DNA of 25,860 bases from a virus. Taxonomy: Duplodnaviria; Heunggongvirae; Uroviricota; Caudoviricetes. Location of the stretch: the IMG/VR virus record IMGVR_UViG_3300045988_049160. One strand, 5' to 3'. Under the pieces are notes generated by a model. That model made no database searches and had not been told where the DNA came from. It saw nothing but the letters and a program-made list of their open reading frames with translations. Positions within the stretch are counted from its first letter, which is position 1, and every line of letters starts with the position of its first letter. Shown here piece after piece: positions 1 to 25,860 of the stretch. Both the position numbers and the translations under genes were made by a program.

Positions 1-835
1 TAATTTTAAATAACTCTCCCTGGATAAAATCTTCAGAAGCATAAAAAAGAGGCTGGCCCGGTATTCTCTCAAATAAAAAACGAGCATTTTTAAATCGACT
101 GACATCCGGAAGAGTTGATACTTTAAAAGTAAGCCCTAATCCGTCAATTTTATAACCTGGAGATGAGGCTTCAAGGCACGCGCTTATTGCAGTGGAATCG
201 TCATTTATACCATCACCAACAGCTCCAAAATCTTTGGGGCTAATAGCATCACGCATTTTATCCTGGAACGTTCGGTACACAGCCCCAGAACCATACTGAA
301 TAAACCAACCAAAACCACCAACAACTCCGGCGATTGCAGCATCGACATAATTACGCATTGAGCGATTATTTACAGCGTCCTGCTCAAATGATGGATCTGC
401 AAGGTTAGAAATTTTGTTTTGCTTTGCATCGTAATATTTTGCAAGCAAAGATGGTTTCATCAATGCACGTCTGAACCACCCAAAACATTGCTGGATCAGC
501 ATCGTCAGGTAGTCAAAGGCATCTTCATGCACTTCGGGGAAAAATTTTCCCTGATTGCGAAGGTCTGTGTCCTGCACTACATCAAGCACACGATCTATCG
601 TAATTCGCCATCCAGTAGCAAGCGGAGACGGAAGAACCACAGAACCGCCACTATAAGTGCCCGCCCCAGTTACCGTATAACCGGTATCCAGGACCAATTC
701 TGTTACGTTTCCGTTCAGATCAGACACCTGAACAACCAGGTCTGATTTTCTGAAAATTCGAAAAGTATACGGAAACGATGTCGTAACGCCGTTACCGGTG
801 TATTCGTTGTGGTCAACTTCGGTTGAGACCGTCAT
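1..835 (-). CDS. Tailspike / tail fibre protein, N-terminal ~278 aa (partial; C-terminus lies beyond the window start). T7 gp17-like particle-binding N-domain followed by the start of a pectate-lyase-like beta-helix (putative depolymerase).
   Basis: Open frame on the minus strand from ATG at 835..833 to position 1 with no stop; not in the ORF track because it is truncated. GGAG Shine-Dalgarno 8 nt upstream. Translation begins MTVSTEVDHNEYTGNGVTTSFPYTFRIF..., resembling podovirus tail-fibre N-termini; the later motif DFGAVGDGINDDSTAI is typical of beta-helix tailspikes/depolymerases. Confidence 0.6.
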   Translation of the reverse strand, partial: MTVSTEVDHNEYTGNGVTTSFPYTFRIFRKSDLVVQVSDLNGNVTELVLDTGYTVTGAGTYSGGSVVLPSPLATGWRITIDRVLDVVQDTDLRNQGKFFPEVHEDAFDYLTMLIQQCFGWFRRALMKPSLLAKYYDAKQNKISNLADPSFEQDAVNNRSMRNYVDAAIAGVVGGFGWFIQYGSGAVYRTFQDKMRDAISPKDFGAVGDGINDDSTAISACLEASSPGYKIDGLGLTFKVSTLPDVSRFKNARFLFERIPGQPLFYASEDFIQGELFKI

Positions 836-938
836 GTTAAATCTCCAGATAGTCGCAGCACCCGTTGCGCCGCATATCTGGTTATTCTATTACCTGAAAA
901 ACCATATATGGATAAAAAGACTATAAATACCAATAGAT

Positions 939-955
939 ATTACCTTTCGGGTAAT
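939..955. promoter_or_regulatory. Putative operator, inverted repeat ATTACC-TTTCG-GGTAAT (copy 1 of 5)
   Basis: Perfect 6-bp inverted half-sites with a 5-bp spacer, in the divergent intergenic region between the tailspike start (835) and the small antirepressor-like gene (1031). Confidence 0.45.
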
Positions 956-991
956 TTGCAAAACGTGCTGGATAGCAAACAAATTATTTGT

Positions 992-1011
992 TACTGTATA
1001 AACATACAGTT
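992..1011. promoter_or_regulatory. LexA (SOS) box, TACTGTATAAACATACAGTT
   Basis: CTGT-N8-ACAG with AT-rich spacer, close to the E. coli LexA consensus TACTGTATATATATACAGTA; sits about 20 bp upstream of the RBS/ATG of the 1031..1288 gene. Confidence 0.6.
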
Positions 1012-1030
1012 ATTGCATGGAGAAGATAAG

Positions 1031-1288
1031 ATGCAGCAGTATCACTATCCACTGGAAGACGGATTTACCGAAAGGATTCACACGCCGGGAGGCGTCAGGT
1101 CACTGGTGGAGGGATCGCACTTGATGAAATTACTCCGGGATCTCGATAAGGATGGATTTAATGTCGATGGCCCACTTGCCGAACTGACTGCACTGATTAA
1201 CTACGTCACCAGCTCACAGATGTCTATGCAGGATCTGCAAACACATCTCGACTATTGTGCCGAACAATTACGAAAACAAACCCGGTAA
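1031..1288 (+). CDS. Small (85 aa) antirepressor-like protein, paralogous to the C-terminal domain of the Bro-N antirepressor at 2435..3127; putative SOS-inducible antirepressor
   Basis: Internal ATG at 1031 preceded by GGAGAAG RBS; the annotated 908 start would put the operator and LexA box inside the coding sequence. IHTPGGVRSLVEGSHLMKLLRDLDKDGFNVDGPLAELTALINYV...DLQTHLDYCAEQL aligns by eye with IHSPSGVLGLTENSLLMNLLNQLQDDGHDVSGAAAELTTMFCYI...DIQTHAEYINDK of the larger protein. Confidence 0.55.
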   Translation: MQQYHYPLEDGFTERIHTPGGVRSLVEGSHLMKLLRDLDKDGFNVDGPLAELTALINYVTSSQMSMQDLQTHLDYCAEQLRKQTR

Positions 1289-1294
1289 ATTTAA

Positions 1295-1312
1295 AGGCCG
1301 CAAGAGCGGCCT
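1295..1312. terminator. Hairpin AGGCCGC-AAGA-GCGGCCT between convergent genes, likely bidirectional terminator (stronger for the minus strand)
   Basis: 7-bp GC-rich stem; on the minus strand it is followed by TTTAAATTT; overlaps the stop codon of the 1311..2039 gene. Confidence 0.4.
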
Positions 1313-2039
1313 ATCGTTTCGCTTTGTGCTCGTCCCAGCACGTTTTGCACCATGCCATTAAGCCGTCCGCATTTTGATTATTAGGGTAAAAGCTGGTCCG
1401 TTTTCTGCGGACATTACAAATTGGGCACCACTTCATATGGCGTGTATTCTTTGGGCCATCGAGACACCTTGCACACCACTTAGTCAATCCATCTGGATTT
1501 TTTGACGATTTCCGGAATTTGTCATATGGAAGGTTTATTCTGCATCGCAAACACTGCTTGCGGCCACTTGAAACTCTGTTAGCTGATTCTTCTTTTGGCG
1601 GCGATACAGAAGGTATTCTTGCTGGCTCTGATACTGCCTGAGGTGCTTTTTTAGATGACTGAGACGATATGTCATCACCAGGGAATCTTCCATGATATGC
1701 CGGACGCGTTGACACTCCAGGTGGAAGCTCAGCTGTAAACGGCTTTGGCTGAATCAGTTGCCTCTCTTTTGCTAACTCCTGCTGTTTATAATATGTCTGG
1801 ATTACCGCACTATCATAAGCAGGAGGTGCGGAAATATTAGGCGCATTACCTCCAGTTTTTTGAAACTGAGTAGAGGTGTGTTCTATCACCTGTGTACGAT
1901 TAATCGTTATCTCCCCATCTTCGGTCTTTATCGTTTTGTTATGATTAACGACCGTACGATCAGAGATCTTAGTCTTGTTCTGGTTGATAACGTAAATAAT
2001 CACCGCAACCACACCAACAACTATCCAGAAAACTTCCAT
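1311..2039 (-). CDS. Membrane-anchored protein with N-terminal transmembrane helix, Pro-rich linker and two tandem C4 zinc-ribbon repeats; function unknown
   Basis: 242-aa ORF; N-terminus MEVFWIVVGVVAVIIYVI is hydrophobic; C-terminus has two Cys-x2-Cys pairs repeated twice (CLRC...NPDGLTKWCARC and CPIC...NADGLMAWCKTC). GAGGAAAA RBS upstream of the ATG at 2039. Confidence 0.5.
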   Translation of the reverse strand: MEVFWIVVGVVAVIIYVINQNKTKISDRTVVNHNKTIKTEDGEITINRTQVIEHTSTQFQKTGGNAPNISAPPAYDSAVIQTYYKQQELAKERQLIQPKPFTAELPPGVSTRPAYHGRFPGDDISSQSSKKAPQAVSEPARIPSVSPPKEESANRVSSGRKQCLRCRINLPYDKFRKSSKNPDGLTKWCARCLDGPKNTRHMKWCPICNVRRKRTSFYPNNQNADGLMAWCKTCWDEHKAKR

Positions 2040-2058
2040 TGCTTTTCCTCACAATAAC

Positions 2059-2075
2059 ATTACCTTAAAGGTAAT
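2059..2075. promoter_or_regulatory. Putative operator ATTACC-TTAAA-GGTAAT (copy 2), perfect 17-bp inverted repeat
   Basis: Immediately upstream of the RBS of the minus-strand zinc-ribbon gene (ATG at 2039). Confidence 0.45.
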
Positions 2076-2152
2076 ATCTTGCTTTCAGGTGATCAAGCGT
2101 TAAACGCAATCAACCAAATACGGTTGATTTTAATATTTCTTCGCGTTTATCA

Positions 2153-2169
2153 TTACCTTTGCGGTAAAT
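2153..2169. promoter_or_regulatory. Putative operator ATTACC-TTTGC-GGTAAA (copy 3)
   Basis: Directly downstream of a -35/-10-like pair (TTGATT 2124-2129, 17-bp spacer), in the leader upstream of the antirepressor gene. Confidence 0.4.
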
Positions 2170-2434
2170 TTACATCGCACTCCTCTTGTGCCATAGTAAT
2201 CGGGCACTGGCAAAATCCAGTGCCGGGATTGGTCTCCCGGATTACTACAGAGGCACATATGCCGCATAAGCGGTTTTTTTATGTGTAAAGCGCACCTATT
2301 CTATGGTGGGCTGTGTGGGGGCACCGAAAGGTGCGCCGGGTTCCTTTGTAGCCGGTAAGACCAACTCTGCACAGTTCACCACCATCTGATTGGTCTCAGC
2401 GGTGGTGATTAACCTAACTACAAAGGTGATCGCT

Positions 2435-3127
2435 ATGAATACCAAACCTTCCATCTTTTCCTTTGAGTCATCCTGCCAGATCCGTATGTTCATGATTGAC
2501 GGAGAACCTTGGTTTGTCACCAAAGATGTGTGCAATGCTTTGAATATTGATGTTACACAAGCGAGAAAACTTGATAAAAAAGGCTGGAACAAAAAGGGGC
2601 TGTATTCAATACAGACCCCTGGTGGAATACAAGAACTATCCATCGTTTCAGAATCAGGTCTCTACATCCTTATTCTGCGTTGCAAAGAGGCAATGACTGA
2701 GGGAACGAGAGCATTCAGATTTCTTGAATGGGTTACAGGTGAGGTTCTTCCTCAGATCCGCCGCACCGGAAGTTACATTAAAAACTCGCTCCCGCAGGAA
2801 GAACGCATAAAGATGGTTGCCGACCAGGTAGCCAACGCCACGGCGTCAGCAGTAATGCAGGCAATGAAGATAGAGAACAAAACCTACAGTGCCCCGCTGA
2901 AGCCCGGCTACCGCAGCCTGATTCATTCGCCGTCTGGTGTTCTCGGCCTGACGGAGAACTCACTGCTGATGAATCTGCTGAACCAGTTACAGGACGACGG
3001 GCACGACGTATCGGGCGCGGCGGCGGAGCTGACCACCATGTTCTGCTACATCGTCGGTGTGAGCAAATGCCTGCGTGATATCCAGACCCACGCGGAGTAT
3101 ATCAACGACAAAGCAGGGTTCTTCTGA
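2435..3127 (+). CDS. Phage antirepressor-like protein with Bro-N N-terminal domain
   Basis: ATG at 2435 with AGGTGA RBS; N-terminal region FESSCQIRMFMIDGEPWFVTKDVCNALNI...GGIQELSIVSESGLYILILRCKEA matches the remembered Bro-N/antirepressor pattern; C-terminal domain duplicated in the 1031..1288 protein. Confidence 0.6.
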   Translation: MNTKPSIFSFESSCQIRMFMIDGEPWFVTKDVCNALNIDVTQARKLDKKGWNKKGLYSIQTPGGIQELSIVSESGLYILILRCKEAMTEGTRAFRFLEWVTGEVLPQIRRTGSYIKNSLPQEERIKMVADQVANATASAVMQAMKIENKTYSAPLKPGYRSLIHSPSGVLGLTENSLLMNLLNQLQDDGHDVSGAAAELTTMFCYIVGVSKCLRDIQTHAEYINDKAGFF

Positions 3128-3211
3128 CGAGCGGCGGCACATGGATGTGCCTACAATTATCAATAATTGTTTACACTCGTTGCAGTTAAAAGCATTATAC
3201 TCATGTTTAAA

Positions 3212-3228
3212 ATTACCCGATTGGTAAA
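3212..3228. promoter_or_regulatory. Putative operator ATTACC-CGATT-GGTAAA (copy 4)
   Basis: Lies between a TTTACA -35-like hexamer (3170-3175) and the RBS/ATG of the 3249 gene. Confidence 0.4.
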
Positions 3229-3248
3229 GTCGATTGGTTGAGGTTCAT

Positions 3249-3575
3249 ATGAGCAGAAGATATGTCAAGGAGCTGGCTATAGAGTCTGGCACCCCTTTGG
3301 GTATCGTTCCTGGCTCCAACTATGCCAAGGCTTTAAACCGAGACTCTGTCGTCAAAGTTATATCAAGAGACATGAATATGGTCGGAGACGATCTCAGACG
3401 GTCAGAAAATCGTGTTTATGCTGAATATATAGTAAAGAACGGAAAAAAAATTGCAGCGCCTGCTGGCGGAAAATGGGCAATAGTGACAGGGAAAAACTCA
3501 AATGCAAGAGGAAAACCAGAAGCTAAAGGAATGTCCTTCGACAAATATGCAAAAATCTATTGGGCAACCAAGTGA
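3249..3575 (+). CDS. Hypothetical protein (108 aa), first gene of a small operator-controlled operon
   Basis: ATG at 3249 with GAGG RBS 5 nt upstream (the track start at 3234 is a TTG). No recognisable motif. Confidence 0.45.
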   Translation: MSRRYVKELAIESGTPLGIVPGSNYAKALNRDSVVKVISRDMNMVGDDLRRSENRVYAEYIVKNGKKIAAPAGGKWAIVTGKNSNARGKPEAKGMSFDKYAKIYWATK

Positions 3576-4050
3576 TAACGAAGAAACTGAGTTCGAGGAA
3601 GTTGAGGAAGGGCTAAGTAACGAGATCATTCAACACCCAGATGCCTTCACAAGAGTTCTTGATCGCCCTGAAATTCAGGAGATAGTTGTCGCTCACCATG
3701 CGTTTCAGGGTCCGCTTCCTCCCCCCTATCTGCTTCGCGGGTATCAGGATATTTTACCTGATGCCCCCGAACGCATCTTCCAGCTGACGGAGAAGGAGTT
3801 TGCTCACCGCCAGAAAATGGAGGAAAAGGCACTTGACGGGGCTATTAATAGAGATAAACGTGGGCAGTGGTTTGGCCTGAGTGCAACTATTTTTACAGTA
3901 GCTTGTGCAACATTATTAGGTTTAACAGGTCATGAAGTTCTAGCTGGCACAGTGATCGGTACAGTTGTTGCAGTGGCTGGTATTTTCGTTCTTAGACAAA
4001 AACCAAGCATCAAGAAGAAATCTGAAGACAACAAACCTGAAGAAAAGTAA
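3502..4050 (+). CDS. Membrane protein, DUF2335-like (two C-terminal transmembrane helices); start uncertain (3502 or 3547)
   Basis: ORF overlaps the preceding gene in another frame; motif GPLPPPYLLRGYQDILPDAPERIF...EKEFAHRQKMEEKALDGAINRDKRGQWFGL followed by hydrophobic segments fits remembered DUF2335 phage membrane proteins. Confidence 0.45.
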   Translation: MQEENQKLKECPSTNMQKSIGQPSDNEETEFEEVEEGLSNEIIQHPDAFTRVLDRPEIQEIVVAHHAFQGPLPPPYLLRGYQDILPDAPERIFQLTEKEFAHRQKMEEKALDGAINRDKRGQWFGLSATIFTVACATLLGLTGHEVLAGTVIGTVVAVAGIFVLRQKPSIKKKSEDNKPEEK

Positions 4051-4071
4051 GCCCGCGCTGCGGGCTTTTTT
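4049..4071 (+). terminator. Rho-independent terminator (GCCCGC-GCT-GCGGGC followed by TTTTTT)
   Basis: GC-rich stem immediately after the stop codon at 4048-4050, followed by a T6 run. Confidence 0.6.
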
Positions 4072-4143
4072 GTGGACGAAACAAAAGTCAGTGCTACACT
4101 CATTGACGCCACATTGAGGTGGCTTATAGATGGAAATGTCACA

Positions 4144-4305
4144 ATGAAAAAAGCATTTGCTGCACTGTTCGTTTTGTTGTCTCTGGTAGCTTCAACTCAG
4201 GCCTTTGCCGGTCGTTGTCAGCACGACAGCGATACTGCCGCTGACGGCTCCCGCTGCGGTGGGCGTTCTGCGGATTCCCGCCCGGGCGGCGGTGGCATTC
4301 GTTAA
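4144..4305 (+). CDS. Small secreted peptide (53-aa precursor; predicted signal peptide MKKAFAALFVLLSLVASTQAFA; about 31-aa mature peptide with two Cys and Gly/Arg-rich tail)
   Basis: Internal ATG at 4144 of the 4072..4305 ORF; promoter-like TTGACG-17-ATAGAT upstream; own terminator downstream. Confidence 0.4.
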   Translation: MKKAFAALFVLLSLVASTQAFAGRCQHDSDTAADGSRCGGRSADSRPGGGGIR

Positions 4306-4327
4306 AAACAAGGCCGCGAAAGCGGCC
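4306..4327 (-). terminator. Rho-independent terminator ending the minus-strand late operon (hairpin GGCCGC-GAAA-GCGGCC, T-run on minus strand)
   Basis: Perfect 6-bp stem with GAAA loop at 4312-4327; the minus strand then reads TTGTTTTTAAC. Confidence 0.6.
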
Positions 4328-4328
4328 T

Positions 4329-4340
4329 GTGACATGTCAC
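4329..4340. repeat. 12-bp perfect palindrome GTGACATGTCAC (copy 1 of 4), overlapping the lipoprotein stop codon and adjacent to the terminator
   Basis: Exact sequence; identical copies at 21728-21739, 22120-22131 and 24386-24397. Confidence 0.8.
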
Positions 4341-4717
4341 GCAACGCAATTATTACCGCGCCATGTAACATTTTTAATAATCTTATCAGCACCAAACTCA
4401 ACGTAAACAGAGCAACTGAAATGGAGTGTATAACCGCCATCAGTTGTTGCGTATGTGTTTGAATATATAGTATTACCAATTAGATTAGACGTAGTATTAT
4501 ACGTTGTGGTTTGTGGTACGTTATAACTACCAGAGCTTGAGTAAACATACACTCTGTTTCCATCTGGAGATGTAAGCTCTCCCTGAGGATACCCCCACTG
4601 CTGAACCATTGCGTCTATACTCTGCCCGCGCCACGTAAGCATATTTCTTTCAAACTGTGCAGCTGACTGGCATCCAACGAGAAGCATAAATCCAAAAATC
4701 AAAAATACTTTTCTCAT
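4337..4717 (-). CDS. Lipoprotein (lipobox LLVGC), Thr/Ser/Tyr-rich mature domain; function unknown (candidate exclusion or lysis-associated lipoprotein)
   Basis: Internal ATG at 4717 gives MRKVFLIFGFMLLVGCQSA..., a classic signal peptide plus lipobox Cys; last gene before the operon terminator. Confidence 0.55.
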   Translation of the reverse strand: MRKVFLIFGFMLLVGCQSAAQFERNMLTWRGQSIDAMVQQWGYPQGELTSPDGNRVYVYSSSGSYNVPQTTTYNTTSNLIGNTIYSNTYATTDGGYTLHFSCSVYVEFGADKIIKNVTWRGNNCVA

Positions 4718-4802
4718 AATTACCCCTATCATGGAAAAACAGCACCAATCCACAAATTAACTAGTTATTTTATTATTCTTCCGAACAATACAATTCCGAA
4801 TA

Positions 4803-4925
4803 CTACAAAGCCGAACCATGCCGCTGCACGCAACAGAGATTCCAATTGAAACCCATTTTTATCAAAATGTATGAATAGCATAAAAACGCTGCACATATTA
4901 GTACAATAAAAGTTATTTGAACCAT
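4803..4925 (-). CDS. Small hydrophobic peptide (about 40 aa, one predicted transmembrane helix); alternative to the 62-aa ORF called in another frame
   Basis: ATG at 4925 (and 4928) is preceded by AAAAGGAG; translation MVQITFIVLICAAFLCYSYILIKMGFNWNLCCVQRHGSAL. The track ORF 4765..4953 has no RBS for any of its Met codons. Confidence 0.3.
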   Translation of the reverse strand: MVQITFIVLICAAFLCYSYILIKMGFNWNLCCVQRHGSAL

Positions 4926-4936
4926 CATATCTCCTT

Positions 4937-7411
4937 TTATTGCGGAGTGACATCCTGTGGTCGCCACCAGTATGTCTGGTTAAACTCTTTCTTCGAACGT
5001 TGCTCCATTTTACGCAAATAGCCTGGTGAAAAATACTCCTGCATCTGGTTAAAGATCATGTGATCGAGAGCCGCCTTCAAGTACCAGAGATTCGCACCAG
5101 GCATCAAACCTTTCCCCAGCTTCACCAGATCACCACCAGTCTGCTCACTCTTCCCTTCCACAGCATTTAACGGTATGCCCTGAGCAATCTTCACTACGTC
5201 ATCAACCAGACCAGCTACCGGGCCAAGCATCGACGCCAGCGCGCCGCTTCCGTACCTAGTGTGATCTGACAATAAAAAGTCACCGTAAAGGCCAAGACCA
5301 CCACCTTTCAGTAGAGCACCAAGCCAGAATTTTGCGGCATCTTCTCCTGTCATCTCTCGAGGATTACGACCAGACGCAAGGTCGTTAAGTTGCTGCGACA
5401 AAGCGCCAAGAATGGTCGTACTGGCAATAAACGTCGCAATATATGCCGCACGCCCACCAGCAGACGGCATACCCATAGCGCGTGACCAGTGACGCATAAC
5501 AACCGAGATAGGGAACGATTTAAACAGGAAAACACTTCTCGTTAATTCACCTTTCCATGTTCCACGCTGAATACCAGAACCGGTTATCAGTTGCTCACGT
5601 GCTCCCGGTGTAATAACAGCCATATCAACTTCTTCAGTTACGGCACCGAGCAGTTTACGCATTGCCTCAAATTTCACGCGTTCAGGCTCACCAAGATGTT
5701 TAACTGCTGAATCAGGGATACGCATAATGCTTTCCGGTGTCAGCATCGTATTATTACCGTTCCCCCAGTCCTCCTGTTTCGCCAGCTTCCATACGCTCCA
5801 GTCTGTGTCAGTAATCCCTTTGCTTTTCAGGATACGAAAATCAGAGTCATCGAGGCTACGAAGGTCTGGTGTCCGTGACACTACTTCTCCCAGGCTTCCC
5901 ATCATGGTTACGCCATAGGCGCGCTTGTGCGCATCTGACCATGCTGTAAGCCCACTGGCACGCATTACCGCCGTTGCCGCCCAACGAGACACTGACGGCC
6001 CCATATTATCCATCGCCCAGCGGTTAACGCTGCCAAGTAGAGATTCCATCGCCAGACCAGCGCGGCGCGCCCGCGCAAGTTCTGTACGGTTCGTTGGGTC
6101 CATAGCTTCAAGCTGGTTGCGGAATAACTGGTTCATTGGAAGGTTGGTAACCTTCGCAGACAGATACATGGTTCCAAGATCAGAGAACGATGACAGCAAC
6201 GCGGATCCGAGTCTGCTGGCAACCAGCCAGTTGCGGATATTGTCAGACCATCGCGCGATGTGCGGATTCGCTACAGGCTGTGTCTTTCCGGAAATAAAGT
6301 TGTACAGATTCTCTGTGTTGTTCGCCAGCCGCTCGACTTTACCGGTTTTACTCGGGTTAGCTGTTGCCGTTTCTGCCTTCACCTGATCAAGAAGAGAGCG
6401 GAAAACATGATCGGGGTTTGGGCCATATGTTTCCACCAGTGCAATATCTTTACTGATACCTTCCAGGTGACCGACCATGATTTCCCATAGAGAGCGATCG
6501 CCATAAAGTTGCTGATATTGCAGATAGGAATCTGCATCTTTGAAATGTATCTGTCGTGATGCATTACCACGGTTAGCACGTGCGCCGGAAATTCGCATTC
6601 CGGTATCAGTAAGCTTATTCAGCCCACCAGTAGCGATCGTGTTATAAGCCTCTCCAAGAAATGAAGACAACTCGGCATCGTTCATCAGTTGTCCATCGGC
6701 TCGGATATAATATTTGCGATCCAGCTTACCTATAACATCGCTAACCCACTTATCCTTTGATACTGCCCCAACCTTTTCCATAGAATGATGTTGAGGGATC
6801 CCCCAGTTTTCGAGATAGCCAATGTCCCCACCAGCATCATTAAACCGGCGGCGCAGCAGCTCTGTAACTTCTCTCCACGCCTTAGCACCGTTTCTTGCTT
6901 TAGCATTGCCAGTATTTTGCCCCCGCATTTCATATACCAGGTCACGTACGCCCGCTTCATCTTCAAACAGACCAAAAAAGCGAGGATCAACTGCTTCGAA
7001 TGCCTCCTGCAATTGACTCAATGCATAATCACGGGTGGCTTTTGTTCTGGATTCAACAGAGAGGAAATTAGATTTACCGTCTGCATTAAAAGCTATAGTA
7101 CGGTTAAGAGCGCCAAGTTTCCCATCAGCCCCTTGATAGCTATTGATAAATTTATCCAATCTCTGACGCGCGGCTATAGTGAGAGCCACACGACGTTTCT
7201 TTAATGCCGCTTCTCGCTGTAATTCTTCAGATGCCAATTGTGCTGCTCGATATAGCCGCTCTGATTCGGAAAGTTGTCGCCACGACATAGGGTCATCACG
7301 AGCAATGGAGCGCATATTTCGATAAATGCGGTCTTCAATGTTCTGTATTTCTCGCGCCGTTAACATGCGCTGCGCCGCCTGCTGAACCGCTTGTATACAT
7401 TCCTGTCTCAT
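4937..7411 (-). CDS. Internal virion / DNA-ejection protein, C-terminal region resembling T7 gp16 (internal virion protein D)
   Basis: 824-aa ORF, translationally coupled to the upstream gene; C-terminal segment VFLFKSFPISVVMRHW...ALSQQLNDL...GPVAGLVDDV resembles the remembered T7 gp16 C-terminus (VMQFKSFTIKSLNSKF...). Confidence 0.5.
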   Translation of the reverse strand: MRQECIQAVQQAAQRMLTAREIQNIEDRIYRNMRSIARDDPMSWRQLSESERLYRAAQLASEELQREAALKKRRVALTIAARQRLDKFINSYQGADGKLGALNRTIAFNADGKSNFLSVESRTKATRDYALSQLQEAFEAVDPRFFGLFEDEAGVRDLVYEMRGQNTGNAKARNGAKAWREVTELLRRRFNDAGGDIGYLENWGIPQHHSMEKVGAVSKDKWVSDVIGKLDRKYYIRADGQLMNDAELSSFLGEAYNTIATGGLNKLTDTGMRISGARANRGNASRQIHFKDADSYLQYQQLYGDRSLWEIMVGHLEGISKDIALVETYGPNPDHVFRSLLDQVKAETATANPSKTGKVERLANNTENLYNFISGKTQPVANPHIARWSDNIRNWLVASRLGSALLSSFSDLGTMYLSAKVTNLPMNQLFRNQLEAMDPTNRTELARARRAGLAMESLLGSVNRWAMDNMGPSVSRWAATAVMRASGLTAWSDAHKRAYGVTMMGSLGEVVSRTPDLRSLDDSDFRILKSKGITDTDWSVWKLAKQEDWGNGNNTMLTPESIMRIPDSAVKHLGEPERVKFEAMRKLLGAVTEEVDMAVITPGAREQLITGSGIQRGTWKGELTRSVFLFKSFPISVVMRHWSRAMGMPSAGGRAAYIATFIASTTILGALSQQLNDLASGRNPREMTGEDAAKFWLGALLKGGGLGLYGDFLLSDHTRYGSGALASMLGPVAGLVDDVVKIAQGIPLNAVEGKSEQTGGDLVKLGKGLMPGANLWYLKAALDHMIFNQMQEYFSPGYLRKMEQRSKKEFNQTYWWRPQDVTPQ

Positions 7412-7416
7412 TTAAT

Positions 7417-9219
7417 TTAACCTCTCAAGAAACACGCCACAGCGACATCAAACAGGCTGGAATCCTGTATTGCCTGCTCACTTTCCCTGTTCGCTTCATC
7501 CAGTGCTTCACGCGCACTGCGCGATTGTGGATTACCATCATCATCCAGCACGGTGATTATCATGTCCGGAGATTCAAGCAGCGAGTCTTCAGCTATACGC
7601 AGATCAATATCTCCTGCCGGATCTGCCATCATTTTTTGTTCTGTCTGTTGCAATATCTTACCGGGCTCAAAAGGAGCTACTTCGTCTGGCGTCCTGACCT
7701 CTGCTGTTTTATAGAATGAAACAGCCTGAGTATTAAGTTCACTTTCAGCCTGCTGTCTCCGTGCCAGTTCTGCTCGAGCTTCAAAAAACTGACCGCCAGG
7801 CTCATGCGGTGCCAACGCGTTACGAGAAAATTCCAGGCGTTCTTGTGCCTGCCGGATTCGTTGGTCAATATCGCGAAGTCTGGCCTGTTTATCTGATCGA
7901 GCACGAGATAAAGCCTTACCGCTACCGGCTGGATCTTCTGCAAGAATTTGTGCGCGCTGTTCAGTGAGATTTTCAATAATTCGTTGGCTATTAGCGATTT
8001 CAGACTGGTAAACCTGTCTATCGCCACGCGGCAAAAGCTGCGCGGCCTGTTCTTCAAGCAACCGATTTTCTATAGCGCGCGCCGTTACTCCATCATCTAC
8101 AGATGACAGAGCCTCATTAACTGCCTGAGACAGCAGACTCTTGCGTCCAGGAATTTCACTGAAAGATGCAGACTCAACAATGCTGGCAACGTCTACAGGT
8201 CTCCCCTGGCTAACATCAGACATGGCTTTTCGCAGAGCCTGAATGTGCGAATTACGCGAAAGCACGTTGATCGGCACGCCGGGAGCAATATCAATTTCAG
8301 CATGATGAGCGGCATTCGCCGCCAGTGCAGCATCGATATCAACTGGTGAAAAATTTGGTGCGCTTGTAGACTCGCCGCGAGAGTTAATAAATCTGCCGAC
8401 ACCACCAAACGCCACCCCAAGAACAGCATCAATAGCAATTGCCTGTCGATCCAACACATCATACTGGTTAGCCATTTCGCTATAGCCACCATCACGAAGC
8501 GTTTTTGCAGTAAGCCCACGCTGTGCCATACCGAACGCAATATTTGTACCTGCGGCATAGGCAATATCTGGCGTTGCACGTACTGCTGTTGCTGCGGCGC
8601 GTCGCACTGAACTTTCACCCGTCCGCGCAAGCTGAGCCGCCACACCTTCCGCCAGCGCACCACCAGCACGTAACCCGAGGCTCATAGGGATCAGTGTTCC
8701 GGCACCAGCAGTAATACCCTGCACTAATCCCGCTTCCTGCGCCGTCCTGAAATCAACACCCTGTGCTGTCAGCCGTTCAAACTCAGAAAAACCCTGTAGA
8801 GAAGTTACCGCCGCAGCACCTCCGACCGGACCACCGAGCGTTGTACCGACAACAGCCTGCCCGCCCATATCGAACAACCCATAAAGAACCTGCCCGGCGG
8901 TTCCGGTTGTCGCGGCATCAGGCGTCAGCCGCTTAACCTGCTGTTCTGCTAGTTTTCTCTGCTCGGCAATGTATGAAACTGAAGTATCATTGAGCGAGGT
9001 GTTTTCGTTAATAAACTGAGCAATCGGGGATACGATTTTATCCATCCCTGCCCATAGCAACTGATCTGGCTTTGCCACCAGCCCGGAGTACAAACCAGAC
9101 AATGCCGCTCCTACAGCATTGTCGAAAAAACCAACATCGCTGTTAAAGCCCGCTGGATTTGATGCTGCTTCGTCAAGCTGCTGATTCTGGTTTACTGGAT
9201 TAAGGCCAAAGTAACTCAT
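7417..9219 (-). CDS. Internal virion / ejection protein (Gly/Ala-rich, 600 aa)
   Basis: ATG overlaps the upstream stop (ATGA); position between the gp14-like and gp16-like genes; Gly/Ala-rich composition. Confidence 0.4.
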   Translation of the reverse strand: MSYFGLNPVNQNQQLDEAASNPAGFNSDVGFFDNAVGAALSGLYSGLVAKPDQLLWAGMDKIVSPIAQFINENTSLNDTSVSYIAEQRKLAEQQVKRLTPDAATTGTAGQVLYGLFDMGGQAVVGTTLGGPVGGAAAVTSLQGFSEFERLTAQGVDFRTAQEAGLVQGITAGAGTLIPMSLGLRAGGALAEGVAAQLARTGESSVRRAAATAVRATPDIAYAAGTNIAFGMAQRGLTAKTLRDGGYSEMANQYDVLDRQAIAIDAVLGVAFGGVGRFINSRGESTSAPNFSPVDIDAALAANAAHHAEIDIAPGVPINVLSRNSHIQALRKAMSDVSQGRPVDVASIVESASFSEIPGRKSLLSQAVNEALSSVDDGVTARAIENRLLEEQAAQLLPRGDRQVYQSEIANSQRIIENLTEQRAQILAEDPAGSGKALSRARSDKQARLRDIDQRIRQAQERLEFSRNALAPHEPGGQFFEARAELARRQQAESELNTQAVSFYKTAEVRTPDEVAPFEPGKILQQTEQKMMADPAGDIDLRIAEDSLLESPDMIITVLDDDGNPQSRSAREALDEANRESEQAIQDSSLFDVAVACFLRG

Positions 9220-11729
9220 TGCGGAATATCTCCGGAGAATCTCTGACGCTTCTGTGTCAGATCAAGAACAACGGGAGAACCATCATCTTTTAGCAGATAA
9301 CCAGTACCAAGTTTCACCAGGTACTGACTATCGCCGTAACTTTGCAAACCATACTGACCAGGCGGTGTTTTTATCCCTGTGCCAACAACTTGTTCATTCC
9401 AAGCCTGATTAACCTGCTTATCGAATTGCTCTGCAGACATTCCCCACGGCAAAAGAACATTCCCCATTCCGTTATAGTCATGCACGCCACCTGTAGCTAC
9501 GTTAACAGCCTGTTTCCAGATATCATTGTCAATTTCGCCTGATACCACGCCTTTTTTCGCCATCACACCAGCGTAATAGTCCTTTGCGATCTCGTATGCC
9601 ATTGATGCCCCCTGAGCATCACCAGCAAATGCATCCTTAACCATGTCAGAAAACTCAAGGCGGAGATCAGCATCTTTAGGCATCGGAATACCTTTCGCGT
9701 CATCAGTACCTTTACGAGCCGCCGCGCCAGCAAGAATTGTCTGCGCAGCGGTTTCAGGAGACACGGAAACATCCGGATTAAACCAGTTTTTTTCTGCCAA
9801 AATACCACCTGGCTTATCCATCAGTATCCCGGCAACGGCAGCAGATGGAGCGTTGGCACTGATCTGCTGTAGTGCTGACATATACACCTGCCCACCACCA
9901 GTGCTCTGCCTGATGGTATCGAGATATGCTGCCTGTTGGGAAACGGGCGCATCACGAAAGAAAACACCGATCTGATTGGCCTCGTCTTTGGAAAAGAACG
10001 TCAGTGGAGTGCCATATGACTTAGCAAGGTCACTGACCTGAGCAGCACGCAAGGCAACGCTCTGTCCAAAGTTATCCTTATTGCTCATGTCGATAGGCTT
10101 TGTCTGTCCTGCGGCAAGAGAGAACTGTACAGGATCAGCCTGTCGCTGCTTTATCACCTGACTTGCAGCCGACACAACGTTGTCATAAAGAGCGGCTCGT
10201 GCCGCATAACCCTCCCCTGTCTCACCAGTATCCGGGCGTAATTGCTCAACATATGCTGTAATGCTGCTTGTCGGCATGTTGCGGAAAGAGCCTATATACT
10301 GTCCGGCGATTTGCGTATTTCTGAACTCGGTATATCGCAGGTTTCCTTCTCTTACTCCATAAGCTGCAATAAAATCAGCCTCACCAGGTGGGTTAGGAAA
10401 TTCAACGCCACGCATATACGCAGCTGTCGCATCGCGAACCTGGCTGTCAATCATCGTTTTATATTCAGCCTGCTGCTGCCGACGCAGTTGATCCGCCTGT
10501 CGCATAAAACTTGCCTGCGCCTCAGGAGATGCCGCATCGAATGCTGCATTACCGGTATAGCGTTTGGTGTTGGTTGGAATTGTTGATAAACCAAGTGCTG
10601 CACTGACACCAGCAGTTAACTGCTGATCACTGTATGGCTGGCTACCGTTCTCATGATGGATAATGGCTGCACAAAGCGCCTTCAGGGTATCAGGATTAGA
10701 TGCATCGAGAGGCTCATCAGCAGAAACGCCAAGTTGTTCGCACACTGCTTTGATATACGACATAGTGTCATTTTTATCAGCAGGCGGTGCCCAGCGATTA
10801 ATTATCTCGCTGACGGTATCAATACCCTGCCTCTGATACGACATCAGGTTCCGCCCTAATGCACGAATCCCGTGTTCAGGTGTTTCGAATTTAGCAAATC
10901 GACCATCATCACCGGTCTGGCCTACCCACGGATTAGTTTTGCTGTATTCGAGATTTCCTGGGTTATTGTTGCGTATGCCACGGGCACGCTCGGAAGAGTC
11001 ACTATCTGCTACAGCACGGCGAGCTCCAGCAGCAGTATCACTTAACTCGCCATTACTTTGGATGAATGCGGTCGCATTGTTTGCCGACCACTGGGACAAT
11101 GCAGCATCAGCAACCTTCTCTTTAAACTCGATTTTCTTGGCCTGGATTTGCTCGTTGCTCCAGCCATGTGCAACACCGTACTCCTCAATTTGCTGGAAAG
11201 TTTGTTTGTTAGCCAATACGTATGCGGCGTTGTCGCCATACAATACTGCGGCATTTTTACCATTGTTCAGCAGTGTCGCCTGAAACTGGCCTTCTTCGTA
11301 GGCATTAATTTGCCCTATCTCGTGTCGCCCGGCCTGCGTAGTGAACTGAATGCGCTGCTGCTGCGCCTGCTGCATGAAAGCATTACGAGCCTGTTCATCC
11401 GGCAGCGACATAGCCAGTTGTTCGACCTGAGCATCAAACTGCTGCGTATACTCATGGCCTTTTCCAATAGCATTTTTCCCTTTCAGGTTAAGCAATCCTG
11501 TTTCAGGATTATTCAGCAGATCGCTGCTTATCTGACTGAGGTTAAGAGATGCCTCCTGAGCCAGAGCAATATTGGCACGCTGTTTTGCCTGCCCCAAAAC
11601 ATCAATTGCCTCTGTCCCTGCCCGAACAAAAGCATCACCAATACCTTGCTGAGAAAACGTCTGCAAGCCTGCTGACTGAACTCCACGACTCTCAACCTGA
11701 CGTCCGGATACTGTTGGTACGACTGGCAT
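9216..11729 (-). CDS. Internal virion protein (about 837 aa) with central conserved domain containing the motif RNNNPGNLEY...RWAPP (possible enzymatic, perhaps cell-wall-active, domain)
   Basis: Start re-assigned to ATG at 11729 (Met26 of the track ORF), which overlaps the upstream TAA by one base and has a GGAGGA RBS; the track start would overlap the upstream gene by 75 nt. Confidence 0.5.
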   Translation of the reverse strand: MPVVPTVSGRQVESRGVQSAGLQTFSQQGIGDAFVRAGTEAIDVLGQAKQRANIALAQEASLNLSQISSDLLNNPETGLLNLKGKNAIGKGHEYTQQFDAQVEQLAMSLPDEQARNAFMQQAQQQRIQFTTQAGRHEIGQINAYEEGQFQATLLNNGKNAAVLYGDNAAYVLANKQTFQQIEEYGVAHGWSNEQIQAKKIEFKEKVADAALSQWSANNATAFIQSNGELSDTAAGARRAVADSDSSERARGIRNNNPGNLEYSKTNPWVGQTGDDGRFAKFETPEHGIRALGRNLMSYQRQGIDTVSEIINRWAPPADKNDTMSYIKAVCEQLGVSADEPLDASNPDTLKALCAAIIHHENGSQPYSDQQLTAGVSAALGLSTIPTNTKRYTGNAAFDAASPEAQASFMRQADQLRRQQQAEYKTMIDSQVRDATAAYMRGVEFPNPPGEADFIAAYGVREGNLRYTEFRNTQIAGQYIGSFRNMPTSSITAYVEQLRPDTGETGEGYAARAALYDNVVSAASQVIKQRQADPVQFSLAAGQTKPIDMSNKDNFGQSVALRAAQVSDLAKSYGTPLTFFSKDEANQIGVFFRDAPVSQQAAYLDTIRQSTGGGQVYMSALQQISANAPSAAVAGILMDKPGGILAEKNWFNPDVSVSPETAAQTILAGAAARKGTDDAKGIPMPKDADLRLEFSDMVKDAFAGDAQGASMAYEIAKDYYAGVMAKKGVVSGEIDNDIWKQAVNVATGGVHDYNGMGNVLLPWGMSAEQFDKQVNQAWNEQVVGTGIKTPPGQYGLQSYGDSQYLVKLGTGYLLKDDGSPVVLDLTQKRQRFSGDIPQ

Positions 11730-12274
11730 TATAATCCTCCGGGTAATCTGGTTCCTGCTGCTGCCCCGATTGGCGCAGGAGTGCTTTGAGTAAACGGACT
11801 CCACGTCCCACCAAACATCTGGTACGCACCGTATGCCTTCAGAGGCGCAGTGAGCAATGTTGTTGCTGCTCCCACATTCCCCTGTTTACGGGCTGAACTG
11901 GCTTCTGCTTTATAGTTGGCAGCCTGAACCTGATAACCGTAAGCCTCGCGTTGCGCGTTATTCACCGTCGTCAGCGAATCAAGAGCGCCAAACTGGGCAG
12001 TGTCGCCAAATATATCCAGCGCGTTACCTGTAGATAAATCAGCGCCGGTAGCCCCCATTGTCGCCGCCTGTGTACCAAGCCGCTGTCGGGTCTCTCTGCG
12101 TCGTTGCTCAGCTTCAGCGTTACCTCTGTTTATTGCATCATTTGCCTGAGCTGTGGCTATATCTGCGTTCGCTTCTGCAACCTTCGAGGCATACTTTCCC
12201 TGTTGGTACTGGGTGTATGCCTGAATGCCACTCATGGCGAGCATTGCGCCACCAGCAATAACCGGATCGCACAT
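11729..12274 (-). CDS. Internal virion protein, T7 gp14-like (internal virion protein B)
   Basis: 181 aa, starts MCDPVIAGGAMLAMSGIQAY... and is Ala/Gln-rich like remembered T7 gp14 (MCWAAAIPIAISGAQAISGQ...); conserved position after the tail tubular genes. Confidence 0.45.
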   Translation of the reverse strand: MCDPVIAGGAMLAMSGIQAYTQYQQGKYASKVAEANADIATAQANDAINRGNAEAEQRRRETRQRLGTQAATMGATGADLSTGNALDIFGDTAQFGALDSLTTVNNAQREAYGYQVQAANYKAEASSARKQGNVGAATTLLTAPLKAYGAYQMFGGTWSPFTQSTPAPIGAAAGTRLPGGL

Positions 12275-12738
12275 TATTTTCTCTCCATGTGAAATCTGTG
12301 GAAATTAAGACCAAGAGCACCATAAGGCGCGGCTTCTTCAAGCCTGAATCCAAGCCAGTGCAGCCATGCTTTGGCAACATGGTTTCGCTCGTCGACATAG
12401 TTTTCCAGGCGCGGATAAACTGCCAGCATCTGCTGCAATACAGGGCGGCAGTGGCGAAGAAATGTCTTCTGATATTTTTCGATACGGCTGGTTCCGACCA
12501 GCCAGGGCGTACCATTGCCACCGATCATTGACGCCGGAGATACGCCAAACATGGTTACCAGTTCTCCGTTCGCGAACCCTGACCAGGCCATAGTCGCAGT
12601 ACGCAGACCAACACGCAGCGCATCTTTGGTAGTCATCAGCGATACCGCATACAGTTCGTCAATATCAGCCTGACGAACATCCGGCAAAATCATCTGAAGA
12701 TGCTCTTCGGTAGCGGGAATAATTTGAACATCGATCAT
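12274..12738 (-). CDS. Small virion-associated protein in the gp13 position (internal virion protein A-like), 154 aa
   Basis: Translationally coupled on both sides; call by gene order only. Confidence 0.3.
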   Translation of the reverse strand: MIDVQIIPATEEHLQMILPDVRQADIDELYAVSLMTTKDALRVGLRTATMAWSGFANGELVTMFGVSPASMIGGNGTPWLVGTSRIEKYQKTFLRHCRPVLQQMLAVYPRLENYVDERNHVAKAWLHWLGFRLEEAAPYGALGLNFHRFHMERK

Positions 12739-15209
12739 CAGAATCCCCCAACAGTAAGGCGAGGAATAACGGCAAGAACAGACAGCGGCAACGGGTCAAG
12801 CTGACGGATTTTTACACGCCCGTTTTTGCCCCAGTTACTGTCCAGTTTCACTTCTACTTTTCCGGTAGCATCATCAACAGGATCATCGTAGAACTCGAAT
12901 TCACGCTGTGGATATTCGTGCCATTTACCGCCGGGCGTAGTCGCCCAGATGCCGCGACTGGCATTCACAACCAGAGTAACGGACGGGATCACCTGTTTTT
13001 TGTCCAGCAGCGTTTCCTGTCCGTTAATGTTGATATCCAGTGTTTCGAATTCAGCAGTTATTGGCAGGCCGATGTGCACTACAGCCCCCGGTGATTCCAG
13101 CGTGACGGCACCTCCGGAAACCACTTTCTGTGGTTCCACGTTCGCATCAGAGAGAATGTTTACGGTCTGGCCTTCAAGATGAGACAGGCCTCCAAATGTC
13201 CGGCGCGCCATCTGCCAGTTCGTGGTGGCCACATTCCTGAGGGATGGCGGGACGTTCCTGTTAGCACGAACCACTACAGCGGTATTGCTGGTTACAGAAA
13301 TAATGTCGCAACGTAATTCTTTTGACACCTCATCGCCAGTATCAGGATCAGTTCCGGTATAAGGGAACTGTAGTTGCGCGCCGACATCACTACTGGTGAA
13401 GTACGCACCACCAGAAACACTGATTGTATATTCCGCGCGGTAATCCCATTCGCCAGAACCACCAGTGATGATCATCGTTCTGTCAGACGTATTTCTTCCA
13501 TCATAGCTAAGGCCAGAATCAACAAAGAAAGCATCTTCATCGCTGGTAAATAAACGGCTGGACAGTCGCTCGATGTATCTCACTGTTTGCCCGTTAACGG
13601 TTCGGTTAACGACGAAATACACCGCATCTTCATTGCCTTCGCTGATACTGCATGTGCTTTCATATTTTCCGGTACTGGATTGTGGTGCCCATGCAAAAAC
13701 CTGCTGATCACGCAAATAGGTCATCACCAGTAATTTACCGTCATCACGGATGCAGAAGGCGCTGGAGTAAGGGACTATTGAGAAGCACCAGTCAACAATG
13801 CTGTGCTTCTGAAAAAGATGATTGGCAAGGATAGTAAGGTCGTTCCCCTGATAGCCGTCAACATCGAATGAGTAGGCCAGATCACGGACAACACTGCCTT
13901 TCTCCTGGACGAACAGAGCAATATTCGCCACGGCAATTGGTGGGACATTGCTCGAGCCATTTGATCCCTGAGAGCTGAATGCAAATGGTGATGGGGTAAG
14001 CACTTTGTTCTGGTCGCCAGTGATGACGTACTCACCTCCGGAAGTCAGCGCCACCAGCGAACCAACATCAATCAGGTGGCGGATCTCATTAACCTGACGC
14101 CCGGCATAGGTGTAGATAATTCTGTCGTCATCCTGCGTAGGATTGCTTTTGCCAAAATCCTTATAATCCCCGGTACGGCTGGCCCAGATAGTCTGAGGAA
14201 ACGCAGTCGATGCGGCGAAGTAAAGACGTTGTTGATAATAAACAACAGTGCCAGGATAACCATTAACACTGTTCCAGGCATATTTAGCCCATTTATAGCT
14301 GGCATTATCCTCGCCAACTACCTGCGAAGGGATATAGGAAATCACCTCGGCAGTTGCAGTAGTTCCATTTGCAGCAGAGATACGGGCAATGCCAAAACCA
14401 CTGTGCAGATACTCCCACTCAATGCCGGTATCATCATCACCGGATCCGCCCCAGCCATCCCATGATGTGCCTTCTGTATGCGAAGGGCGCAAAGTGCCTG
14501 TTTTGCCTACTGTAACGGCGCGATAGTAGTTACTGTCTGCACGGCGAATATCGCCAATTGACGTACTCTTACTGGTTTCCCATACCGGCACAGAATCCAC
14601 TGCAGGCTGTTCCAGATAGAACAATTTGCCTACCTGCTCCGCGCCAAAAATAGAGGCGCTTGCCGTTAACGTAATTGTCCCGGTGCTGGCGCTGGCATAA
14701 ACCGTCACTGACTCGTCAATATTGATATCTTCAAATGGTCCGTTCTTCGTTACCACATCAACCAGTTGCCAGTTGTCATGCGCATAGCGACGCAACTCTT
14801 TCGGCGGGTATGCCGGATGAACAAGCGTAAGCACGTCGGCGCTTTGCGTGAATTTAATTCGGAACAGATCGGCTTCAGTATATGGCGTGGCAATTTCATA
14901 AATAACATTGCTGCTGTTCAGCACCAACGCACCATCTTTGATAACGCGCATGTACTGGTGTCCGAACTCCAGAGCATAGGTCTGAACCGTCGAGAACTGG
15001 AACGGGATCAGGCGGCATTTCCGATTTGGGTATTTGGCGGCACCGACAAAACGCGTACCTGGTCGATTCTCAACGCCGCCATACTGCCGCACGATAAAGT
15101 TATCGCACTTGCGCAATGCCACCTGGTACTTCGCCATGTCAATACGCCCGTACAACGACGGTCCAATCTCACCACCGGCAAAGCTGGGCTGGATCCAACT
15201 GATAGCCAT
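12738..15209 (-). CDS. Tail tubular protein B (T7 gp12-like), 823 aa
   Basis: Size and position directly after the gp11-like gene; N-terminus MAISWIQPSFAGGEIGPSLYGRID... Confidence 0.55.
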   Translation of the reverse strand: MAISWIQPSFAGGEIGPSLYGRIDMAKYQVALRKCDNFIVRQYGGVENRPGTRFVGAAKYPNRKCRLIPFQFSTVQTYALEFGHQYMRVIKDGALVLNSSNVIYEIATPYTEADLFRIKFTQSADVLTLVHPAYPPKELRRYAHDNWQLVDVVTKNGPFEDINIDESVTVYASASTGTITLTASASIFGAEQVGKLFYLEQPAVDSVPVWETSKSTSIGDIRRADSNYYRAVTVGKTGTLRPSHTEGTSWDGWGGSGDDDTGIEWEYLHSGFGIARISAANGTTATAEVISYIPSQVVGEDNASYKWAKYAWNSVNGYPGTVVYYQQRLYFAASTAFPQTIWASRTGDYKDFGKSNPTQDDDRIIYTYAGRQVNEIRHLIDVGSLVALTSGGEYVITGDQNKVLTPSPFAFSSQGSNGSSNVPPIAVANIALFVQEKGSVVRDLAYSFDVDGYQGNDLTILANHLFQKHSIVDWCFSIVPYSSAFCIRDDGKLLVMTYLRDQQVFAWAPQSSTGKYESTCSISEGNEDAVYFVVNRTVNGQTVRYIERLSSRLFTSDEDAFFVDSGLSYDGRNTSDRTMIITGGSGEWDYRAEYTISVSGGAYFTSSDVGAQLQFPYTGTDPDTGDEVSKELRCDIISVTSNTAVVVRANRNVPPSLRNVATTNWQMARRTFGGLSHLEGQTVNILSDANVEPQKVVSGGAVTLESPGAVVHIGLPITAEFETLDININGQETLLDKKQVIPSVTLVVNASRGIWATTPGGKWHEYPQREFEFYDDPVDDATGKVEVKLDSNWGKNGRVKIRQLDPLPLSVLAVIPRLTVGGF

Positions 15210-15814
15210 CAGGACAACCTCGCAATGGTAAACTCGTCAACCGGTGGCTGTGGTTCCTGTGATTCATTCTGGCTATGCGAGCCAGCACTAAGAATCACGC
15301 GATTGTACATATTGAGAGCAAATGTACCGAGATCCGCATTCCCAGTCAGCGCCATGTTAATGGCTGCCGCAAGACGCCAGGCCAGCGCCTCCATAAAAAT
15401 GGCATCAAACATGTTTACATCTGAAACGCGAGAGACATACTTGAGCCATGCCTGCGGCTGGTCTGTGTAGATCAATTTTCCTGTTCCGTTGGTGTCTGCA
15501 CCAACTTCGTACTGAACGCGCATTGCTGCTGTTGGATTGCGTACACCAGGAAGCATAATTTCAGTAATGCGCAGACAATCTGACGGGTACTGGTACGCAT
15601 ATTCCCAGTCAGGCGGTGGATTGCTCGTATCTGCAAGCGCCACGCGTTTGGTAGCAAAGTTCCAGTCAAAATCAGAAAGCACAGCATCACGGCAGGCCTC
15701 AAAGTGCAGCGAACATTCCCCCGCTTCCTTGCTGGCTTCCGTCAGGCTGTTAATGCTGCGGCTGTTGCCAATATTGGACAGCGCACGATTGCAGATCTCT
15801 ACTACAGAGGCCAT
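15209..15814 (-). CDS. Tail tubular protein A (T7 gp11-like), 201 aa
   Basis: N-terminus MASVVEICNRALSNIGNSRSINSLTE resembles remembered T7 gp11 (VNDILASIGEPPVSTLEG); size about 200 aa; conserved order before gp12. Confidence 0.5.
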   Translation of the reverse strand: MASVVEICNRALSNIGNSRSINSLTEASKEAGECSLHFEACRDAVLSDFDWNFATKRVALADTSNPPPDWEYAYQYPSDCLRITEIMLPGVRNPTAAMRVQYEVGADTNGTGKLIYTDQPQAWLKYVSRVSDVNMFDAIFMEALAWRLAAAINMALTGNADLGTFALNMYNRVILSAGSHSQNESQEPQPPVDEFTIARLS

Positions 15815-15824
15815 AAGTTTCTAT

Positions 15825-15848
15825 ACTCCTGCAATAAAGGGGCCGAAG
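15825..15848 (-). terminator. Attenuator / partial terminator between head and tail genes (hairpin GGGGC-UUCG-GCCCC then UUUAUU on the minus strand)
   Basis: 5-bp G/C stem with UUCG tetraloop at 15835-15848 followed by a U-rich tract, in the 56-bp gap between the 114-aa gene and the gp11-like gene. Confidence 0.4.
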
Positions 15849-15870
15849 CCCCTTGTCTGATTCGCGAGGC

Positions 15871-16215
15871 TTACACGCCCAGTTCTTTACGCTTATCTGC
15901 GATCTTCTCGCGTAGCGTTTCGGCTTTGGCGTTATGGTGTGGCTTCTCGTTAAAGAGCAATTCGTACTCTTCACGGAGCTTATCCAGTTCACCATCATCT
16001 GACACATCGTTGATGATTTTGGTGCTGGTTGCTGCCATTGACACCTTTCCTGCAACTTTTGCTTTTGCCTGTCTGGCTGCATCGTTAACAGGTTCCAGTG
16101 CGCTACCAGGCTCACCTTCGTATTCGATTTCTGCCCCCTCCGGCCACAGAGTGTTATGGATATGAGAGAGGCGCAGAACGCGGTATCTTGGTTTCTCACC
16201 TGACATCGATATCAC
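15871..16215 (-). CDS. Hypothetical small virion/morphogenesis protein (114 aa)
   Basis: Start adjoins the upstream stop; lies between capsid-associated genes and the tail tubular genes. Confidence 0.4.
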   Translation of the reverse strand: MISMSGEKPRYRVLRLSHIHNTLWPEGAEIEYEGEPGSALEPVNDAARQAKAKVAGKVSMAATSTKIINDVSDDGELDKLREEYELLFNEKPHHNAKAETLREKIADKRKELGV

Positions 16216-16216
16216 C

Positions 16217-16654
16217 TTAACCAGTTACTTTTGAGCGGATCGGGTACGGCGTATTGGCATCAACATCCAGACTGATACCCGCAGTGAATTTGCCAGCCGT
16301 TAGTGGGCCAGTTGCGACGGAGTAGTTAACACGCAGATATCGCTGAACACCGGCAGGCACCTTTGCAGAAACAACTCGTTTACCTGCTGTCAGGGCGGTC
16401 TTTGCCAGTGCGCCACTATCATAAATAGTGGTCCATGAGCTGTTATTCTCACTCGTCTGCAACTGGATGTTTACAGTTGCATCACCGCTTGCCGCGGCGG
16501 CTGCGTTAACCAGCGCCCAAAACTCAAGCGGGTAACCCACGCCGATATCACGACGTTTTCCGTCAATTGGACCGAGATCGATTACGTCAGTAGAAGCCGC
16601 GGTATTCGTAACCGCCTGAGCTTCGGAGAACATCAACAGTTTGTCGGTGATCAT
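16217..16654 (-). CDS. Putative capsid decoration / minor capsid protein (145 aa)
   Basis: Immediately downstream of the major capsid gene; Ala/Thr/Gly-rich; call is positional only. Confidence 0.3.
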   Translation of the reverse strand: MITDKLLMFSEAQAVTNTAASTDVIDLGPIDGKRRDIGVGYPLEFWALVNAAAAASGDATVNIQLQTSENNSSWTTIYDSGALAKTALTAGKRVVSAKVPAGVQRYLRVNYSVATGPLTAGKFTAGISLDVDANTPYPIRSKVTG

Positions 16655-16705
16655 CTTCTTTCTCCATTAGTGGGTCTGTTACGACCCACAGGTTAATAAC
16701 AGGCG

Positions 16706-17698
16706 TTACACCACGCGGGCTTCTGTTTCCAGAAGCGCATCAGTTTCACGGATTGGTACACCACGGAATGAAGTCCACCACTCGCCTTCAGTCTCTTTTA
16801 CGCTGATAGCCAGAGATGTTTTCTCCAGAGATTGCAGATCAAGAGCCTGGCCTACAGTGCGGTTCATGTAGAACACCGGGCGGCCCATGCCACGGTTTGG
16901 AATGCGATGTAGTGCTTTAACCATCAACTTCGCAATATTTGCGGCAGAGGATGGTTCTGAAATATTGCTGACATCGATGTTTGCAATGCGAACAACATAA
17001 CGCCAGTCACGCAGAGCAAGTCCGTTATCCCATTTGTAATGGGTGCGATAGCCTTCGTACTTGCCGCCATTAGCATCTTCCAGTGTCACCTGGCCTTTAT
17101 CTTCCATCTGGATGCCAGCCTTCTGCCCTTTCGGGAAGATGCCATGCACGGTGTTTTCGCCCCACACCACTAACCAGATTGAGGTGTTATCTGTACCCGT
17201 GCCACCAGCATCAATGATGTTCTGAGCATTACCCGCAGACAGGCTGGAATAGCGGGAGGACAGTCCCATAAACTGCTGAGGGTTAACGCTGGAATCACCA
17301 TAAAACAGCGTCTGCGCCATCTGCTGATTCATCGCTTCAATAAATGCGCGGTCTTCAGACAGGCGGAATTCGGCGGTATTGCCGTTCAGATCAGCCAGTG
17401 ACTTATCGACTTCCGCATAGGTTTCCAGCATGCCAACGGAATCGGTTACCTGCACTGTGGTTGATTTGCTTGGCTGTACGCCATAGTTCAGCAAACGCCA
17501 GGTAGCTGAAGGTAAACCAGAACGAATGGTGGTTCGGTGTCCGGTAGGAAGGTTCCCTTCGACAAAAGGCATATCCTGAAGGATCGGGTTAGTTTGACCG
17601 AGAAGCTCGATAATCTTATCGACTTTCCCGTTTGGATCGACGCGCTTACCCCAGTCAGCCAGCGTTAGCGCAGTTAAGCCTTTAACAGCCATTGTCAT
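16706..17698 (-). CDS. Major capsid protein (330 aa)
   Basis: Follows the acidic scaffold gene with a GAGAGGAA RBS; size and order portal-scaffold-capsid. Confidence 0.6.
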   Translation of the reverse strand: MTMAVKGLTALTLADWGKRVDPNGKVDKIIELLGQTNPILQDMPFVEGNLPTGHRTTIRSGLPSATWRLLNYGVQPSKSTTVQVTDSVGMLETYAEVDKSLADLNGNTAEFRLSEDRAFIEAMNQQMAQTLFYGDSSVNPQQFMGLSSRYSSLSAGNAQNIIDAGGTGTDNTSIWLVVWGENTVHGIFPKGQKAGIQMEDKGQVTLEDANGGKYEGYRTHYKWDNGLALRDWRYVVRIANIDVSNISEPSSAANIAKLMVKALHRIPNRGMGRPVFYMNRTVGQALDLQSLEKTSLAISVKETEGEWWTSFRGVPIRETDALLETEARVV

Positions 17699-17706
17699 TT
17701 CCTCTC

Positions 17707-18408
17707 TTATTTGCCATAGAGCACTTCGGCCGCACTACGCTGGCCTTCATTACCACCGGTGACCATGCCATCTTCAGACATCGCCTTTCCGATTTTCACG
17801 AACGTTTTGACCAGATCAGGGTGATTACCCAGCCCGGTGGTGTTCAGATATTCTTTGAGTTCAGGTGTCCCGAACTGGTCAAGCGCACGCTGTGCGGCGC
17901 TAAGGTTAGAAATCAACTTGTCGCCACCGATTTCTTTGTCGGCTTTTACATCCGCTGCCCACTGCTCGGTTGTTTTCTGCCAGGCTTCTGCCTGGCGCTG
18001 CTGAACACCTGCCAGAATCTTCGGATAAGCATCAACCAGCTTTTGCGCTTGCTCGTTGGTCAGGTTTAGTTCTCGCGCCACCGGCTCGAATTCCTTCAAC
18101 GCTTCTGTATCCAGCTCTACGCCTTCGGCAGCCTGAAACTCGTACTTTTCAGGCGCACCCTCTGGTTTATCGCCGTCCTTTTTTTCATCCTGCTTATCGT
18201 TTTCAGGCTTTTTGTCATCAGCAGGTTTATCGCCATCAGCAACAGGTTGTGGCTTATCACCTTCCTGTTGTGATGGATCACCAACTGGAGCAGGGTTATC
18301 ACCTGCAGGCGCTGACGGTTCTGACGCAGCCGGAGCTGCTCCACCATCGACTGGTTGCTCATTGCAAAGACGGCGATACAGCAAACGCTCAAATAAATTC
18401 ATGATCAC
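17707..18408 (-). CDS. Scaffolding protein (acidic, low complexity, 233 aa)
   Basis: Highly acidic Pro/Asp/Lys-rich N-terminal half (DGDKPADDKKPENDKQDEKKDGDKPEG), located between portal and capsid. Confidence 0.5.
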   Translation of the reverse strand: MIMNLFERLLYRRLCNEQPVDGGAAPAASEPSAPAGDNPAPVGDPSQQEGDKPQPVADGDKPADDKKPENDKQDEKKDGDKPEGAPEKYEFQAAEGVELDTEALKEFEPVARELNLTNEQAQKLVDAYPKILAGVQQRQAEAWQKTTEQWAADVKADKEIGGDKLISNLSAAQRALDQFGTPELKEYLNTTGLGNHPDLVKTFVKIGKAMSEDGMVTGGNEGQRSAAEVLYGK

Positions 18409-18701
18409 TCCTGTTCACTGGCCTCTTTGGCCATCTTCAAATACTGTTCAGGGCAATGCGCCATAACGCGCTGAAACAGTTCCAGCGCCAGATTGCGTTG
18501 CCCCTCATTAAATGCCATTGCCATAGCGTCCATCGGTGAGATAGCGGAAAACACACGGCCTTTCTCCAGCACCGACCAGACAACGCGACGCCCCTGTTCA
18601 CTGCTCATGACAAAGCAAATGTCATCAATTTCACGCTGTGCCATGTCACGTTGCTTACGGGCGTTTTCTTCTTTCAGTTGATCGTCTTCGTAATCTGTCA
18701 T
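18405..18701 (-). CDS. Hypothetical head-assembly-associated protein (98 aa)
   Basis: Translationally coupled between portal and scaffold. Confidence 0.4.
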   Translation of the reverse strand: MTDYEDDQLKEENARKQRDMAQREIDDICFVMSSEQGRRVVWSVLEKGRVFSAISPMDAMAMAFNEGQRNLALELFQRVMAHCPEQYLKMAKEASEQE

Positions 18702-20377
18702 TGTGATTGCCCACCCTGACCACTAACTGCATTCGCCATAGCTGACAAAACACTCGGATCCGAAGTTTTAGCTTCGCTTAGCGTCTTGGCACCCTGTGCC
18801 GCCGCCATCCCCATCGCCATCATTTGTTGCTGCTGTTGTTGCTGTGCCCGTTGCTGGCGAGCCTGCTCAACCTGTTCCTGCGGAACAATGACGGTTGGAG
18901 ACACTCCGGACATATCAGCGAATGCATCGATCGCCTGATCAACGTTGAGTTTGTCGAGAGCTTCTGGTTTCGCTTGCGCAAGTTGACCAATGAAGTTGAC
19001 CGTAGACGCCAGACTGGACAGGCCGATAGACTTCTGCGCCTGAGCCATGACGGAAATGTATTCGACCTTCAGGGGCATACCTTCCATCGCGTCAGGCGGT
19101 GGCGGCAGCATGTTTTTACGCACCATCATCGAGAAAGCGCGGTCAATGAGAGGATTAAGACATTCGTCGTTCAGACGCTCCAGAACCGGCCCCAACATCA
19201 GAAGTTTTTCTTCTTTCATTTCGATCACCGCTTCAACAGGCATCGAGCGGGTATTGATGTTCTGCAACATCATGAACAGATCGACAAAGTAGGCGCTGTT
19301 AATGATTTGACGGGTGTCCTGAATGTCTGCCACCAAATCTGCTGTACTGGGGTTAACCAGATAAGCAGGCCTGAAACCATCCTGACCAGTAATCTGATCG
19401 ATATACGTGATGTCGCCAGGAAGAAGGGAGGCACGCTGATTCTTGAGGGAAGTCGGAGCAACCATCGGCGGATTGGTGGCTTTATCAATCAACTGCGACT
19501 TGCGCTTCTGGAGAAGCTGCAATGCCTTAACAGGTCCAAGCGCCAGCATACCCGGGCATGATGATCCATAAACATCTTCGCCGTTAACTTCCCAGCGCGG
19601 AGCCATAATTGGAAACTCATCGAATCCGGACTCACGCAACAACTTGTCGTTATCGCCACCAACCTCGTAATAAACCGATTTGAATGGCTTGTTCTTGCTA
19701 TCCAGCTTCGATGTATCGCGGTCAATGTTCGGGTAAACCGAATGCATCACTTCAATCCACTTCTCGTAGGTTCCGCTTTCCCACATGCTTTTTACGGATT
19801 CGCTGACGTTATTTAGCCCGAACTCCTGAACAAGCTGACGAACAGTCATAGAGAACTTGCGAAAACAGGTGTCCACACTGCCACGAGGTGAGTTAGCCAG
19901 GTAGTAACTGCCTATCGGGAATGGCATTGTGCGAATGATGTCCTCGTCATCCTCCAGCACTGCCATTGCACCAGTGCTGTATGTGCCGAGGCTTCCGTAT
20001 AACTGCGGCAGCGACTGATAGAGATTCGACTTATTGAACATATCGTTCATGCGGTTCTGCACCGCCTCAAGCCACAACTTAACAGGGCCATAATCCATCA
20101 TTTCAGGATCTGGCGTAGCCAGGCGAAACCACGGACGCGCGGGGCTTGTGATGCCTGACATCATGCCGCTGGCGAGAGTGCGCGCCGCCATAGTCCCGGT
20201 CGAATCAATAATGCGTGTATTGCGTCGATCGTTACGGTTGACCTCAGAAGTCAGAAAGCGGGAACCACGCGGGTTGATGTAATCACTCAACTCGCGCCAG
20301 TGCGGCTCGAACGACTGACGCTCGCTTTCAAGTTGTGCGAACTGTTTGTTCAATCGCTCTTTAGTTGTTTCCGCCAT
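18698..20377 (-). CDS. Portal (head-to-tail connector) protein, T7 gp8-like
   Basis: 559 aa; N-terminal region LNKQFAQLESERQSFEPHWRELSDYINP...TGTMAARTLASGMMSGITSPARPWFRL parallels remembered T7 gp8 (YERLKNDRAPYETRAQNCAQY...VGARGLNNLASKLMLALFPMQTWMRL); Gln-rich C-terminus QQRAQQQQQQQMMAMGMAAAQG also gp8-like. Confidence 0.75.
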   Translation of the reverse strand: MAETTKERLNKQFAQLESERQSFEPHWRELSDYINPRGSRFLTSEVNRNDRRNTRIIDSTGTMAARTLASGMMSGITSPARPWFRLATPDPEMMDYGPVKLWLEAVQNRMNDMFNKSNLYQSLPQLYGSLGTYSTGAMAVLEDDEDIIRTMPFPIGSYYLANSPRGSVDTCFRKFSMTVRQLVQEFGLNNVSESVKSMWESGTYEKWIEVMHSVYPNIDRDTSKLDSKNKPFKSVYYEVGGDNDKLLRESGFDEFPIMAPRWEVNGEDVYGSSCPGMLALGPVKALQLLQKRKSQLIDKATNPPMVAPTSLKNQRASLLPGDITYIDQITGQDGFRPAYLVNPSTADLVADIQDTRQIINSAYFVDLFMMLQNINTRSMPVEAVIEMKEEKLLMLGPVLERLNDECLNPLIDRAFSMMVRKNMLPPPPDAMEGMPLKVEYISVMAQAQKSIGLSSLASTVNFIGQLAQAKPEALDKLNVDQAIDAFADMSGVSPTVIVPQEQVEQARQQRAQQQQQQQMMAMGMAAAQGAKTLSEAKTSDPSVLSAMANAVSGQGGQSQ

Positions 20378-20391
20378 TTCAATGACTCCGG

Positions 20392-20598
20392 TTACTGACC
20401 AAGCAGCGTTTTACCGCTGGTATTAGCGGTTGATGTGTCGCCCTGAGAACCGGTAAGCAGCGTAGAACTACGACCAGCAGCAGCGCGACGGCGACGAGTT
20501 TCTTCGTCGCGGGCATCAACAACGGCGGCATCCTGCTCCTGTGGTGCTGCCTGAACTTCTGGTGTTGCAGGCACTGATGGTGAGCTACCCATGCACAT
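20392..20598 (-). CDS. Small Ser/Thr/Arg-rich virion protein, T7 gp6.7-like (68 aa)
   Basis: Starts MCMGSSPSVPAT..., basic and Ser/Thr-rich, directly upstream of portal; GGAG RBS; chosen over the overlapping 20379..20618 frame. Confidence 0.35.
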   Translation of the reverse strand: MCMGSSPSVPATPEVQAAPQEQDAAVVDARDEETRRRRAAAGRSSTLLTGSQGDTSTANTSGKTLLGQ

Positions 20599-20687
20599 AT
20601 CAATGACTCCGTACGCAATTAAATTATTACCAATTTAACCACATATGATTTATTTATCGTAGGTAGTTGACATTTAACGCACAAATT

Positions 20688-20704
20688 ATTACCTTTCAGG
20701 TAAC
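20688..20704. promoter_or_regulatory. Putative operator ATTACC-TTTCA-GGTAAC (copy 5)
   Basis: About 90 bp upstream of the gp6.7-like start, in the region where the structural operon must restart after the plus-strand moron insertion. Confidence 0.35.
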
Positions 20705-21025
20705 CAAAGAGTTCATTCCGGTTACTAACCTGACTGGCTTGTCGTTAAATTGAACAGGTGGAGTGAGCTTTTATTTTGAGCAGTACGGCGTATGGCACAT
20801 GCGCCGATAGCGGTCTGGATACGTTTAAGGGGCACCCTCCCTGGCTGTGGCAAACGAACCAGGTAGCCGGAATGTGCAAGTCGAGCGGTTTTATTCCGCG
20901 CACGGGGATTCACCATCCCGGCGATTCGGTGTGACGCCTCGGAAGAGACGAGGGTACAACGATGAGAGCATTTATGGAGCCGCGACAAAGTGTGGCGCCT
21001 TAACAGGCTAAGTGCTCTCAGCGTT

Positions 21026-21102
21026 GTGGCATTAGCTCAGCTGGACAGAGCAACCGCTTTCTAAGCGGTTGGTCGCAGGTTCGAATCCTGCATGCCACGC
21101 CA
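21026..21102 (+). tRNA. tRNA-Arg (anticodon UCU)
   Basis: 77 nt with CCA; acceptor stem GTGGCAT/ATGCCAC, D-arm GCTC/GAGC, anticodon stem CCGC/GCGG with loop TTTCTAA, T-arm GCAGG-TTCGAAT-CCTGC. Related to but not identical with remembered E. coli argU. Confidence 0.85.
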
Positions 21103-21146
21103 GAATCACGCCTAAGGACCGTGATGCCAGAAGTTCCAGGGGCTTG

Positions 21147-21188
21147 GCGGTGATGGTTTCCCTTGAAGGACTATCACCGCCCTTTTTA
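21147..21188 (+). terminator. Rho-independent terminator downstream of the tRNA
   Basis: GGCGGTGAT...ATCACCGCC 9-bp stem followed by CTTTTTAC. Confidence 0.55.
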
Positions 21189-21265
21189 CAGCATGACGCC
21201 ATTGCGATGGCTTCATGCTGTAAACCAGTACAGCCACGGAAGGCATAACTCATTGCTTCCAGTTC

Positions 21266-21290
21266 GCCCGATTCGCCGGGCATTTTTTTT
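21266..21290 (+). terminator. Terminator-like hairpin plus T8 immediately 5' of gene A (GCCCG-ATTCGC-CGGGC-A-TTTTTTTT)
   Basis: GC stem and T8 run ending 10 nt before the ATG at 21301; the same cassette is duplicated before gene B. Confidence 0.4.
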
Positions 21291-21300
21291 AGGTGAGATC

Positions 21301-21723
21301 ATGAAAACAGCCGACATGCTAGCTAAATATCTAAATGAATGGCCGTGCAAATATGTACGCATTGTTCAGGGTGATGACTCAATTTTTTATGGTGTTTTTG
21401 CAGGAAATGAAATGCTTTGTGAAGCAATTCCAGGTGAGCGACTTGCCGGGTTAACGCTTAGCGATGACCATGGAATAGGAGTTACTTGCCATGACTGGAT
21501 TTCAGCGCAGAAAACTGAAATGGAAAAAGGCAATGTGTTTGATATTTCTCGCGCTGTATACGCCAAAGAAAAAAGTGATGATGATTACATGCGCGAAAAC
21601 TTATACAACATGAAGTTACAATGCCTGGCTGAAGTGCTTAGTAAAAGATCTTTACTTGATGTGGTTGGTGCTGAGCAGGACGCCAAGGCAATCAACGCCG
21701 CATTCGATAAAATAACCTTCTAA
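21301..21723 (+). CDS. Hypothetical acidic protein (140 aa), moron gene A
   Basis: ATG at 21301 preceded by AGGTGA; the track start at 21163 would run through the upstream terminators. Opposite orientation to the flanking structural genes. Confidence 0.55.
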   Translation: MKTADMLAKYLNEWPCKYVRIVQGDDSIFYGVFAGNEMLCEAIPGERLAGLTLSDDHGIGVTCHDWISAQKTEMEKGNVFDISRAVYAKEKSDDDYMRENLYNMKLQCLAEVLSKRSLLDVVGAEQDAKAINAAFDKITF

Positions 21724-21744
21724 CGCCGTGACATGTCACAATCA

Positions 21745-21771
21745 GCCCGCCGATTCGCCGGGCATTTTTTT
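21745..21771 (+). terminator. Rho-independent terminator after gene A (GCCCG...CGGGC then T7), also the leader of gene B
   Basis: Hairpin at 21745-21763 followed by T7, then AAGGTGA RBS and ATG at 21784. Confidence 0.5.
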
Positions 21772-21783
21772 AAGGTGAAAATC

Positions 21784-22116
21784 ATGAAAGAGAAGACTGC
21801 AGCTGAGCGCTATGCCGCAGCTATCAATGCCGCGATGGCGATTGTAAACCTGCGTGAAGAGATTAAAGATCTCCTTGCAATTATCCATAACAACCTGACA
21901 TGTACAGAGTTGCTTGGCGGTCAGTACAACGGTGAGGCGGTGAAGGAGGCATTTAAAAATGCCGAGGTAGGAATAATTCCAGCAAACTATGTCAAGGCTG
22001 AATGTGTGCTCCTAAAGGCACGAGTGAGTCTGCATGAAGATCCTGGTAATCTCGGTCGAACTGCAATGCGTTACGTGATAGACGAGTCGAATGCCAAACA
22101 CAATCTACCGAAATAA
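21784..22116 (+). CDS. Hypothetical protein (110 aa), moron gene B
   Basis: ATG at 21784 with AAGGTGA RBS; 5' leader almost identical to that of gene A. Confidence 0.55.
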   Translation: MKEKTAAERYAAAINAAMAIVNLREEIKDLLAIIHNNLTCTELLGGQYNGEAVKEAFKNAEVGIIPANYVKAECVLLKARVSLHEDPGNLGRTAMRYVIDESNAKHNLPK

Positions 22117-22135
22117 CACCGTGACATGTCACAAA

Positions 22136-22162
22136 CAGCCAGCCTATGAGCTGGCTTTGTTT
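22136..22162 (+). terminator. Rho-independent terminator after gene B (AGCCAGC-CTATGA-GCTGGCT then TTGTTTT)
   Basis: Perfect 7-bp stem followed by a T-rich tract. Confidence 0.6.
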
Positions 22163-22206
22163 TATCCTCACCAGAGGATATCAACGACATTATCCCCACC
22201 AGCGGA

Positions 22207-23682
22207 TTAAGCATAGGGATCGTAATCTGTGATGGCCTTGCCTTGCTGGTTCTGCTGACCGGGAATTCGCAGACGCTTAGACACAGGGAACGCAAACGTC
22301 AGCAGTAGCGCATCGCCTTTACCCGGTGAACGCCCAAGCCGCTCCTTGATATCTTCCTTCGGTTCGATAACGATTTTACCGTCCACTCGAACTTTGTACT
22401 CTGCCGCCGACAGGTCGTCTGCTGTTTCCTGGTCATCCAGCATGCCGCCCAGCCTCAGCCATGTCTTGCATGAATTGAACATCTCCCCACGCTTGTTGAG
22501 CATCTGCGGGTCAGTAGACGCGCCACCGAACGGAACAAGTTGCCATGTACGACCCCAGCCGTCACCGATTGACTTCAAACCGGTTCCGTAACCGAAGTCG
22601 ATGAACACCGCGTCAGCCTGATACTGGTCTTCAAAGTCAGCGATACGCTTCGCCATAATCAGATCGTCGGTAGTCTTGTTGCCAGTCCACAGCACCTTAC
22701 TGTGTAGCCCCTGCCGCAGGTATATCACAGCGTCATCAACGCCGGAGTATGCCGGGTCAACGCCGATTATCACCGGAGCATGTGCAACCTGCGCAGCGGT
22801 TACCACCCGTTTCATTGCCTCGTCAGTAAGACCGGTAGGGATAAACTGCAATTCAGATGCATCAGGGAATATGCCACGCACACGGATTTTAACGAAGTCG
22901 CTGTCTTCCCCGTAGTCATCAACCCATTTCTGCAACTGCTGTTTGTTAGTGCCTTCCACCGTCCGGCTGTCAATCTGCGCAGTTTTCCAGCGGTGTTTAT
23001 ATTTGCGGAAACATTCGCGAAAACGCCCGGTGTTACGTGTAGGGTTTCCGAACGCCACCCAAATAATCTCAGTGTCTTCGTCCGTAAGCGCACCCTCGGC
23101 AACTTCCCACACCAGATCCGCAATGTTCGACGCTTCATCAAACACCACGATGATGCGTTTGCGCTCGTTGTGTAGTCCGGCGAATGCCTCGGTGTTGTGC
23201 TCAGACCAGGGTATTGCGTCAGCCCGCCACCGCTTGTCGTGCCCTAGGTCATTGCTGTACATCGCGGTAGCGGTACAGGTAAACCAGTCTTTCGTGATAG
23301 CAAGGTTCGACCACTTGATAATTTCCGGCCAGGTCTTCGTTCGTAGCTGGTTGTCGGTGTTGGCGGTCACCACGACCTTACAATCCTCGCAAGTGGACAT
23401 GCCCCAGTTGATCAGCATTGAGATGAATGCGGATTTACCAATACCGTGACCAGAAGCGCGTGCCAGCATAAGCGGCTGATAGCGCGTCTCTGGATTCTGC
23501 AGGTGATCACGTATCTCTCGGAACGCATCAGCCTGCCACTGACGTGGGCCGGTGGCATGTGCCAGTTCAGTCCCCTCTTCCCCCCATGGGAACGCATAGA
23601 GGGCATAGCCAAGCGGATCGTGAGTGAACCCTGCAATATCCTCGATTAACTGCTCTTCAGGAGATAACGCTGTATCTGTCAC
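22207..23682 (-). CDS. Terminase large subunit (ATPase plus nuclease), GTG start
   Basis: 491 aa; Walker A-like ARASGHGIGKS; Walker B-like IIVVFDEAS; C-terminal nuclease-like segment VIIGVDPAYSGVDDAVIYL. GTG at 23682 overlaps the terS TGA; AGGA RBS. Confidence 0.85.
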   Translation of the reverse strand: MTDTALSPEEQLIEDIAGFTHDPLGYALYAFPWGEEGTELAHATGPRQWQADAFREIRDHLQNPETRYQPLMLARASGHGIGKSAFISMLINWGMSTCEDCKVVVTANTDNQLRTKTWPEIIKWSNLAITKDWFTCTATAMYSNDLGHDKRWRADAIPWSEHNTEAFAGLHNERKRIIVVFDEASNIADLVWEVAEGALTDEDTEIIWVAFGNPTRNTGRFRECFRKYKHRWKTAQIDSRTVEGTNKQQLQKWVDDYGEDSDFVKIRVRGIFPDASELQFIPTGLTDEAMKRVVTAAQVAHAPVIIGVDPAYSGVDDAVIYLRQGLHSKVLWTGNKTTDDLIMAKRIADFEDQYQADAVFIDFGYGTGLKSIGDGWGRTWQLVPFGGASTDPQMLNKRGEMFNSCKTWLRLGGMLDDQETADDLSAAEYKVRVDGKIVIEPKEDIKERLGRSPGKGDALLLTFAFPVSKRLRIPGQQNQQGKAITDYDPYA

Positions 23683-24275
23683 TGATTGCCATCCTGACGT
23701 TCTTTCAGTCTCTTCCTGGCTGCCGCTATGCGATCAGCAATTGTCACATTCACATTAACATCCAGGCGTTCTTTGAATGCGTTGACGTCGACGTGCTTAC
23801 CAATCAGTTCGAGGTTCTTCACCTTGTCAGGCCATTTAATTTTTTTGAGGATTGTCTCTATCGAATCCTCGTTCATGTTCATGATGGTCGATGACAGATC
23901 AAAGCCACTAAGCGTAGTGCGCCAGATTTTCGGCCACTCGCGGATTGGCTTAAGGCTCCCATCGTCGTTGAGGATGTCGATCACGTCCATCTGGTCGATC
24001 TCCACCAGGCGCATGAGAACGTAATCAGCACTGACGCGCATTCGTTTGTTGCGCTCTTCCATCAGCTCGGCAATCCGTTTTTGAATGCGTTCATCGCGCA
24101 TCATGAGACTGGCTTTAACTGCCGCTGTATTTGGGGAGAATCCTGCGTTAATCGCTGCCTGAGTCTGGTTTTCAGGCGTTTTGATGTATGACTGGCAATA
24201 AGCCTCCTGCATTGCTGTTAGTGGCTTAAATTGCGTTGATTTGCGTTTATAGGTTTTAGGTTCAGCAGGCATCAT
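23679..24275 (-). CDS. Terminase small subunit (putative); start at 24275 or 24272 rather than 24353
   Basis: Directly upstream of and coupled to terL; helix-turn-helix-like segment TQAAINAGFSPNTAAVKASLMMRDERIQKRIAEL typical of small terminases. The track start would place a terminator hairpin and low-complexity repeats inside the coding sequence. Confidence 0.55.
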   Translation of the reverse strand: MMPAEPKTYKRKSTQFKPLTAMQEAYCQSYIKTPENQTQAAINAGFSPNTAAVKASLMMRDERIQKRIAELMEERNKRMRVSADYVLMRLVEIDQMDVIDILNDDGSLKPIREWPKIWRTTLSGFDLSSTIMNMNEDSIETILKKIKWPDKVKNLELIGKHVDVNAFKERLDVNVNVTIADRIAAARKRLKERQDGNQ

Positions 24276-24325
24276 AACCACCGTGGTAATAGTTACCGTT
24301 GTGGTAATAGTACCATGCAAAATAA

Positions 24326-24345
24326 AGCCGCCATAGTTGGCGGCA
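24326..24345 (-). terminator. Rho-independent terminator (GCCGCC-AACTAT-GGCGGC then TTTATTTT on the minus strand) between the regulatory gene cluster and terS
   Basis: 6-bp GC stem; the minus strand continues with a T-rich tract. Confidence 0.5.
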
Positions 24346-24428
24346 GTATTCAAAACCCATCAAATTCATCATGCATAATCTACTCGTGACATGTCACGCT
24401 ATTAATTTCGTTTCATGCCAGCCTTTAG

Positions 24429-24734
24429 TCACCCAGCATTCCGAGTCACCATTACACGGGCATGAATTAACGGGAACTCTCTCGCCGCACTTACCGCAAC
24501 GTTTCTGCTGATCGATTTTATACGCCCGTGCACGCGTGCATCATCCTGGCGGATCAGTAACGCTATATACTCACCAAATTCGTAAGGCGCACGCCCGGGG
24601 CGACGCGTGGCACAGTTACGCTCCAGCATTTCAATTTCCTGAGCATCAAGCACAATTTCCAGCTTACGCACACCAGATGCAGCTTGTCTGGCTCTCTGAG
24701 CGGCTTTGCGCTCTGCTGCTGATTTAGCCATCAA
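24429..24734 (-). CDS. Small basic protein (101 aa), possible DNA-binding / late regulatory protein
   Basis: AAGGTGA RBS; Arg/Ala-rich N-terminus (AAERKAAQRARQAASGVRKLEIVLDAQEIEMLERN); sits where lambdoid phages place late regulators, just upstream of a terminator and the packaging genes. Confidence 0.35.
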   Translation of the reverse strand: MMAKSAAERKAAQRARQAASGVRKLEIVLDAQEIEMLERNCATRRPGRAPYEFGEYIALLIRQDDARVHGRIKSISRNVAVSAAREFPLIHARVMVTRNAG

Positions 24735-25005
24735 TATTCACCTTTATCGCGAACACCTTTGCCGGCTTATCGCCGAAGTGCGGATGTGTGATTGTCTTGA
24801 TTTCATATCCGTCATACGGGACGTCAATTCTGCGGCTGGAATCGTCGCGCTTCGGATATCCCTTTGTGATAATCAGGCGGTCATACTCGCGGAACATAAT
24901 TCGCTTATTCCAGTAGTCATTACACAGGCGATACTCTTCCGTTTTCTCTCCGCGAATCATGGCATCGAAGTATTCACCTTTAACGGCAAGTTGCAGGTTA
25001 GCCAC
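24724..25005 (-). CDS. DUF3850 / ASCH-like (PUA-fold) domain protein
   Basis: AGGAGG RBS; motif GEYFDAMIRGEKTEEYRLCNDYWNKRIMFREYDRL matches the remembered DUF3850 signature (EYFEAV..G.KTFE.R.ND). Confidence 0.55.
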   Translation of the reverse strand: MANLQLAVKGEYFDAMIRGEKTEEYRLCNDYWNKRIMFREYDRLIITKGYPKRDDSSRRIDVPYDGYEIKTITHPHFGDKPAKVFAIKVNIDG

Positions 25006-25860
25006 GGTTAACCTCCTGCGGCGGTTCTGGCAGCGGCATCCAGTGGGTTACCTCCTTGAGATACAGGTCTTCGCCACCACCGTCATCCCAAGTGGGCTTG
25101 CCATCATTAAACCAGTCGCCATATACGCCGACCTGAGTGTTGGGGATGCTTGGTAGGTAGTTGTTTTTAAAGTCAGCAGCTAACACATAGCATTGTCGCT
25201 CTCCCATTTCTGGCATTCGCTCACTACAGCTTATCCAACCATCCGGAGTTACCGGAACTTGTGGAATGGCTGTCTGCTCTCGAACGTCATTAGGCGCTAT
25301 AGGTTCTGCTGCCAACTGACTGGCATATTTGTTAATGGTAACGATAAGCTCTTGCTCAGCCTCATCCAGACAATCACCGATACCTCGCCTGTCACCGTCA
25401 AAATCATCGAAATCGGCACGAATCCTGGCAACCTTCAGGATTGCGGACAACACCTCACTAGGAATTGCCGGATAGTTGGTTGACGTTTCCGCGATTTCCC
25501 GAAAATTATTGGTTGACGAATTCTTGTTTTCCCGAAAGTTTCCGGACTGAAGCATGGCGGCGCGGCAGGAGTTCCAGGCAAATAGTGCGGCTTCTTCCAC
25601 TGAAGGCGGAGAGTATCGCTCGATAAACGCCTGTGCATTTGACAGCCTCCACTCATGAGGCAATACCGGCGCTGGCGGGGCGATGCGTCCAAGCAACTTA
25701 TTTACCTCTTTCGCCATCGCGTCATATTTATCTAAATAGCGATTAGCTTCTAAGCAGACTCGGTGCATCTGATCTGAGTTAACTCGTTTAACGGGATCTG
25801 CTTCCAGCGATGCCAGTGCAATCCGTGCCAGTTCTTCCGCTTCTTCTGCTGGCAGTACAA
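24998..25860 (-). CDS. DUF551-domain protein (C-terminal ...THWMPLPEPP); 5' end unresolved, reading frame stays open to the window edge
   Basis: C-terminal WISCSERMPE...THWMPLPEPPQE resembles the remembered DUF551 signature; the frame upstream of the annotated Met at 25768 has no stop up to 25860. Confidence 0.45.
   Translation of the reverse strand, partial: VLPAEEAEELARIALASLEADPVKRVNSDQMHRVCLEANRYLDKYDAMAKEVNKLLGRIAPPAPVLPHEWRLSNAQAFIERYSPPSVEEAALFAWNSCRAAMLQSGNFRENKNSSTNNFREIAETSTNYPAIPSEVLSAILKVARIRADFDDFDGDRRGIGDCLDEAEQELIVTINKYASQLAAEPIAPNDVREQTAIPQVPVTPDGWISCSERMPEMGERQCYVLAADFKNNYLPSIPNTQVGVYGDWFNDGKPTWDDGGGEDLYLKEVTHWMPLPEPPQEVNRG

Follow-up and report, generated by a model that had tools for sequence, protein, structure and literature searches.

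A predicted antirepressor region between the virion-protein operon and the tailspike gene of a phiV10-like prophage

In phage T7, the genes for the internal core proteins gp14-gp15-gp16 are followed by that for the tail fibre, gp17. In the 25,860-nucleotide stretch of viral DNA analysed here (the window), 4101 bp with open reading frames on both strands lie between the end of an 824-aa internal-virion-protein gene and the start of the tailspike gene, which raises the question of what this interval is and whether it was inserted. The initial annotation, taking T7 as its frame of reference, had described a tailspike uncoupled from the ejection-protein operon by accessory cargo of mixed orientation, and the physical and transcriptional separation and the mixed orientation were both borne out (Table 1). 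The operon also ends where proposed: the gp16-like gene stops at 4937, and the open reading frames of a hydrophobic peptide and a lipoprotein are followed by a G+C-rich minus-strand hairpin and T-run (4328->4311). The 824-aa protein is a phrog_684 virion structural protein (1283 bits), in agreement with the phiV10 annotation.

Table 1. Coordinates of features in and around the interval, given as positions in the window
Feature	Position	Strand	Remarks
Tailspike, N-terminal 278 aa	1..835	-	Uetakevirus particle-binding domain, then endosialidase N-terminal extension; runs off left end
Candidate tailspike promoter	884..912	-	-10 TAGAAT (889->884), -35 TCCATA (912->907), 17-nt spacer
Predicted Rep operator TTACCTTTCGGGTAA	940..954		Between divergent ant and tailspike; conserved in 6/6 genomes aligned
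LexA (SOS) box CTGTATAAACATACAG	994-1009	+	22 nt upstream of ant start codon
ant, 85-aa antirepressor	1031-1288	+	Orthologue of SPC32H Ant/epsilon15 gp19; strand opposite tailspike
Terminator hairpin after ant	1295..1312		AGGCCGC-N4-GCGGCCT; left copy of hairpin closing cargo at 4311-4328
242-aa protein	1311..2039	-	N-terminal membrane helix, two C-terminal zinc-ribbon (CxxC) modules; variable cargo
Predicted Rep operator	2060..2074		20 nt upstream of 242-aa gene start
Predicted Rep operator	2153..2167		Directly upstream of isrK promoter (-35 TTTACA 2169-2174, -10 CATAGT 2192-2197)
isrK-type small RNA with own terminator	2204..2280	+	Rfam RF01394, 74.7 bits (gathering score 50)
Target boxes in isrK	2229-2235; 2245-2253	+	b1 TTGGTCT; a1 CTACAGAGG
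C4-type antisense RNA	2299..2386	+	Rfam RF01695, 78.6 bits (gathering score 45)
C4 loop a' and bulge b'	2343-2351; 2358-2364	+	a' CCTTTGTAG; b' AGACCAA
Downstream C4 target boxes	2390..2426	+	b2 TTGGTCT 2390-2396; a2 CTACAAAGG 2418-2426
Predicted second antirepressor	2435..3127	+	N-terminal BRO-N (Bro-N E 2e-13), Ant-paralogous C-terminal domain
Predicted Rep operator	3213..3227		Just downstream of promoter-like site (-35 TTTACA 3170-3175, -10 CATTAT 3193-3198)
108-aa protein	3249-3575	+	Overlaps DUF2335 gene
DUF2335 membrane protein	3502-4050	+	DUF2335 E 1.6e-15
Terminator after DUF2335 gene	4049-4067	+	
53-aa signal-peptide protein	4144..4305	+	phrog_14503, "membrane associated protein" moron
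Terminator hairpin of virion operon and palindrome	4311..4340		Palindrome GTGACATGTCAC 4329-4340
Lipoprotein	4337..4717/4753	-	Starts MRKVFLIFGFMLLVGC, containing lipobox
62-aa hydrophobic peptide	4765..4953	-	Variable tail of virion operon
824-aa internal virion (core/ejection) protein	4937..7411	-	Homologue of epsilon15 gp17/phiV10p20
T7_gp14-family protein	11729..12274		Upstream; three large internal proteins follow

Ground plan of the locus and the tailspike

The T7-like frame of reference proved wrong. The window shares 96-98% nucleotide identity with phiV10, phiv142-3, and HEMP4 and has the gene order of phiV10, which identifies it by similarity as an epsilon15/phiV10-like (Uetakevirus) prophage of Escherichia coli, a temperate podovirus. 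A near-identical complete prophage sits between guaA and yfgI, and the nearest complete relative encodes an integrase along with Rep and a lambda-P-type replication protein.

We compared the ground plan of the locus across epsilon15, SPC32H, phiV10, ZX5, one Klebsiella member, and 80 IMG/VR loci. Each relative examined has an antirepressor gene (ant), transcribed divergently, between the tailspike and the internal-virion-protein operon; in epsilon15 and SPC32H the only other gene between gp17 and the tailspike encodes a small membrane protein, and the gaps span 0.69 and 0.66 kb, respectively. Gap length over 75 loci ranges from 645 to 6502 bp (median, 3779; 4.1 kb in the window), almost all loci have 196-197 bp between ant and the start of the tailspike, and a unit comprising isrK, C4, and a BRO-N gene is present in 77 of 88. 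Judged by synteny, separation of the tailspike and core-protein genes by a divergent ant is a conserved ground plan. The description of the intervening DNA as inserted accessory cargo rather than core thus survives for the part that varies among relatives; it fails for ant, which is shared as conserved core since it separates these genes in the relatives too, and largely fails for the nearly universal isrK-C4-BRO-N unit.

The tailspike start at 835 had been assigned its own ribosome-binding site, and a Shine-Dalgarno GGAG 9 nt upstream confirms it. The translation contains DFGAVGDGINDDSTAI, and the motif DFGAVGDG, previously taken as a beta-helix signature, falls inside a Pfam End_N_terminal match to residues 205-271 (E 1.3e-32), while a pectate-lyase-like Pfam match, at E 0.004 and 17 bits, misses the cut-off of 27. 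We therefore rejected the beta-helix reading and place the motif in the N-terminal extension of an endosialidase of the beta-propeller type. Over its 278 aa, the part in the window shows 100% identity to residues 1-278 of a 1039-aa endosialidase tailspike from prophage L006, and this full-length homologue matches End_beta_propel (772 bits), End_tail_spike, Peptidase_S74, and endoNF 1V0E/3GVL (E 0; the 1V0E match spans residues 205-876). By homology, the tailspike is predicted to be a K1-type polysialic-acid endosialidase whose catalytic beta-propeller part lies beyond the left end of the window, which fits the earlier suggestion of a glycan depolymerase with its specificity domain outside it. 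The N-terminal extension domain of the K1 endosialidases (endoNF of K1F, K1E, K1-5, and CUS-3) is present in the window, and the beta-propeller, beta-barrel, stalk, and C-terminal chaperone domains of endoNF all recur in the full-length homologue, whereas residues 1-200 are of Uetakevirus type rather than a T7-like (K1F) or P22-like (CUS-3) adaptor; this particle-binding N terminus matches the N terminus of PDB 28lx_A (residues 1-209). Upstream of the gene, members from E. coli, Salmonella, and Klebsiella share ATTCTATTACC and ATATG.AT with little or no variation, and a consensus promoter scan of the window did not report the candidate element at 884..912. We infer that the tailspike is probably transcribed away from the interval, from its own conserved promoter-like element.

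Two antirepressors and their predicted control

Ant matches chain E ("Anti-repressor protein") of PDB 5D50 (E 4.1e-47) and phrog_450, and in SPC32H and SPC32N the gene bears the annotation "ant". Chain A of the same structure matches the repressor of the sister prophage (E 3.5e-42); the rep gene itself lies outside the window and was seen in a near-identical prophage. The LexA-Ant-Rep antirepression system of Salmonella phage SPC32H (PDB 5D50/5D4Z) is reportedly the subject of work by Kim and Ryu in 2013 and by Kim et al. in 2016. The two loci share an Ant orthologue of 85/86 aa, transcription away from the tailspike and towards the core-protein operon, and the position of the LexA box, and a Rep homologue exists in the sister prophage of the window. 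They differ in that the SPC32H interval is 0.66 kb, whereas the window adds a BRO-N-fused Ant paralogue, an isrK/C4 leader, and several morons, and the E. coli Rep aligns as seemingly only distantly similar to that of SPC32H.

The LexA box occupies the same place in 88 of 92 loci and is conserved across genera; it lies about 160 nt from the tailspike start, beyond the operator, and faces away from that gene. The initial annotation had placed an operator copy and a LexA box in the tailspike promoter region, and both are indeed present between the two divergent genes, but we assign the LexA box to ant because of its position and by analogy with SPC32H; the operator may control the promoter of either gene. 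In a lysogen, host LexA on this box would keep ant off; DNA damage would remove LexA, and the Ant then made would bind Rep and dismantle the Rep tetramer, an activity shown for the SPC32H orthologues and extended to the window by analogy. Summaries of this LexA-Ant-Rep mechanism are given in PMC7380047 and PMC9638917.

The palindrome TTACC-N5-GGTAA at 940-954 recurs at 2060, 2153, 3213, 20689, and 24293, and with up to one mismatch there are 7 matches against 0.41 expected, a number reached by none of 100 shuffles. Such sites occur at 0.82 per kb in the gaps, and 15.3 kb of structural genes contain none. In L006 and phiV10 the palindrome flanks the rep gene as well as the replication and early operons, and the epsilon15 RefSeq record labels a homologous 17-bp site "protein_bind repressor." An operator precedes every cargo transcription unit in the window, and the one upstream of isrK is conserved in 66 of 66 leader variants. 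Loss of Rep would open every promoter with this site, namely those of the 242-aa gene, the isrK-C4-BRO-N unit, and the 108-aa/DUF2335 unit. At 940-954 and 2153-2167 the operator is placed immediately before the presumed -35 element, not over it, so simple occlusion is not obvious there, and looping by the Rep tetramer, or even activation, may be involved.

We predict that the BRO-N protein is a second antirepressor. Its C-terminal domain is 42% identical to Ant over 74 aa (E 1e-15), and it matches phrog_130 (anti-repressor) as well as phrog_450 on residues 147-228. Its translation would be further gated by pairing of the C4 loops with the ribosome-binding site, box a2 covering the Shine-Dalgarno sequence, and the isrK RNA upstream carries copies of the same target boxes. 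Loops and boxes covary across 64 leader variants in 8 specificity classes: a2, b1, and b2 match the C4 loops (7-9 nt) by exact complementarity in all 8, and a1 is an exact complement in 5, with one mismatch in the three CCTTTGTAG classes, that of the window included.

The BRO-N protein is 80% identical to ORF4 of ZX5 (vB_EcoP_ZX5), overexpression of which lowered lysogeny (PMC9782041). Like phiV10 and phiv142-3, ZX5 belongs to the same genus; its tailspike is likewise the 1039-aa protein of endosialidase type, its Ant is identical, and ant is followed in the same order by a BRO-N "anti-repressor" gene and two more ORFs, of which the second matches the DUF2335 protein of the window. It differs in having an "ash family" ORF instead of the 242-aa minus-strand gene and in its C4 class (a' CCTTTTAG and b' ACGCCAA, against CCTTTGTAG and AGACCAA). 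The ZX5 paper gives 42% for its repressor against that of epsilon15, and the term LexA does not occur in it (PMC9782041).

Variable genes and known systems

The 242-aa, 108-aa, DUF2335, 53-aa secreted, lipoprotein, and hydrophobic-peptide genes are variable morons. The 242-aa protein matches phrog_6762 over its full length, with endonuclease VII/Lar-like zinc-ribbon matches at residues 142-241 and a weak Pfam match to Stc1, and in strain N25 a YafO-toxin gene pair takes its place. The gene pair at 3249..4050 corresponds to phrog_10654 and phrog_3996, and the lipoprotein and 62-aa peptide segment (4337..4953), with a phrog_3716 match, recurs as a pair in only about 11 loci. Related prophages have their homology breakpoints at 4330 or 4341-4345; the palindrome GTGACATGTCAC and the lipoprotein stop codon overlap.

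Membrane, secreted, and lipoprotein products (242 aa, DUF2335, 53 aa, and the lipoprotein), two cargo proteins listed under "moron" in PHROGs, the YafO-type pair, and cassette-like gene swaps at conserved junctions could suggest that the interval is mainly a lysogenic-conversion, superinfection-exclusion, or defence hotspot serving the host, comparable to P22 sieA next to gene 16, with the antirepressor genes incidental. We consider this improbable: none of the seven cargo proteins, the 242-aa protein included, has a PADLOC match, the ant and isrK-C4-BRO-N units, which are close to universal, are regulatory, and a predicted Rep operator sits at the promoter of each plus-strand unit and of the 242-aa gene, so that repression rather than expression is predicted in the lysogen. 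For the variable genes only, a hotspot view can hold, and in that form it is compatible with an antirepressor region.

That a T7-like ejection and tail-fibre operon was recently split by some 4 kb of foreign cargo, after which the tailspike gained an SOS/repressor promoter, is scarcely credible and as a whole already refuted by synteny. In its favour, interval content differs among relatives, a T7_gp14-family core protein lies upstream, and cargo 1313-4310 stands between two copies of one terminator hairpin that is single in epsilon15 and SPC32H, but no relative has the tailspike directly after the core genes, the minimal state already includes divergent ant, LexA box, and operator, the LexA box is close to ant and far from the tailspike, the cargo units bear the phage's own operator, and the phage is 96-98% identical to phiV10, a Uetakevirus. 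The succession of a T7_gp14-family protein and three large internal proteins (none with a Pfam match) resembles T7; unlike in T7, the tail fibre does not follow the core proteins in any member and the phage is temperate.

Closer parallels lie in other immunity regions. In P22, immI (sieA-mnt-arc-ant) is found between gene 16 and the tailspike gene 9, and the window, likewise from a temperate podovirus, has its predicted antirepressor/second-immunity region at the corresponding point, after the ejection-protein genes and before the tailspike; in TL-2011b-type relatives the interval even encodes Arc and a P22-type Ant. The P22 genes arc-ant-9 run in the direction of the late operon under the control of Mnt and Arc, whereas ant and the BRO-N unit of the window are divergent from the tailspike and are proposed to be controlled by LexA, Rep, and C4; a Pfam match to P22_AR_N is subthreshold (E 0.0044). 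The immI region of phage P1 (c4-icd-ant) was reportedly described by Citron and Schuster in 1990 and Heinrich et al. in 1995. By analogy, the arrangement in the window appears to be of the same kind as P1/P7 immI and the Gifsy-1 isrK-orf45-anrP locus (PMC4825925), with a C4 antisense RNA ahead of the antirepressor gene on one transcript, target boxes in isrK on the upstream side and over the ribosome-binding site on the downstream side, a promoter with a primary-repressor operator, and covarying specificity classes like the P1/P7 heteroimmunity classes. It differs in that no icd- or orf45-type leader ORF was found in the unit, the antirepressor is a BRO-N/Ant-C fusion rather than P1 Ant1/2, and it coexists with a separate LexA-controlled Ant.

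The interval between the core genes and the tailspike is thus very probably an antirepressor or second-immunity region to which swappable accessory genes have been added in relatives. The layout is real, yet it is an ordinary one that has been described before, every part being published or annotated elsewhere, because the roughly 4 kb would represent the usual induction-control region of epsilon15/phiV10-like prophages together with a few swappable genes.

Genome plan of the phage and position of the tailspike

In the shared parts, the first 9.3 kb of the window are 96-98% identical to the Escherichia phages phiV10, phiv142-3, HEMP4, and ZX5; for Salmonella phages of the SPN1S/epsilon15 group, identity is about 80%. 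All of these phages belong to Uetakevirus. Its genes follow the phiV10 order, from the small and large terminases through portal, protease, capsid, tail proteins, and core proteins to the antirepressor gene ant and the tailspike, and on sequence grounds we assign the phage to Uetakevirus, as an epsilon15/phiV10-like temperate podovirus. A nearly identical complete prophage (L006) is located between guaA and yfgI and shows the insertion at the 3' end of guaA and the P4-type integrase that characterize Uetakevirus; the window itself reaches neither prophage end. Because L006 encodes an integrase, a double-HTH repressor, and lambda-P-type replication genes, we consider the phage temperate and not T7-like. 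Such prophages are common, and parts of the interval between the core-protein genes and the tailspike are found in 678 of 5426 complete E. coli genomes.

The initial annotation had described a tailspike uncoupled from a T7-like ejection-protein operon by about 4 kb of accessory cargo. The layout on which it relied is confirmed. An 824-aa minus-strand open reading frame (ORF; 4937..7411) ends at 4937 and is followed on the same strand by a small hydrophobic peptide (62 aa, 4765..4953) and a lipoprotein (4337..4717) carrying the lipobox MRKVFLIFGFMLLVGC, and the operon ends in a G+C-rich hairpin with a minus-strand T-run at 4328->4311. The minus-strand tailspike ORF begins at 835 behind its own GGAG ribosome-binding site and exits the left end, and the 4101 bp between it and the 824-aa gene carry ORFs on both strands.

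The interpretation is partly supported. We surveyed 80 IMG/VR loci around the 85-aa gene (ant) together with phage records, and in the 75 loci where both borders were present the gap ranged from 645 to 6502 bp, with a median of 3779. Measured start to start, the tailspike and the 85-aa gene lie 196-197 bp apart in nearly every locus and 204 bp apart in Salmonella. In epsilon15 (0.69 kb) the gap contains a small membrane-protein gene, a bidirectional terminator, and a divergent 85/86-aa gene, and SPC32H (0.66 kb) has the same content; phiV10 (1.66 kb) adds a gene with a BRO-N domain, phiv142-3 (2.9 kb) has the BRO-N gene and small ORFs, Klebsiella phage BUCT711 (2.2 kb) includes DUF2335, and the window (4.1 kb) holds ant, the BRO-N unit, and variable cargo. 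The relatives, too, have a gap with a divergent ant, so the supposed uncoupling is the basic layout of this group, 4.1 kb being an ordinary size for its E. coli members. What stands of the proposed insertion is the physical separation and some variable cargo DNA; the separation itself is conserved core architecture.

The T7 frame fails on both identity and gene order. In place of the gp14-gp15-gp16 module and tail fiber of T7-like phages (Autographiviridae) we found a T7_gp14-family match alone, with three large internal proteins of 862, 600, and 824 aa downstream, none of which has a Pfam match, and in Uetakevirus relatives the tailspike never adjoins the large core-protein genes. The label "gp16-like" holds for the 824-aa protein by position, but not by Pfam; the protein is a homologue of epsilon15 gp17 and phiV10p20 (phrog_684). 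A P22-like (Lederbergvirus) identity, first considered for the antirepressor region beside the tailspike, was ruled out by BLAST matches; unlike P22 immI, the interval has no Arc or Mnt genes (such genes do occur in TL-2011b-type relatives), and the match to the P22_AR_N-type Ant of P22 reaches 17.6 bits against a cut-off of 30.7.

Coordinates of features in the interval and the core-protein region
Feature	Position	Strand	Match or location
Operator 1	940-954		ant/tailspike intergenic region
ant	1031..1288	+	
242-aa protein	1311..2039	-	membrane helix and two zinc-ribbon modules; phrog_6762; weak Stc1/endonuclease VII-type zinc-ribbon matches
Operator 2	2060-2074		20 nt upstream of 242-aa gene
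Operator 3	2153-2167		directly upstream of isrK promoter-like site
isrK RNA	2204-2280		upstream of BRO-N gene; Rfam RF01394, 74.7 bits (gathering score 50)
C4 antisense RNA	2299-2386		upstream of BRO-N gene; Rfam RF01695, 78.6 bits (gathering score 45)
BRO-N gene	2435..3127		
Operator 4	3213-3227		just downstream of promoter-like site preceding 108-aa gene
108-aa protein	3249..3575	+	phrog_10654
DUF2335 membrane protein	3502..4050	+	Pfam DUF2335
53-aa protein, signal peptide	4144..4305	+	phrog_14503
Lipoprotein and hydrophobic peptide, virion operon end	4337..4953	-	phrog_3716 (lipoprotein)
T7_gp14-family core protein	11729..12274		family match

Two antirepressor genes and their predicted control

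The ant product matches the "Anti-repressor protein" of SPC32H (PDB 5D50 chain E; E 4.1e-47, residues 2-84), the orthologous gene being annotated ant in SPC32H and SPC32N, and the L006 repressor matches the Rep chain of the same structure (5D50_A; E 3.5e-42), the Rep gene lying outside the window. As PMC7380047 and PMC9638917 summarize for SPC32H, LexA self-cleavage allows Ant to be made, and Ant contacts Rep and breaks the DNA-binding Rep tetramer; Rep is dissociated by Ant with no RecA cleavage, according to the statement cited in PMC9638917. Both the homologous small Ant and a LexA box in the ant promoter region are present here. The box, CTGTATAAACATACAG (CTGT-N8-ACAG), lies at 994-1009, upstream of ant with 22 nt separating it from the start codon, and faces away from the tailspike. 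The pattern alone is not significant in the window (3 found against 0.5 expected, with 3 of 100 shuffles reaching 3), so its evidential weight comes from positional conservation: of 92 loci, 88 have the box ahead of the 85-aa gene, and E. coli and Salmonella members share it. The four exceptions are two loci at contig edges, one that carries an insertion, and a Klebsiella member with ATGT instead of CTGT. The box had been placed in the tailspike promoter region, but from its position, its conservation, and the SPC32H precedent it most plausibly serves ant rather than the tailspike. A consensus sigma-70 scan of both strands of 836-1030 reported no promoter, and the proposed ant and tailspike promoters therefore rest on cross-genus conservation; the candidate tailspike promoter is a minus-strand element at 884-912 (-10 TAGAAT, 889->884; -35 TCCATA, 912->907) that is invariant or nearly so across genera.

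The palindrome TTACC-N5-GGTAA, the putative Rep operator, recurs across the interval from operator 1 to operator 4 and again at 20689 and 24293. At up to one mismatch the window holds 7 matches against 0.41 expected, a number reached by none of 100 shuffles. In both L006 and phiV10, two operators 62 bp apart separate the repressor gene from the leftward early operon, one separates it from a cro-like gene, two more 62 bp apart follow the replication genes, and single copies precede an epsilon15p03-like gene and occupy the ant-tailspike interval. The epsilon15 RefSeq record annotates homologous 17-bp sites, one of them beside ant, as "protein_bind repressor." Across loci, operator density is 0.82/kb of gap versus 0 in 15.3 kb of structural genes, and longer gaps carry more operators (Spearman 0.49, p 7e-6). 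Two of the interval operators sit upstream of a -35 element and not over the promoter. We infer that the Rep regulon takes in all transcription units of the cargo, in which case the cargo would be silent in the lysogen and expressed after induction or on infection. An operator copy in the tailspike promoter region had been proposed. Operator 1 lies between ant and the tailspike; we assign it to the Rep regulon, and control of the tailspike by it is not demonstrable.

The 62-bp pairs fall in the immunity and replication regions (L006 7757/7819 and 10854/10916; phiV10 31953/32015 and 35070/35132), and operators 2 and 3 are spaced by 93 bp where the promoters of the 242-aa gene and isrK diverge; a single Rep tetramer that bridges two sites would fit this paired spacing. 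Two operator-like palindromes, TAACCACCGTGGTAA and TTACCGTTGTGGTAA, lie 18 bp apart at 24275-24307, inside the start of the small terminase gene, and the second also occurs in phiV10 (87) and L006 (15021). Elsewhere in the window, a strong TTGACA promoter-like site at 20667, overlapped by the Rep operator at 20689-20703, precedes a 320-nt leader for which a permissive Rfam search gave no match. A tRNA-Arg(TCT) gene (21026-21102) follows on the strand opposite the structural genes, and just downstream of it a second CTGT-N8-ACAG match (21218-21233) falls partly within an 18-bp inverted repeat (21185-21202 / 21207-21224).

The second antirepressor candidate has an N-terminal BRO-N domain (Pfam, E 2e-13) and a C-terminal domain 42% identical to Ant over 74 aa (E 1e-15), with phrog_450 matching residues 147-228. 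It is 80% identical to ZX5 ORF4, the C-terminal 110 aa being nearly identical. Overexpression of the ZX5 "anti-repressor" brought prophage titre down about 1000-fold and lowered repressor transcription (PMC9782041).

Upstream of the BRO-N gene, a promoter-like site (-35 at 2169-2174, -10 at 2192-2197) has its predicted start at about the first base of the isrK model. The C4 loop a' CCTTTGTAG (2343-2351) is the exact complement of the a2 box CTACAAAGG (2418-2426), a box that spans the BRO-N gene's Shine-Dalgarno sequence, and the bulge b' AGACCAA (2358-2364) complements TTGGTCT both at 2390-2396 (b2) and within isrK at 2229-2235 (b1). The remaining box, a1 (CTACAGAGG, 2245-2253), also lies within isrK. 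Among 64 distinct leader variants (L002-L090 and the window), four types of a' and three of b' combine into eight classes. In all eight, a2, b1, and b2 are exactly complementary to the C4 loops; a1 matches perfectly in five, and the other three, which have the a' loop CCTTTGTAG and include the window's class, show a single a1 mismatch. Since the boxes covary across the eight classes, the predicted a' and b' pairings are probably functional, and we regard this covariation as strong evidence for them. Pairing was judged by exact box matching and covariation in place of RNAduplex, which was uninformative for whole C4 against whole targets (the observed energy was reached by 45 of 500 shuffles for the downstream target and 10 of 500 for isrK). 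Both RNAs occur in 77 of 88 loci and are absent only from minimal-gap members, the Salmonella phages, and the Klebsiella phage.

In the immI operons of P1 and P7, ordered c4-icd-ant, C4 likewise lies upstream of the antirepressor gene, its loops pairing with boxes on either side, the downstream one over the ribosome-binding site, and by analogy the eight C4 classes look like the heteroimmunity classes of these phages. The window's isrK-C4-BRO-N unit also has the arrangement of the Gifsy-1 isrK-orf45-anrP locus, in which read-through of the isrK terminator yields the antirepressor mRNA and translation is controlled by RNA pairing (PMC4825925). For an icd/orf45-type leader ORF, no ATG-started candidate was evident in the ORF list for 2281-2434.

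Variable cargo and the junction palindrome

The genes for the 242-aa, 108-aa, DUF2335, and 53-aa proteins and for the lipoprotein and hydrophobic peptide are found in only some relatives, and from this sequence comparison we take them to be true variable cargo. Seven cargo proteins gave 0 matches to PADLOC defense models at E <= 0.01 and the cargo had no match in NCBIfam, nor did small regulators and morons elsewhere in the window have a Pfam match. The cargo (1313-4310) is flanked by two copies of the hairpin AAGGCCGC-N4-GCGGCCT (1295-1312 and 4311-4328), whereas epsilon15 and SPC32H, both lacking cargo, have a single copy followed by the motif GTGACATGTCAC; the two copies here against one there would fit growth of the region at a bidirectional terminator. 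In strain N25 a YafO-toxin pair takes the place of the 242-aa gene. N25 (L004 5313-6252 and 8616-11015) and TL-2011b (L007 12541-14932) share the same tailspike-proximal cassette; what is joined to it at GTGACATGTCAC is a P22-type Arc/Ant pair, together with internal virion proteins that are different and larger.

The 12-bp palindrome GTGACATGTCAC occurs in the window at 4329-4340, 21728-21739, 22121-22132, and 24386-24397, with a one-mismatch copy at 18638-18649 inside a coding region. Each of the first three exact copies separates the stop codon of a gene from the terminator hairpin serving that gene; the fourth comes after the gene upstream of the small terminase gene (terS) with no terminator following, and the equivalent copy in the sister prophage overlaps the stop codon of that gene. 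Epsilon15, SPC32H, and the Klebsiella phage (L088 6286, L089 6286, and L091 7467) have the palindrome at the corresponding position behind their core-protein operon, with different flanks. Homology to other prophages ends at one or other edge of GTGACATGTCAC (4330 or 4341-4345). A full-text search of the available paper collection returned no paper with the 12-mer. At 21268-22163, two small plus-strand ORFs with no family match (21301-21723 and 21784-22116) have a cassette-like layout, each standing after a repeat CCGATTCGCCGGGCATTTTTTT-AGGTGA, made up of a terminator and a ribosome-binding site, and before GTGACATGTCAC and a terminator.

A tentative reading, taken as a whole and in our judgment doubtful, is that the interval in E. 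coli Uetakevirus prophages is a two-input device for induction and cross-immunity. A LexA-gated minimal Ant and an operator/isrK/C4-gated BRO-N-Ant fusion would have a common Rep-binding domain, at least eight C4 classes would set which co-resident or superinfecting relatives cross-induce, and GTGACATGTCAC, lying at cassette junctions where a stop codon is followed by a terminator, would have a function of its own, perhaps as a protein site or an RNA signal, and would guide module exchange as well.

Tailspike specificity and significance of the interval

The 278 aa of the tailspike within the window are 100% identical to the N terminus of the 1039-aa L006 tailspike, a protein of endosialidase (GH58) type. 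The full-length L006 protein comprises an endosialidase beta-propeller (772 bits), a beta-barrel, a stalk, and a C-terminal chaperone, and it matches endoNF of K1F (1V0E/3GVL) with an E value of 0 over residues 205-876. The motif DFGAVGDG, which had been taken as a beta-helix signature, falls inside End_N_terminal (E 1.3e-32), the sole endosialidase domain within the window, and a pectate-lyase-like match to the tailspike was below threshold. Because of the domains of the L006 homologue, the endoNF match, and the placement of DFGAVGDG, we identify the tailspike by homology as most probably a beta-propeller depolymerase of polysialic acid (K1 capsule) rather than a beta-helix enzyme; the depolymerase prediction of the initial annotation is upheld and its fold is not. 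A Uetakevirus with such an endosialidase tailspike, ZX5, has already been published (PMC9782041). The tailspike predicts a K1-capsule host range.

The main components each have a published or curated counterpart, namely Ant, Rep, and LexA in SPC32H, the BRO-N anti-repressor and endosialidase tailspike of ZX5, the Rfam isrK and C4 families, and the operator annotation of epsilon15, and the finding is therefore already known. In the sources consulted we found no prior statement of the paralogy between Ant and the C-terminal domain of the BRO-N protein, the eight C4 specificity classes, Rep operators on all cargo units, or conserved GTGACATGTCAC at cassette junctions. In epsilon15-like phages an antirepressor region normally lies between the core-protein genes and the tailspike, and as originally posed the finding has little significance. 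The practical value lies in annotation, where the LexA box should be listed with ant and the operator with the Rep regulon, while the C4 classes and the junction palindrome offer modest leads on prophage cross-induction and mosaicism.

Follow-up and report, generated by a model that had tools for sequence, protein, structure and literature searches.

Which protein reads the 17-bp palindromes that recur between the genes of the prophage DNA analysed here, a stretch of 25,860 nt referred to below as the window? The window belongs to a phiV10/epsilon15-like (Uetakevirus) E. coli prophage with 97–98% identity to phiV10-type phages, and its closest complete-genome match covers 94% of it at 98.3% identity. 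A sequence-only reading of the palindromes, of the form ATTACC-N5-GGTAAT, had taken them as the operators of a dimeric regulator acting on both the accessory cargo and part of the late operon. The palindrome is real and far above chance, but the sites are probably the operators of the master lysogeny repressor Rep rather than of some unknown factor devoted to cargo, a reading to which we assign a probability of about 0.9. The same motif had already been annotated as the Rep binding site of epsilon15/phiV10-type prophages, and the finding is for that reason an ordinary one.

Occurrence of the palindrome

A motif scan of the whole window returns seven copies with at most one mismatch (Table 1), two of them exact (939–955 and 2059–2075) and five with a single mismatch (2152–2168, 3212–3228, 20688–20704, 24274–24290, and 24292–24308). 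A further match with two mismatches, at 11731–11747, falls inside a coding region. All five copies proposed earlier are present; the third had been placed at 2153–2169, one base off, and the tally of five overlooked the tandem pair at the start of the small-terminase gene. Compared with 2000 dinucleotide-preserving shuffles of the window, the two exact copies stand against an expectation of 0.001 and the seven copies with up to one mismatch against 0.035, and 0 of the 2000 shuffles attained the observed counts. When spacers of 0–12 bp were tried between the same half-sites, spacer 5 yielded the seven matches and every other spacer yielded none. All seven copies are intergenic, in a window whose intergenic share is ~10% as estimated from the ORF map. 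A 150-kb control of non-prophage E. coli chromosome has no exact copies and two one-mismatch copies, both within genes (lolC and ykfM, judged by coordinates), or ~0.13 copies per 10 kb; the window and the genomes of five related phages have 2.3–3.1 per 10 kb. Because shuffle and host counts are far lower, the motif does not occur at similar density in shuffled or unrelated DNA, and the earlier claims of an invariant 5-bp spacer, of exclusively intergenic placement, and of a frequency beyond chance all hold.

The same counts bear on the notion that a transcription factor of the host recognises the sites, or that they simply reflect the composition of AT-rich promoter DNA. Every copy does lie in AT-rich intergenic DNA, and the left half-site can serve as a -10-like TACCTT, but the shuffles come nowhere near the observed counts, a single spacer length is used, the two host matches are both intragenic, and the motif is confined to Uetakevirus among the records examined. 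This explanation is scarcely credible.

A symmetrised matrix of 47 unique sites has positions 2–6 at 94–100%, and many copies vary at the outer position on one side only (ATTACC...GGTAAA, for example). Such one-sided changes, and conservation of the primary sequence of the arms beyond mere complementarity, speak against an RNA hairpin in 5' leaders (6-bp stem, 5-nt loop) that would be bound by an RNA-binding protein or would affect translation or stability. Several copies do lie 20–40 nt ahead of a start codon and, given correct -10 assignments, would be part of the transcript (3212–3228, 2059–2075, and 24274–24308), but copies upstream of -35 elements (939–955 and, at PL of relatives, the upstream partners) would be untranscribed, tandem arrays flank rep as in classical operator regions, and a 6-bp A/U-rich stem is weak. 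A hairpin function is accordingly very unlikely.

Table 1. Predicted operators and neighbouring features, by position in the window
Feature	Position	Strand	Context and basis
Rep operator (predicted), ATTACCTTTCGGGTAAT	939..955		Interval between tailspike gene (start codon 835, minus) and ant (1031, plus); motif scan
LexA box, TACTGTATAAACATACAGTT	992..1011	+	Overlaps likely ant -10 (TGGATA 969-974, 17 bp, TACTGT 992-997)
Small antirepressor Ant	1031..1288	+	E = 4e-47 to PDB 5d50 chain E, 'Anti-repressor protein'
Cys-rich membrane-anchored protein, zinc-ribbon-like, 242 aa	1311..2039	-	phrog_6762; behind operator 2059-2075
Rep operator (predicted), ATTACCTTAAAGGTAAT	2059..2075		20 bp upstream of ATG of minus-strand gene 1311-2039; motif scan
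Rep operator (predicted), ATTACCTTTGCGGTAAA	2152..2168		Head of isrK-C4-BRO antirepressor unit; motif scan
isrK	2204-2280	+	Rfam gathering-level match, 74.7 bits; leader of BRO antirepressor gene
C4 antisense RNA	2299-2386	+	Rfam match, 78.6 bits (gathering score 45); leader of BRO antirepressor gene
Bro-N protein	2435..3127	+	Pfam Bro-N, E = 1.8e-13
Rep operator (predicted), ATTACCCGATTGGTAAA	3212..3228		21 bp upstream of ATG 3249; motif scan
Cargo operon: 108-aa protein (function not assigned) and DUF2335 membrane protein	3249..4050	+	Behind operator 3212-3228
Rep operator (predicted), ATTACCTTTCAGGTAAC	20688..20704		90 bp upstream of gp3-like ATG (20598, minus); motif scan
tRNA-Arg(UCU)	21026..21102	+	Downstream of Rep-overlapped plus-strand promoter; strong terminator 21146-21181 follows
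Two tandem Rep operators (predicted)	24274..24308 (24274-24290, 24292-24308)		Adjoin small-terminase ATG (24272, minus); motif scan
phrog_536 'transcriptional regulator'	24429-24734		Just upstream of terS

The probable repressor behind the sites

The epsilon15 RefSeq record (NC_004775.2) carries seven features labelled 'protein_bind, repressor, lysogeny', the sequences of which are exactly (A)TTACC-N5-GGTAAT. These are database annotations, reportedly attributed to Kropinski et al. 2007, Virology 369:234. Three of the seven are orthologous to sites in the window: those before terS (12–27 in epsilon15, corresponding to the tandem pair), before gp3/portal (2931–2947, corresponding to 20688–20704), and in the ant–tailspike interval (19895–19911, corresponding to 939–955; ant is gp19 in epsilon15). 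The same three places align with SPC32H sites as well, and the terS operators recur in phiV10, phiv142-3, Tyrion, and SPC32H. Alignments of seven phages show conserved half-sites within varying spacer and flanks around 939–955 (A1) and invariance of both TTGACA and the half-sites around 20688–20704 (A2). In phiV10, phiv142-3, epsilon15, Tyrion, SPC32H, and the SY033 prophage, two to three copies lie on each side of rep, an arrangement typical of the operators that an immunity repressor has at its own gene, with additional copies at other promoters across these genomes. The occurrence of the sites is non-random; they keep orthologous positions, agree with sites annotated for the repressor, and are accompanied by homologues of Rep and Ant.

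Rep is known as gp38 in epsilon15, gp40 in phiV10, and Rep in SPC32H. Across Reps with only 42% overall identity, the NLVNRW segment of the N-terminal helix-turn-helix domain is invariant, which fits a shared half-site. The repressor of the near-identical E. coli SY033 prophage matches SPC32H Rep (5d50_A, E = 3.5e-42), and synteny with that prophage would place rep ~5 kb to the right of the window. The proposal that the regulator is not encoded in the window agrees with a tblastn search of Rep against it, which gave nothing better than E = 1.6. The accompanying statement that the regulator cannot be identified fails, because the motif is annotated in epsilon15 and flanks the homologous rep in every relative examined, and Ant is encoded in the window; the regulator is identifiable as the prophage's own master immunity repressor. 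A dimeric regulator was also proposed, but secondary sources describe Rep as binding palindromic DNA not as a simple dimer but as a tetramer of two dimers, which Ant breaks (PMC9638917). Binding of palindromic sites by Rep and its disassembly by Ant are likewise described in PMC9986798, with a related review of inactivation in PMC7380047. In phage ZX5, overexpression of an identical repressor lowered endolysin and holin transcripts by >99.9% (PMC9782041).

The sites might instead be bound mainly by another phage regulator, either a Cro-like protein divergent from rep, which would turn these promoters down in lytic growth, or the phrog_536 protein. A Cro-like gene (phrog_35, 'transcriptional repressor') adjoins rep in the SY033 prophage and its product may bind the same sites, much as Cro and repressor share operators in lambdoid switches; the putative regulator phrog_536 is encoded in the window itself, adjoining the terS operators. 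Against both, it is the repressor to which the sites are attributed in the epsilon15 record, and Rep keeps its NLVNRW segment invariant in parallel with the invariant half-site; nothing ties phrog_536 to the motif. We regard this account as rather unlikely; it would, moreover, add a second binder without excluding Rep.

Promoters, cargo, and induction

Promoter assignments in the window come from consensus scans, and the geometry at 2059–2075 from a reading of the sequence. The minus strand at that site reads TTGATC-N15-ATTACC, so that a likely -10 (TACCTT) lies inside the operator, which is also found in the SY033 prophage (40869–40885). The operator at 2152–2168 covers the last 2 nt of a promoter-like TTGATT(2124)-18-TATCAT(2153), and phiV10, phiv142-3, and Tyrion have weaker versions of the operator there. 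Similarly, 3212–3228 covers the last 2 nt of TTAAAA(3186)-16-TAAAAT(3213). Klebsiella phage BUCT711 keeps an operator (1444–1460) before the homologous operon, with ~74% identity downstream and a different upstream flank, and an apparent TTGACG-16-TAAGAT promoter, read from sequence, overlaps it. The tandem terS pair lies downstream of a terminator-like hairpin (24344–24327). The copy at 939–955 lies upstream of the -35 elements of the two adjacent promoters and covers neither core promoter, which, as for other operators near late-type promoters, is not the classical occlusion position.

At 20688–20704, the operator overlaps the -10 TACCTT (20690–20695) of a plus-strand promoter (TTGACA at 20667–20672, N17 spacer) that faces tRNA-Arg. 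Because this promoter points away from gp3/portal, the earlier assignment of this copy as operator of a structural-operon restart is unproven. The broader proposal of a protein operator with symmetric half-sites, situated at promoters and linking accessory cargo to structural and late units, is judged correct.

We infer that Rep physically binds the sites of this prophage, and likewise infer which promoters are present and in which direction each site regulates. Rep, a homologue of epsilon15 gp38 and SPC32H Rep with a double helix-turn-helix, would in the lysogen occupy each ATTACC-N5-GGTAAT with a pair of its N-terminal domains. Where an operator overlies a -10 or transcription start, Rep would block RNA polymerase, as predicted at 2059 (minus), 2152, 3212, and 20688 (plus) and probably at the tandem terS pair; at 939–955 it might act on -35/UP contacts or bridge to another operator. 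DNA damage would lead to LexA cleavage and free the ant promoter, where TGCTGGATAG and the CTGT/ACAG arms of the LexA box are invariant in A1. Ant would then strip Rep from DNA, and all Rep-controlled units would fire at once: early operons located beyond the window, cargo genes, and the isrK-C4-BRO, tRNA-Arg, and late units.

The three accessory-region copies do no more than bring cargo genes and the isrK-C4-BRO antirepressor operon into the Rep regulon. The product of 1311–2039 has weak zinc-ribbon and endonuclease VII-like matches. Within the phage collection, Uetakevirus records alone contain the operator-bearing cargo modules. C-terminal residues 149–222 of the Bro-N protein are 42% identical to the small Ant (BLASTP E = 1e-15), and the protein is a candidate second Rep-type antirepressor, itself predicted to be under a Rep operator. 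These elements can be joined in a wider reading that is possible though doubtful. Rep would be a genome-wide gatekeeper resembling P1 C1, directly holding all transcription units, whether early, late, lysis, tRNA, or cargo, and among them the Bro-N antirepressor with its Ant-like C-terminal domain behind isrK and C4; LexA cleavage, small Ant, Rep release, and BRO-Ant would form a feed-forward commitment loop; and paired operators, which lie 62 bp apart in relatives and 93 and 18 bp apart in the window, would be bridged by single Rep tetramers. If true, such wiring is without description for E. coli Uetakevirus prophages in the accessible literature.

The significance is mainly one of annotation, in that phiV10-type prophages, which are common in E. 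coli, carry the Rep operator set of epsilon15 and SPC32H, and neither a new regulator nor a new mechanism is revealed. Of 5426 complete genomes, 678 contain sequence homologous to the left 4.9 kb of the window (tailspike end, antirepressor genes, and cargo). Cargo that these prophages gained by horizontal transfer appears to bring a Rep operator with it or to acquire one, as with the Cys-rich membrane protein, the candidate second antirepressor, the DUF2335 operon, and the tRNA-Arg unit. Genes of this kind would stay off in the lysogen and be expressed on induction, which could be of use in predicting the prophage genes expressed in lysogens and in building Rep/Ant-controlled expression tools.

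Comparison with known systems

The window shares with epsilon15 an identical 17-bp consensus, the genus, and orthologous positions. It differs in its three extra sites (2059, 2152, and 3212), which lie at modules absent from epsilon15; the isrK-C4-BRO module is not annotated there, and phiV10-type Rep is only 42–43% identical to epsilon15 gp38. The Rep-Ant switch of Salmonella phage SPC32H (PDB 5D50/5D4Z) is matched by a 5D50 chain E homologue whose promoter carries a LexA box, and by the same motif in the same places. Rep-Ant biochemistry is said to have been done on SPC32H only (Kim and Ryu 2013, J Virol; Kim et al. 2016, PNAS), and Kim and Ryu 2013 reportedly placed SPC32H ant under LexA control. 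The host is Salmonella there and E. coli here, where Rep is a divergent allele and a second, Bro-N-fused Ant-like protein is present.

Scattered operators of a single master repressor, and an antirepressor operon headed by a repressor operator and C4, are features in common with phage P1. The C1 operators of P1 are dispersed over the genome at many transcription units, and its immI locus consists of c4-icd-ant under Op51. In the window, C4 lies upstream of the Bro-N/Ant-like gene and operator 2152–2168 at the promoter of the operon. P1 C1 binds an asymmetric 17-mer (ATTGCTCTAATAAATTT), whereas the site here is a palindrome; C1 and Rep are unrelated proteins, and an isrK element precedes C4 here. 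The isrK-C4-BRO system works like immI but falls outside the P1 family. The resemblance to lambda OL/OR lies in 17-bp pseudo-palindromes, helix-turn-helix repressors, and multiple copies that flank the repressor gene and overlap PL and PR. Rep is reportedly inactivated by Ant (Kim and Ryu 2013) rather than cleaved through RecA as in lambda, and whereas lambda operators are confined to the immunity region, Rep operators extend to late, cargo, and tRNA units.

The operator set and its predicted regulator

The 17-bp palindrome ATTACC-N5-GGTAAT, whose regulator the sequence-only reading had considered unidentifiable in the window, is already annotated in the genus type phage. The epsilon15 RefSeq record contains seven features labelled 'protein_bind, repressor, lysogeny' with sequences that are exactly (A)TTACC-N5-GGTAAT; three are orthologous to window sites, and three further ones adjoin the repressor gene gp38. 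The predicted regulator of the window motif is the prophage master repressor, Rep, and the accessory-region copies are, on this comparison, new instances of a known element. A full-text literature search combining ATTACC/GGTAAT with 'repressor' returned unrelated papers only. Over ~80% of its length the window shares 97-98% identity with phiv142-3, phiV10, O157 typing phages 9 and 10, and PAS61, and parts of Salmonella phage epsilon15 are ~76% identical to it, identity levels that place it by sequence as a phiV10/epsilon15-like podovirus prophage of the genus Uetakevirus. The best match among complete E. coli genomes reaches 98.3% identity at 94% coverage. The tailspike gene (window 1-835, minus strand) carries the annotation 'endosialidase catalytic beta-propeller domain' in close relatives, which suggests that the prophage is a Uetakevirus specific for the K1 capsule and inserted at guaA.

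A search of the window allowing two mismatches returned eight matches. Seven have at most one mismatch, vs 0.035 expected from 2000 dinucleotide-preserving shuffles, and all seven are intergenic in a window with ~10% intergenic DNA, as estimated from the ORF map. When spacers of 0-12 bp were tried with the same half-sites, matches occurred at spacer 5 only, and a 150-kb control from the E. coli chromosome outside the prophage contained no exact copy and two one-mismatch copies, both within genes by coordinates. These controls confirm that the operator set is neither a chance nor a base-composition effect and exclude a host-factor or compositional origin of the motif. The five promoter-region copies noted initially are thus a real, strongly non-random set; four lie where they were placed, the third begins one base to the left of the 2153-2169 given for it, and the tandem pair before terS had been missed. 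The remaining two-mismatch match, retained in phiV10 and phiv142-3 and absent from epsilon15 in genome scans, is most likely a chance match preserved through coding constraint.

Coordinates of features in the window and in related genomes (promoters are predicted; classes are described in the text)
Feature	Coordinates	Strand	Details
Tailspike gene, endosialidase-type, 5' end	start codon at 835	-	
Accessory block	836-4950		between tailspike gene and virion genes
gp3-like gene	20392-20598	-	
terS	23679-24272	-	
terL, portal, capsid, tail genes	window	-	
Operator	939-955		0 mismatches; class C, 14 bp upstream of ant -35 (TGGATA)
Operator	2059-2075		0 mismatches; class B (-), TTGATC; faces 242-aa Cys-rich membrane protein gene
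Operator	2152-2168		1 mismatch; class A, TTGATT-18-TATCAT
Operator	3212-3228		1 mismatch; class A, TTAAAA-16-TAAAAT
Operator	20688-20704		1 mismatch; class B (+), TTGACA, -10 TACCTT
Operator, tandem partner	24274-24290		1 mismatch
Operator, tandem partner	24292-24308		1 mismatch
Match (ATAATCCTCCGGGTAAT)	11731-11747		2 mismatches; within virion-protein coding region
epsilon15 annotated site	12-27		before terS
epsilon15 annotated site	2931-2947		before gp3
epsilon15 annotated site	19895-19911		between gp19 and tailspike gene
62-bp operator pairs, phiV10	31952/32014, 35069/35131		
62-bp operator pairs, epsilon15	32554/32616, 35906/35968		
62-bp operator pairs, Tyrion	34194/34256, 37264/37326		
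ATTACC-N5-GGTATA before int	phiV10 26869-26885; phiv142-3 39128-39144; epsilon15 26881-26897; Tyrion 28567-28583; SY033 prophage 6734-6750; SPC32H 26959-26975		2 mismatches
ATATRTGGTT-N5-GGTAATA	888-909	-	exact
ATATRTGGTT-N5-GGTAATA	20625-20646	-	exact
ATATRTGGTT-N5-GGTAATA, facing lysis cassette	phiV10 24740-24761; epsilon15 24752-24773; Tyrion 26456-26477; SPC32H 24830-24851		3 mismatches
isrK	2204-2280	+	Rfam, gathering level
C4 antisense RNA	2299-2386	+	Rfam, gathering level

Rep, Ant and the operators of related phages

A tblastn search with Rep found no homologue in the window (best E = 1.6), in agreement with the earlier proposal of a symmetric DNA-binding regulator encoded outside it; by synteny, rep would lie ~5 kb to the right of the window. 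In the SY033 prophage the repressor, 99% identical to phiV10 gp40, can be aligned along its entire length with the crystallised SPC32H Rep (5d50_A, E = 3.5e-42). Repressors of the phiV10/Tyrion and epsilon15/SPC32H types share 42-43% identity, and the NLVNRW segment of the N-terminal helix-turn-helix domain is invariant across both, which fits the half-site common to the two types. The gene at 1031-1288 encodes a close homologue of the SPC32H antirepressor Ant (5d50_E, E = 4e-47), and an alignment of seven phages shows conservation of a LexA box at 992-1011. Ant is reportedly under LexA control, and Rep is said to escape RecA cleavage (Kim and Ryu 2013). Both points are supported by a review (PMC7380047). 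According to secondary sources, Rep occupies palindromic DNA sites in tetrameric form and Ant takes the tetramer apart (PMC9638917), and the fold of the Rep tetramerisation domain is of the DNA-looping type (PMC9986798). The ZX5 repressor is identical to that of phiV10, and its overexpression cut endolysin and holin transcripts by >99.9% (PMC9782041).

Scans of the whole genomes of phiV10, phiv142-3, epsilon15, Tyrion and SPC32H, and of the near-identical prophage that E. coli SY033 carries at guaA, give 9-12 sites per phage genome at ≤1 mismatch (2.3-3.1 per 10 kb). On the PL side, downstream of rep, there are two or three; rep and the cro-like gene divergent from it have one to three between them. 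Others follow the cro-like gene, and a pair with 62-bp spacing stands before the gp45-type gene; terS is preceded by a pair and gp3 by one site, and one lies between ant and the tailspike gene. A one-mismatch site before the lysis cassette is found in phiV10, epsilon15, Tyrion and SPC32H, and none in phiv142-3 or the SY033 prophage. The Cro-like protein may share these sites, in addition to Rep rather than instead of it. A two-mismatch version, ATTACC-N5-GGTATA, is conserved in every relative examined immediately before the integrase gene and close to attP, where Rep may bind weakly and control int.

In a symmetrised matrix of 47 unique sites, positions 2-6 are 94-100% conserved and the spacer is A/T-biased; in alignments of seven phages, spacers and flanks vary but the half-sites do not. 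The palindrome could also be read as an RNA hairpin, and the two-mismatch copies do include the symmetric changes GTTACC...GGTAAC and TTTACC...GGTAAA, which are predicted by the hairpin and DNA-site models alike; in a comparison of compensated with broken arm changes, a compensated change is invisible at the one-mismatch limit. The hairpin is nonetheless unlikely, because the sequence itself is conserved beyond pairing, the arms often change on one side only, some copies are located upstream of promoters, and rep is flanked by tandem arrays.

Operator pairs with a conserved 62-bp centre-to-centre spacing occur at two early promoters of all relatives. The window pairs 2059/2152 and 24274/24292 are 93 and 18 bp apart, respectively. 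A single Rep tetramer spanning two operators would be consistent with such pairing. In the Klebsiella Uetakevirus BUCT711, an operator (ATTACCGTATTGGTAAC) is kept before the homologue of the 3249 operon (window 3249..4050, plus strand) with a different upstream flank, and in our reading is overlapped by TTGACG-16-TAAGAT. Within the phage collection searched, operator-bearing cargo modules were found only in Uetakevirus records.

Promoter geometry and neighbouring elements

Promoters were assigned from sigma-70 consensus matches and our reading of the sequence, and the predictions fall into three classes. In class A the operator overlaps the last 2 nt of the -10 hexamer, as also at the distal terS operator (TACTAT, then TACC) and at PL and the gp45-type promoter of relatives; in class B the -35 is followed by N15 and the operator, with the -10 (TACCTT) within the left half-site. 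Both arrangements would fit simple occlusion of RNA polymerase. In class C the operator lies upstream of the -35, and another mechanism would be needed, for example bridging or a disturbance of -35/UP contacts. Site 939-955 also precedes, by ~24 bp, a weak promoter on the tailspike side, and scans for sigma-70 promoters on the tailspike side of 939 and the gp3 side of 20688 found weak -35 elements only.

Another conserved motif, ATATRTGGTT-N5-GGTAATA, is oriented towards the tailspike gene and the gp3/portal genes. Relatives of the phiV10 type carry it without mismatch, and epsilon15, SPC32H and Tyrion with 0-1 mismatches. Every copy is found some 28-40 bp downstream of a Rep operator. With its weak -35, the motif resembles a late-promoter element, for which the phrog_536 regulator (window 24429-24734) is a candidate activator.

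The predicted plus-strand promoter overlapped by operator 20688-20704 faces tRNA-Arg(UCU) (21026-21102), followed by a strong terminator at 21146-21181. Between promoter and tRNA lies a 324-nt non-coding leader (20702-21025, plus strand) with a folding energy of -123.8 kcal/mol (z = -3.55 vs shuffles), in which a relaxed-threshold Rfam search found no family besides tRNA; RNase III processing sites are annotated in the homologous stretch of epsilon15.

Relatives differ in where the small-terminase gene (23679-24353, minus strand) is annotated to start. A long form (phiV10, PGAP) takes in both operators and a terminator-like hairpin at 24344-24327; the short form, from ATG 24272 (epsilon15, phiv142-3), leaves these upstream, keeps the whole Terminase_2 domain, and is the more plausible of the two.

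The Bro-N antirepressor leader

Two RNAs, isrK and then C4, lie in tandem between operator 2152-2168 and the gene for a Bro-N protein (2435-3127, plus strand). A predicted isrK promoter reads TTTACA(2169)-17-CATAGT(2197). The C-terminal part of the Bro-N protein (residues 149-222) and the small Ant share 42% identity (E = 1e-15), so the prophage carries two Ant-like proteins, one predicted to be under LexA and the other under a Rep operator and the isrK/C4 RNAs. The order of primary-repressor operator, c4 and ant resembles that of P1 immI, here with Rep in place of C1 and in a podovirus prophage. Because the operator and repressor types differ, the window leader falls outside the P1 family.

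What the first reader, a model, noticed from the sequence alone, without database searches (positions are those of the whole stretch)
992..1288. SOS-controlled mini-antirepressor: LexA box in front of a gene encoding only the C-terminal domain of the neighbouring Bro-N antirepressor
A near-consensus LexA box (TACTGTATAAACATACAGTT, 992-1011) sits about 20 bp upstream of an 85-aa protein that is a clear paralogue of the C-terminal ~70 residues of the 230-aa Bro-N protein at 2435-3127. This is the arrangement expected for LexA-controlled antirepressors that induce prophages whose repressors do not self-cleave (the logic known from coliphage 186 Tum and the Salmonella Gifsy antirepressors). Here the module sits in a podovirus late region next to the tailspike gene, and the small protein could equally act as a dominant-negative partner of the full-length antirepressor.
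Basis: partly seen in the sequence, partly recalled or inferred. Interest (0 to 1): 0.8.

Follow-up and report, generated by a model that had tools for sequence, protein, structure and literature searches.

The report
Known SOS-controlled phage antirepressor, rediscovered

Summary
A LexA box (992-1011, CTGT-N8-ACAG) scores 26.4 bits on an E. coli LexA matrix; the next best site in the window scores 10.2 and the best of 200 shuffles 18.9. It lies 19 bp before an 85-aa ORF (1031-1288). That ORF aligns to residues 149-222 of the 230-aa Bro-N protein (2435-3127): 42% identity, E 1e-15.

The system is already known. The window is an epsilon15/phiV10-like (Uetakevirus) prophage. The 85-aa protein is 88% identical to SPC32H Ant (PDB 5D50 chain E, E 4e-47), with the same position and the same box. 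SPC32N, the published constitutive-Ant variant, differs from SPC32H by one C-to-A change in that box. A 99%-identical E. coli prophage encodes the matching Rep (5D50_A homologue, HTH only, no S24 peptidase domain).

The stand-alone Ant is the conserved gene; the Bro-N fusion is an accessory. The fusion has its own control: Rep-operator-like palindromes, then isrK and C4 antisense RNAs whose loop pairs with the fusion's Shine-Dalgarno sequence, as in P1 immI. In phage TL-2011b the same Ant-like domain also ends a P22_AR_N protein next to a sar RNA. This suggests the domain is a portable Rep-binding module. Interest is low for the core and modest for the modularity.

The parts
940..954 (.). TTACC-N5-GGTAA palindrome in the tailspike/ant divergent intergenic region; a Rep-operator-type site about 38 bp upstream of the LexA box
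   Evidence: 7 such sites in the window against 0.41 expected. The epsilon15 record annotates the aligned site as protein_bind 'repressor, lysogeny'. It is conserved in all 6 aligned phages. Three similar sites sit between rep and its divergent gene in the E. coli PAR prophage.
992..1011 (.). LexA (SOS) box TACTGTATAAACATACAGTT
   Evidence: 26.4 bits; next best site in the window 10.2. It aligns with the SPC32H box, where SPC32N carries its C-to-A change.
1019..1025 (+). Shine-Dalgarno sequence GGAGAAG of ant
   Evidence: Read directly from the sequence; conserved GGAG in alignment A1.
1031..1288 (+). ant: 85-aa antirepressor, orthologue of SPC32H Ant
   Evidence: PDB 5D50_E, E 4.1e-47. 88% identity to the SPC32H ant gene, annotated 'anti-repressor protein'. 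Equivalent to epsilon15 gp19 and PhiV10p24.
1295..1312 (.). GC-rich hairpin between the convergent ant and 242-aa ORF; probable shared terminator
   Evidence: 7 pairs, 6 GC.
2060..2074 (.). Rep-operator-type palindrome TTACCTTAAAGGTAA, just upstream of the minus-strand 242-aa ORF
2153..2167 (.). Rep-operator-type palindrome TTACCTTTGCGGTAA, abutting the promoter-like site of the isrK/C4/Bro-N unit
2169..2197 (+). Promoter-like site TTTACA-17-CATAGT (TG-extended) for the isrK-C4-Bro-N transcript
   Evidence: consensus match only.
2204..2280 (+). isrK-type sRNA with its own terminator; carries the a1 (UUGGUCU, 2229-2235) and b1 target copies
   Evidence: Rfam RF01394, 74.7 bits (gathering score 50). 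c4-a1b1 RF03163, 39.9 bits, E 1e-7. Complementarity.
2299..2386 (+). C4 antisense RNA (P1/P7 immI type)
   Evidence: Rfam RF01695, 78.6 bits (gathering score 45). Also present upstream of the Bro-N gene in TL-2011b, phiV10, ZX5 and a Klebsiella phage; absent from SPC32H and epsilon15.
2390..2426 (+). a2 (UUGGUCU, 2390-2396) and b2 (CUACAAAGG, 2418-2426) target sequences; b2 covers the Shine-Dalgarno sequence of the Bro-N gene
   Evidence: exact 9-nt complement of the C4 loop CCUUUGUAG (2343-2351) and 7-nt complement of AGACCAA (2358-2364).
2435..3127 (+). Bro-N::Ant-like fusion antirepressor (230 aa): Bro-N domain at residues 1-~111, low-confidence linker, Ant-like domain at residues ~149-225 (DNA 2879-3112)
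   Evidence: PF02498, E 1.8e-13. The C-terminal domain (CTD) against 5D50_E gives E 1.6e-13. CTD matches phrog_450 at E 4.8e-37. BLASTP to Ant E 1e-15. AlphaFold2 (AF2) domain layout.

Best explanation
The window is part of an epsilon15/phiV10-like temperate podovirus (Uetakevirus) of E. coli.

Gene 1031-1288 is ant, the small antirepressor of this phage group. In the lysogen, host LexA sits on the box at 992-1011, which overlaps or abuts the ant promoter, and keeps ant silent. DNA damage leads to RecA-stimulated LexA self-cleavage, so ant is transcribed. Ant, a tetramer in the SPC32H structure, binds the phage repressor Rep. Rep is an HTH protein without a self-cleavage domain. Ant breaks the DNA-binding Rep tetramer into dimers and so lifts repression at the TTACC-N5-GGTAA operators, and lytic growth starts.

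What is shown here: the homology, the box, the synteny, and the presence of Rep in a near-identical prophage. What is carried over from the SPC32H experiments: LexA binding, Ant-Rep binding and induction.

The neighbouring 230-aa protein is a second, separately wired antirepressor. It joins a Bro-N domain to an Ant-like C-terminal domain (CTD). Its transcription unit starts next to Rep-operator-like sites. Its ribosome-binding site is the target of a cis-encoded C4 antisense RNA, with an isrK-type RNA upstream, as in P1 immI and Gifsy-1 isrK-anrP. I infer, with lower confidence (about 0.5), that its Ant-like domain is the part that binds a Rep-family repressor. I also infer that it is made on infection or on loss of immunity rather than on SOS.
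For: - Ant homology: E 4.1e-47 to PDB 5D50 chain E 'Anti-repressor protein'. 88% identity to the annotated ant of SPC32H.
- Same synteny in all relatives: divergent from the tailspike gene, upstream of the ejection-protein genes.
- LexA box at 26.4 bits, far above the window background, and conserved in register across five phages of E. coli and Salmonella.
- SPC32H and SPC32N differ at 2 positions in 1049 bp. One changes ACAG to AAAG in this box. This matches the published explanation of SPC32N's constitutive Ant (from memory of Kim & Ryu 2013).
- A 99%-identical E. coli prophage at guaA encodes a 194-aa homologue of 5D50_A Rep (E 3.5e-42). It has HTH domains only and no Peptidase_S24. Three operator-like palindromes lie in its rep/cro-like intergenic region.
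[quoted passage not shown] LexA-controlled Ant is cited among Salmonella prophage antirepressors (PMC7380047).
- E. coli Uetakevirus prophages were induced 21- to 47-fold by a DNA-damaging microcin (bioRxiv 10.64898/2026.05.26.727859).
- For the fusion: Rfam C4 at 78.6 bits and isrK at 74.7 bits. The C4 loop is complementary to the Shine-Dalgarno sequence. The RNA module co-occurs with the Bro-N gene in four relatives and is absent from the two phages that lack it. The CTD is homologous to Ant.
- In the phage collection, Ant-like CTD fusions occur only in records that also carry a stand-alone Ant.
Against: - Nothing here measures LexA binding, SOS induction or Ant-Rep binding for this E. coli phage.
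- The window does not contain rep. The Rep of the near-identical prophage is much more diverged from SPC32H Rep (alignment) than Ant is from SPC32H Ant, so cross-specificity is assumed rather than shown.
- The simple sigma-70 scan found no promoter overlapping the box. Promoter/box overlap therefore rests on the SPC32H work.
- A Rep-operator-like site 38 bp upstream of the box could mean additional, unexplored control of ant.
- For the fusion: no experiment, a low-confidence AlphaFold2 (AF2) model of the CTD (pLDDT 53-69), and a Foldseek search that did not retrieve 5D50.
Confidence: 0.9

Rival explanations
1. The 85-aa protein is a dominant-negative or modulating partner of the Bro-N::Ant-like protein. 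It would form mixed oligomers through the shared domain, rather than being the inducer itself.
For: The two proteins share the domain that tetramerises in 5D50. 18 positions are invariant across Ant proteins and CTDs. Mixed oligomers therefore cannot be excluded.
Against: Ant is present, with its LexA box, in SPC32H, epsilon15 and the other Salmonella relatives, which have no Bro-N gene and no C4/isrK. In SPC32H, Ant alone accounts for induction (literature). In phiV10 the CTD of the fusion is split by a frameshift while ant is intact. At 42% identity, strict co-assembly is not expected.
Confidence: 0.04
2. The LexA box is fortuitous, or serves the divergent tailspike gene rather than ant.
For: The intergenic region is shared by two divergent genes. 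No sigma-70 consensus promoter was called over the box.
Against: The score is far above chance. The box is conserved in register while its flanks diverge. It lies 19 bp from the ant start but about 157 bp from the tailspike start. The natural SPC32N mutation falls in the box.
Confidence: 0.03
3. The Bro-N::Ant-like protein is an anti-immunity weapon against other, heteroimmune Uetakevirus-type prophages. It would be made on infection, like P22 Ant and P1 Ant, and would not be a second switch on the phage's own Rep.
For: Its control is of the immI type: repressor-operator-like sites plus the C4 antisense RNA. Its CTD is only about 40% identical to the phage's own Ant, so its specificity may differ. 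The CTD is 99% conserved while the Bro-N domain is swapped (67% identity) between close relatives. TL-2011b carries a further P22_AR_N::Ant-like copy with a sar RNA. The phiV10 annotators called it an 'anti-immunity protein'.
Against: No binding data. The Klebsiella Ant shares the DGHDVSGAAAE motif with the CTDs, so the two clades are not cleanly separated in specificity-relevant sequence.
Confidence: 0.3
4. In the fusion, the Ant-like domain serves only as an oligomerisation domain for a DNA-binding Bro-N module, and the protein does not act on Rep.
For: Bro-N/KilA-N-type domains resemble DNA-binding folds; there are weak Foldseek hits to Mbp1/APSES and SKI-DHD. Ant is a tetramer.
Against: The Ant-like CTD fusions co-occur with Ant/Rep-type phages only. 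Three different N-terminal domains (Bro-N, P22_AR_N, AntA) carry the same CTD. This is easier to explain if the CTD is the target-binding part.
Confidence: 0.12

Closest known systems
Ant/Rep/LexA antirepression switch of Salmonella podovirus SPC32H (Kim & Ryu 2013 J Virol; Kim et al. 2016 PNAS; PDB 5D50, 5D4Z)
   Same: - The protein is 88% identical.
- Same gene position, divergent from the tailspike gene.
- The LexA box is in the same register.
- A Rep homologue without a self-cleavage domain is present in a near-identical E. coli prophage.
- Same genus (Uetakevirus).
   Different: - The host is E. coli.
- The box spacer differs at 4 positions (ATAAACAT against ATGTTTAT).
- Rep is considerably more diverged than Ant.
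- In the window, ant is followed by an inserted 242-aa ORF and by an isrK/C4-controlled Bro-N::Ant-like gene, both of which SPC32H lacks.
Coliphage 186 Tum and the Gifsy-1/-3 and Fels-2 LexA-controlled antirepressors (Shearwin 1998; Lemire et al. 2011, PMC3121763)
   Same: The logic is the same: LexA represses a small antirepressor that inactivates a non-cleavable repressor by binding it.
   Different: No sequence relationship was detected. Pfam, PHROG and PDB searches of Ant return only the SPC32H-type family. The resemblance is functional; this is not a family member.
Phage P1/P7 immI operon (c4 antisense RNA - icd - ant)
   Same: - A C4 RNA is present (RF01695, 78.6 bits).
- There are upstream (a1/b1) and downstream (a2/b2) complementary target copies.
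- The downstream copy covers the ribosome-binding site in front of an antirepressor gene.
- Repressor-operator-like sites lie at the promoter.
   Different: - There is no icd-like coupled ORF; the target is the Shine-Dalgarno sequence of the antirepressor gene itself.
- The antirepressor is a Bro-N::Ant-like fusion.
- The host genome is a podovirus with a different repressor family.
Gifsy-1 isrK-orf45-anrP locus (Hershko-Shalev et al. 2016, PMC4825925)
   Same: An isrK-type sRNA with its own terminator, read through into a structured leader and an antirepressor-like gene whose translation is RNA-controlled.
   Different: I did not compare AnrP with the 230-aa protein. The 28-codon ORF inside the C4 region (2303-2389) is not coupled to the Bro-N start. 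The Gifsy-1 repressor is, as far as I know, of a different family.
P22 immI (ant with the sar antisense RNA)
   Same: In the relative TL-2011b, a P22_AR_N-domain protein that ends in the Ant-like domain sits next to a sar RNA match (RF00262, 44.8 bits).
   Different: This module is not in the window. The P22_AR_C domain is replaced by the Ant-like domain.

Membership tests
SPC32H-type Ant/Rep/LexA switch | Small (about 86 aa) protein homologous to SPC32H Ant | tested here: met
   5D50_E, E 4.1e-47, residues 2-84 aligned; 88% identity by tblastn.
SPC32H-type Ant/Rep/LexA switch | LexA box immediately upstream of ant | tested here: met
   26.4 bits against 10.2 for the next best site in the window. 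Aligned with the SPC32H box, which carries the SPC32N mutation.
SPC32H-type Ant/Rep/LexA switch | The box overlaps the ant promoter | tested here: inconclusive
   The sigma-70 consensus scan found no promoter over 960-1030. By eye only weak hexamers are present (TGGATA 969-974, TACTGT 992-997).
SPC32H-type Ant/Rep/LexA switch | Cognate Rep: an HTH repressor homologous to 5D50_A, without an autocleavage domain | tested here: met
   Rep is not in the window. In the 99%-identical E. coli PAR prophage, a 194-aa protein matches 5D50_A at E 3.5e-42. Pfam finds HTH_3 only and no Peptidase_S24.
SPC32H-type Ant/Rep/LexA switch | Ant binds Rep and induces the prophage; LexA binds the box | not testable with these tools
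   Needs EMSA, a reporter assay, pull-down and induction assays. Indirect support: E. coli Uetakevirus prophages are induced by a DNA-damaging microcin.
186 Tum / Gifsy antirepressors | Sequence homology to Tum/GfoA-type proteins | tested here: not met
   Ant has no Pfam family above threshold. PHROG hits are only phrog_450, phrog_15539 and phrog_1760. The only PDB hit is 5D50_E. I did not run a direct pairwise comparison with the Tum sequence.
Bro-N domain proteins (PF02498) | Bro-N domain above the Pfam gathering score | tested here: met
   51.4 bits against a cut-off of 25.6, residues 16-106 of the 230-aa protein.
P1/P7 immI-type C4 control | C4 antisense RNA above the Rfam gathering score, upstream of the antirepressor gene | tested here: met
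   RF01695, 78.6 bits (gathering score 45), at 2299-2386. Conserved in 4 relatives.
P1/P7 immI-type C4 control | Duplicated target sequences complementary to C4; the downstream copy masks a ribosome-binding site | tested here: met
   CCUUUGUAG pairs with CUACAAAGG (2418-2426, the Shine-Dalgarno region). AGACCAA pairs with UUGGUCU at 2390-2396 and 2229-2235. c4-a1b1 RF03163 scores 39.9 bits, below its gathering score of 46.7.
P1/P7 immI-type C4 control | icd-like ORF translationally coupled to ant | tested here: not met
   The only ORF is a 28-codon one (2303-2389) inside C4. It ends 45 nt before the Bro-N ATG.
Gifsy-1 isrK-anrP locus | isrK sRNA above the Rfam gathering score, with its own terminator, upstream of an antirepressor-like gene | tested here: met
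   RF01394, 74.7 bits (gathering score 50), at 2204-2280; terminator at 2261-2274.
Gifsy-1 isrK-anrP locus | Downstream protein homologous to AnrP | not tested

The most novel reading that the evidence does not exclude
The Ant fold solved in 5D50 is a portable repressor-binding cassette. Within one phage lineage it exists as a free LexA-controlled protein. It also forms the C-terminal domain of three different 'Bro-network' chassis: Bro-N, P22_AR_N and AntA. Two of these were seen with their own RNA-based immunity control, C4/isrK for Bro-N and sar for P22_AR_N.

If this is right, the C-terminal domain sets which repressor these large antirepressors attack, not the widespread N-terminal Bro-N/P22_AR_N domain. 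The same Rep family would then be targeted through SOS-dependent and SOS-independent routes, the latter on superinfection or as anti-immunity. 5D50 would also become a structural template for how the very common but mechanistically opaque Bro-N antirepressors engage their targets.
Probability: 0.45. Interest if true: 0.45.

Novelty: already known. Interest (0 to 1): 0.22.

Why it matters
The core has little discovery value. The mechanism, a natural operator mutant and the Ant-Rep crystal structure are all published for a phage of the same genus.

It does have practical value for annotation. The gene is called 'hypothetical protein' in RefSeq E. coli genomes and in most phage records. It has no Pfam or NCBIfam model and is 'unknown function' in PHROGs (phrog_450). 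Yet about 10% of complete E. coli genomes (556 of 5426) match part of the 840-3300 query, which contains ant, the inserted ORF and the Bro-N gene. Many gene callers extend the ORF upstream to 126-127 aa, which hides the LexA box inside a coding call.

The modest scientific point is the modularity. The same Ant-like domain ends Bro-N, P22_AR_N and AntA proteins that sit under antisense-RNA control. This gives a testable hypothesis for which part of the 'Bro-network' antirepressors recognises the repressor.

Tried and rejected
- **Primary papers.** I tried to read Kim & Ryu 2013, Kim et al. 2016 and the epsilon15 genome paper by DOI and PMC id. None is held. Their content is cited from memory and from papers that cite them.
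- **AlphaFold2 (AF2) model of the 230-aa fusion**, built on a 30-sequence alignment. The Bro-N domain is acceptable (pLDDT 70-86), but the Ant-like domain reaches only 53-69. Foldseek against the PDB gave no match at E <= 0.001 and did not retrieve 5D50. This is inconclusive; the homology rests on sequence.
- **Protein-database search with the CTD alone.** It returned only 26 mostly fragmentary proteins. These include 95-aa 'stand-alone' forms. In Klebsiella these lie in a decayed element next to AlpA and HicAB, so they are probably gene remnants and are uninformative about regulation. I dropped this line.
- **Tum/Gifsy membership.** Considered and rejected; no sequence relationship.
- **Other LexA boxes.** The two other CTGT-N8-ACAG matches (16676, 21218) have GC-rich spacers and PWM scores of 10.2 or less. 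Rejected as chance.
- **The 242-aa ORF as a defence gene.** PADLOC gave no hit. PHROGs places it in a family of unknown function, with zinc-ribbon similarities only.
Full report
**What the window is.** Region 840-3300 matches Escherichia phages TL-2011b (95%), EC.W1-9 (98.5%), ZX5 and phiV10 (91%). All are epsilon15-like temperate podoviruses of the genus Uetakevirus. The rest of the window is the structural-gene block on the minus strand. At the left edge (1-835, minus strand) is a tailspike N-terminus (PF12218, E 1.3e-32). Some part of the 840-3300 query is matched in 556 of 5426 complete E. coli genomes.

**The observation.** It is confirmed.
- TACTGTATAAACATACAGTT lies at 992-1011. It is one of three CTGT-N8-ACAG matches in the window, and the only AT-rich one.
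- I built a position weight matrix from 21 E. coli SOS boxes that I recalled from memory. The site scores 26.4 bits, within the top of the training range (12.9-27.0). The next best site in the window scores 10.2, and the best site in 200 shuffles scores 18.9.
- The 85-aa ORF starts 19 bp downstream, behind a GGAGAAG ribosome-binding site.
- BLASTP of this ORF against the 230-aa protein of 2435-3127 gives 42% identity over 74 residues, E 1e-15, aligned to residues 149-222. The N-terminus of the 230-aa protein is a Bro-N domain (PF02498, E 1.8e-13).

**What it is.** The 85-aa protein hits a single solved structure: chain E of PDB 5D50, 'Anti-repressor protein', E 4.1e-47.
- That chain is Ant of Salmonella phage SPC32H. 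The SPC32H record annotates 'ant: anti-repressor protein' at the same position, divergent from the tailspike gene and before the ejection-protein genes. Identity is 88%. Epsilon15 gp19 and PhiV10p24 are the same gene.
- An alignment of the tailspike-ant intergenic regions of six phages shows the LexA box conserved in register. It scores 25-27 bits in the E. coli and Salmonella phages and 17.4 bits in a Klebsiella relative.
- SPC32H and its variant SPC32N differ at only two positions in the 1049 bp I compared. One turns the right arm ACAG of this box into AAAG.
- From my memory of Kim & Ryu 2013 (J Virol 87:11775; not held in the library), the published account is as follows. The two phages differ by two nucleotides. 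Rep is not cleaved during SOS. Ant is repressed by LexA at a site overlapping its promoter. The box mutation makes Ant constitutive.
- Papers I could read corroborate the essentials. PMC7380047 lists Kim & Ryu among the LexA-controlled Salmonella antirepressors. PMC9638917 states that tetrameric Ant binds two Rep dimers and breaks the Rep tetramer. A 2025 preprint describes Ant as trapping the repressor in a non-functional conformation.

**The partner repressor.** Rep is not in the window. An E. coli prophage 99% identical over 840-3300 (strain PAR, integrated next to guaA) has a 194-aa protein homologous to 5D50 chain A 'Repressor' (E 3.5e-42).
- It has HTH domains only and no S24 peptidase domain.
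- Between it and its divergent neighbour lie three TTACC-N5-GGTAA-like palindromes.
- The same palindrome occurs 7 times in the window against 0.41 expected. The sites are at 940-954 (38 bp upstream of the LexA box), 2060-2074, 2153-2167, 3213-3227, 20689-20703 and 24275-24307 (two sites).
- The epsilon15 record annotates the corresponding sites as repressor binding sites.
- E. coli Uetakevirus prophages were reported to be induced 21- to 47-fold by a DNA-damaging microcin. This is consistent with SOS induction.

**Mechanism.** The shown steps are the homology, the box, the synteny and the presence of Rep. The transferred steps come from the SPC32H experiments: LexA occupancy keeps ant off; SOS removes LexA; Ant is made, binds Rep and takes it off its operators. 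I put 0.9 on this.

**The Bro-N neighbour.** The distribution says the opposite.
- All 35 related phage records carry a stand-alone Ant. Extra Ant-like copies occur only in some E. coli and Klebsiella members. SPC32H and epsilon15 have no Bro-N gene.
- The fusion is modular. Its Bro-N domain is only 67% identical to that of TL-2011b, phiV10 and ZX5, while its C-terminal domain (CTD) is 99% identical.
- In TL-2011b the same CTD (88% identical) ends a 314-aa protein whose N-terminus is a P22_AR_N domain (PF10547, E 2.9e-45). Database fragments join it to AntA (PF08346).
- In phiV10 the CTD is split by a frameshift.
- Full-length Bro-N::Ant-like proteins of 226-236 aa are common in Escherichia, Salmonella, Klebsiella, Citrobacter and Enterobacter.
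- Eighteen positions are invariant between Ant proteins and CTDs.

**How the fusion is controlled.**
- Rfam finds an isrK-type sRNA at 2204-2280 (74.7 bits, gathering score 50) and a C4 antisense RNA at 2299-2386 (78.6 bits, gathering score 45). There is also a sub-threshold c4-a1b1 match at 2191-2243.
- The C4 hairpin loop CCUUUGUAG (2343-2351) is the exact complement of CUACAAAGG at 2418-2426. That sequence contains the Shine-Dalgarno sequence 9-17 nt before the Bro-N ATG.
- AGACCAA (2358-2364) is complementary to UUGGUCU both upstream (2229-2235) and downstream (2390-2396).
- This is the a1/b1 - C4 - a2/b2 layout of the P1/P7 immI operon, and of the Gifsy-1 isrK-orf45-anrP locus, but without an icd-like coupled ORF.
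- A promoter-like site (2169-2197) abuts the operator-like palindrome at 2153-2167.
- The isrK/C4 pair accompanies the Bro-N gene in TL-2011b, phiV10, ZX5 and a Klebsiella phage. It is absent from SPC32H and epsilon15. The TL-2011b P22_AR_N::Ant-like gene has a sar RNA match at its 5' end.
- I therefore read the fusion as a second antirepressor of the immI type. It would be silenced in the lysogen by Rep and by C4 RNA, with the Ant-like domain as the likely Rep-binding part (about 0.5).
- Whether it acts on the phage's own Rep or on heteroimmune relatives is open.

**Rivals.**
- A dominant-negative role for the small protein is unlikely (0.04). Ant occurs and works where no fusion exists.
- A fortuitous or tailspike-directed LexA box is unlikely (0.03), given the score, the conservation and the SPC32N mutation.
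- For the fusion, an anti-immunity role against other prophages (0.3) and a pure oligomerisation role for the CTD (0.12) remain open.

**What failed.**
- The AlphaFold2 (AF2) model of the fusion is good for the Bro-N domain only, and Foldseek did not recover 5D50.
- The CTD-only database search gave mostly fragments, and their Klebsiella context is a decayed element.
- The sigma-70 scan found no promoter over the box.

**Verdict.** The finding is real and correctly interpreted, but it rediscovers a published system in an orthologous E. coli phage, so its novelty is 'already known'. The residual interest lies in the Ant fold as a shuffled C-terminal module on Bro-network antirepressors under antisense-RNA control. 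I could not find this in the searchable literature, nor could I check it against the primary SPC32H paper. There is also an annotation gap: the gene is 'hypothetical protein' or 'unknown function' in RefSeq, Pfam, NCBIfam and PHROGs.

Noticed in passing
window 2191-2386 (+): An isrK-type sRNA (2204-2280) and a C4 antisense RNA (2299-2386) lie in front of the Bro-N gene. The C4 loop is complementary to the gene's Shine-Dalgarno sequence. This is a P1 immI / Gifsy-1 isrK-anrP type control module inside a podovirus late region.
   Followed up: yes
window 940-954, 2060-2074, 2153-2167, 3213-3227, 20689-20703, 24275-24289, 24293-24307: Seven TTACC-N5-GGTAA palindromes (0.41 expected) lie at the heads of transcription units: tailspike/ant, the 242-aa ORF, the isrK-C4-Bro-N unit, the 108-aa ORF, and the portal and terminase operons. 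They are annotated as repressor sites in epsilon15. This implies that Rep directly represses many units, structural operons included.
   Followed up: partly
window 1311-2039 (-): A 242-aa ORF sits between ant and the isrK/C4 module. It is absent from phiV10 and ZX5 and is a non-CDS misc_feature ('similar to hypothetical protein') in TL-2011b. It has an N-terminal hydrophobic (probable transmembrane) segment and C-terminal Cys-rich zinc-ribbon repeats, with weak similarity to endonuclease VII, Lar and Stc1. It belongs to phrog_6762 (unknown function) and has no PADLOC hit. 98 of 5426 E. coli genomes match at least 80% of the 840-3300 query that contains it. Its function is unknown; it may be a moron.
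   Followed up: partly
L001 (TL-2011b) 7468-8481: A third antirepressor gene in a close relative: a P22_AR_N domain fused to the same Ant-like C-terminal domain (314 aa, minus strand), with a sar antisense RNA match (RF00262, 44.8 bits) at its 5' end. It is not present in the window.
   Followed up: partly
L002 (phiV10) 5170-5441: In phiV10 the Ant-like C-terminal domain of the Bro-N gene is split by a frameshift into PhiV10p23 and p22. This is either a pseudogene or a sequencing error.
   Followed up: partly
window 908-1288 (+): An in-frame upstream ATG gives a 126-aa ORF that swallows the LexA box. Many database entries (126-127 aa clusters, one with 833 members) use this over-extended start.
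   Followed up: partly
window 2303-2389 (+); L010 (ZX5) 3455-3568: A 28-codon ORF lies inside the C4 RNA. In ZX5 the equivalent stretch is annotated as an 'ash family protein' CDS overlapping the C4 match. This is probably an RNA gene miscalled as a protein.
   Followed up: partly
window 1031-1288: Annotation gap. The Ant family has no Pfam or NCBIfam model, is 'unknown function' in PHROGs (phrog_450), and is 'hypothetical protein' in RefSeq E. coli genomes, despite a solved structure and published function for an 88%-identical homologue.
   Followed up: yes
window 3249-4050 (+) and 4337-4753 (-): Downstream accessory genes: a 108-aa ORF (phrog_10654, unknown function) preceded by an operator-like palindrome, an overlapping DUF2335 membrane protein (182 aa), and a 138-aa ORF with a lipoprotein-like signal sequence on the opposite strand (phrog_3716, unknown function). 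These are variable cargo between the antirepressor genes and the ejection-protein genes.
   Followed up: no
window 886-910: Conserved TTCTATTACC half-site and a perfect CCATATATGG palindrome in the tailspike/ant intergenic region. The corresponding epsilon15 stretch is annotated as an IHF site.
   Followed up: no

Follow-up and report, generated by a model that had tools for sequence, protein, structure and literature searches.

The gene and its product

The window, by which we mean the whole stretch of 25,860 nucleotides that was analysed, is a phiV10/epsilon15-like prophage, that of a temperate E. coli phage. Between positions 1311 and 2039 of its minus strand, it encodes a protein of 242 residues. 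The ATG start codon of the gene is at 2039, and the ribosome-binding site GAGGA is located 6 nucleotides 5' of it. The gene and the parts of its product are as follows, with the basis of each assignment in brackets.

1311-2039, minus strand: coding sequence of a bitopic membrane protein with two zinc ribbons, a member of PHROG 6762 (list of open reading frames, sequence, full-length PHROG match, 33 homologue clusters)
2046-2050, minus strand: ribosome-binding site GAGGA (sequence reading)
1980-2033, minus strand: residues 3-20, single N-terminal transmembrane helix, a signal anchor (AF2 helix, hydropathy, charge balance)
1881-1958, minus strand: residues 28-53, conserved juxtamembrane beta-hairpin with an invariant G42 at the turn (AF2 strands, alignments A1 and A3)
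1566-1865, minus strand: residues 59-158, variable, largely disordered spacer rich in Pro, Ser, Ala and Gln (pLDDT, low identity)
1464-1553, minus strand: residues 163-192, zinc ribbon 1, C-x2-C-x22-C-x2-C (regular expression, invariant Cys residues, pLDDT >90)
1338-1427, minus strand: residues 205-234, zinc ribbon 2, C-x2-C-x22-C-x2-C (regular expression, invariant Cys residues in alignment A3, pLDDT >90)

The original prediction, made from the DNA sequence, described a protein with one N-terminal transmembrane helix, a long Pro/Ser-rich linker and two near-identical C4 repeats, and most of this description holds. The sole hydrophobic segment comprises residues 1-19, with a mean Kyte-Doolittle value of 2.33 compared with at most 0.04 elsewhere in the protein, and AF2 models residues 3-20 as a helix with a pLDDT of about 90. 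The charges flanking this segment amount to -1 on its N-terminal side and +3 on its C-terminal side. The predicted topology is N-out, C-in, with two periplasmic residues, one membrane helix and the remainder of the protein in the cytoplasm. A ToxR-like membrane transcription factor was considered and rejected, as the periplasmic part, two residues only, is essentially absent. AF2 places the strands of the beta-hairpin at residues 28-39 and 42-53. In the linker, 46% of residues 59-158 are Pro, Ser, Ala or Gln, and most of it appears to be disordered, with pLDDT values below 50 over most of residues 115-154 and a predicted helix at residues 77-93. Some relatives (P0088, P0091 and P0137) have a coiled coil in place of the spacer.

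As for the repeats, the exact Cys spacing does occur twice, and the cores are alike, NPDGLTKWC in residues 163-192 and NADGLMAWC in residues 205-234. 'Near-identical' is nevertheless an overstatement, because the repeats match at only 10 of 30 residues (33%); what they have in common is the spacing and the core. As predicted C4 ribbons, both would bind zinc. The ribbon domain has a net charge of +15 and a pI of 10, and its Lys and Arg residues are conserved.

An accessory cassette with a putative phage operator

With a promoter and a terminator of its own and a palindrome over the -10 element, the gene makes up a self-contained accessory cassette of 831 bp. The following elements surround the coding sequence.

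1295-1312, minus strand: intrinsic terminator directly after the stop codon, with a 7-bp stem, 6 GC pairs and a T-rich tail (terminator scan)
2059-2075, no strand assigned: putative perfect-arm operator ATTACC-N5-GGTAAT over the -10 and the predicted transcription start (motif scan; the motif flanks the phiV10 repressor gene)
2068-2096, minus strand: inferred sigma-70 promoter, with TTGATC (2096-2091), a 17-nt spacer and TACCTT (2073-2068) (sequence reading)
2108-2129, no strand assigned: 8-bp hairpin just 5' of the -35 at the cassette edge, possibly an insulator or a terminator (terminator-like match on the plus strand)

Relative to phage EC.W1-9, the cassette boundary is found at 2142/2143. 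The gene had been proposed to be cargo, and its distribution bears this out. It is absent from phiV10, and other, unrelated genes replace it in EC.W1-9. Of 5426 E. coli genomes, 133 carry it (about 2.5% of complete genomes), ETEC H10407 among them, and an intact gene was found in 129 E. coli genomes. The alternative cassette of EC.W1-9 also starts with a promoter followed by an operator-like site.

An operator copy had likewise been predicted directly upstream of the ribosome-binding site. We found the palindrome ATTACCTTTAAGGTAAT at 2059-2075, 8 nt upstream of this site and overlapping the -10 of the promoter. With up to 2 mismatches, ATTACC-N5-GGTAAT occurs at 8 sites in the window, compared with 0.75 expected, and none of 100 shuffled sequences reached 8. 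The promoter at 2068-2096 was left uncalled by the 9-of-12 rule of the promoter scanner. A matching layout, with a -35, 17 nucleotides, TACCTT and the operator, is found at positions 20667-20704 of the window and also 5' of the homologues in loci L004, L064-L069 and L071. In homologues with a lambdoid context the picture for shared operators is mixed, with CTTAG-type repeats in L099 and nothing clear in L102 or L098. Also under this operator are cassettes that look like helpers of lytic growth, such as the one with the tRNA-Arg at 21026-21102.

In phiV10, copies of this motif flank the gene for the repressor. The site at 2059-2075 is probably the operator of the main repressor, an assignment made from the motif positions in phiV10 only; a search for an operator consensus string gave no match. 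The gene would then be repressed by the main repressor. As an operator of the repressor type covers its -10, it should be silent in an established lysogen, and this predicted silence makes it a poor fit to a classical exclusion gene expressed from the prophage.

Conservation and genomic context

The protein matches PHROG 6762 over its full length (E=3.1e-150, residues 1-242 on profile positions 1-242). This PHROG has no functional annotation, and the family is still listed as hypothetical. Enterobacterales contribute 33 homologue clusters, and a wider family extends down to 26% identity. Its members come from Escherichia, Enterobacter, Serratia, Providencia, Pectobacterium, Edwardsiella, Acinetobacter, Marinobacterium, Oceanobacter and Pseudoalteromonas, the family as a whole spanning Enterobacterales and the last four genera. 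In the close family, the mean identity to the window protein is 76% in the transmembrane segment, 58% in the hairpin, 16% in the linker and 69-73% in the ribbons. Whether homologues conserve the Cys pairs bore directly on the original prediction. All eight Cys residues, together with both Trp residues, are invariant down to 26% identity, and so is the succession of transmembrane segment, hairpin and two ribbons. The gene is real and under selection. In a Pectobacterium prophage, the corresponding slot holds a 244-aa gene, which was rejected as a paralogue, since its translation, on which this comparison was made, has neither the N-terminal membrane helix nor the Cys pairs.

In the window, the gene is divergent from a module consisting of an IsrK/C4-RNA and a Bro-N antirepressor. 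It is not itself beside the repressor gene, yet it is under the putative operator of the repressor. Among 36 distant viral loci, the homologue abuts a phage repressor gene in 24, and in 22 it is on the same strand directly 3' of the repressor gene, with a gap of 16-86 nt or one small open reading frame between them. A position directly downstream of a CI-like repressor gene is found in L096-L098, L110, L111, L113-L119, L120-L127, L128, L130, L132, L134 and L138. The homologue is convergent with the repressor gene in L099, L102, L129 and L137, and it adjoins Ant, Rha or Bro-N genes in L094, L095, L101, L104-L108 and others. Regulation appears to vary in the family, with co-transcription with the repressor gene elsewhere and repression by its product in the window phage.

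The slot beside the repressor gene is the position of rexAB in lambda, and it is in a small number of set places next to repressor or antirepressor genes that temperate phages carry their weapons against competitors. The homologues 3' of the repressor gene in 22 of the 36 distant loci occupy the equivalent position to rexAB, although rexAB is a sensor-plus-channel pair, whereas the family described here is a single small protein. In P22, sieA was cloned along with mnt (PMC10883804). The original prediction had suggested superinfection exclusion, abortive infection or a regulator sequestered at the membrane. As the gene is beside an IsrK/C4-antirepressor module and its homologues so often abut the repressor gene, these suggestions are strengthened by the genomic context; they are plausible but unproven.

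Relatives of the zinc ribbons

The only Pfam family matched is Stc1 (PF12898), at 21.5 bits (E=3.5e-4), under its gathering cut-off of 24.8 bits. The same family is matched by 23 of 29 family members at E<=0.01, with a best E-value of 1.2e-4, and remoter proteins retrieved with the ribbon profile exceed Pfam's Stc1 threshold. In Foldseek searches, the best PDB match is Stc1 of S. pombe (2LUY, E=3e-3, probability 0.89), and other top matches are the zinc sites of Hpy99I and PacI, with weak similarity. Searching the PDB by sequence profile gave weak matches to XPA and PacI only (E=0.06-0.11). PHROG families of endonuclease VII or HNH type match the ribbon region only (residues 142-242), with E-values of about 1e-12 to 1e-5 and down to 8.5e-12 for PHROGs 1035, 2633 and 2255. 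Foldseek matches in BFVD, with E-values of 1e-6 to 1e-3, comprise HNH/EndoVII endonucleases (E=1e-6 to 1e-4) as well as phage proteins named for an 'Stc1 domain'. The ribbon repeat is carried by 3252 representative clusters, some of which are fused to ResIII/DEAD or SF1 helicases. What the structure searches yielded are only Stc1-like and endonuclease-associated zinc ribbons, and not a housekeeping fold. The ribbon pair appears to be Stc1-like, and the module also accompanies viral homing-type HNH/EndoVII endonucleases and bacterial helicases.

Stc1 has two consecutive CxxC...CxxC zinc sites with 8 Cys residues, as predicted for the window protein. Stc1 is a soluble eukaryotic protein, whereas the window protein is membrane-anchored, phage-borne and very basic. 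The ribbon unit is also common to the accessory ribbons of phage and giant-virus HNH/endonuclease VII enzymes (ZR domains, PMC3592412). These enzymes have a nuclease domain, in whose place the window protein has a membrane anchor. No Pfam match to an HNH or Endonuclease_7 catalytic domain was obtained at E<=10, and the chain ends after ribbon 2. That the ribbons are a degenerate HNH catalytic motif was rejected on this absence of a profile match and on a different Gly-to-Cys spacing. Given the net charge of the ribbon domain, nucleic-acid binding would be its likeliest activity. Alternatively, the ribbons could bind protein rather than DNA, since Stc1 of fission yeast is reported to connect Ago1, an effector of RNAi, with the chromatin-modifying complex CLRC (PMC2875855).

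Two other zinc-binding candidates were discarded. A zinc-binding anti-sigma factor (ZAS, zf-HC2) would have an N-terminal HxxxCxxC motif and then a transmembrane segment, whereas here the transmembrane segment comes first and the ribbons last, and there is no zf-HC2 match in Pfam. As for a Lar-like restriction alleviation protein, PHROG 5558 was matched only at its zinc ribbon (profile positions 7-47 of 130), and Pfam gave no Lar match. Neither Pfam, NCBIfam nor PADLOC has a family above threshold for the window protein. PADLOC-DB 2.0 gave 0 defence families at E<=1, with the same outcome for the neighbouring genes, and a Sie or exclusion annotation is absent from all 15 PHROG families matched at E<=1.

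Possible functions

Credible candidate roles of the gene product are the exclusion of other phages and a part in the lysis-lysogeny switch. Tentatively, we favour a DNA-binding factor that is tethered to the membrane, belongs to the immunity module and has a role in exclusion or abortive infection, even though the chances of its being right are limited. The spacer of about 100 residues would hold the very basic, Stc1-like ribbon pair away from the membrane, with the hairpin at the membrane face, and the protein would bind DNA at the cytoplasmic face of the inner membrane. As an accessory of the immunity region, it might act against incoming or competing DNA, either by exclusion where the DNA enters the cell or because DNA binding clusters the membrane anchors and thereby elicits an abortive response. 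With its own promoter and terminator and an operator over the -10, the gene would be expressed as soon as a cell is infected, or once induction or an antirepressor has relieved repression, but would stay off in an established lysogen.

SieA of P22 is, like the window protein, an inner-membrane protein of a temperate podophage, and it stops DNA delivery across the inner membrane (PMC10883804). Both genes are accessory and are located beside a secondary-immunity (antirepressor) region and ejection-protein genes. However, SieA has three predicted transmembrane segments and no zinc finger, whereas the window protein has a single transmembrane segment and a large cytoplasmic domain, and the PHROG profile search found no sequence relation between the two. 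Moreover, sieA is expressed from the P22 prophage (PMC10883804), whereas the operator of the window gene should silence it in lysogens. This predicted silence speaks against a role in exclusion or abortive infection, as do the failure of sequence and profile searches to link the protein with any Sie, Abi or PADLOC family, the differences in regulation across the family, and the single transmembrane helix, which offers no obvious effector.

A bolder version of the exclusion or abortive reading, to which we give less credence, makes the protein a one-chain sensor-effector of a widespread, previously unrecognised system in the immunity region, which temperate phages across Gammaproteobacteria would keep next to their repressor or antirepressor genes. 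The fingers would sense DNA at or near the inner membrane and would block its entry or collapse the membrane by anchor clustering. Depending on the lineage, the repressor would switch the system on or off.

An N-terminal anchor, a spacer or coiled coil and a C-terminal DNA-binding domain also make up p16.7 of phage phi29. This integral membrane protein binds phage DNA and the terminal protein, and it recruits the genome to the membrane (PMC4974454). By analogy, the window protein might be an early protein that anchors the DNA of its own phage, incoming or replicating, to the inner membrane and organises replication, transcription or the lysogeny decision, helpful but non-essential. The equal order of parts, the coiled coil that replaces the spacer in some relatives, a basic ribbon domain associated with nucleases and helicases and an operator-controlled promoter suited to early expression would all agree with such a tether, which we nevertheless consider unlikely. 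The likeness is architectural only: p16.7 has a fold that is not zinc-dependent, a Gram-positive host, protein-primed replication and no known linkage to immunity genes. In addition, members of a single phage genus can do without the window gene, which is patchily distributed there, being absent from phiV10 and swapped in EC.W1-9. Proximity to repressor or antirepressor genes, and not to replication genes, as seen in the family, is also unexpected for an organiser of replication.

It is similarly doubtful that the fingers serve as an Stc1-like protein adaptor, which would keep a partner at the membrane, be it the repressor, an antirepressor or a host factor such as RecA or a protease, and thus tune establishment or induction. 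The window gene is directly coupled to a putative repressor operator, its distant homologues mostly adjoin repressor genes or antirepressor modules, and Stc1, the nearest solved relative, is reported to be such a connector (PMC2875855). Nevertheless, components of a switch tend to be permanent members of the immunity module, unlike this accessory gene, and most ribbon relatives belong to DNA enzymes. A single regulatory role is also hard to square with opposite regulatory couplings.

Still less probable is host takeover, in which an early, membrane-bound, non-specific DNA binder would draw the nucleoid to the membrane and block division or segregation in lytic growth. The gene is predicted to be early and under the phage repressor, the cytoplasmic domain is very positively charged, and the fellow operator cassettes, such as that with the tRNA-Arg, look like lytic-phase helpers. 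However, the protein resembles no known inhibitor of division or of the nucleoid, and the short gaps (16-86 nt) point to co-transcription with the repressor gene in many relatives, whose lysogens would not tolerate a toxic product. Finally, it is very improbable that the protein is a decayed homing endonuclease that has lost its nuclease domain, gained a hydrophobic N-terminus and has no present function, since, although ribbons of this type are found at the ends of HNH/EndoVII endonucleases, a conservation pattern that includes the full architecture, the 8 Cys and both Trp residues, the promoter and operator, and an intact gene in so many E. coli genomes already contradicts this reading.

Significance

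The family fills slots beside repressor or antirepressor genes in many Gammaproteobacteria. An unusual feature of epsilon15-like phages is that the operator motif found around the repressor gene recurs in each of their accessory cassettes. If a role in exclusion or abortive infection is true, the protein would be the first such factor with a membrane anchor and a nuclease-type pair of DNA-binding zinc fingers. It would represent a single-gene system that is easily testable and, with its presence in about 2.5% of complete genomes, relevant to phage therapy and phage typing of E. coli. If switch tuning or DNA tethering is true instead, there would be a membrane-located step in processes that are considered cytoplasmic.

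Protein architecture and conservation

The ORF list of the window places the target gene on the minus strand from 2039 to 1311, encoding 242 aa; a ribosome-binding site (GAGGA, minus strand) lies 6 nt before its ATG in the window sequence. In a hydropathy scan, residues 1-19 form the sole hydrophobic segment (mean 2.33; the runner-up 19-residue window reaches just 0.04), in keeping with the original prediction of one N-terminal membrane segment. Exact C-x2-C-x22-C-x2-C motifs at residues 163-192 and 205-234, with the cores NPDGLTKWC and NADGLMAWC, match the predicted ribbon pair and its N(P/A)DGL(T/M)(K/A)WC core. The linker, described as Pro/Ser-rich, is indeed so, P/S/A/Q making up 46% of residues 59-158. 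The ribbons had also been called near-identical. They do share spacing and core, but only 10 of 30 positions are identical, and they are homologous repeats rather than near-identical ones. Apart from that term the observation holds, and the interpretation put on it is partly supported.

A search of 5.8 billion proteins yielded 33 homologue clusters, exclusively from Enterobacterales and none with a functional name; the protein itself belongs to PHROG 6762, a family without assigned function. In the alignment of the 33 clusters, the membrane helix, the juxtamembrane segment (invariant N21, T39 and G42) and the Cys residues are all kept, and both the length and the sequence of the linker vary freely. 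Relative to the window protein, identity averages 76% for the transmembrane segment, 58% for the hairpin, 16% for the linker and 69-73% for the ribbons. The Cys pairs, whose loss in homologues had been named as a refutation, are retained: M1, G42, all eight Cys and both Trp are common to 30 relatives, down to 26% identity. At E<=1e-3, a ribbon-pair profile matched 3252 clusters in a search of 1.84 billion representatives. Proteins of ~200 aa whose parts come in the same order are frequent among them; in some, a coiled coil takes the place of the spacer or a J-domain that of the anchor. Other matches carry 4-10 ribbon copies joined to helicases (ResIII/DEAD or SF1), HEAT repeats or winged helices.

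Structure and relationships of the ribbons

The AlphaFold2 model built on the family alignment comprises:
residues 3-20, helix
residues 28-53, beta-hairpin (pLDDT about 73)
residues 77-93, helix
most of residues 115-154, low-confidence stretch (pLDDT below 50)
C-terminal domain, confident (pLDDT above 90)

Modelled by itself, the C-terminal domain has a pLDDT of 88.6. The Foldseek search proposed for it retrieved Stc1-like and HNH/endonuclease VII-associated ribbons. Profile comparisons concur with the structural ones on this resemblance. Among PDB structures, Stc1 of fission yeast ranks first through its tandem zinc finger (2LUY, E=3.3e-3). Among predicted viral structures, the matches (E=1e-6 to 1e-3) comprise phage and giant-virus enzymes of the HNH and endonuclease VII types, along with zinc-finger proteins and phage proteins named 'Stc1 domain'. 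Stc1 is also the sole Pfam match, its score of 21.5 bits being below the 24.8-bit threshold. This sub-threshold match recurs in 23 of 29 family members, and several distant ribbon proteins exceed the threshold. As for the PHROG endonuclease VII/HNH profiles, they match solely over the ribbon region; a nuclease domain is absent from the protein. The ribbons are distantly related to the Stc1 domain and to the accessory zinc ribbons that occur in phage HNH enzymes (PMC3592412). The tests run rejected a nuclease, a SieA relative, a ZAS anti-sigma factor, a Lar protein and a catalogued defence protein.

From the net charge of +15 and pI of 10 of the ribbon-bearing domain, and its conserved Lys/Arg in the family alignment, we infer that it binds nucleic acid. 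Since fission-yeast Stc1 reportedly connects Ago1 with the CLRC complex (PMC2875855), the ribbons may alternatively bind protein. The membrane segment is flanked by charges of -1 on its N side and +3 on its C side; given the positive-inside rule and the difficulty of exporting so basic a domain without a signal peptide, the ribbons most likely lie on the cytoplasmic side.

An exchangeable cassette

Over ~80% of its length the window shares 97-98% identity with temperate E. coli podophages of the phiV10 type (Uetakevirus, epsilon15-like). The target region is complete only in phage TL-2011b (95% identity), where the ORF is intact and annotated merely as a miscellaneous feature. The gene is missing from phiV10, and two unrelated minus-strand genes replace it in EC.W1-9. 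Pairwise BLAST places the swap boundaries at window 1311/1312 and 2142/2143, which defines an 831-bp cassette containing the target gene, its promoter region and two further elements:
1295-1312, terminator directly after the target-gene stop codon
2108-2129, small hairpin

Among 5426 complete E. coli genomes, 133 carry the gene, in all cases on the chromosome and annotated 'hypothetical protein'; in strain EC67 it lies in a prophage adjoining yfgI.

Probable operator and promoter

An operator copy had been predicted at 2059-2075, and the palindrome ATTACCTTTAAGGTAAT is present there, upstream of the target gene. The motif ATTACC-N5-GGTAAT occurs eight times in the window at <=2 mismatches (0.75 expected). 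One match, within coding sequence, is probably fortuitous; the others are:
939-955
2059-2075
2152-2168
3212-3228
20688-20704
24274-24290
24292-24308

In the complete phiV10 genome, two copies separate the first leftward early gene from the repressor gene gp40, and one of them overlaps the -10 of a TTGACA-17-AATTAT promoter. One or two more lie between gp40 and the cro-like gp41, and the integrase gene and several other operons are also preceded by the motif. These positions suggest that the main repressor, and probably Cro too, uses the motif as its operator.

The putative target-gene promoter reads TTGATC (2096-2091), 17 nt, TACCTT (2073-2068) on the minus strand, and palindrome 2075-2059 covers its -10 and predicted start. 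A consensus promoter scanner did not call it; the prediction is backed by equivalent layouts. TTGACA-17-TACCTT with an operator precedes the tRNA-Arg cassette at window 20667-20704, and TTGACC-17-TACCTT with ATTACCTTATGGGTAAT precedes homologues of 61-64% identity in L004 (Enterobacter hormaechei) and viral contigs L064-L069, a variant being present in L071. The L004 and L064-L069 homologues occupy another position and orientation, in other prophages, so the gene appears to travel with its repressor-controlled promoter. A dimer on the 2059-2075 operator should block RNA polymerase, and the gene is predicted to be silent in the lysogen and to be switched on by infection, induction or the action of an antirepressor.

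Several observations concern this regulation more broadly. In phiV10 the motif is located at 31952, 32014, 32726, 33111, 35069, 35131, 26869, 24691, 20876 and 3251; in both phiV10 and the window it precedes many operons and accessory cassettes beyond the repressor/cro region, which suggests that one repressor directly controls most transcription units of phiV10-type phages. Two adjacent copies are inside the start of the small-terminase gene. The tRNA-Arg (anticodon tct; 21026-21102, plus strand), between the portal and terminase genes, shares its plus-strand cassette with two function-unassigned genes (21163-21723 and 21733-22116), and the operator overlaps the -10 as at the target gene. The alternative cassette of EC.W1-9 (2613-3528, minus strand) encodes proteins of 168 and 139 aa without Pfam or PADLOC matches; in region 3560-3600, its TTGCCA-18-TAGAAT promoter is directly followed by the operator-like TTTACCCTAGAGGTAGT, so the differing cargo of the slot has a common regulatory design. 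Seven related contigs (L063-L069) have a perfect palindrome, TGTGACATGTCACA (TGTGACGTGTCACG in L066), about 45-60 nt upstream of the homologue start codon, right after the terminator of the upstream gene and directly upstream of the promoter -35. It is absent from the window cassette and may be a second regulator site.

The putative antirepressor region

The target gene lies between the tailspike and ejection-protein genes. Immediately across the divergent region are two RNA genes, followed by a Bro-N gene:
2204-2280, plus strand, isrK sRNA (Rfam gathering-level match, 74.7 bits)
2299-2386, plus strand, C4 antisense RNA (Rfam gathering-level match, 78.6 bits)
2435-3127, plus strand, Bro-N antirepressor-like protein gene (Pfam Bro-N)

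A promoter-like site at 2169-2197, whose -35 abuts operator 2152-2168, would give a transcription start at about 2204, and the isrK region folds well (z=-5.0). The Hfq-binding sRNA isrK is known from isrK-orf45-anrP of Gifsy-1, a characterised antirepressor module under RNA control and a driver of prophage induction (PMC4825925). The arrangement in the window looks like such a module (immI-like) in an epsilon15-like phage, which puts the target gene at the edge of the secondary-immunity (antirepressor) region. With its ATGA start, the Bro-N gene could overlap the stop codon of a short ORF preceding it, resembling orf45-anrP coupling; no such ORF was identified in the window.

Of the neighbouring genes, 1028-1288 (plus strand, operator copy 939-955 upstream) encodes an 86-aa epsilon15 gp19-like protein, a stand-alone paralogue of the Bro-N protein's C-terminal domain (42% identity, 74 aa, E=1e-15) that could be a competitor or partner of the antirepressor. 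Between the antirepressor and ejection-protein genes lies more cargo (3502-4050 and 4072-4305, plus strand; 4337-4753, minus strand), without PADLOC or NCBIfam matches. It includes a DUF2335 membrane protein, whose similarly placed 181-aa counterpart in EC67 is a 'YafO family toxin' in RefSeq, a small Gly-rich protein with, by eye, a hydrophobic, signal-peptide-like N-terminus, and another whose N-terminus, also by eye, ends in a lipobox-like LLVGC motif.

Neighbourhoods of homologues

Other Enterobacterales prophages carry the homologue in the corresponding accessory stretch, next to varied neighbours (Bro-N/Rha antirepressor genes, toxin-antitoxin genes, small membrane proteins); in Buttiauxella it belongs to a small element that also encodes a CI-like repressor and recombinases. 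Species-representative genomes provided 10 loci, from Edwardsiella, Acinetobacter, Marinobacterium, Oceanobacter, Aggregatibacter, Haemophilus, Pseudoalteromonas and Neisseria. In three (L096, L097, L098) the homologue lies downstream of, and on the same strand as, a CI-like repressor gene of LexA type, separated by a terminator hairpin then an RBS, by one small membrane ORF and by an 18-nt gap, respectively; in L099 and L102 it and the repressor gene converge, the early recombination operon being divergent from it, and in L094, L095 and L101 it adjoins Ant/Rha-type genes. Of 36 distant viral loci, 22 have a repressor-type gene directly preceding it on the same strand and two have one convergent with it; most others have an antirepressor gene 0.5-1.6 kb away or closer. 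Of the contextual features, linkage to the immunity switch is therefore the best conserved. The coupling runs in different directions, the homologue being apparently co-transcribed with the repressor elsewhere whereas the window gene would be repressed by it, and expression right after infection would be the sole phase common to both.

In the Marinobacterium prophage L098 (5654-6307, plus strand), a gene overlapping the homologue's 3' end encodes a staphylococcal-nuclease-like protein that has a signal peptide and an Excalibur domain (Pfam SNase, 1e-24; PADLOC C3a212 'SNc+LTD', 6e-8); repressor, zinc-finger protein and secreted nuclease may form one operon there.

Possible functions

Temperate phages house exclusion and abortive-infection genes in slots adjoining the repressor gene (lambda rexAB) and in others next to the antirepressor region. 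P22 sieA is an example of the latter location (PMC10883804). Our preferred reading is that an anchor and flexible spacer would hold a zinc-finger pair of the nuclease/helicase type at the cytoplasmic membrane face, where the protein would intercept DNA, through exclusion or as an abortive trigger. The accessory cassette, the anchor, the spacer and the predicted DNA-binding fingers favour this tentative reading; the lack of homology to known Sie, Abi or PADLOC families, the lack of an effector domain in the protein and its predicted silence in lysogens count against it. By analogy, the protein might instead be a p16.7-like tether for the phage's own DNA, which we consider unlikely, and a membrane-located modulator of the repressor/antirepressor switch seems equally so. 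Takeover of the host nucleoid or division is more doubtful still, and a dead endonuclease remnant, already contradicted by the conservation pattern, is highly improbable.

We found no paper describing the combination of membrane anchor and ribbon pair. We regard the protein as an accessory membrane protein of the immunity region, with a putative function. As a candidate it is clean: a single, widespread gene whose regulatory and genomic surroundings are informative.

Follow-up and report, generated by a model that had tools for sequence, protein, structure and literature searches.

An IsrK-like RNA and a C4-type antisense RNA in the leader of the Bro-N antirepressor gene of a phiV10-like Escherichia coli phage

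The ant locus and the elements of its leader

The window, by which we mean the entire 25.9-kb stretch of DNA analysed here, belongs to a phiV10/epsilon15-like (Uetakevirus) temperate podophage of Escherichia coli and is 97-98% identical, across ~80% of its length, to phiv142-3, to the O157 typing phages 9 and 10 and to phiV10. It carries the antirepressor-type gene ant, which is preceded on the same strand by a structured leader whose elements are collected in Table 1. On the minus strand, a divergent gene at 1311-2039 encodes a 242-aa protein with an N-terminal hydrophobic segment and a Cys-rich C-terminus, for which Pfam returned Stc1 as the sole match, at a weak, sub-threshold 21.5 bits. 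ARAGORN found no tRNA or tmRNA in the leader; the only tRNA found was a tRNA-Arg with anticodon TCT on the plus strand at 21026-21102, which is annotated in the O157 typing phage relatives too.

The segment 2100-2500 (401 bp), which spans the leader, has a match in 467 of 5,426 complete E. coli genomes, 66 of them at an identity of at least 99%, and is 100% identical to prophages of E. coli strains PAR and MS20653. In the RefSeq E. coli genomes, the sole annotation of this segment is a 'BRO-N domain-containing protein', and the isrK and C4 RNAs are unmarked. The phiV10 record is likewise without annotation of either RNA and lists ant as a 'putative anti-immunity protein'.

The operator named in the preliminary description of this DNA is a palindrome of the form TTACC-N5-GGTAA at 2153-2167. 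The pattern TTACCNNNNNGGTAA has seven matches in the window compared to 0.41 expected, and none of 100 shuffled sequences reached seven. Copies are located at 940-954, 2060-2074, 2153-2167, 3213-3227, 20689-20703, 24275-24289 and 24293-24307, most of them in intergenic DNA beside gene starts, with the copy at 2060-2074 facing the divergent gene. Judged by their sequence and placement, the seven palindromes look like a putative operator set of one repressor. From the promoter-like site next to the leader, transcription is predicted to start at ~2204, which is 7 nt past the end of the site. Its -10 element, CATAGT (2192-2197), is matched in the alignment by TATAGT, annotated as the -10 of the phage P1 promoter P1c4 (former P51b), and the -10 of a second promoter-like site, at 2124-2153, aligns with that of phage P1 P2c4.

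The statement in the preliminary description that the leader holds no credible ORF with a ribosome-binding site stands: the only small ORFs in the leader encode 25 aa (2281-2358) and 28 aa (2303-2389), and no purine-rich Shine-Dalgarno sequence (SD) was seen by eye upstream of either. A coding leader peptide was considered and rejected, as the small ORFs lack an SD and the frame resembling orf45 of Gifsy-1 is not preserved in the window.

We searched positions 1800-2800 against Rfam. The 5' part of the leader matches the isrK family over the entire model and, when folded in isolation, forms exactly three hairpins, the last of which is the intrinsic terminator (z = -2.72). Hairpin 1 had been placed at ~2203-2222 and is present on the plus strand with a correction of 1 nt. 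Hairpin 2, previously drawn at ~2223-2240, is also found, but with five pairs only: its proposed sixth pair, C2223-G2240, would reuse C2223 of hairpin 1. The weak stem followed by T7 that had been noticed at 2261-2280 was recovered by our terminator scan; the stem comprises 5 bp and is weak, at -7.2 kcal/mol. In 83 of 94 distinct homologous leaders, a hairpin with a T-run separates b1 from C4, and the terminator stems are weak across homologues as well (~-7 to -9 kcal/mol). Weak stems of this kind would fit a leaky terminator.

The IsrK-like part furthermore carries two short elements, a1 and b1, which form a second target pair upstream of C4 on the same strand and are placed as a1 and b1 are in phage P1. 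Hairpin 2 holds a1 in its loop, at the place that corresponds in the alignment to the a1 annotated in phage P1. The position of b1 is the one at which, in homologues, 8-9 nt complementary to the C4 loop of the same locus are found. In the window, b1 and the C4 loop form 9 pairs, one of them G-U, with a best exact match of 5 nt and a duplex energy of -14.1 kcal/mol, and the in-window significance of this match is weak (p = 0.057 with G-U allowed). The c4-a1b1 motif (RF03163) matches 2191-2243 with 39.9 bits, which is below its gathering score of 46.7.

Table 1. Elements of the ant leader and the gene that follows it, with positions in the window
Feature	Position	Strand	Remarks
Operator-like palindrome TTACC-TTTGC-GGTAA	2153-2167	n/a	Directly 5' of the -35 of the leader promoter
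Promoter-like site TTTACA-17 nt-(TG)CATAGT	2169-2197	+	Consensus scan 9/12; extended -10 TG
IsrK-like short RNA	2204-2280	+	RF01394 (isrK), 74.7 bits (gathering 50), E 5.9e-16, model 1-77/77
Hairpin 1, GCACTGG-CAAAAT-CCAGTGC	2204-2223	+	
Hairpin 2, CGGGA-TTGGTC-TCCCG	2224-2239	+	Five pairs
a1, TTGGTCT	2229-2235	+	Loop of hairpin 2; exact 7-nt complement of a' (2358-2364)
b1, CTACAGAGG (RNA: CUACAGAGG)	2245-2253	+	Imperfect upstream copy of b2
Terminator stem GCCGC-ATAA-GCGGT with T7	2261-2274 (stem), 2274-2280 (T7)	+	Terminator scan
C4-type antisense RNA	2299-2386	+	RF01695, 78.6 bits (gathering 45), E 1.7e-15, model 1-87/87
C4 stem P1	2304-2320/2365-2381	+	17 bp; encloses hairpins P2 and P3
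C4 hairpin P2, GCACC-GAAA-GGTGC	2321-2334	+	
C4 hairpin P3	2335-2356	+	12-nt loop
b', CCTTTGTAG (= CCUUUGUAG)	2343-2351	+	P3 loop; exact 9-nt complement of b2
a', AGACCAA	2358-2364	+	Single strand between P3 and the 3' strand of stem P1; exact complement of a1 and a2
C4 3' ACC(A)	2381-2384	+	
Hairpin displaying a2	2376-2408	+	Folds in isolation
a2, TTGGTCT	2390-2396	+	Exact 7-nt complement of a'; loop of hairpin 2376-2408
b2, CTACAAAGG (RNA: CUACAAAGG)	2418-2426	+	Overlaps the ant SD AAGGTGA (2423-2429); 8 nt before the ATG
ant, regulated target	2435-3127	+	230-aa Bro-N antirepressor-type gene; Pfam Bro-N E 1.8e-13, 51.4 bits (cutoff 25.6)

The C4 RNA and its co-varying targets

The 3' part of the leader is a member of the C4 family. 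Aligned to the 77-nt C4 of phage P1, the mature RNA is predicted to comprise 2305-2383. The minimum free energy (MFE) fold of the C4 part is the Rfam structure (-43.6 kcal/mol, z = -4.48), and the GCACC-GAAA-GGTGC stem reported earlier at ~2320-2335 is its hairpin P2; the 17-bp stem that encloses it and the complementarity of the C4 loop to the ant ribosome-binding site had both escaped the first reading. G2305 pairs with C2380 and ACCA follows at 2381-2384, a sequence compatible with release by RNase P. This acceptor-like stem with its ACCA resembles a tRNA 3' end and may mimic one. Processing of phage P1 C4 by RNase P was reportedly described by Hartmann et al. in 1995.

C4 displays two elements that are exactly complementary to the ant mRNA, namely b' to b2 on the ant SD and a' to a2 upstream of it. 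When the 57-nt leader was shuffled, the probability of the b'/b2 match was p = 4e-4 and that of the a'/a2 match p = 6e-3. The b' of the window corresponds to the b' of phage P1 C4 (UCACUAAC), and its a' corresponds both to the a' of phage P1 C4 (CUGUCAA) and to the segment in Gifsy-1 in which C159 and C162 were mutated. The hairpin that displays a2 has as its 5' strand TCACCACC, which shares six positions with the 3' strand of the C4 stem, and the two helices are mutually exclusive there. Among 63 homologues, 11 of the 12 pairs of this hairpin change on both sides, and 89.7% are paired compared to 74% after shuffling. The hairpin may link the processing of C4 to exposure of the target.

The whole leader (2204-2450) folds with -100.5 kcal/mol (z = -5.74), an energy that none of 200 shuffled sequences equalled. 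In this full-leader MFE structure a1 and b1 pair with a' and b' in cis over a long range, and b2 and the SD are mostly open. We also observed that in the leader taken without C4 (2384-2440), GGUGGUGAUU (2402-2411) can pair across the ant SD and AUG (-15.3 kcal/mol, z = -2.45).

We compared the module across homologues by scanning viral contigs with the conserved core of P3, the second C4 hairpin. This returned 120 loci, from which 98 distinct leaders were extracted, with 31 loops, 16 tails and 41 combinations of the two. The search pattern prescribed P3 and part of the tail, so that nothing can be concluded from the invariance of P3, and the sample of the family is skewed towards 12-nt loops; Gifsy-1, whose loop has 8 nt, escaped the pattern and was retrieved on its own. 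One chance match without a C4 stem (L038) was left out of the alignment (A1) and kept as one row among the 98 loci. Downstream, the distance from the loop to its complement is fixed, with the complement in every case ending 7-10 nt ahead of the start codon of the first gene, and the complement of the tail lies 6-8 nt past the C4 3' region. Furthermore, complements of both loop and tail recur at fixed distances upstream.

Since MAFFT misaligned the b'/b2 columns, we used an alignment-free test, in which a match of at least 7 nt was scored between each C4 element and either its own leader (cognate) or the leaders of RNAs differing by at least 3 bases (non-cognate). Across the 98 loci, the loop matched its downstream region in 86% of cognate and 2.4% of non-cognate comparisons, and the tail did so in 96% and 0.6%, respectively. 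Upstream, the corresponding values were 91% and 2.5% for the tail and 62% and 3.8% for the loop. The targets change together with the C4 elements, and a1 and b1 track a' and b' through many specificities. In the 63-sequence alignment, 11 of the 17 pairs of stem P1 and all 5 pairs of P2 change on both sides; 89.6% of C4 helix cells are paired, compared to 74.6% in shuffled alignments and at most 44% when the partners are slid. Entered as pseudoknot brackets on the MAFFT alignment, a'/a1 and a'/a2 have 72-82% of their cells paired, a value that includes the shift of ~18 sequences by a 1-nt difference in the tail. The preliminary description had made conservation of structure among homologues a point on which its proposal could fail, and helices and complementarities alike prove to have undergone compensatory change. 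The leader belongs to both RNA families, takes up their fold, and carries complementarities to the ant transcript that co-vary.

The gene that lies under b2 varies among the relatives and is a small icd-like ORF, a Rha-type regulator or a Bro-N gene. In some contigs (L017, 9730-9760 and 11042-11072; also L104), two C4 modules with different loops and tails, and hence of different specificity, lie ~1.3 kb apart, and each precedes a similar 120-aa gene.

A close pair for comparison is provided by phiV10 (L002), which is ~98% identical to the window elsewhere but, at 1500-1775 compared to window positions 2204-2434, differs in the a'/b' specificity elements: its a' is ACGCCAA with a2 TTGGCGT, and its b' is CCUUUUAG with b2 CUAAAAGG. 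Its ant is also shorter than that of the window. The immunity module is mosaic between the two phages, which, by the sequence of these elements, are probably heteroimmune at the C4/ant level. As a' and b' define the specificity of immunity and those of phiV10 differ, neither phage is predicted to cross-repress the ant of the other.

We also followed the reading frame that begins at the conserved AUGG (2303 in the window) in 35 leaders filtered at 90% identity. This orf45-like frame (frame 0) is open in 23 of the 35, compared to 14 and 11 for the other two frames, and in 17 of the 35 leaders it is in frame with the downstream gene and open into it. In many relatives, among them L003, L004, L017 and L022 of a Stx-phage-like group, the frame runs stop-free into the downstream gene. 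An AUGG frame that runs into the gene could be a translated extension or a by-product of constraints on the RNA.

A model for the control of ant and its alternatives

We consider it very probable that the leader is a module of the P1/P7 immI type, in which C4 serves as an antisense translational repressor of the Bro-N gene ant, derives from the same transcript as its target, and is accompanied by an IsrK-like RNA. The suspicion that a structured leader might act as a riboregulator or small RNA for ant is borne out by the isrK and C4 matches in Rfam and by the loop complementary to the ant SD. The analogy to P22 that was drawn with it is apt as to function; in architecture, the full-length alignments with phage P1 and Gifsy-1 place the leader with the same-strand P1/P7 immI type instead. 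Both RNA families are known and curated, their arrangement here is known as well, and the leader is one more, unannotated example of the pair that looks functional but is ordinary.

From the comparison with these relatives we infer how the leader would be transcribed and processed, how repression would arise, and in which direction a1 and b1 would act. Transcription from the promoter at ~2169-2197 would first produce the IsrK-like RNA with its three hairpins. The weak intrinsic terminator at 2261-2280 would stop part of the transcripts, and read-through would extend into C4 (~2305-2383) and on to ant. As in phage P1, C4 would then be cut from the transcript, RNase P making its 5' end, and a stable antisense RNA would accumulate. 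Its b' and a' would pair with b2 and a2 on the ant mRNA, and with b2 covering the SD, ribosomes could not start, which would keep the antirepressor off in the lysogen; in phage P1, Rho then cuts transcription short as well. The IsrK-like RNA, carrying a1 and b1, could itself bind C4, either within the same read-through transcript (in cis) or as the separate short RNA (in trans). As b2 lies on ant's own SD, direct occlusion of the ant ribosome-binding site is the simplest reading.

Several observations speak against this antisense model. The leader promoter is only a 9/12 match to the consensus, b1 is imperfect in the window, and icd, through which C4 of phage P1 acts, is absent. Moreover, the MFE structure of the unprocessed leader pairs a1/b1 with a'/b', so that slow processing could leave C4 self-sequestered. 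Finally, mutation of a1 in cis in Gifsy-1 caused translation to go up, not down (PMC4825925), and a model in which a1 and b1 are pure decoys does not predict this.

An extension of the antisense model, which we advance tentatively and regard as rather unlikely as a whole, is that the IsrK-like RNA is dedicated to imitating the ant target and so titrates C4 as an 'anti-antisense' RNA. How efficient the leaky terminator is would determine how much mimic is made relative to repressor, and thereby the antirepressor switch, and the hairpin at 2376-2408, which competes with the base of the C4 stem, could couple release by RNase P to exposure of a2. What the data show in this respect is limited to the tracking of a'/b' by a1/b1 and the covariation of both alternative helices. 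In Gifsy-1, the short IsrK supplied in trans raises translation of the antirepressor more than 100-fold (PMC4825925), and by analogy this activation fits a mimic that titrates C4. If true, the idea would unify the descriptions of phage P1 (an antisense RNA acting in trans) and Gifsy-1 (a switch in cis and trans) and would give a1 and b1 a function.

The leader is homologous to that of Gifsy-1 over its whole length and could accordingly operate as the switch proposed there, in which an inactive fold of the read-through transcript is refolded by short IsrK, the start of an ORF in the C4 region is exposed, and ribosomes are delivered to ant. The long-range a1b1-a'b' pairing in the MFE structure of the full leader is structure A of the Gifsy-1 paper (PMC4825925), and at 2303 the window has the conserved AUGG with which orf45 begins. 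However, whereas orf45 of Gifsy-1 has 45 codons and a stop overlapping the anrP start (AUGA), the frame in the window ends after 28 codons at UGA 2387-2389, 45 nt short of the ant ATG, which makes translational coupling of the Gifsy-1 type unlikely here. Furthermore, no SD precedes 2303 by eye, many relatives have this frame closed or shifted out of register (it is open in 23 of 35), and ant has a strong SD of its own, which lies under b2. We hold a Gifsy-1-type switch to be improbable in the window. Still less is to be said for a plain transcription attenuator, in which only the terminator at 2261-2280 would matter, the downstream structure would be inert and no RNA would act in trans: it would account for the conserved terminator-like hairpin and T7, but it leaves unexplained the 9-nt and 7-nt complementarities in the SD region, their compensatory change over 41 specificities and the covarying C4 helices, and we judge it very improbable.

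Control by a minus-strand small RNA that spans the ant start and pairs with the ant ribosome-binding site, as sar does in P22, could begin at a minus-strand promoter-like site, GTGACA-17-AATCAT (2520-2492), which points to the ant start. This site is nevertheless a 9/12 match, which is at background level (5 sites in the region vs 2.1 +/- 1.5 expected), the terminator scan detected no minus-strand terminator-like site in 2170-2434, and no minus-strand match in the leader reached the gathering score of an Rfam family; such an RNA is highly improbable. The imperfect b1 and the absence of RNA annotation from RefSeq and the phiV10 record could also be expected of a decayed, non-functional immI remnant. 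Against decay, no helix has been lost, nor has the complementarity of a' to a1 and a2 or that of b' to b2; ant retains an intact ORF with its Bro-N domain, and 2100-2500 is conserved at no less than 99% identity in 66 complete E. coli genomes, leaving a chance close to negligible that the module is a relic.

The main value of these data lies in annotation, given that the prophage is present in hundreds of E. coli genomes in which control of the antirepressor is invisible in the RefSeq and phiV10 records. The known workings of such modules are unchanged, and the comparative data strengthen the case that the upstream a1/b1 copies have a function.

Relation to known immunity systems

The c4 antisense RNA of the P1/P7 immI region, with its a1, b1, a2 and b2 targets, is said to have been described by Citron & Schuster in 1990. 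The phage P1 record (NC_005856) annotates promoters, a1, b1, C4, a2, b2 and icd, and labels a1 and b1 'putative'. The window leader aligns end to end with phage P1 immI, with the -10, a1, b1, C4, a2, b2 and the start codon colinear and ant ATG 2435 aligned with the icd ATG. Both have, on one strand, the order promoter, a1, b1, hairpin with T-run, C4, a2 and b2, and in both b' lies in a hairpin loop, a' in the single strand that follows and a2 a few nt past C4. The b1 element is imperfect in both, and that of phage P1 is also one position short of b2. Phage P1 C4 is described as processed from a transcript that carries its own target, pairing with a2/b2 and blocking translation of the first gene (PMC12197685). 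In contrast to the window, where icd is absent and b2 lies on the ant SD, phage P1 has icd between C4 and ant1/ant2, with b2 blocking icd; its operator is the asymmetric C1 operator rather than a TTACC-N5-GGTAA palindrome; and its a'/b' sequences, and hence its specificity, differ.

The isrK-orf45(STnc1160)-anrP region of the Salmonella prophage Gifsy-1 is likewise colinear with the window leader, with a mean column identity of 79% across 306 aligned columns, and has the same three Rfam matches; in both, the isrK terminator precedes the antirepressor gene. In Gifsy-1, part of the transcripts stop at the IsrK terminator, those that read through give a translationally silent mRNA (Hershko-Shalev et al., 2016; PMC4825925), and the compensatory mutation pairs G28A/C162U and G31A/C159U restore the silent state (PMC4825925). 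G28 and G31 map to a1 (UUGGCGU, +26 to +32), and C159 and C162 map to a' (ACGCCAA, +158 to +164). Thus, pairing between a1 and a' has been established experimentally in a homologue. Gifsy-1 differs from the window in its hairpin-3 loop, of 8 nt compared to 12 nt, and in its neighbours antQ and isrJ, which are absent in the window.

The CI RNA of satellite phage P4, with seqA and seqC, is also a small RNA that is cut from the leader of its own target operon and has copies of the target on both sides (PMC4825925), and the Gifsy-1 authors regard IsrK as a structural homologue of seqA (PMC4825925). P4 CI, however, acts by premature termination of transcription of replication genes and not by occlusion of an antirepressor ribosome-binding site (PMC4825925). 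P22 sar is an antisense RNA that blocks initiation of antirepressor translation in an immI region, as proposed for the window (PMC12197685); however, sar is encoded on the opposite strand across the ant start, whereas the antisense RNA of the window lies on the same strand, upstream of its target.

A report of 2010 found the C4 and c4-a1b1 motifs to be widely distributed among Proteobacteria and phages. Nor is the direct isrK-C4-BRO arrangement new: it has been annotated and discussed for the APSE phages of Hamiltonella, whose DNA is only ~70% identical to the window. There, antisense regions match the non-coding region upstream of the BRO gene (PMC7313666); the loop is labelled a' and the tail b', the reverse of phage P1 usage, and a second match lies in the DNA polymerase gene. 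As in the window, isrK and C4 are annotated in APSE (LR794147) directly upstream of the BRO-N gene, without an intervening icd.

What the first reader, a model, noticed from the sequence alone, without database searches (positions are those of the whole stretch)
3249..4050. Operator-controlled two-gene cargo operon with out-of-frame overlap (unknown 108-aa protein plus DUF2335-like membrane protein)
The two ORFs overlap by 29-74 nt in different frames, depending on the true start of the second, and are expressed from an operator-gated promoter (operator 3212-3228). A soluble-plus-membrane protein pair in phage cargo is a common layout for exclusion or abortive-infection modules.
Basis: inference. 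Interest (0 to 1): 0.45.

Follow-up and report, generated by a model that had tools for sequence, protein, structure and literature searches.

The report
Conserved small-protein plus DUF2335 phage cargo pair
The two overlapping genes are real, swappable cargo of a phiV10-like E. coli prophage and belong to a widespread, previously unrecognised obligate pair (a small soluble protein plus a DUF2335 membrane protein) whose function is unknown but whose layout looks like a toxin-antitoxin or phage-exclusion module.

Summary
Observation confirmed. Gene 1 (3249-3575, 108 aa) and a DUF2335 gene (3502-4050, 182 aa) overlap out of frame. The overlap is most likely 74 nt: the ATG and Shine-Dalgarno at 3502 are conserved in all enterobacterial copies, the ATG at 3547 is not.

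The block 3153-4048 is a swap cassette. Sister phage TL-2011b carries a YafO toxin-antitoxin pair in the same slot.

The palindrome at 3212-3228 is real and conserved. It is one copy of a phage-wide operator, ATTACC-N5-GGTAAT: 6 exact copies in the window and 14 in phiV10, including both flanks of the repressor gene. It is not cassette-specific.

New result: gene 1 is the enterobacterial form of an unannotated small-protein family of about 3,000 clusters at 50% identity, with no Pfam match. A member sits directly upstream of the DUF2335 gene in at least 63 of 79 distant loci from many phyla, often overlapping it. There is no other conserved neighbour. The two partners are co-inherited (Mantel r 0.64), and one natural fusion exists.

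Function is untested. No match to PADLOC, NCBIfam or solved structures, and both AlphaFold models are low-confidence. Best guess (about 0.35): a small regulator plus a two-helix membrane effector, acting like a toxin-antitoxin, abortive-infection or exclusion module.

The parts
3153..4048 (+). Swappable cargo cassette: promoter, operator and two genes
   Evidence: In the alignment with TL-2011b and EC.W1-9, identity to TL-2011b ends at about 3152 and resumes at the terminator at about 4049. TL-2011b has a 59-aa gene plus a YafO toxin gene in this slot.
3170..3198 (+). Promoter candidate P1: TTTACA, 17-nt spacer, CATTAT
   Evidence: Consensus scan, 9 of 12 matches. Conserved in the Cronobacter, Enterobacter and Leclercia copies.
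3186..3213 (+). Promoter candidate P2: TTAAAA, 16-nt spacer, TAAAAT, with the -10 hexamer abutting the operator
   Evidence: Consensus scan. The same geometry, with the -10 ending on the first T of TTACC, is seen at the Bro-N promoter site 2153 and at the phiV10 early-left and p45 sites. Conserved as TTCAAA-16-TGAAAT in relatives.
3212..3228 (.). 17-bp palindromic operator ATTACCCGATTGGTAAA, one copy of the phage-wide ATTACC-N5-GGTAAT site
   Evidence: 7 sites in the window at up to 1 mismatch (6 exact), against 0.41 expected. 14 sites in phiV10, including both flanks of the HTH repressor gene. Present upstream of all enterobacterial cassette copies and of the TL-2011b YafO cassette.
3218..3238 (+). 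Direct repeat CGATTGGT, two copies spaced 13 nt
   Evidence: Not conserved in relatives. Probably chance or lineage-specific.
3249..3575 (+). Gene 1: 108-aa soluble basic protein. The conserved core is about residues 1-64. Residues 65-108 are an enterobacterial-specific C-terminal extension.
   Evidence: phrog_10654, full length, E 9.5e-66. No Pfam or NCBIfam match. Iterated HMM links it to small ORFs upstream of DUF2335 genes in distant phyla. The family has 3,004 cluster representatives. Net charge +11 and no hydrophobic segment.
3443..3450 (+). A8 homopolymer inside gene 1, polymorphic
   Evidence: E. coli ST648 has A7 as its only difference over 898 nt, and PGAP then drops gene 1. The database variants P0004-P0006 diverge from the window protein from this point on. 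The run is not conserved outside the close lineage.
3488..3504 (+). Shine-Dalgarno-like AGGGA plus ATG 3502: the likely true start of the DUF2335 gene, inside gene 1
   Evidence: An ATG with a purine-rich Shine-Dalgarno sequence is conserved at this position in all enterobacterial copies (strong GGAAGG in Enterobacter and Leclercia). The Met at 3547 is absent from most homologues. PGAP uses 3502.
3502..4050 (+). DUF2335 gene: 182-aa protein with an acidic helical cytoplasmic N-domain and a C-terminal two-helix membrane hairpin
   Evidence: PF10097 at 57.2 bits. phrog_3996 'membrane protein, moron'. AlphaFold2 model is all-helical, pLDDT 60. Hydropathy peaks centre at residues 132 and 155.
3718..3867 (+). 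DUF2335 core domain, residues 73-122
   Evidence: Pfam match. Invariant residues G70 P71 L72 P73 P75 Y81 H102 R120 G121 Q122 G125 in alignment A2.
3868..3996 (+). Transmembrane hairpin, about residues 123-165, rich in Gly, Ala and Thr
4049..4071 (+). Intrinsic terminator (8-bp stem, T run), shared with the phage backbone
   Evidence: Identical flank in TL-2011b, where only the loop differs.

Best explanation
SHOWN. Window 3153-4071 is a self-contained accessory cassette in the variable slot downstream of the Bro-N antirepressor gene of a phiV10-like (Uetakevirus) temperate phage or prophage. It has a sigma-70-type promoter whose -10/+1 region is covered by one copy of the phage-wide 17-bp palindrome. 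It then carries gene 1 (108 aa, soluble, basic) and, starting 74 nt before the gene 1 stop in the +1 frame, a DUF2335 membrane protein, followed by an intrinsic terminator. The two genes are the enterobacterial version of an obligate pair found across many bacterial phyla and in phages of very different hosts. The pair is a 60-110-aa protein of an unannotated family, followed on the same strand by a DUF2335 protein, usually touching or overlapping it. The pair has no other conserved neighbour, and the partners are co-inherited.

INFERRED (mechanism). The two products form a complex at the inner face of the cytoplasmic membrane. The DUF2335 protein is the effector. It is anchored by a hairpin of two helices rich in small residues, which could oligomerise and perturb the membrane or a membrane machine. 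The small protein binds the conserved cytoplasmic domain of DUF2335 (GPLPPP...HR...RGQ) and holds it in check or senses a trigger. Starting DUF2335 translation inside gene 1 couples the two, so the small partner is never made in deficit. The module would therefore behave like a toxin-antitoxin, abortive-infection or exclusion pair.

In this phage, transcription is tied to the general repressor operator. It would be off in a quiet lysogen and on together with the early genes at induction, at infection, or when the repressor is inactivated.
For: Cassette and cargo status.

Both genes are real and conserved as an overlapping pair in enterobacteria, with gene 1 at 48-55% identity and DUF2335 at about 80%.

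Pair conserved in distant taxa:
- The first-iteration HMM, built only from the enterobacterial proteins, put 15 of its 17 weak hits on the ORF directly upstream of the DUF2335 gene. Chance probability is about 1e-24 with about 108 ORFs per locus.
- After iteration, at least 63 of 79 distant loci are positive, all in that position. More were recovered with the final profile.
- The pair is also present in Leptospira, Klebsiella sipho-, Arthrobacter and Streptococcus phages.

Family size: 3,004 clusters at E <= 1e-3, and no Pfam family for any member.

No conserved third gene.

Co-inheritance: Mantel r = 0.64, reached by 0 of 1,000 permutations.

Natural fusion protein P0292, with the small domain at 1-60 and DUF2335 at 137-185.

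Toxin-antitoxin-like hallmarks:
- Small upstream gene, overlapping starts, and a faster-evolving upstream partner.
- The same slot is filled by a YafO toxin-antitoxin pair in TL-2011b.
- HicAB lies next to the pair in three unrelated contexts.
- A toxin gene lies nearby in Leptospira phage LE1.

Membrane hairpin and charge complementarity (gene 1 net +11, DUF2335 N-domain net -11).

Operator regulon. Published over-expression of the identical repressor in phage ZX5 shuts down lytic transcripts (PMC9782041).
Against: - No experiment or homology ties either protein to toxicity, defence or exclusion. Pfam, NCBIfam, PADLOC, PDB sequence search and PDB and BFVD fold searches gave nothing beyond DUF2335 itself.
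- The immediate neighbours in 68 distant genomes are mostly ordinary genes, and only 2 of 131 hit defence models. There is no defence-island enrichment.
- The small partner has no recognisable DNA-binding fold, unlike classical type II antitoxins.
- Both AlphaFold2 models are low-confidence (pLDDT 60 and 56), and no complex could be modelled.
- A complete E. coli genome carries gene 1 frameshifted after residue 66 with DUF2335 intact. That argues against strict antitoxin dependence, unless the conserved core (residues 1-64) is sufficient or the difference is a sequencing error.
- If the operator really keeps the operon off in lysogens, protection of the lysogen is hard to explain.
Confidence: 0.4

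Rival explanations
1. Superinfection-exclusion protein at the membrane. The DUF2335 hairpin protein blocks DNA entry or another membrane step of incoming phages, in the way P22 SieA, T4 Imm or HK97 gp15 do. The small protein is an assembly or stability partner. No toxicity is involved.
For: The protein is a membrane protein encoded in accessory slots of temperate phages from many hosts. In Klebsiella phage RAH1 the pair sits among tail genes like a moron.
Against: Many copies lie in chromosomes with no phage genes nearby. The operator suggests repression in the lysogen. No similarity to SieA, SieB or Imm families in Pfam. Known exclusion proteins are usually single genes.
Confidence: 0.2
2. 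A non-conflict membrane function carried as neutral or mildly useful cargo, for example a membrane-anchored adaptor or stress-response pair with a cytoplasmic partner, or a modulator of the phage's own lysis or induction timing.
For: Neighbours in most distant genomes are housekeeping genes, with no defence enrichment. The operon shares the operator of early and lytic promoters. The protein is a hairpin membrane protein, as holins and antiholins are.
Against: Patchy distribution: 72 of 5,426 complete E. coli genomes, always in prophage. The pair is swapped as a cassette against a toxin-antitoxin module. It recurs next to HicAB. The lysis cassette with its own holins lies elsewhere in these phages. 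A 120-aa cytoplasmic N-domain is unlike known holins.
Confidence: 0.25
3. Gene 1 is not a gene. It would be a chance ORF over the 5' leader of a single DUF2335 gene, or the two ORFs would be joined by programmed frameshifting.
For: Gene callers skipped it in most public assemblies. An A8 run lies within it. One database protein, P0004, reads as a fusion of the two.
Against: The ORF, its Shine-Dalgarno sequence and its ATG are conserved at 48-55% protein identity across genera, with a conserved C-terminal motif FDKYAKLYWATK. It has full-length PHROG support. It has distant homologues in the same position in dozens of phyla-spanning loci. The A-run is not conserved. The DUF2335 frame is +1 relative to gene 1, not the -1 typical of programmed frameshifts.
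Confidence: 0.03

Closest known systems
Pfam PF10097 (DUF2335, 'predicted membrane protein') / PHROG 3996
   Same: The second protein is a bona fide member: 57.2 bits against a cut-off of 25, with the invariant GPLPPP...Y...H...RGQ motif and a C-terminal two-helix anchor.
   Different: The family has no described function. The only papers that mention 'DUF2335' call it a phospholipase or Tle1-like T6SS effector domain; from my own knowledge I believe they mean DUF2235, which I could not check here. The obligate upstream partner described here is not part of the family description.
Type II toxin-antitoxin cassettes in prophage accessory slots, e.g. the YafO-family pair of phage TL-2011b
   Same: It occupies exactly the same slot between the same flanks, behind the same phage operator. 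It is a two-gene operon with a small first gene and overlapping reading frames, and it ends at the same terminator.
   Different: No sequence similarity to YafO or any toxin family. The presumed effector is a membrane protein, not a ribosome-dependent RNase. The small partner has no recognisable DNA-binding domain.
CptB (SdhE/YgfY) and CptA (YgfX), the E. coli type IV toxin-antitoxin pair (from general knowledge)
   Same: A small soluble protein encoded upstream of a roughly 135-190-aa inner-membrane protein with two transmembrane helices. The membrane protein is the toxic partner.
   Different: No Pfam hit to the CptA family. CptA has its helices at the N-terminus, whereas here they are at the C-terminus after a 120-aa conserved domain.
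Lambda RexA/RexB and mycobacteriophage Sbash gp30/gp31, two-component abortive-infection systems (from general knowledge)
   Different: No homology. RexB-type effectors have four helices. Those systems are expressed in the lysogen, whereas this cassette sits behind the general repressor operator.
Rz/Rz1 spanins, the classic out-of-frame overlapping phage gene pair
   Same: Two phage genes overlapping in the +1 frame, one of them encoding a membrane protein.
   Different: These phages already carry a separate Rz/Rz1 pair in the lysis cassette. There is no lipoprotein signal, only a terminal overlap rather than an embedded gene, and the pair also occurs outside phages.

Membership tests
DUF2335 (PF10097) | Match to the Pfam model above its gathering score | tested here: met
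   57.2 bits against 25, residues 73-122 covering profile positions 1-50 of 50.
DUF2335 (PF10097) | Predicted membrane anchor following the domain | tested here: met
   Two hydrophobic helices at about residues 123-165, conserved across alignment A2.
Small partner of DUF2335 (unnamed family defined here) | Sequence motif G..(L/F)D(L/F)...about 20 aa...D..A(L)..DW..VG.D(L)..A, and a position directly upstream of a DUF2335 gene on the same strand | tested here: met
   The iterated HMM seeded with gene 1 homologues recovers these ORFs, and only these, from 8,554 six-frame ORFs. Alignments A4 and A5. In gene 1 the motif reads ...SGTPLGI...SRDMNMVGDDLRRS.
Type II toxin-antitoxin system | Two small adjacent or overlapping genes in one operon, patchy and mobile | tested here: met
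   74-nt overlap, own promoter and terminator, cassette swap, present in 72 of 5,426 E. coli genomes.
Type II toxin-antitoxin system | Homology of either partner to a known toxin or antitoxin family | tested here: not met
   No Pfam, NCBIfam or PADLOC hit apart from DUF2335.
Type II toxin-antitoxin system | Antitoxin with a DNA-binding domain that autoregulates through its own operator | tested here: inconclusive
   No HTH or RHH domain detected. The only conserved operator is the phage-wide one.
Type II toxin-antitoxin system | Growth inhibition by one partner, neutralised by the other | not testable with these tools
   Needs cloning and induction experiments.
Known anti-phage defence systems (PADLOC-DB v2) | Match of a component to a defence-system model | tested here: not met
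   Only a spurious methyltransferase hit at E 0.039.
Known anti-phage defence systems | Enrichment next to other defence genes (defence islands) | tested here: not met
   2 of 131 immediate neighbours hit PADLOC models. Toxin-antitoxin genes are adjacent in several prophage contexts only.
Holin / antiholin | Small membrane protein encoded in the lysis cassette next to the endolysin | tested here: not met
   The lysis cassette (holins, endolysin, spanins) is elsewhere in phiV10-like phages. No holin family hit. The 120-aa cytoplasmic domain is atypical for holins.
Rz/Rz1 spanins | Embedded or overlapping lipoprotein gene in the lysis cassette | tested here: not met
   A separate Rz/Rz1 pair is annotated in phiV10. 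Neither product has a signal peptide or lipobox (sequence).

The most novel reading that the evidence does not exclude
The small-protein/DUF2335 pair is a new, widespread family of two-component membrane-acting conflict modules (toxin-antitoxin or abortive-infection type). Its first component has escaped annotation because it is short, fast-evolving and overlapped by its partner. In Uetakevirus phages the pair is plugged into the prophage repressor regulon, so it would fire when repression is lost.
Probability: 0.3. Interest if true: 0.7.

Novelty: new variant of a known kind. Interest (0 to 1): 0.5.

Why it matters
DUF2335 is a domain of unknown function spread across Proteobacteria, Firmicutes, Bacteroidota, Actinobacteria, Chloroflexi, Acidobacteria, Cyanobacteria and their phages. 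Showing that it nearly always comes with a specific, unannotated small partner turns two 'hypothetical proteins' into a defined two-gene module with a testable hypothesis: regulator plus membrane effector. The partner family has about 3,000 clusters, is often missed by gene callers, and often overlaps the DUF2335 gene.

The E. coli phage copy is an easy experimental entry point. It is a cassette of under 900 bp with a clean promoter and terminator, and natural sister phages carry either a different cassette or none.

The side observation is also useful. A single 17-bp operator sits at almost every transcription unit of phiV10-like phages, in front of cargo genes and the terminase gene as well. 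This suggests a simple all-promoter repression scheme that would help in engineering these O157-typing and reporter phages.

Tried and rejected
- Homology and function searches that found nothing useful: NCBIfam and PADLOC on both proteins; Pfam on gene 1 and on 42 plus 10 partner-family members; PDB sequence profiles, where the only hits were a PTS EIIC helix at E 1.3 and a Dps protein at E 0.009, both judged spurious; Foldseek against PDB (no hit below E 5) and against BFVD (only DUF2335 homologues). The afdb50 library was unavailable.\n- AlphaFold2 monomers were low-confidence (pLDDT 60.5 and 56.5), so I drew no fold-based inference beyond helices and the hairpin.\n- Literature: papers mentioning 'DUF2335' call it a phospholipase or Tle1-like T6SS effector domain. 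I rejected this as irrelevant to this protein; I believe they confuse it with DUF2235, but that is from memory and untested. Searches for PF10097, COG5346 and epsilon15/phiV10 operator gave nothing relevant. The ZX5 paper tested the neighbouring antirepressor and the repressor, not these genes.\n- Programmed frameshifting at the A8 run, or a gene 1-DUF2335 fusion: rejected. The run is not conserved and the frame relation is +1.\n- An HTH reading of 'KELAIESGTPLGI': rejected after alignment with distant partners showed a different conserved motif.\n- A cassette-specific autoregulatory operator: rejected in favour of the phage-wide operator.\n- A 5'-UTR RNA hairpin as the role of the palindrome: folding is not better than shuffles (z = -1.2), and there is no Rfam hit in the cassette.\n- A conserved third gene, or an obligatory link to Bro-N: rejected.
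Full report
**What the window is.** The window is the structural and accessory half of a phiV10-like (genus Uetakevirus, epsilon15-like) temperate podophage or prophage of E. coli. It is 97-98% identical over about 80% of its length to phiV10, phiv142-3 and the O157 typing phages 9 and 10. Across 3100-4150 it is 99.5-99.7% identical to phages EC.W1-9 and vB_EcoP_ZX5. A 100% identical copy of the cassette is present in many E. coli chromosomes: 72 of 5,426 complete genomes carry it, always on the chromosome.

**The observation.**
- Gene 1 (ATG 3249 to stop 3575, 108 aa) has a GAGGT Shine-Dalgarno sequence 5 nt upstream of its start.
- The DUF2335 ORF begins at ATG 3502 (182 aa) or ATG 3547 (167 aa) and ends at 4050. 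It is in the +1 frame relative to gene 1, giving an overlap of 74 or 29 nt.
- Pfam confirms DUF2335 at 57.2 bits against a cut-off of 25. PHROGs gives phrog_3996 ('membrane protein', moron category) for the second protein and phrog_10654 (unknown function, full-length match) for gene 1.
- PGAP annotates both genes with the 74-nt overlap.
- The 3502 start is the better supported. All enterobacterial homologues keep an ATG there, preceded by a purine-rich Shine-Dalgarno sequence (a strong GGAAGG in Enterobacter and Leclercia). The Met at the 3547 position is replaced by Thr in most of them.
- The N-terminal 25-30 residues of the DUF2335 protein, which lie in the overlap, are poorly conserved and predicted disordered. 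The gene 1 C-terminus in the same DNA is conserved (FDKYAKLYWATK). Selection in the overlap therefore acts mainly on the gene 1 frame.

**Cargo status.**
- In the alignment with TL-2011b, identity stops at about 3152, just after a hairpin that follows the Bro-N antirepressor gene. It resumes at the terminator stem at about 4049.
- In that slot TL-2011b carries a 59-aa gene plus a YafO-family toxin gene. phiV10 has only a 29-aa ORF there.
- Klebsiella Uetakevirus BUCT711 has the DUF2335 pair but no Bro-N gene.
- The block 3153-4048 is therefore an exchangeable cassette that brings its own promoter region.

**Promoter and operator.**
- Two overlapping sigma-70-like candidates exist: TTTACA-17-CATTAT at 3170-3198 and TTAAAA-16-TAAAAT at 3186-3213. 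Both are conserved in the Cronobacter, Enterobacter and Leclercia copies.
- It is not specific to the cassette. The window has six exact copies at 940, 2060, 2153, 3213, 20689 and 24293, plus 24275 with one mismatch. That is 7 sites at up to one mismatch, against 0.41 expected.
- phiV10 has 14 copies at up to one mismatch. They lie in front of terS, the portal operon, Bro-N, the tail-fibre/p24 divergent region, the oac/lysis region and int. Two lie on each side of the HTH repressor gene p40. Others follow terminators ahead of p42 and p45. EC.W1-9 has 17 copies.
- At several sites the -10 hexamer ends on the first T of TTACC, exactly as P2 does here. Examples are the Bro-N site at 2153 and the phiV10 early-left and p45 sites.
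- The simplest reading is that this is the operator of the prophage repressor (and possibly of its Cro-like antagonist) and that the cassette belongs to that regulon. This is an inference.
- The only experimental support available is that over-expressing the identical repressor in ZX5 reduces endolysin and holin transcripts by more than 99.9% (PMC9782041).
- As an RNA hairpin the element is unremarkable (z = -1.2).

**The new finding: gene 1 has a large family.**
- A database search with gene 1 found only 7 clusters, against 33 for the DUF2335 protein. This looked like an orphan, but tblastn showed a gene 1 homologue (48-55% identity) directly upstream of, and overlapping, every DUF2335 homologue (about 80% identity) fetched from Klebsiella, Cronobacter and Enterobacter. 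Gene callers had usually skipped it.
- A scan of one genome per species with the DUF2335 alignment returned 80 loci from many phyla.
- An HMM built only from five enterobacterial gene 1 proteins gave weak hits in these loci. Of 17 such hits, 15 fell on the ORF immediately upstream of the DUF2335 gene on the same strand. Chance probability is about 1e-24 at about 108 ORFs per locus.
- Iterating the profile recovered such an ORF in at least 63 of the 79 distant loci and nowhere else. The final profile added several more, along with the partners in Leptospira phage LE1, Klebsiella siphophage RAH1 (an unannotated ORF) and Arthrobacter phage Gusanita. Streptococcus Javan prophages have an overlapping 68-aa upstream gene that is too diverged to score.
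- The shared core is about 60 residues: G..(L/F)D(L/F), about 20 residues, then D..A(L)..DW..VG.D(L)..A. The enterobacterial proteins add a C-terminal extension of about 45 residues.
- None of 42 plus 10 members matches any Pfam family.
- An exhaustive HMMER search of 1.84 billion cluster representatives finds 3,004 members at E <= 1e-3 and 988 at E <= 1e-10, nearly all 65-120 aa long.

**Properties of the pair.**
- Overlap or abutment of the two genes is common in distant lineages too: 40-56 nt in Lachnospiraceae prophages and 4-29 nt elsewhere.
- There is no recurrent third gene. 286 neighbouring ORFs form no cross-locus cluster, and 131 immediate neighbours fall into 113 Pfam families.
- The pairwise-identity matrices of the two partners are correlated (Mantel r = 0.64; 0 of 1,000 permutations reach it), so the pair is inherited as a unit.
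- One database protein (P0292, 223 aa) is a fusion of the small domain and DUF2335.
- Contexts include the integrase-to-lysis accessory region of Firmicutes prophages next to HicAB, a chromosomal spot next to HicAB, a position between two integrases in an Arthrobacter phage, and a position near a toxin gene in Leptospira phage LE1.
- Many copies also lie among ordinary genes, and only 2 of 131 neighbours hit defence models.

**What the proteins look like.**
- Gene 1 is soluble and basic (net +11), with no hydrophobic segment.
- The DUF2335 protein has an acidic N-terminal region (net -11). It has the invariant motif GPLPPP..L..Y, then H102/R103 and R120-G-Q, running as one long predicted helix (residues 88-142) into the first membrane helix. 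A tight turn and a second helix (145-165) rich in Gly, Ala and Thr follow, and then a short charged tail.
- Both AlphaFold2 models are of low confidence (pLDDT 60.5 and 56.5). This is compatible with proteins that fold only in a complex or in the membrane.
- No solved or predicted viral structure with a known function resembles them.

**Interpretation.**
- Firmly established: a mobile, self-contained two-gene module, which is the enterobacterial phage member of a very broad small-partner/DUF2335 pair. In this phage it is inserted in an accessory slot and placed behind the general phage operator.
- Not established: its function.
- The layout fits a toxin-antitoxin or abortive-infection logic with the membrane protein as effector. 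The relevant features are a small, faster-evolving upstream partner, translational coupling, patchy distribution, replacement by a YafO toxin-antitoxin pair in a sister phage, company of HicAB, and a hairpin membrane protein.
- I give that about 0.35-0.4. A non-toxic exclusion role gets about 0.2, and a non-conflict membrane or lysis-timing role about 0.25.
- The operator argues that the module is expressed with early genes rather than constitutively in the lysogen, which any functional model has to accommodate.

**Novelty.** The genes are annotated in databases only as 'hypothetical protein' and 'DUF2335 domain-containing protein'. No paper in the searchable library deals with them. The partner family and the obligate pairing appear not to have been described. 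If the module is a conflict system, it is a new variant of a known kind, not a new principle.

Noticed in passing
window 940-954, 2060-2074, 2153-2167, 3213-3227, 20689-20703, 24275-24289, 24293-24307; L093 (phiV10), 14 sites: A 17-bp palindrome, ATTACC-N5-GGTAAT, sits at almost every transcription unit of phiV10-like phages. This includes terS, the portal operon, Bro-N, int, the cargo cassettes, and both flanks of the HTH repressor gene. It often overlaps a -10 hexamer or lies just after a terminator. It looks like a genome-wide repressor operator. I could not check whether the original epsilon15 and phiV10 genome papers describe it.
   Followed up: partly
window 2204-2280 and 2299-2386 (+): Rfam matches to the isrK Hfq-binding RNA (74.7 bits) and the C4 antisense RNA (78.6 bits), directly upstream of the Bro-N antirepressor gene (2390-3127). 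This suggests a P1/P7 immI-like antisense control of the antirepressor, downstream of two copies of the palindrome.
   Followed up: no
window 3443-3450: An A8 run inside gene 1 is polymorphic. The complete genome of E. coli ST648 (NZ_CP008697) has A7 as its only difference in the cassette, which truncates gene 1 after its conserved core. Several short-read assemblies also differ here. This is either real phase-like variation or homopolymer sequencing error.
   Followed up: partly
window 3136-3151: A hairpin GGCACAT/ATGTGCC lies just after the Bro-N stop codon, with no T run. The Cronobacter copy has GGCGCAT/ATGCGCC, a compensatory double change. This suggests a conserved RNA structure at the 3' end of the antirepressor message.
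   Followed up: no
L002 (TL-2011b) 4053-4960; L104 1424-2363: The slot downstream of Bro-N is a hot spot for two-gene cassettes. TL-2011b carries a 59-aa gene plus a YafO-family toxin gene there, behind the same palindrome. The E. coli FDAARGOS_497 prophage has a YafO pair on the other side of Bro-N as well as the DUF2335 pair.
   Followed up: partly
L003, L005-L012, L108, L111: Gene 1 homologues are systematically missing from the gene calls and annotations of public assemblies and phage records, leaving gaps of 380-480 nt upstream of the DUF2335 gene. That is why the protein looked like an orphan in the database search.
   Followed up: yes
window 4143-4305 (+): A small secreted or membrane-anchored protein gene (53 aa, signal-peptide-like N-terminus, phrog_14503) follows the terminator. 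It accompanies the slot in TL-2011b, BUCT711 and an unrelated E. coli prophage edge (L105). It is a separate transcription unit of unknown function.
   Followed up: no
window 1311-2039 (-): A 242-aa ORF with an N-terminal hydrophobic helix and a Cys-rich C-terminus gives a weak Stc1 zinc-ribbon hit (E 3.5e-4, below the family cut-off). It diverges from the Bro-N promoter region and differs from the corresponding region of EC.W1-9. It may be another variable cargo gene.
   Followed up: no
window 21026-21099 (+): A tRNA gene (Rfam, 71 bits) lies between the terminase and portal regions, on the strand opposite to the structural genes. The related O157 typing phage records list a tRNA-Arg under the region matched by the window; I did not check that it is the same gene.
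   Followed up: no
P0292 (metagenomic protein, 223 aa): A single natural fusion of the small-partner domain (residues 1-60) with a DUF2335 domain (137-185) and a membrane helix. It is either a Rosetta-stone hint of physical interaction or an assembly artefact.
   Followed up: partly

Follow-up and report, generated by a model that had tools for sequence, protein, structure and literature searches.

A conserved GTGAC-NN-GTCAC palindrome in phiV10/epsilon15-like phages is probably the DNA site of the phage-encoded PHROG 536 protein

MatP and MukBEF occur in one clade of bacteria, comprising Enterobacterales, Vibrio and Aeromonas. In the unrelated partition systems ParB/parS and SopB/sopC, the site typically lies next to or inside the gene of its binding protein. 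Proteins bound to DNA can also act as roadblocks, and experiments with EcoRI Q111 and with lac repressor place the stalled polymerase about 14 nt upstream of the protein. The matS sites have the 13-bp consensus GTGAC[AG]N[TC]GTCAC with a 3-nt spacer, occur about once per 49 kb in Ter, and are reportedly absent from 500 prophages, where they are avoided (PMC3603311). The stoperators of mycobacteriophage L5, bound by the helix-turn-helix immunity repressor gp71, are more than 20 asymmetric, orientation-dependent 13-mers. They are repeated outside promoters at gene boundaries and are thought to block elongating polymerase.

We analyzed a window of 25,860 nt from a phiV10/epsilon15-like podophage (IMG/VR record IMGVR_UViG_3300045988_049160). 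As the earlier note had reported, the perfect 12-bp palindrome GTGACATGTCAC occurs in this window in four exact copies. Shuffling gives an expectation of 0.01 copies, and none of 100 shuffles reached four. The third copy had been placed one base off, at 22120-22131 instead of 22121-22132. The copies, with their genes and terminators, are as follows.

4304-4328, minus strand: intrinsic terminator of copy 1, AGGCCGCTTTCGCGGCCT then TGTTTTT, with its hairpin (4328-4311) directly after the palindrome
4329-4340, no strand assigned: palindrome copy 1, GTGACATGTCAC; closes the late structural operon and holds the TGA (4337-4339) of the 138-aa ORF
4337-4753, minus strand: 138-aa ORF, PHROG 3716, function unknown, the last late-operon gene here
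21301-21723, plus strand: moron A, 140 aa, PHROG 4846, TAA at 21721-21723
21728-21739, no strand assigned: palindrome copy 2, 4 nt past the moron A TAA; an extra copy, in a duplicated stop-palindrome-terminator unit
21745-21771, plus strand: intrinsic terminator of copy 2, GCCCG..CGGGC then a T7 run, hairpin 21745-21763
21784-22116, plus strand: moron B, 110 aa, PHROG 27507, in the PhiV10p03 / Sf6 gp66-like slot, TAA at 22114-22116
22121-22132, no strand assigned: palindrome copy 3, 4 nt past the moron B TAA, at the convergent junction of moron B and the large terminase gene
22137-22163, plus strand: intrinsic terminator of copy 3, AGCCAGCCTATGAGCTGGCT then TTGTTTT, hairpin 22137-22156
24319-24344, minus strand: hairpin GCCGCCAACTATGGCGGC then TTTATTTT, between copy 4 and the small terminase gene
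24386-24397, no strand assigned: palindrome copy 4, overlapping the original TGA (24394-24396, minus strand) of the PHROG 536 gene
24394-24731, minus strand: PHROG 536 gene, encoding the putative binding protein (PhiV10p55 / epsilon15 gp49 family), frameshifted in the window

All four adjacent hairpins have the GC-rich stem and T-run of an intrinsic (rho-independent) terminator on the transcribed strand, and the palindrome belongs to none of the four stems. Copies 2 and 3 are separated from the hairpin by 4-5 nt, while copy 4 lies 41 nt upstream of its hairpin (24344-24327, minus strand) and T-run. The terminator at copy 1 also serves the convergent plus-strand unit that ends at 4305. Its hairpin is kept in relatives, in which other genes occupy the slot of the 138-aa ORF; the hairpin at 24319-24344 is likewise conserved in epsilon15, SPN1S and Tyrion. 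Moron A is flanked by duplicated units (a 50-nt repeat with 78% identity and a 29-nt repeat with 97% identity), and the 3' part of terminator 2 with the Shine-Dalgarno region has a 97% identical copy at 21268-21296. The gene once described as a 101-aa regulator-like gene stopping 32 nt upstream of copy 4 is in fact a 112-aa gene, frameshifted by a 1-nt deletion in an A-run (24502-24504). In intact relatives its stop is the TGA inside the palindrome. A promoter match was sought at copies 1-3 and none was found; copy 4 has only a weak promoter-like match (GTGACA, 18 nt, CATGAT).

CRP recognizes TGTGA-N6-TCACA, FNR TTGAT-N4-ATCAA and LexA CTGT-N8-ACAG. Read directly from the sequence, the palindrome is none of these, in agreement with the first assessment: the gap from TGA to TCA is 4 nt instead of 6, and CTGT..ACAG is absent. 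The single match with one mismatch in the window (18638) lies within a coding region and differs among relatives, and we regard it as chance.

The relatives compared were 5-6 genomes of about 76-98% DNA identity. Three homologous positions carry the 12-mer with 100% conservation in these genomes, against only 53-76% identity in its 30-nt flanks. Homologues of copy 1 are found in phiV10 (19493), epsilon15 (19517), Tyrion (20377), SPN1S (19662) and BUCT711 (18526), where they stand behind differing upstream genes, and homologues of copy 3 in phiV10 (2262), epsilon15 (2142), Tyrion (2702) and SPN1S (2174). At copy 3, the moron-side flank takes 13 forms across 80 related IMG/VR loci and the terminator side is constant. 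The palindrome is present at the stop of the PHROG 536 gene in 78 of 80 related IMG/VR loci; none of the 80 has three palindrome copies in the 10 kb either side of that gene. Because the palindrome is fully conserved at homologous positions across divergent relatives, its function, as opposed to chance recurrence, is supported by sequence comparison. The earlier idea of a functional pre-terminator element therefore stands as regards function, while the pre-terminator position fails as a general rule. The order of stop codon, palindrome and terminator holds in the phiV10/epsilon15 group and breaks down in Klebsiella phage BUCT711, ZF40, N15/phiKO2 and Vibrio phages, where the same or a variant site lies within coding regions or just before a ribosome-binding site.

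The spacing between the half-sites is equally constrained. Among all GTGAC-Nx-GTCAC sequences with x = 0-8 in 1.35 Mb, 120 had a 2-nt spacer and the other spacings totalled 4; in 0.91 Mb of N15-like loci the corresponding numbers were 108 and 1. The arms GTGAC/GTCAC are invariant, with no compensatory change, and the central dinucleotide is lineage specific (AT; TG/CA; GC). For instance, 103 of 107 N15-like sites have a TG/CA centre, the exceptions being three CC and one GG. So strict a 2-nt geometry is typical of a site for a dimeric DNA-binding protein. All sites having the 2-nt spacer, we rejected the palindrome as a matS site; the window, 6 full genomes and 2.26 Mb of related loci contain no matS-type N3 site.

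What the earlier note had overlooked is that one palindrome copy forms the 3' end of the gene for its probable binding protein. The stop of this gene (p55) lies inside the palindrome in phiV10, epsilon15, Tyrion, SPN1S and BUCT711, as in the 78 IMG/VR loci. Linkage extends to unrelated phage types, whose homologues are 35-65% identical: GTGAC-NN-GTCAC lies at or in the homologue's own gene in ZF40, N15/phiKO2 and P2-like Yersinia and Vibrio phages, each with 1-3 further copies. In ZF40 the exact site follows the homologue's stop by 2 nt; the site at the homologue gene is GTGACGCGTCAC in a Yersinia P2-like phage, GTGACTGGTCAC in N15, phiKO2 and PhiR46_1, and TTGTGACAGGTCACAA in Vibrio 10N.237. 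A more distant lineage has the exact site within the homologue's own coding region. A scan for CGTGACATGTCACG, made without selecting for the PHROG 536 gene, found a homologue in 27 of 120 loci (within a locus of roughly 9 kb), with the site at or in the homologue gene for 20 of 28 ORF matches. Other sites are intragenic (ZF40 gp08 and cII-like gene, repA of N15 and phiKO2, structural genes of BUCT711), and no recognisable promoters were found at sites of the family.

The PHROG 536 gene is the last gene of the early-right operon and encodes an uncharacterised 112-aa protein. It is predicted to consist of a basic, Arg-rich N-terminal helix, a ribbon-helix-helix (RHH) domain and a Cys4 zinc knuckle. 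An AlphaFold2 model built from a 45-sequence alignment (pLDDT 82.7) has the strand-helix-helix fold of the RHH superfamily, and a symmetric 12-bp site is consistent with an RHH dimer of this predicted kind inserting its two-stranded sheet in the major groove. Searches with 14 diverse members gave no Pfam match at E <= 10, MatP (PF06303 / PF17414) included, and the family has no Pfam or NCBIfam model. At least 720 homologues were found at E <= 0.001, all from phages or prophages of Enterobacterales, Vibrio and Aeromonas, with members in phiV10/epsilon15-like, N15-like, P2-like, ZF40-like and Vibrio phages.

Given site conservation, gene-site linkage, strict 2-nt spacing and the predicted RHH fold, we consider it likely that a dimer of the phage's own PHROG 536 protein recognises GTGAC-NN-GTCAC (here GTGACATGTCAC) as its cognate site on double-stranded DNA. 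The options listed earlier had included a protein site, and it is the best supported of them. Against this core reading, some family members lack the site, the palindrome occurs at the stops of other genes, and in the window all four sites are intact although the PHROG 536 gene is frameshifted. The palindrome being symmetric, arguments from strand also cannot tell DNA from RNA recognition, and the Arg-rich N-terminal helix could serve as an RNA-binding arm. For instance, Yersinia phage 42.18 has a family member with no site at its gene, Vibrio K303 has the site 229-238 nt downstream of the family gene rather than at it, and the site at the gene of an Aeromonas member is degenerate. The exact palindrome also overlaps the stops of two other genes, a lambda gpM-like tail gene and a scaffold-like one, in contigs that may or may not encode the protein.

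With no site at a recognisable promoter and many inside genes, the pattern fits barrier or architectural sites better than initiation control. We tentatively propose, with some doubt, that the bound dimer acts as a transcription elongation barrier or boundary element and not as a promoter operator; cognate site and barrier taken together are, in our judgement, evenly poised between right and wrong. Binding, action at the DNA level and barrier function are all inferred from co-occurrence and the predicted fold. Under the cognate-site reading, one site always lies at or in the 3' end of the PHROG 536 gene, with 1-3 more dispersed in the genome. A dimer bound at the gene's own stop codon would halt RNA polymerase about 14 nt short of the site, with the stop not yet transcribed, which would provide negative feedback on the PHROG 536 gene and lessen the early transcription that runs into the terminase (late) genes. 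The remaining two conserved positions are convergent junctions; there the dimer would strengthen the hairpin that both units share, block transcription from the side without a T-run and cap the variable morons immediately upstream. In passing, the stop-palindrome-terminator units might offer short homologies for moron exchange. Speaking against a barrier, it looks redundant just upstream of an efficient intrinsic terminator.

By analogy, the L5 stoperators come closest to this proposed mechanism. They differ in that the phage palindrome is perfect and symmetric, has 1-4 copies and has as its putative binder an early lytic-cycle RHH protein. The operators of the epsilon15 immunity repressor (TTACC-N6-GGTAA) are unlike the palindrome, and we rejected it as an L5-type stoperator by class because it is symmetric and not a repressor operator sequence. 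With RHH operators (P22 Arc/Mnt, CopG, the MetJ met-box, the omega heptads WATCACW), the system shares the predicted fold, a basic N-terminal arm and a short symmetric site of fixed centre-to-centre geometry. RHH operators overlap promoters, however, whereas the palindrome is a single isolated 12-mer away from promoters, without tandem sub-sites, and the phage protein has an extra C-terminal zinc knuckle.

Other readings assign the palindrome to RNA polymerase read-through, to RNA or to recombination. In lambda Q/qut and N/nut, too, the gene of a small basic regulator stands directly upstream of a site, a terminator and late genes, and the order here mirrors lambda 'Q, qut, tR', late genes'. 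The protein, at the DNA site or an RNA hairpin, would let polymerase pass the terminator, so that early-right transcription reaches the terminase genes once the protein has accumulated and the late operon runs on to the tailspike and lysis genes. A terminator hairpin does lie 0-5 nt beyond three of the four window sites, the annotations of phiV10, epsilon15, Tyrion, SPN1S and BUCT711 contain no Q-like gene, and an Arg-rich N-terminal helix is also a feature of N proteins. We nevertheless find such a termination gate unlikely. The family-bearing phages ZF40, N15 and phiKO2 have a separate Q-like antiterminator, and their sites, which have no terminator, lie inside genes or immediately precede a ribosome-binding site; read-through at copy 3 would yield only antisense RNA to the terminase genes; and the epsilon15 record annotates repressor operators before each late unit, suggesting independent promoters. 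A Q/qut module was rejected because copies 1-3 lack the promoter and sigma-dependent pause that Q needs and the protein has no Q-family match, and an N/nut (boxB) module because the RNA hairpin is weak and the sites lie at operon ends or inside genes. The same hairpin (4 bp, 4-nt loop, -1.2 kcal/mol) equals shuffled sequences (z = -0.03), which weakens the earlier suggestion of an RNA processing or stability signal. A 3'-UTR element of this sort, or a small-RNA seed, read by a host factor or a phage protein, would fit the place directly before the terminator hairpin in the window and close relatives. The stop codon overlap could couple translation and RNA folding, and several RNase III sites are annotated at other places in the epsilon15 record. 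Yet many family sites lie within ORFs, no Rfam family matches the element, and arms without compensatory change at a fixed 2-nt spacing fit DNA half-sites better; we regard an RNA element as quite improbable. That the palindrome is solely a linker of moron exchange seems very improbable. The earlier notion of a moron-acquisition junction holds in so far as variable genes precede a constant palindrome-terminator unit and moron A lies between duplicated units, probably as a by-product only: conservation of the 12-mer far exceeds that of the adjoining terminator and flanks, Tyrion keeps the 12-mer though its copy 3 terminator has decayed, and it is tied to one specific gene in unrelated phage types and is also intragenic.

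The remaining readings start from the half-sites GTGAC/GTCAC, which are identical to those of matS. Temperate phages of MatP/MukBEF hosts may carry a private, spacer-shifted counterpart of MatP/matS, in which an RHH-zinc protein on 1-4 architectural sites organises or insulates phage DNA, with transcription secondary. Bridged sites would form loops matching transcription units, or SMC extruders (MukBEF) and other translocases would be stalled or unloaded, and, through the 1-bp difference in spacer, the system would stay free of cross-talk with host MatP. Like matS, the sites are few and scattered and lie outside promoters and in part within genes, the predicted RHH dimer and the host clade are shared, and a site beside or inside the binder's own gene, with extra copies dispersed, recalls ParB/parS and SopB/sopC. 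The latter differ in fold, the phage system has no partner ATPase and its hosts are mostly integrating phages. Differences from MatP/matS are also plain: the site has 12 bp and a 2-nt spacer without exception (matS, 13 bp and a 3-nt RNY spacer), the protein is phage-encoded with one site tied to its own gene, a Cys4 knuckle replaces the four-helix bundle and coiled coil of MatP, and sites number 3-4 per 40 kb, a density well above that in Ter. Homology to MatP is not demonstrated by sequence (hhalign probability 0.1%, with the Pfam result above), identity over 5-bp half-sites can be chance, and the narrow host range may reflect only the limits of sequence search. We thus see a phage-private analogue as an outside candidate. 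Host MatP itself might instead bind the sites and so anchor phage DNA, whether prophage or replicating, at the Ter macrodomain or divisome machinery. This reading shares the half-site argument and is highly unlikely, as every site has the 2-nt spacer and none the matS spacing, true matS is reported absent from and avoided in prophages (PMC3603311), and the linkage to a phage gene is left without explanation.

The probable cognate site of the PHROG 536 protein would give this widespread family a testable DNA target and a first functional handle. It would also represent a conserved class of non-promoter phage sites at the boundaries of transcription units and moron slots. Should the sites prove to be barriers, they would reveal how convergent units are insulated in small temperate phages and how lysogenic-conversion cassettes are silenced or capped during lytic growth. 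The identity with matS half-sites raises the question of whether phages copy the host chromosome-organisation code or stay orthogonal to it. In Uetakevirus prophages, the motif marks moron insertion slots and the 3' boundaries of genes, which is of use for annotation.

The 12-mer GTGACATGTCAC, a palindrome of the form GTGAC-NN-GTCAC, is present in four exact copies across the 25.9-kb window (starts 4329, 21728, 22121 and 24386). By chance 0.01 copies are expected, and none of 100 dinucleotide-preserving shuffles reached four. The sole one-mismatch match, at 18638, lies within a coding region and is variable among relatives. An earlier note on this DNA had reported the four exact copies; we confirm them, with the third coordinate corrected by one base. 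The local anatomy it described (stop codon, palindrome, hairpin plus T-run) was borne out at every site, numbered here by coordinate:

Site 1: includes the TGA stop codon of a 138-aa ORF on the minus strand, with a hairpin and T-run immediately adjoining
Sites 2 and 3: 4 nt past a TAA, with a hairpin and T-run 4-5 nt further on
Site 4: hairpin and T-run 41 nt beyond

The window derives from a phiV10/epsilon15-like podophage of the genus Uetakevirus and is reversed in orientation relative to the phiV10 record. Its main units are:

Minus strand: small terminase, large terminase, portal and the remaining late operon
21026-22163, plus strand: tRNA and two morons (A and B), between the terminase and portal units
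21026-21099, plus strand: tRNA gene (Rfam, 71 bits), tRNA-Arg in the annotation of related phages

We compared the window with epsilon15, SPN1S, Tyrion, phiV10 and Klebsiella phage BUCT711 (~76-98% DNA identity to it). These phages carry the exact 12-mer at homologous positions:

Position (a), site 4 of the window: end of the last early-right gene, with the terminase genes just downstream
Position (b), site 3: convergent junction between a leftward moron and the large terminase gene; absent in BUCT711
Position (c), site 1: end of the late structural operon, likewise a convergent junction

Across the compared genomes the 12-mer is 100% identical, and the 30-nt flanks on each side are 53-76% identical. 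Different phages have different genes upstream of (b) and (c). The terminator at (b) has decayed in Tyrion, where the palindrome is intact. Of 80 IMG/VR relatives, the site is present at (a) in 78; at (b), the flank on the moron side comes in 13 versions and the one on the terminator side does not vary. Site 2, the extra copy, is part of a duplicated 50-nt stop-palindrome-terminator unit (21721-21770 and 22114-22163, 78% identity). There is also a 29-nt repeat of the terminator and Shine-Dalgarno region (21268-21296 and 21750-21778, 97% identity), and both direct repeats bracket moron A. These duplicated units around moron A indicate that its cassette was inserted by short-homology recombination within them.

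To characterize the site geometry, we counted GTGAC-Nx-GTCAC for x = 0-8. Uetakevirus-like loci (1.35 Mb) contained 120 sites with x = 2, four with x = 5 and none with other spacings, and N15-like loci (0.91 Mb) contained 108 with x = 2, one with x = 1 and none with other spacings. The window and six complete genomes have x = 2 only. The arms are invariant and the central dinucleotide is lineage-specific: AT in the window lineage, GC in a Yersinia phage, and, at 103 of 107 N15-like sites, TG or the complementary CA (three others have CC and one GG). Symmetric duplex-DNA sites recognised by a dimer typically show such a pattern; the arms would be contacted by conserved parts of the protein and the centre by variable ones.

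A 112-aa gene, PhiV10p55 in phiV10 and gp49 in epsilon15, ends within site (a), its stop codon being the TGA of GTGAC. It belongs to PHROG 536, which is labelled 'transcriptional regulator'. Pfam and NCBIfam models were sought for this family and none was found. In the window the gene is present as follows:

24394-24731, minus strand: regulator gene of the PhiV10p55 family, with one A lost from the A-run at 24502-24504

The run is A3 in the window versus A4 in phiV10 and one IMG/VR relative. This 1-nt deletion shifts the frame and removes the C-terminal zinc-knuckle part, and it stems either from decay of the prophage or from a sequencing error in the homopolymer. Because of the lost A, the '101-aa gene' of the earlier note is in fact a frameshifted regulator copy, whose original stop lies inside palindrome 4.

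The site also accompanies the gene in phages of unrelated types. For instance, the homologue in Pectobacterium myophage ZF40 (65% identity) has the exact palindrome 2 nt past its stop. The stop lies inside GTGACGCGTCAC in a P2-like Yersinia phage (42%), inside GTGACTGGTCAC in N15, phiKO2 and PhiR46_1 (~35%), and inside TTGTGACAGGTCACAA in Vibrio phage 10N.237. In a more distant lineage the exact palindrome falls within the coding sequence of the homologue itself. The site is 229-238 nt downstream of the gene in Vibrio K303, degenerate at an Aeromonas homologue, and was not found at the homologue of Yersinia phage 42.18. We also scanned IMG/VR for the 14-mer CGTGACATGTCACG without selecting for the gene (loci of ~9 kb on average). 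Among the matches listed, 27 of 120 loci encode a PHROG 536 homologue, and 20 of the 28 homologue ORFs have the site at or inside the gene. The family members found are all from Enterobacterales, Vibrio or Aeromonas, which together form the clade with MatP. The pairing of the palindrome with a PHROG 536 gene is the most informative fact about the element. No description of this pairing was found in the searchable literature; the 12-mer itself had no literature match, and neither the ZX5 paper nor a search on SPC32H gave anything relevant. In the epsilon15 GenBank record, terminators and sites for the repressor, IHF and RNase III are annotated, and the palindrome is not.

Additional copies lie elsewhere in these genomes. 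ZF40 has two within genes (gp08 and the cII-like gp12), N15 and phiKO2 have one within repA, an intergenic hairpin holds a third copy in phiKO2 and other members, and BUCT711 has two within late structural genes. In Vibrio K303-like phages, copies lie ~238 nt and ~2.9 kb downstream of the gene and, in one relative, ~9.9 kb upstream of it, one of them directly before a ribosome-binding site. No recognisable promoter coincides with the extra copies in ZF40, N15, phiKO2, BUCT711 or the Vibrio phages. Because copies outside the phiV10/epsilon15 group are not pre-terminator, the rule that the palindrome always stands between a stop and a terminator is specific to one lineage. The interpretation in the earlier note is thus right in part: the palindrome is functional, and a protein site is the most probable reading of it, but the pre-terminator rule does not hold generally.

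A shallow-alignment AF2 model of the regulator was poor (pLDDT 61.5). With an alignment of 45 sequences from Enterobacterales and Aeromonas, the model reached pLDDT 82.7 and pTM 0.60, and the predicted fold is of the RHH type:

Residues 5-19: basic helix
20-29: extended segment
30-42 and 52-74: helices
79-99: Cys4 knuckle, followed by the last helix

The regulator sequence had no match in the PDB, and a Foldseek search against viral structures returned nothing useful.

We propose that the regulator protein would bind the palindrome as duplex DNA. More tentatively, we favor a bound site that would act as a transcription-elongation barrier or boundary element, because the sites are never at promoters, because a site at or in the 3' end of the protein's own gene permits an autoregulatory stall, and because the other two conserved Uetakevirus sites are at convergent junctions. 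RNA polymerase stalls ~14 nt before a protein roadblock. Given that distance, polymerase would be stopped at the regulator's own 3' end before the stop codon is transcribed, and such a stall could make the gene autoregulatory and restrict the entry of early transcription into the terminase genes. At (b) and (c) the palindrome lies on the side of the shared hairpin that lacks a T-run for the opposing transcript. Against a barrier, a position just before an efficient terminator looks redundant.

A Q/N-like termination gate is a rival reading that we consider unlikely. A MatP-like architectural system seems about equally unlikely. The half-sites are the same as those of E. coli matS, the site of MatP, with the consensus GTGAC[AG]N[TC]GTCAC (quoted in PMC3603311). 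matS differs in being 13 bp long with a 3-nt spacer, compared with the 2-nt spacer of the phage site. An hhalign profile comparison of the regulator with MatP was negative (probability 0.1%), the regulator family had no Pfam MatP match even at E <= 10, and a protein search with a MatP query retrieved near-identical E. coli MatP only. Because the profile and Pfam comparisons were negative, we do not claim membership; the resemblance is described as functional, and a distant relationship as possible. Binding by host MatP itself, for which the shared half-sites would speak, is very improbable; according to PMC3603311, 500 prophages lack true matS, which is avoided in them.

An RNA 3'-UTR signal, which placement after stop codons could suggest, is weakened because the palindrome hairpin is marginal (-1.2 kcal/mol, z = -0.03) and the arms are invariant, and we hold it to be quite improbable. 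Rfam matches in the window were only C4, isrK and tRNA, all away from the palindrome, and the few rare site variants gave a mixed G-U versus A-C pattern as to RNA or DNA selection. Least probable, together with host MatP, is a pure recombination linker; the repeats around moron A would speak for it, and the closer conservation of the 12-mer than of its flanks, with its retention in Tyrion, against it.

Three further roles were considered and rejected. A terminase cut or genome end was raised by two records: that of Tyrion breaks precisely at the dyad (GTGACA|TGTCAC), and that of phiV10 ends at GTGA. It was rejected because Tyrion is circularly permuted and terminally redundant (PMC5754475) and phiV10 simply ends at the p55 stop codon. 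A general promoter -35 role (GTGACA resembling TTGACA) was rejected, as only site 4 has a rightly spaced -10-like hexamer. As for a repressor operator, the operators annotated in epsilon15 differ in sequence (TTACC-N6-GGTAA).

The motif also occurs in other contexts in IMG/VR. In other phage types (loci L186 (4999), L203 (3288) and L172 (11811); loci L225 (1068), L208 (10351) and L212 (289)), unrelated genes have their TGA stop inside the exact palindrome; they encode a lambda gpM-like tail protein (113 aa) and a scaffold-like protein (~280 aa). Next comes a terminator or the ribosome-binding site of the following gene. No PHROG 536 homologue was found within these short loci, which do not cover the remaining contig, and the phage collection held no complete relatives of either context. 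Dense GTGACA/TGTCAC-like arrays, with many half-sites within 100 nt, occur in both high- and low-GC contigs (L177, L163/L188, L176, L190, L197-L199, L160 and L154/L179) and look like a different, iteron-like use of the half-site by other elements. In L165, L171, L187, L173 and L222 the 12-mer codes for C-V-T-C-H-G-K-G, the DnaJ-type CxxCxGxG zinc-finger motif; wider scans therefore include chance matches. In BUCT711 (locus L150, 363-431) a gene for a 109-aa protein, which by eye looked UmuD/S24-like, is inserted between the regulator and terminase genes; a perfect LexA box (TACTGTATATTTAAACAGTA) precedes it, and the -35-like hexamer of its promoter is 6 nt from the palindrome.

Elsewhere in the window, ATTACC-N5/6-GGTAA repeats lie directly upstream of the small terminase gene (24283-24320) and of the gp3/portal unit (20685-20705). 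Because they match what the epsilon15 record annotates as repressor operators, they suggest that the immunity repressor may control each late unit directly. Matches to isrK (2204-2280, plus strand, 74.7 bits) and C4 antisense RNA (2299-2386, plus strand, 78.6 bits), both above the Rfam gathering score, lie directly upstream of a 245-aa plus-strand ORF (2390-3127) in the antirepressor region; the pair suggests a P1/P7-type antisense immunity module. Finally, the non-coding stretch 20740-21000 separates the tRNA from the gp3 promoter region. Its sequence is conserved in epsilon15, with part of the counterpart annotated as an RNase III site, and it may be a structured RNA.
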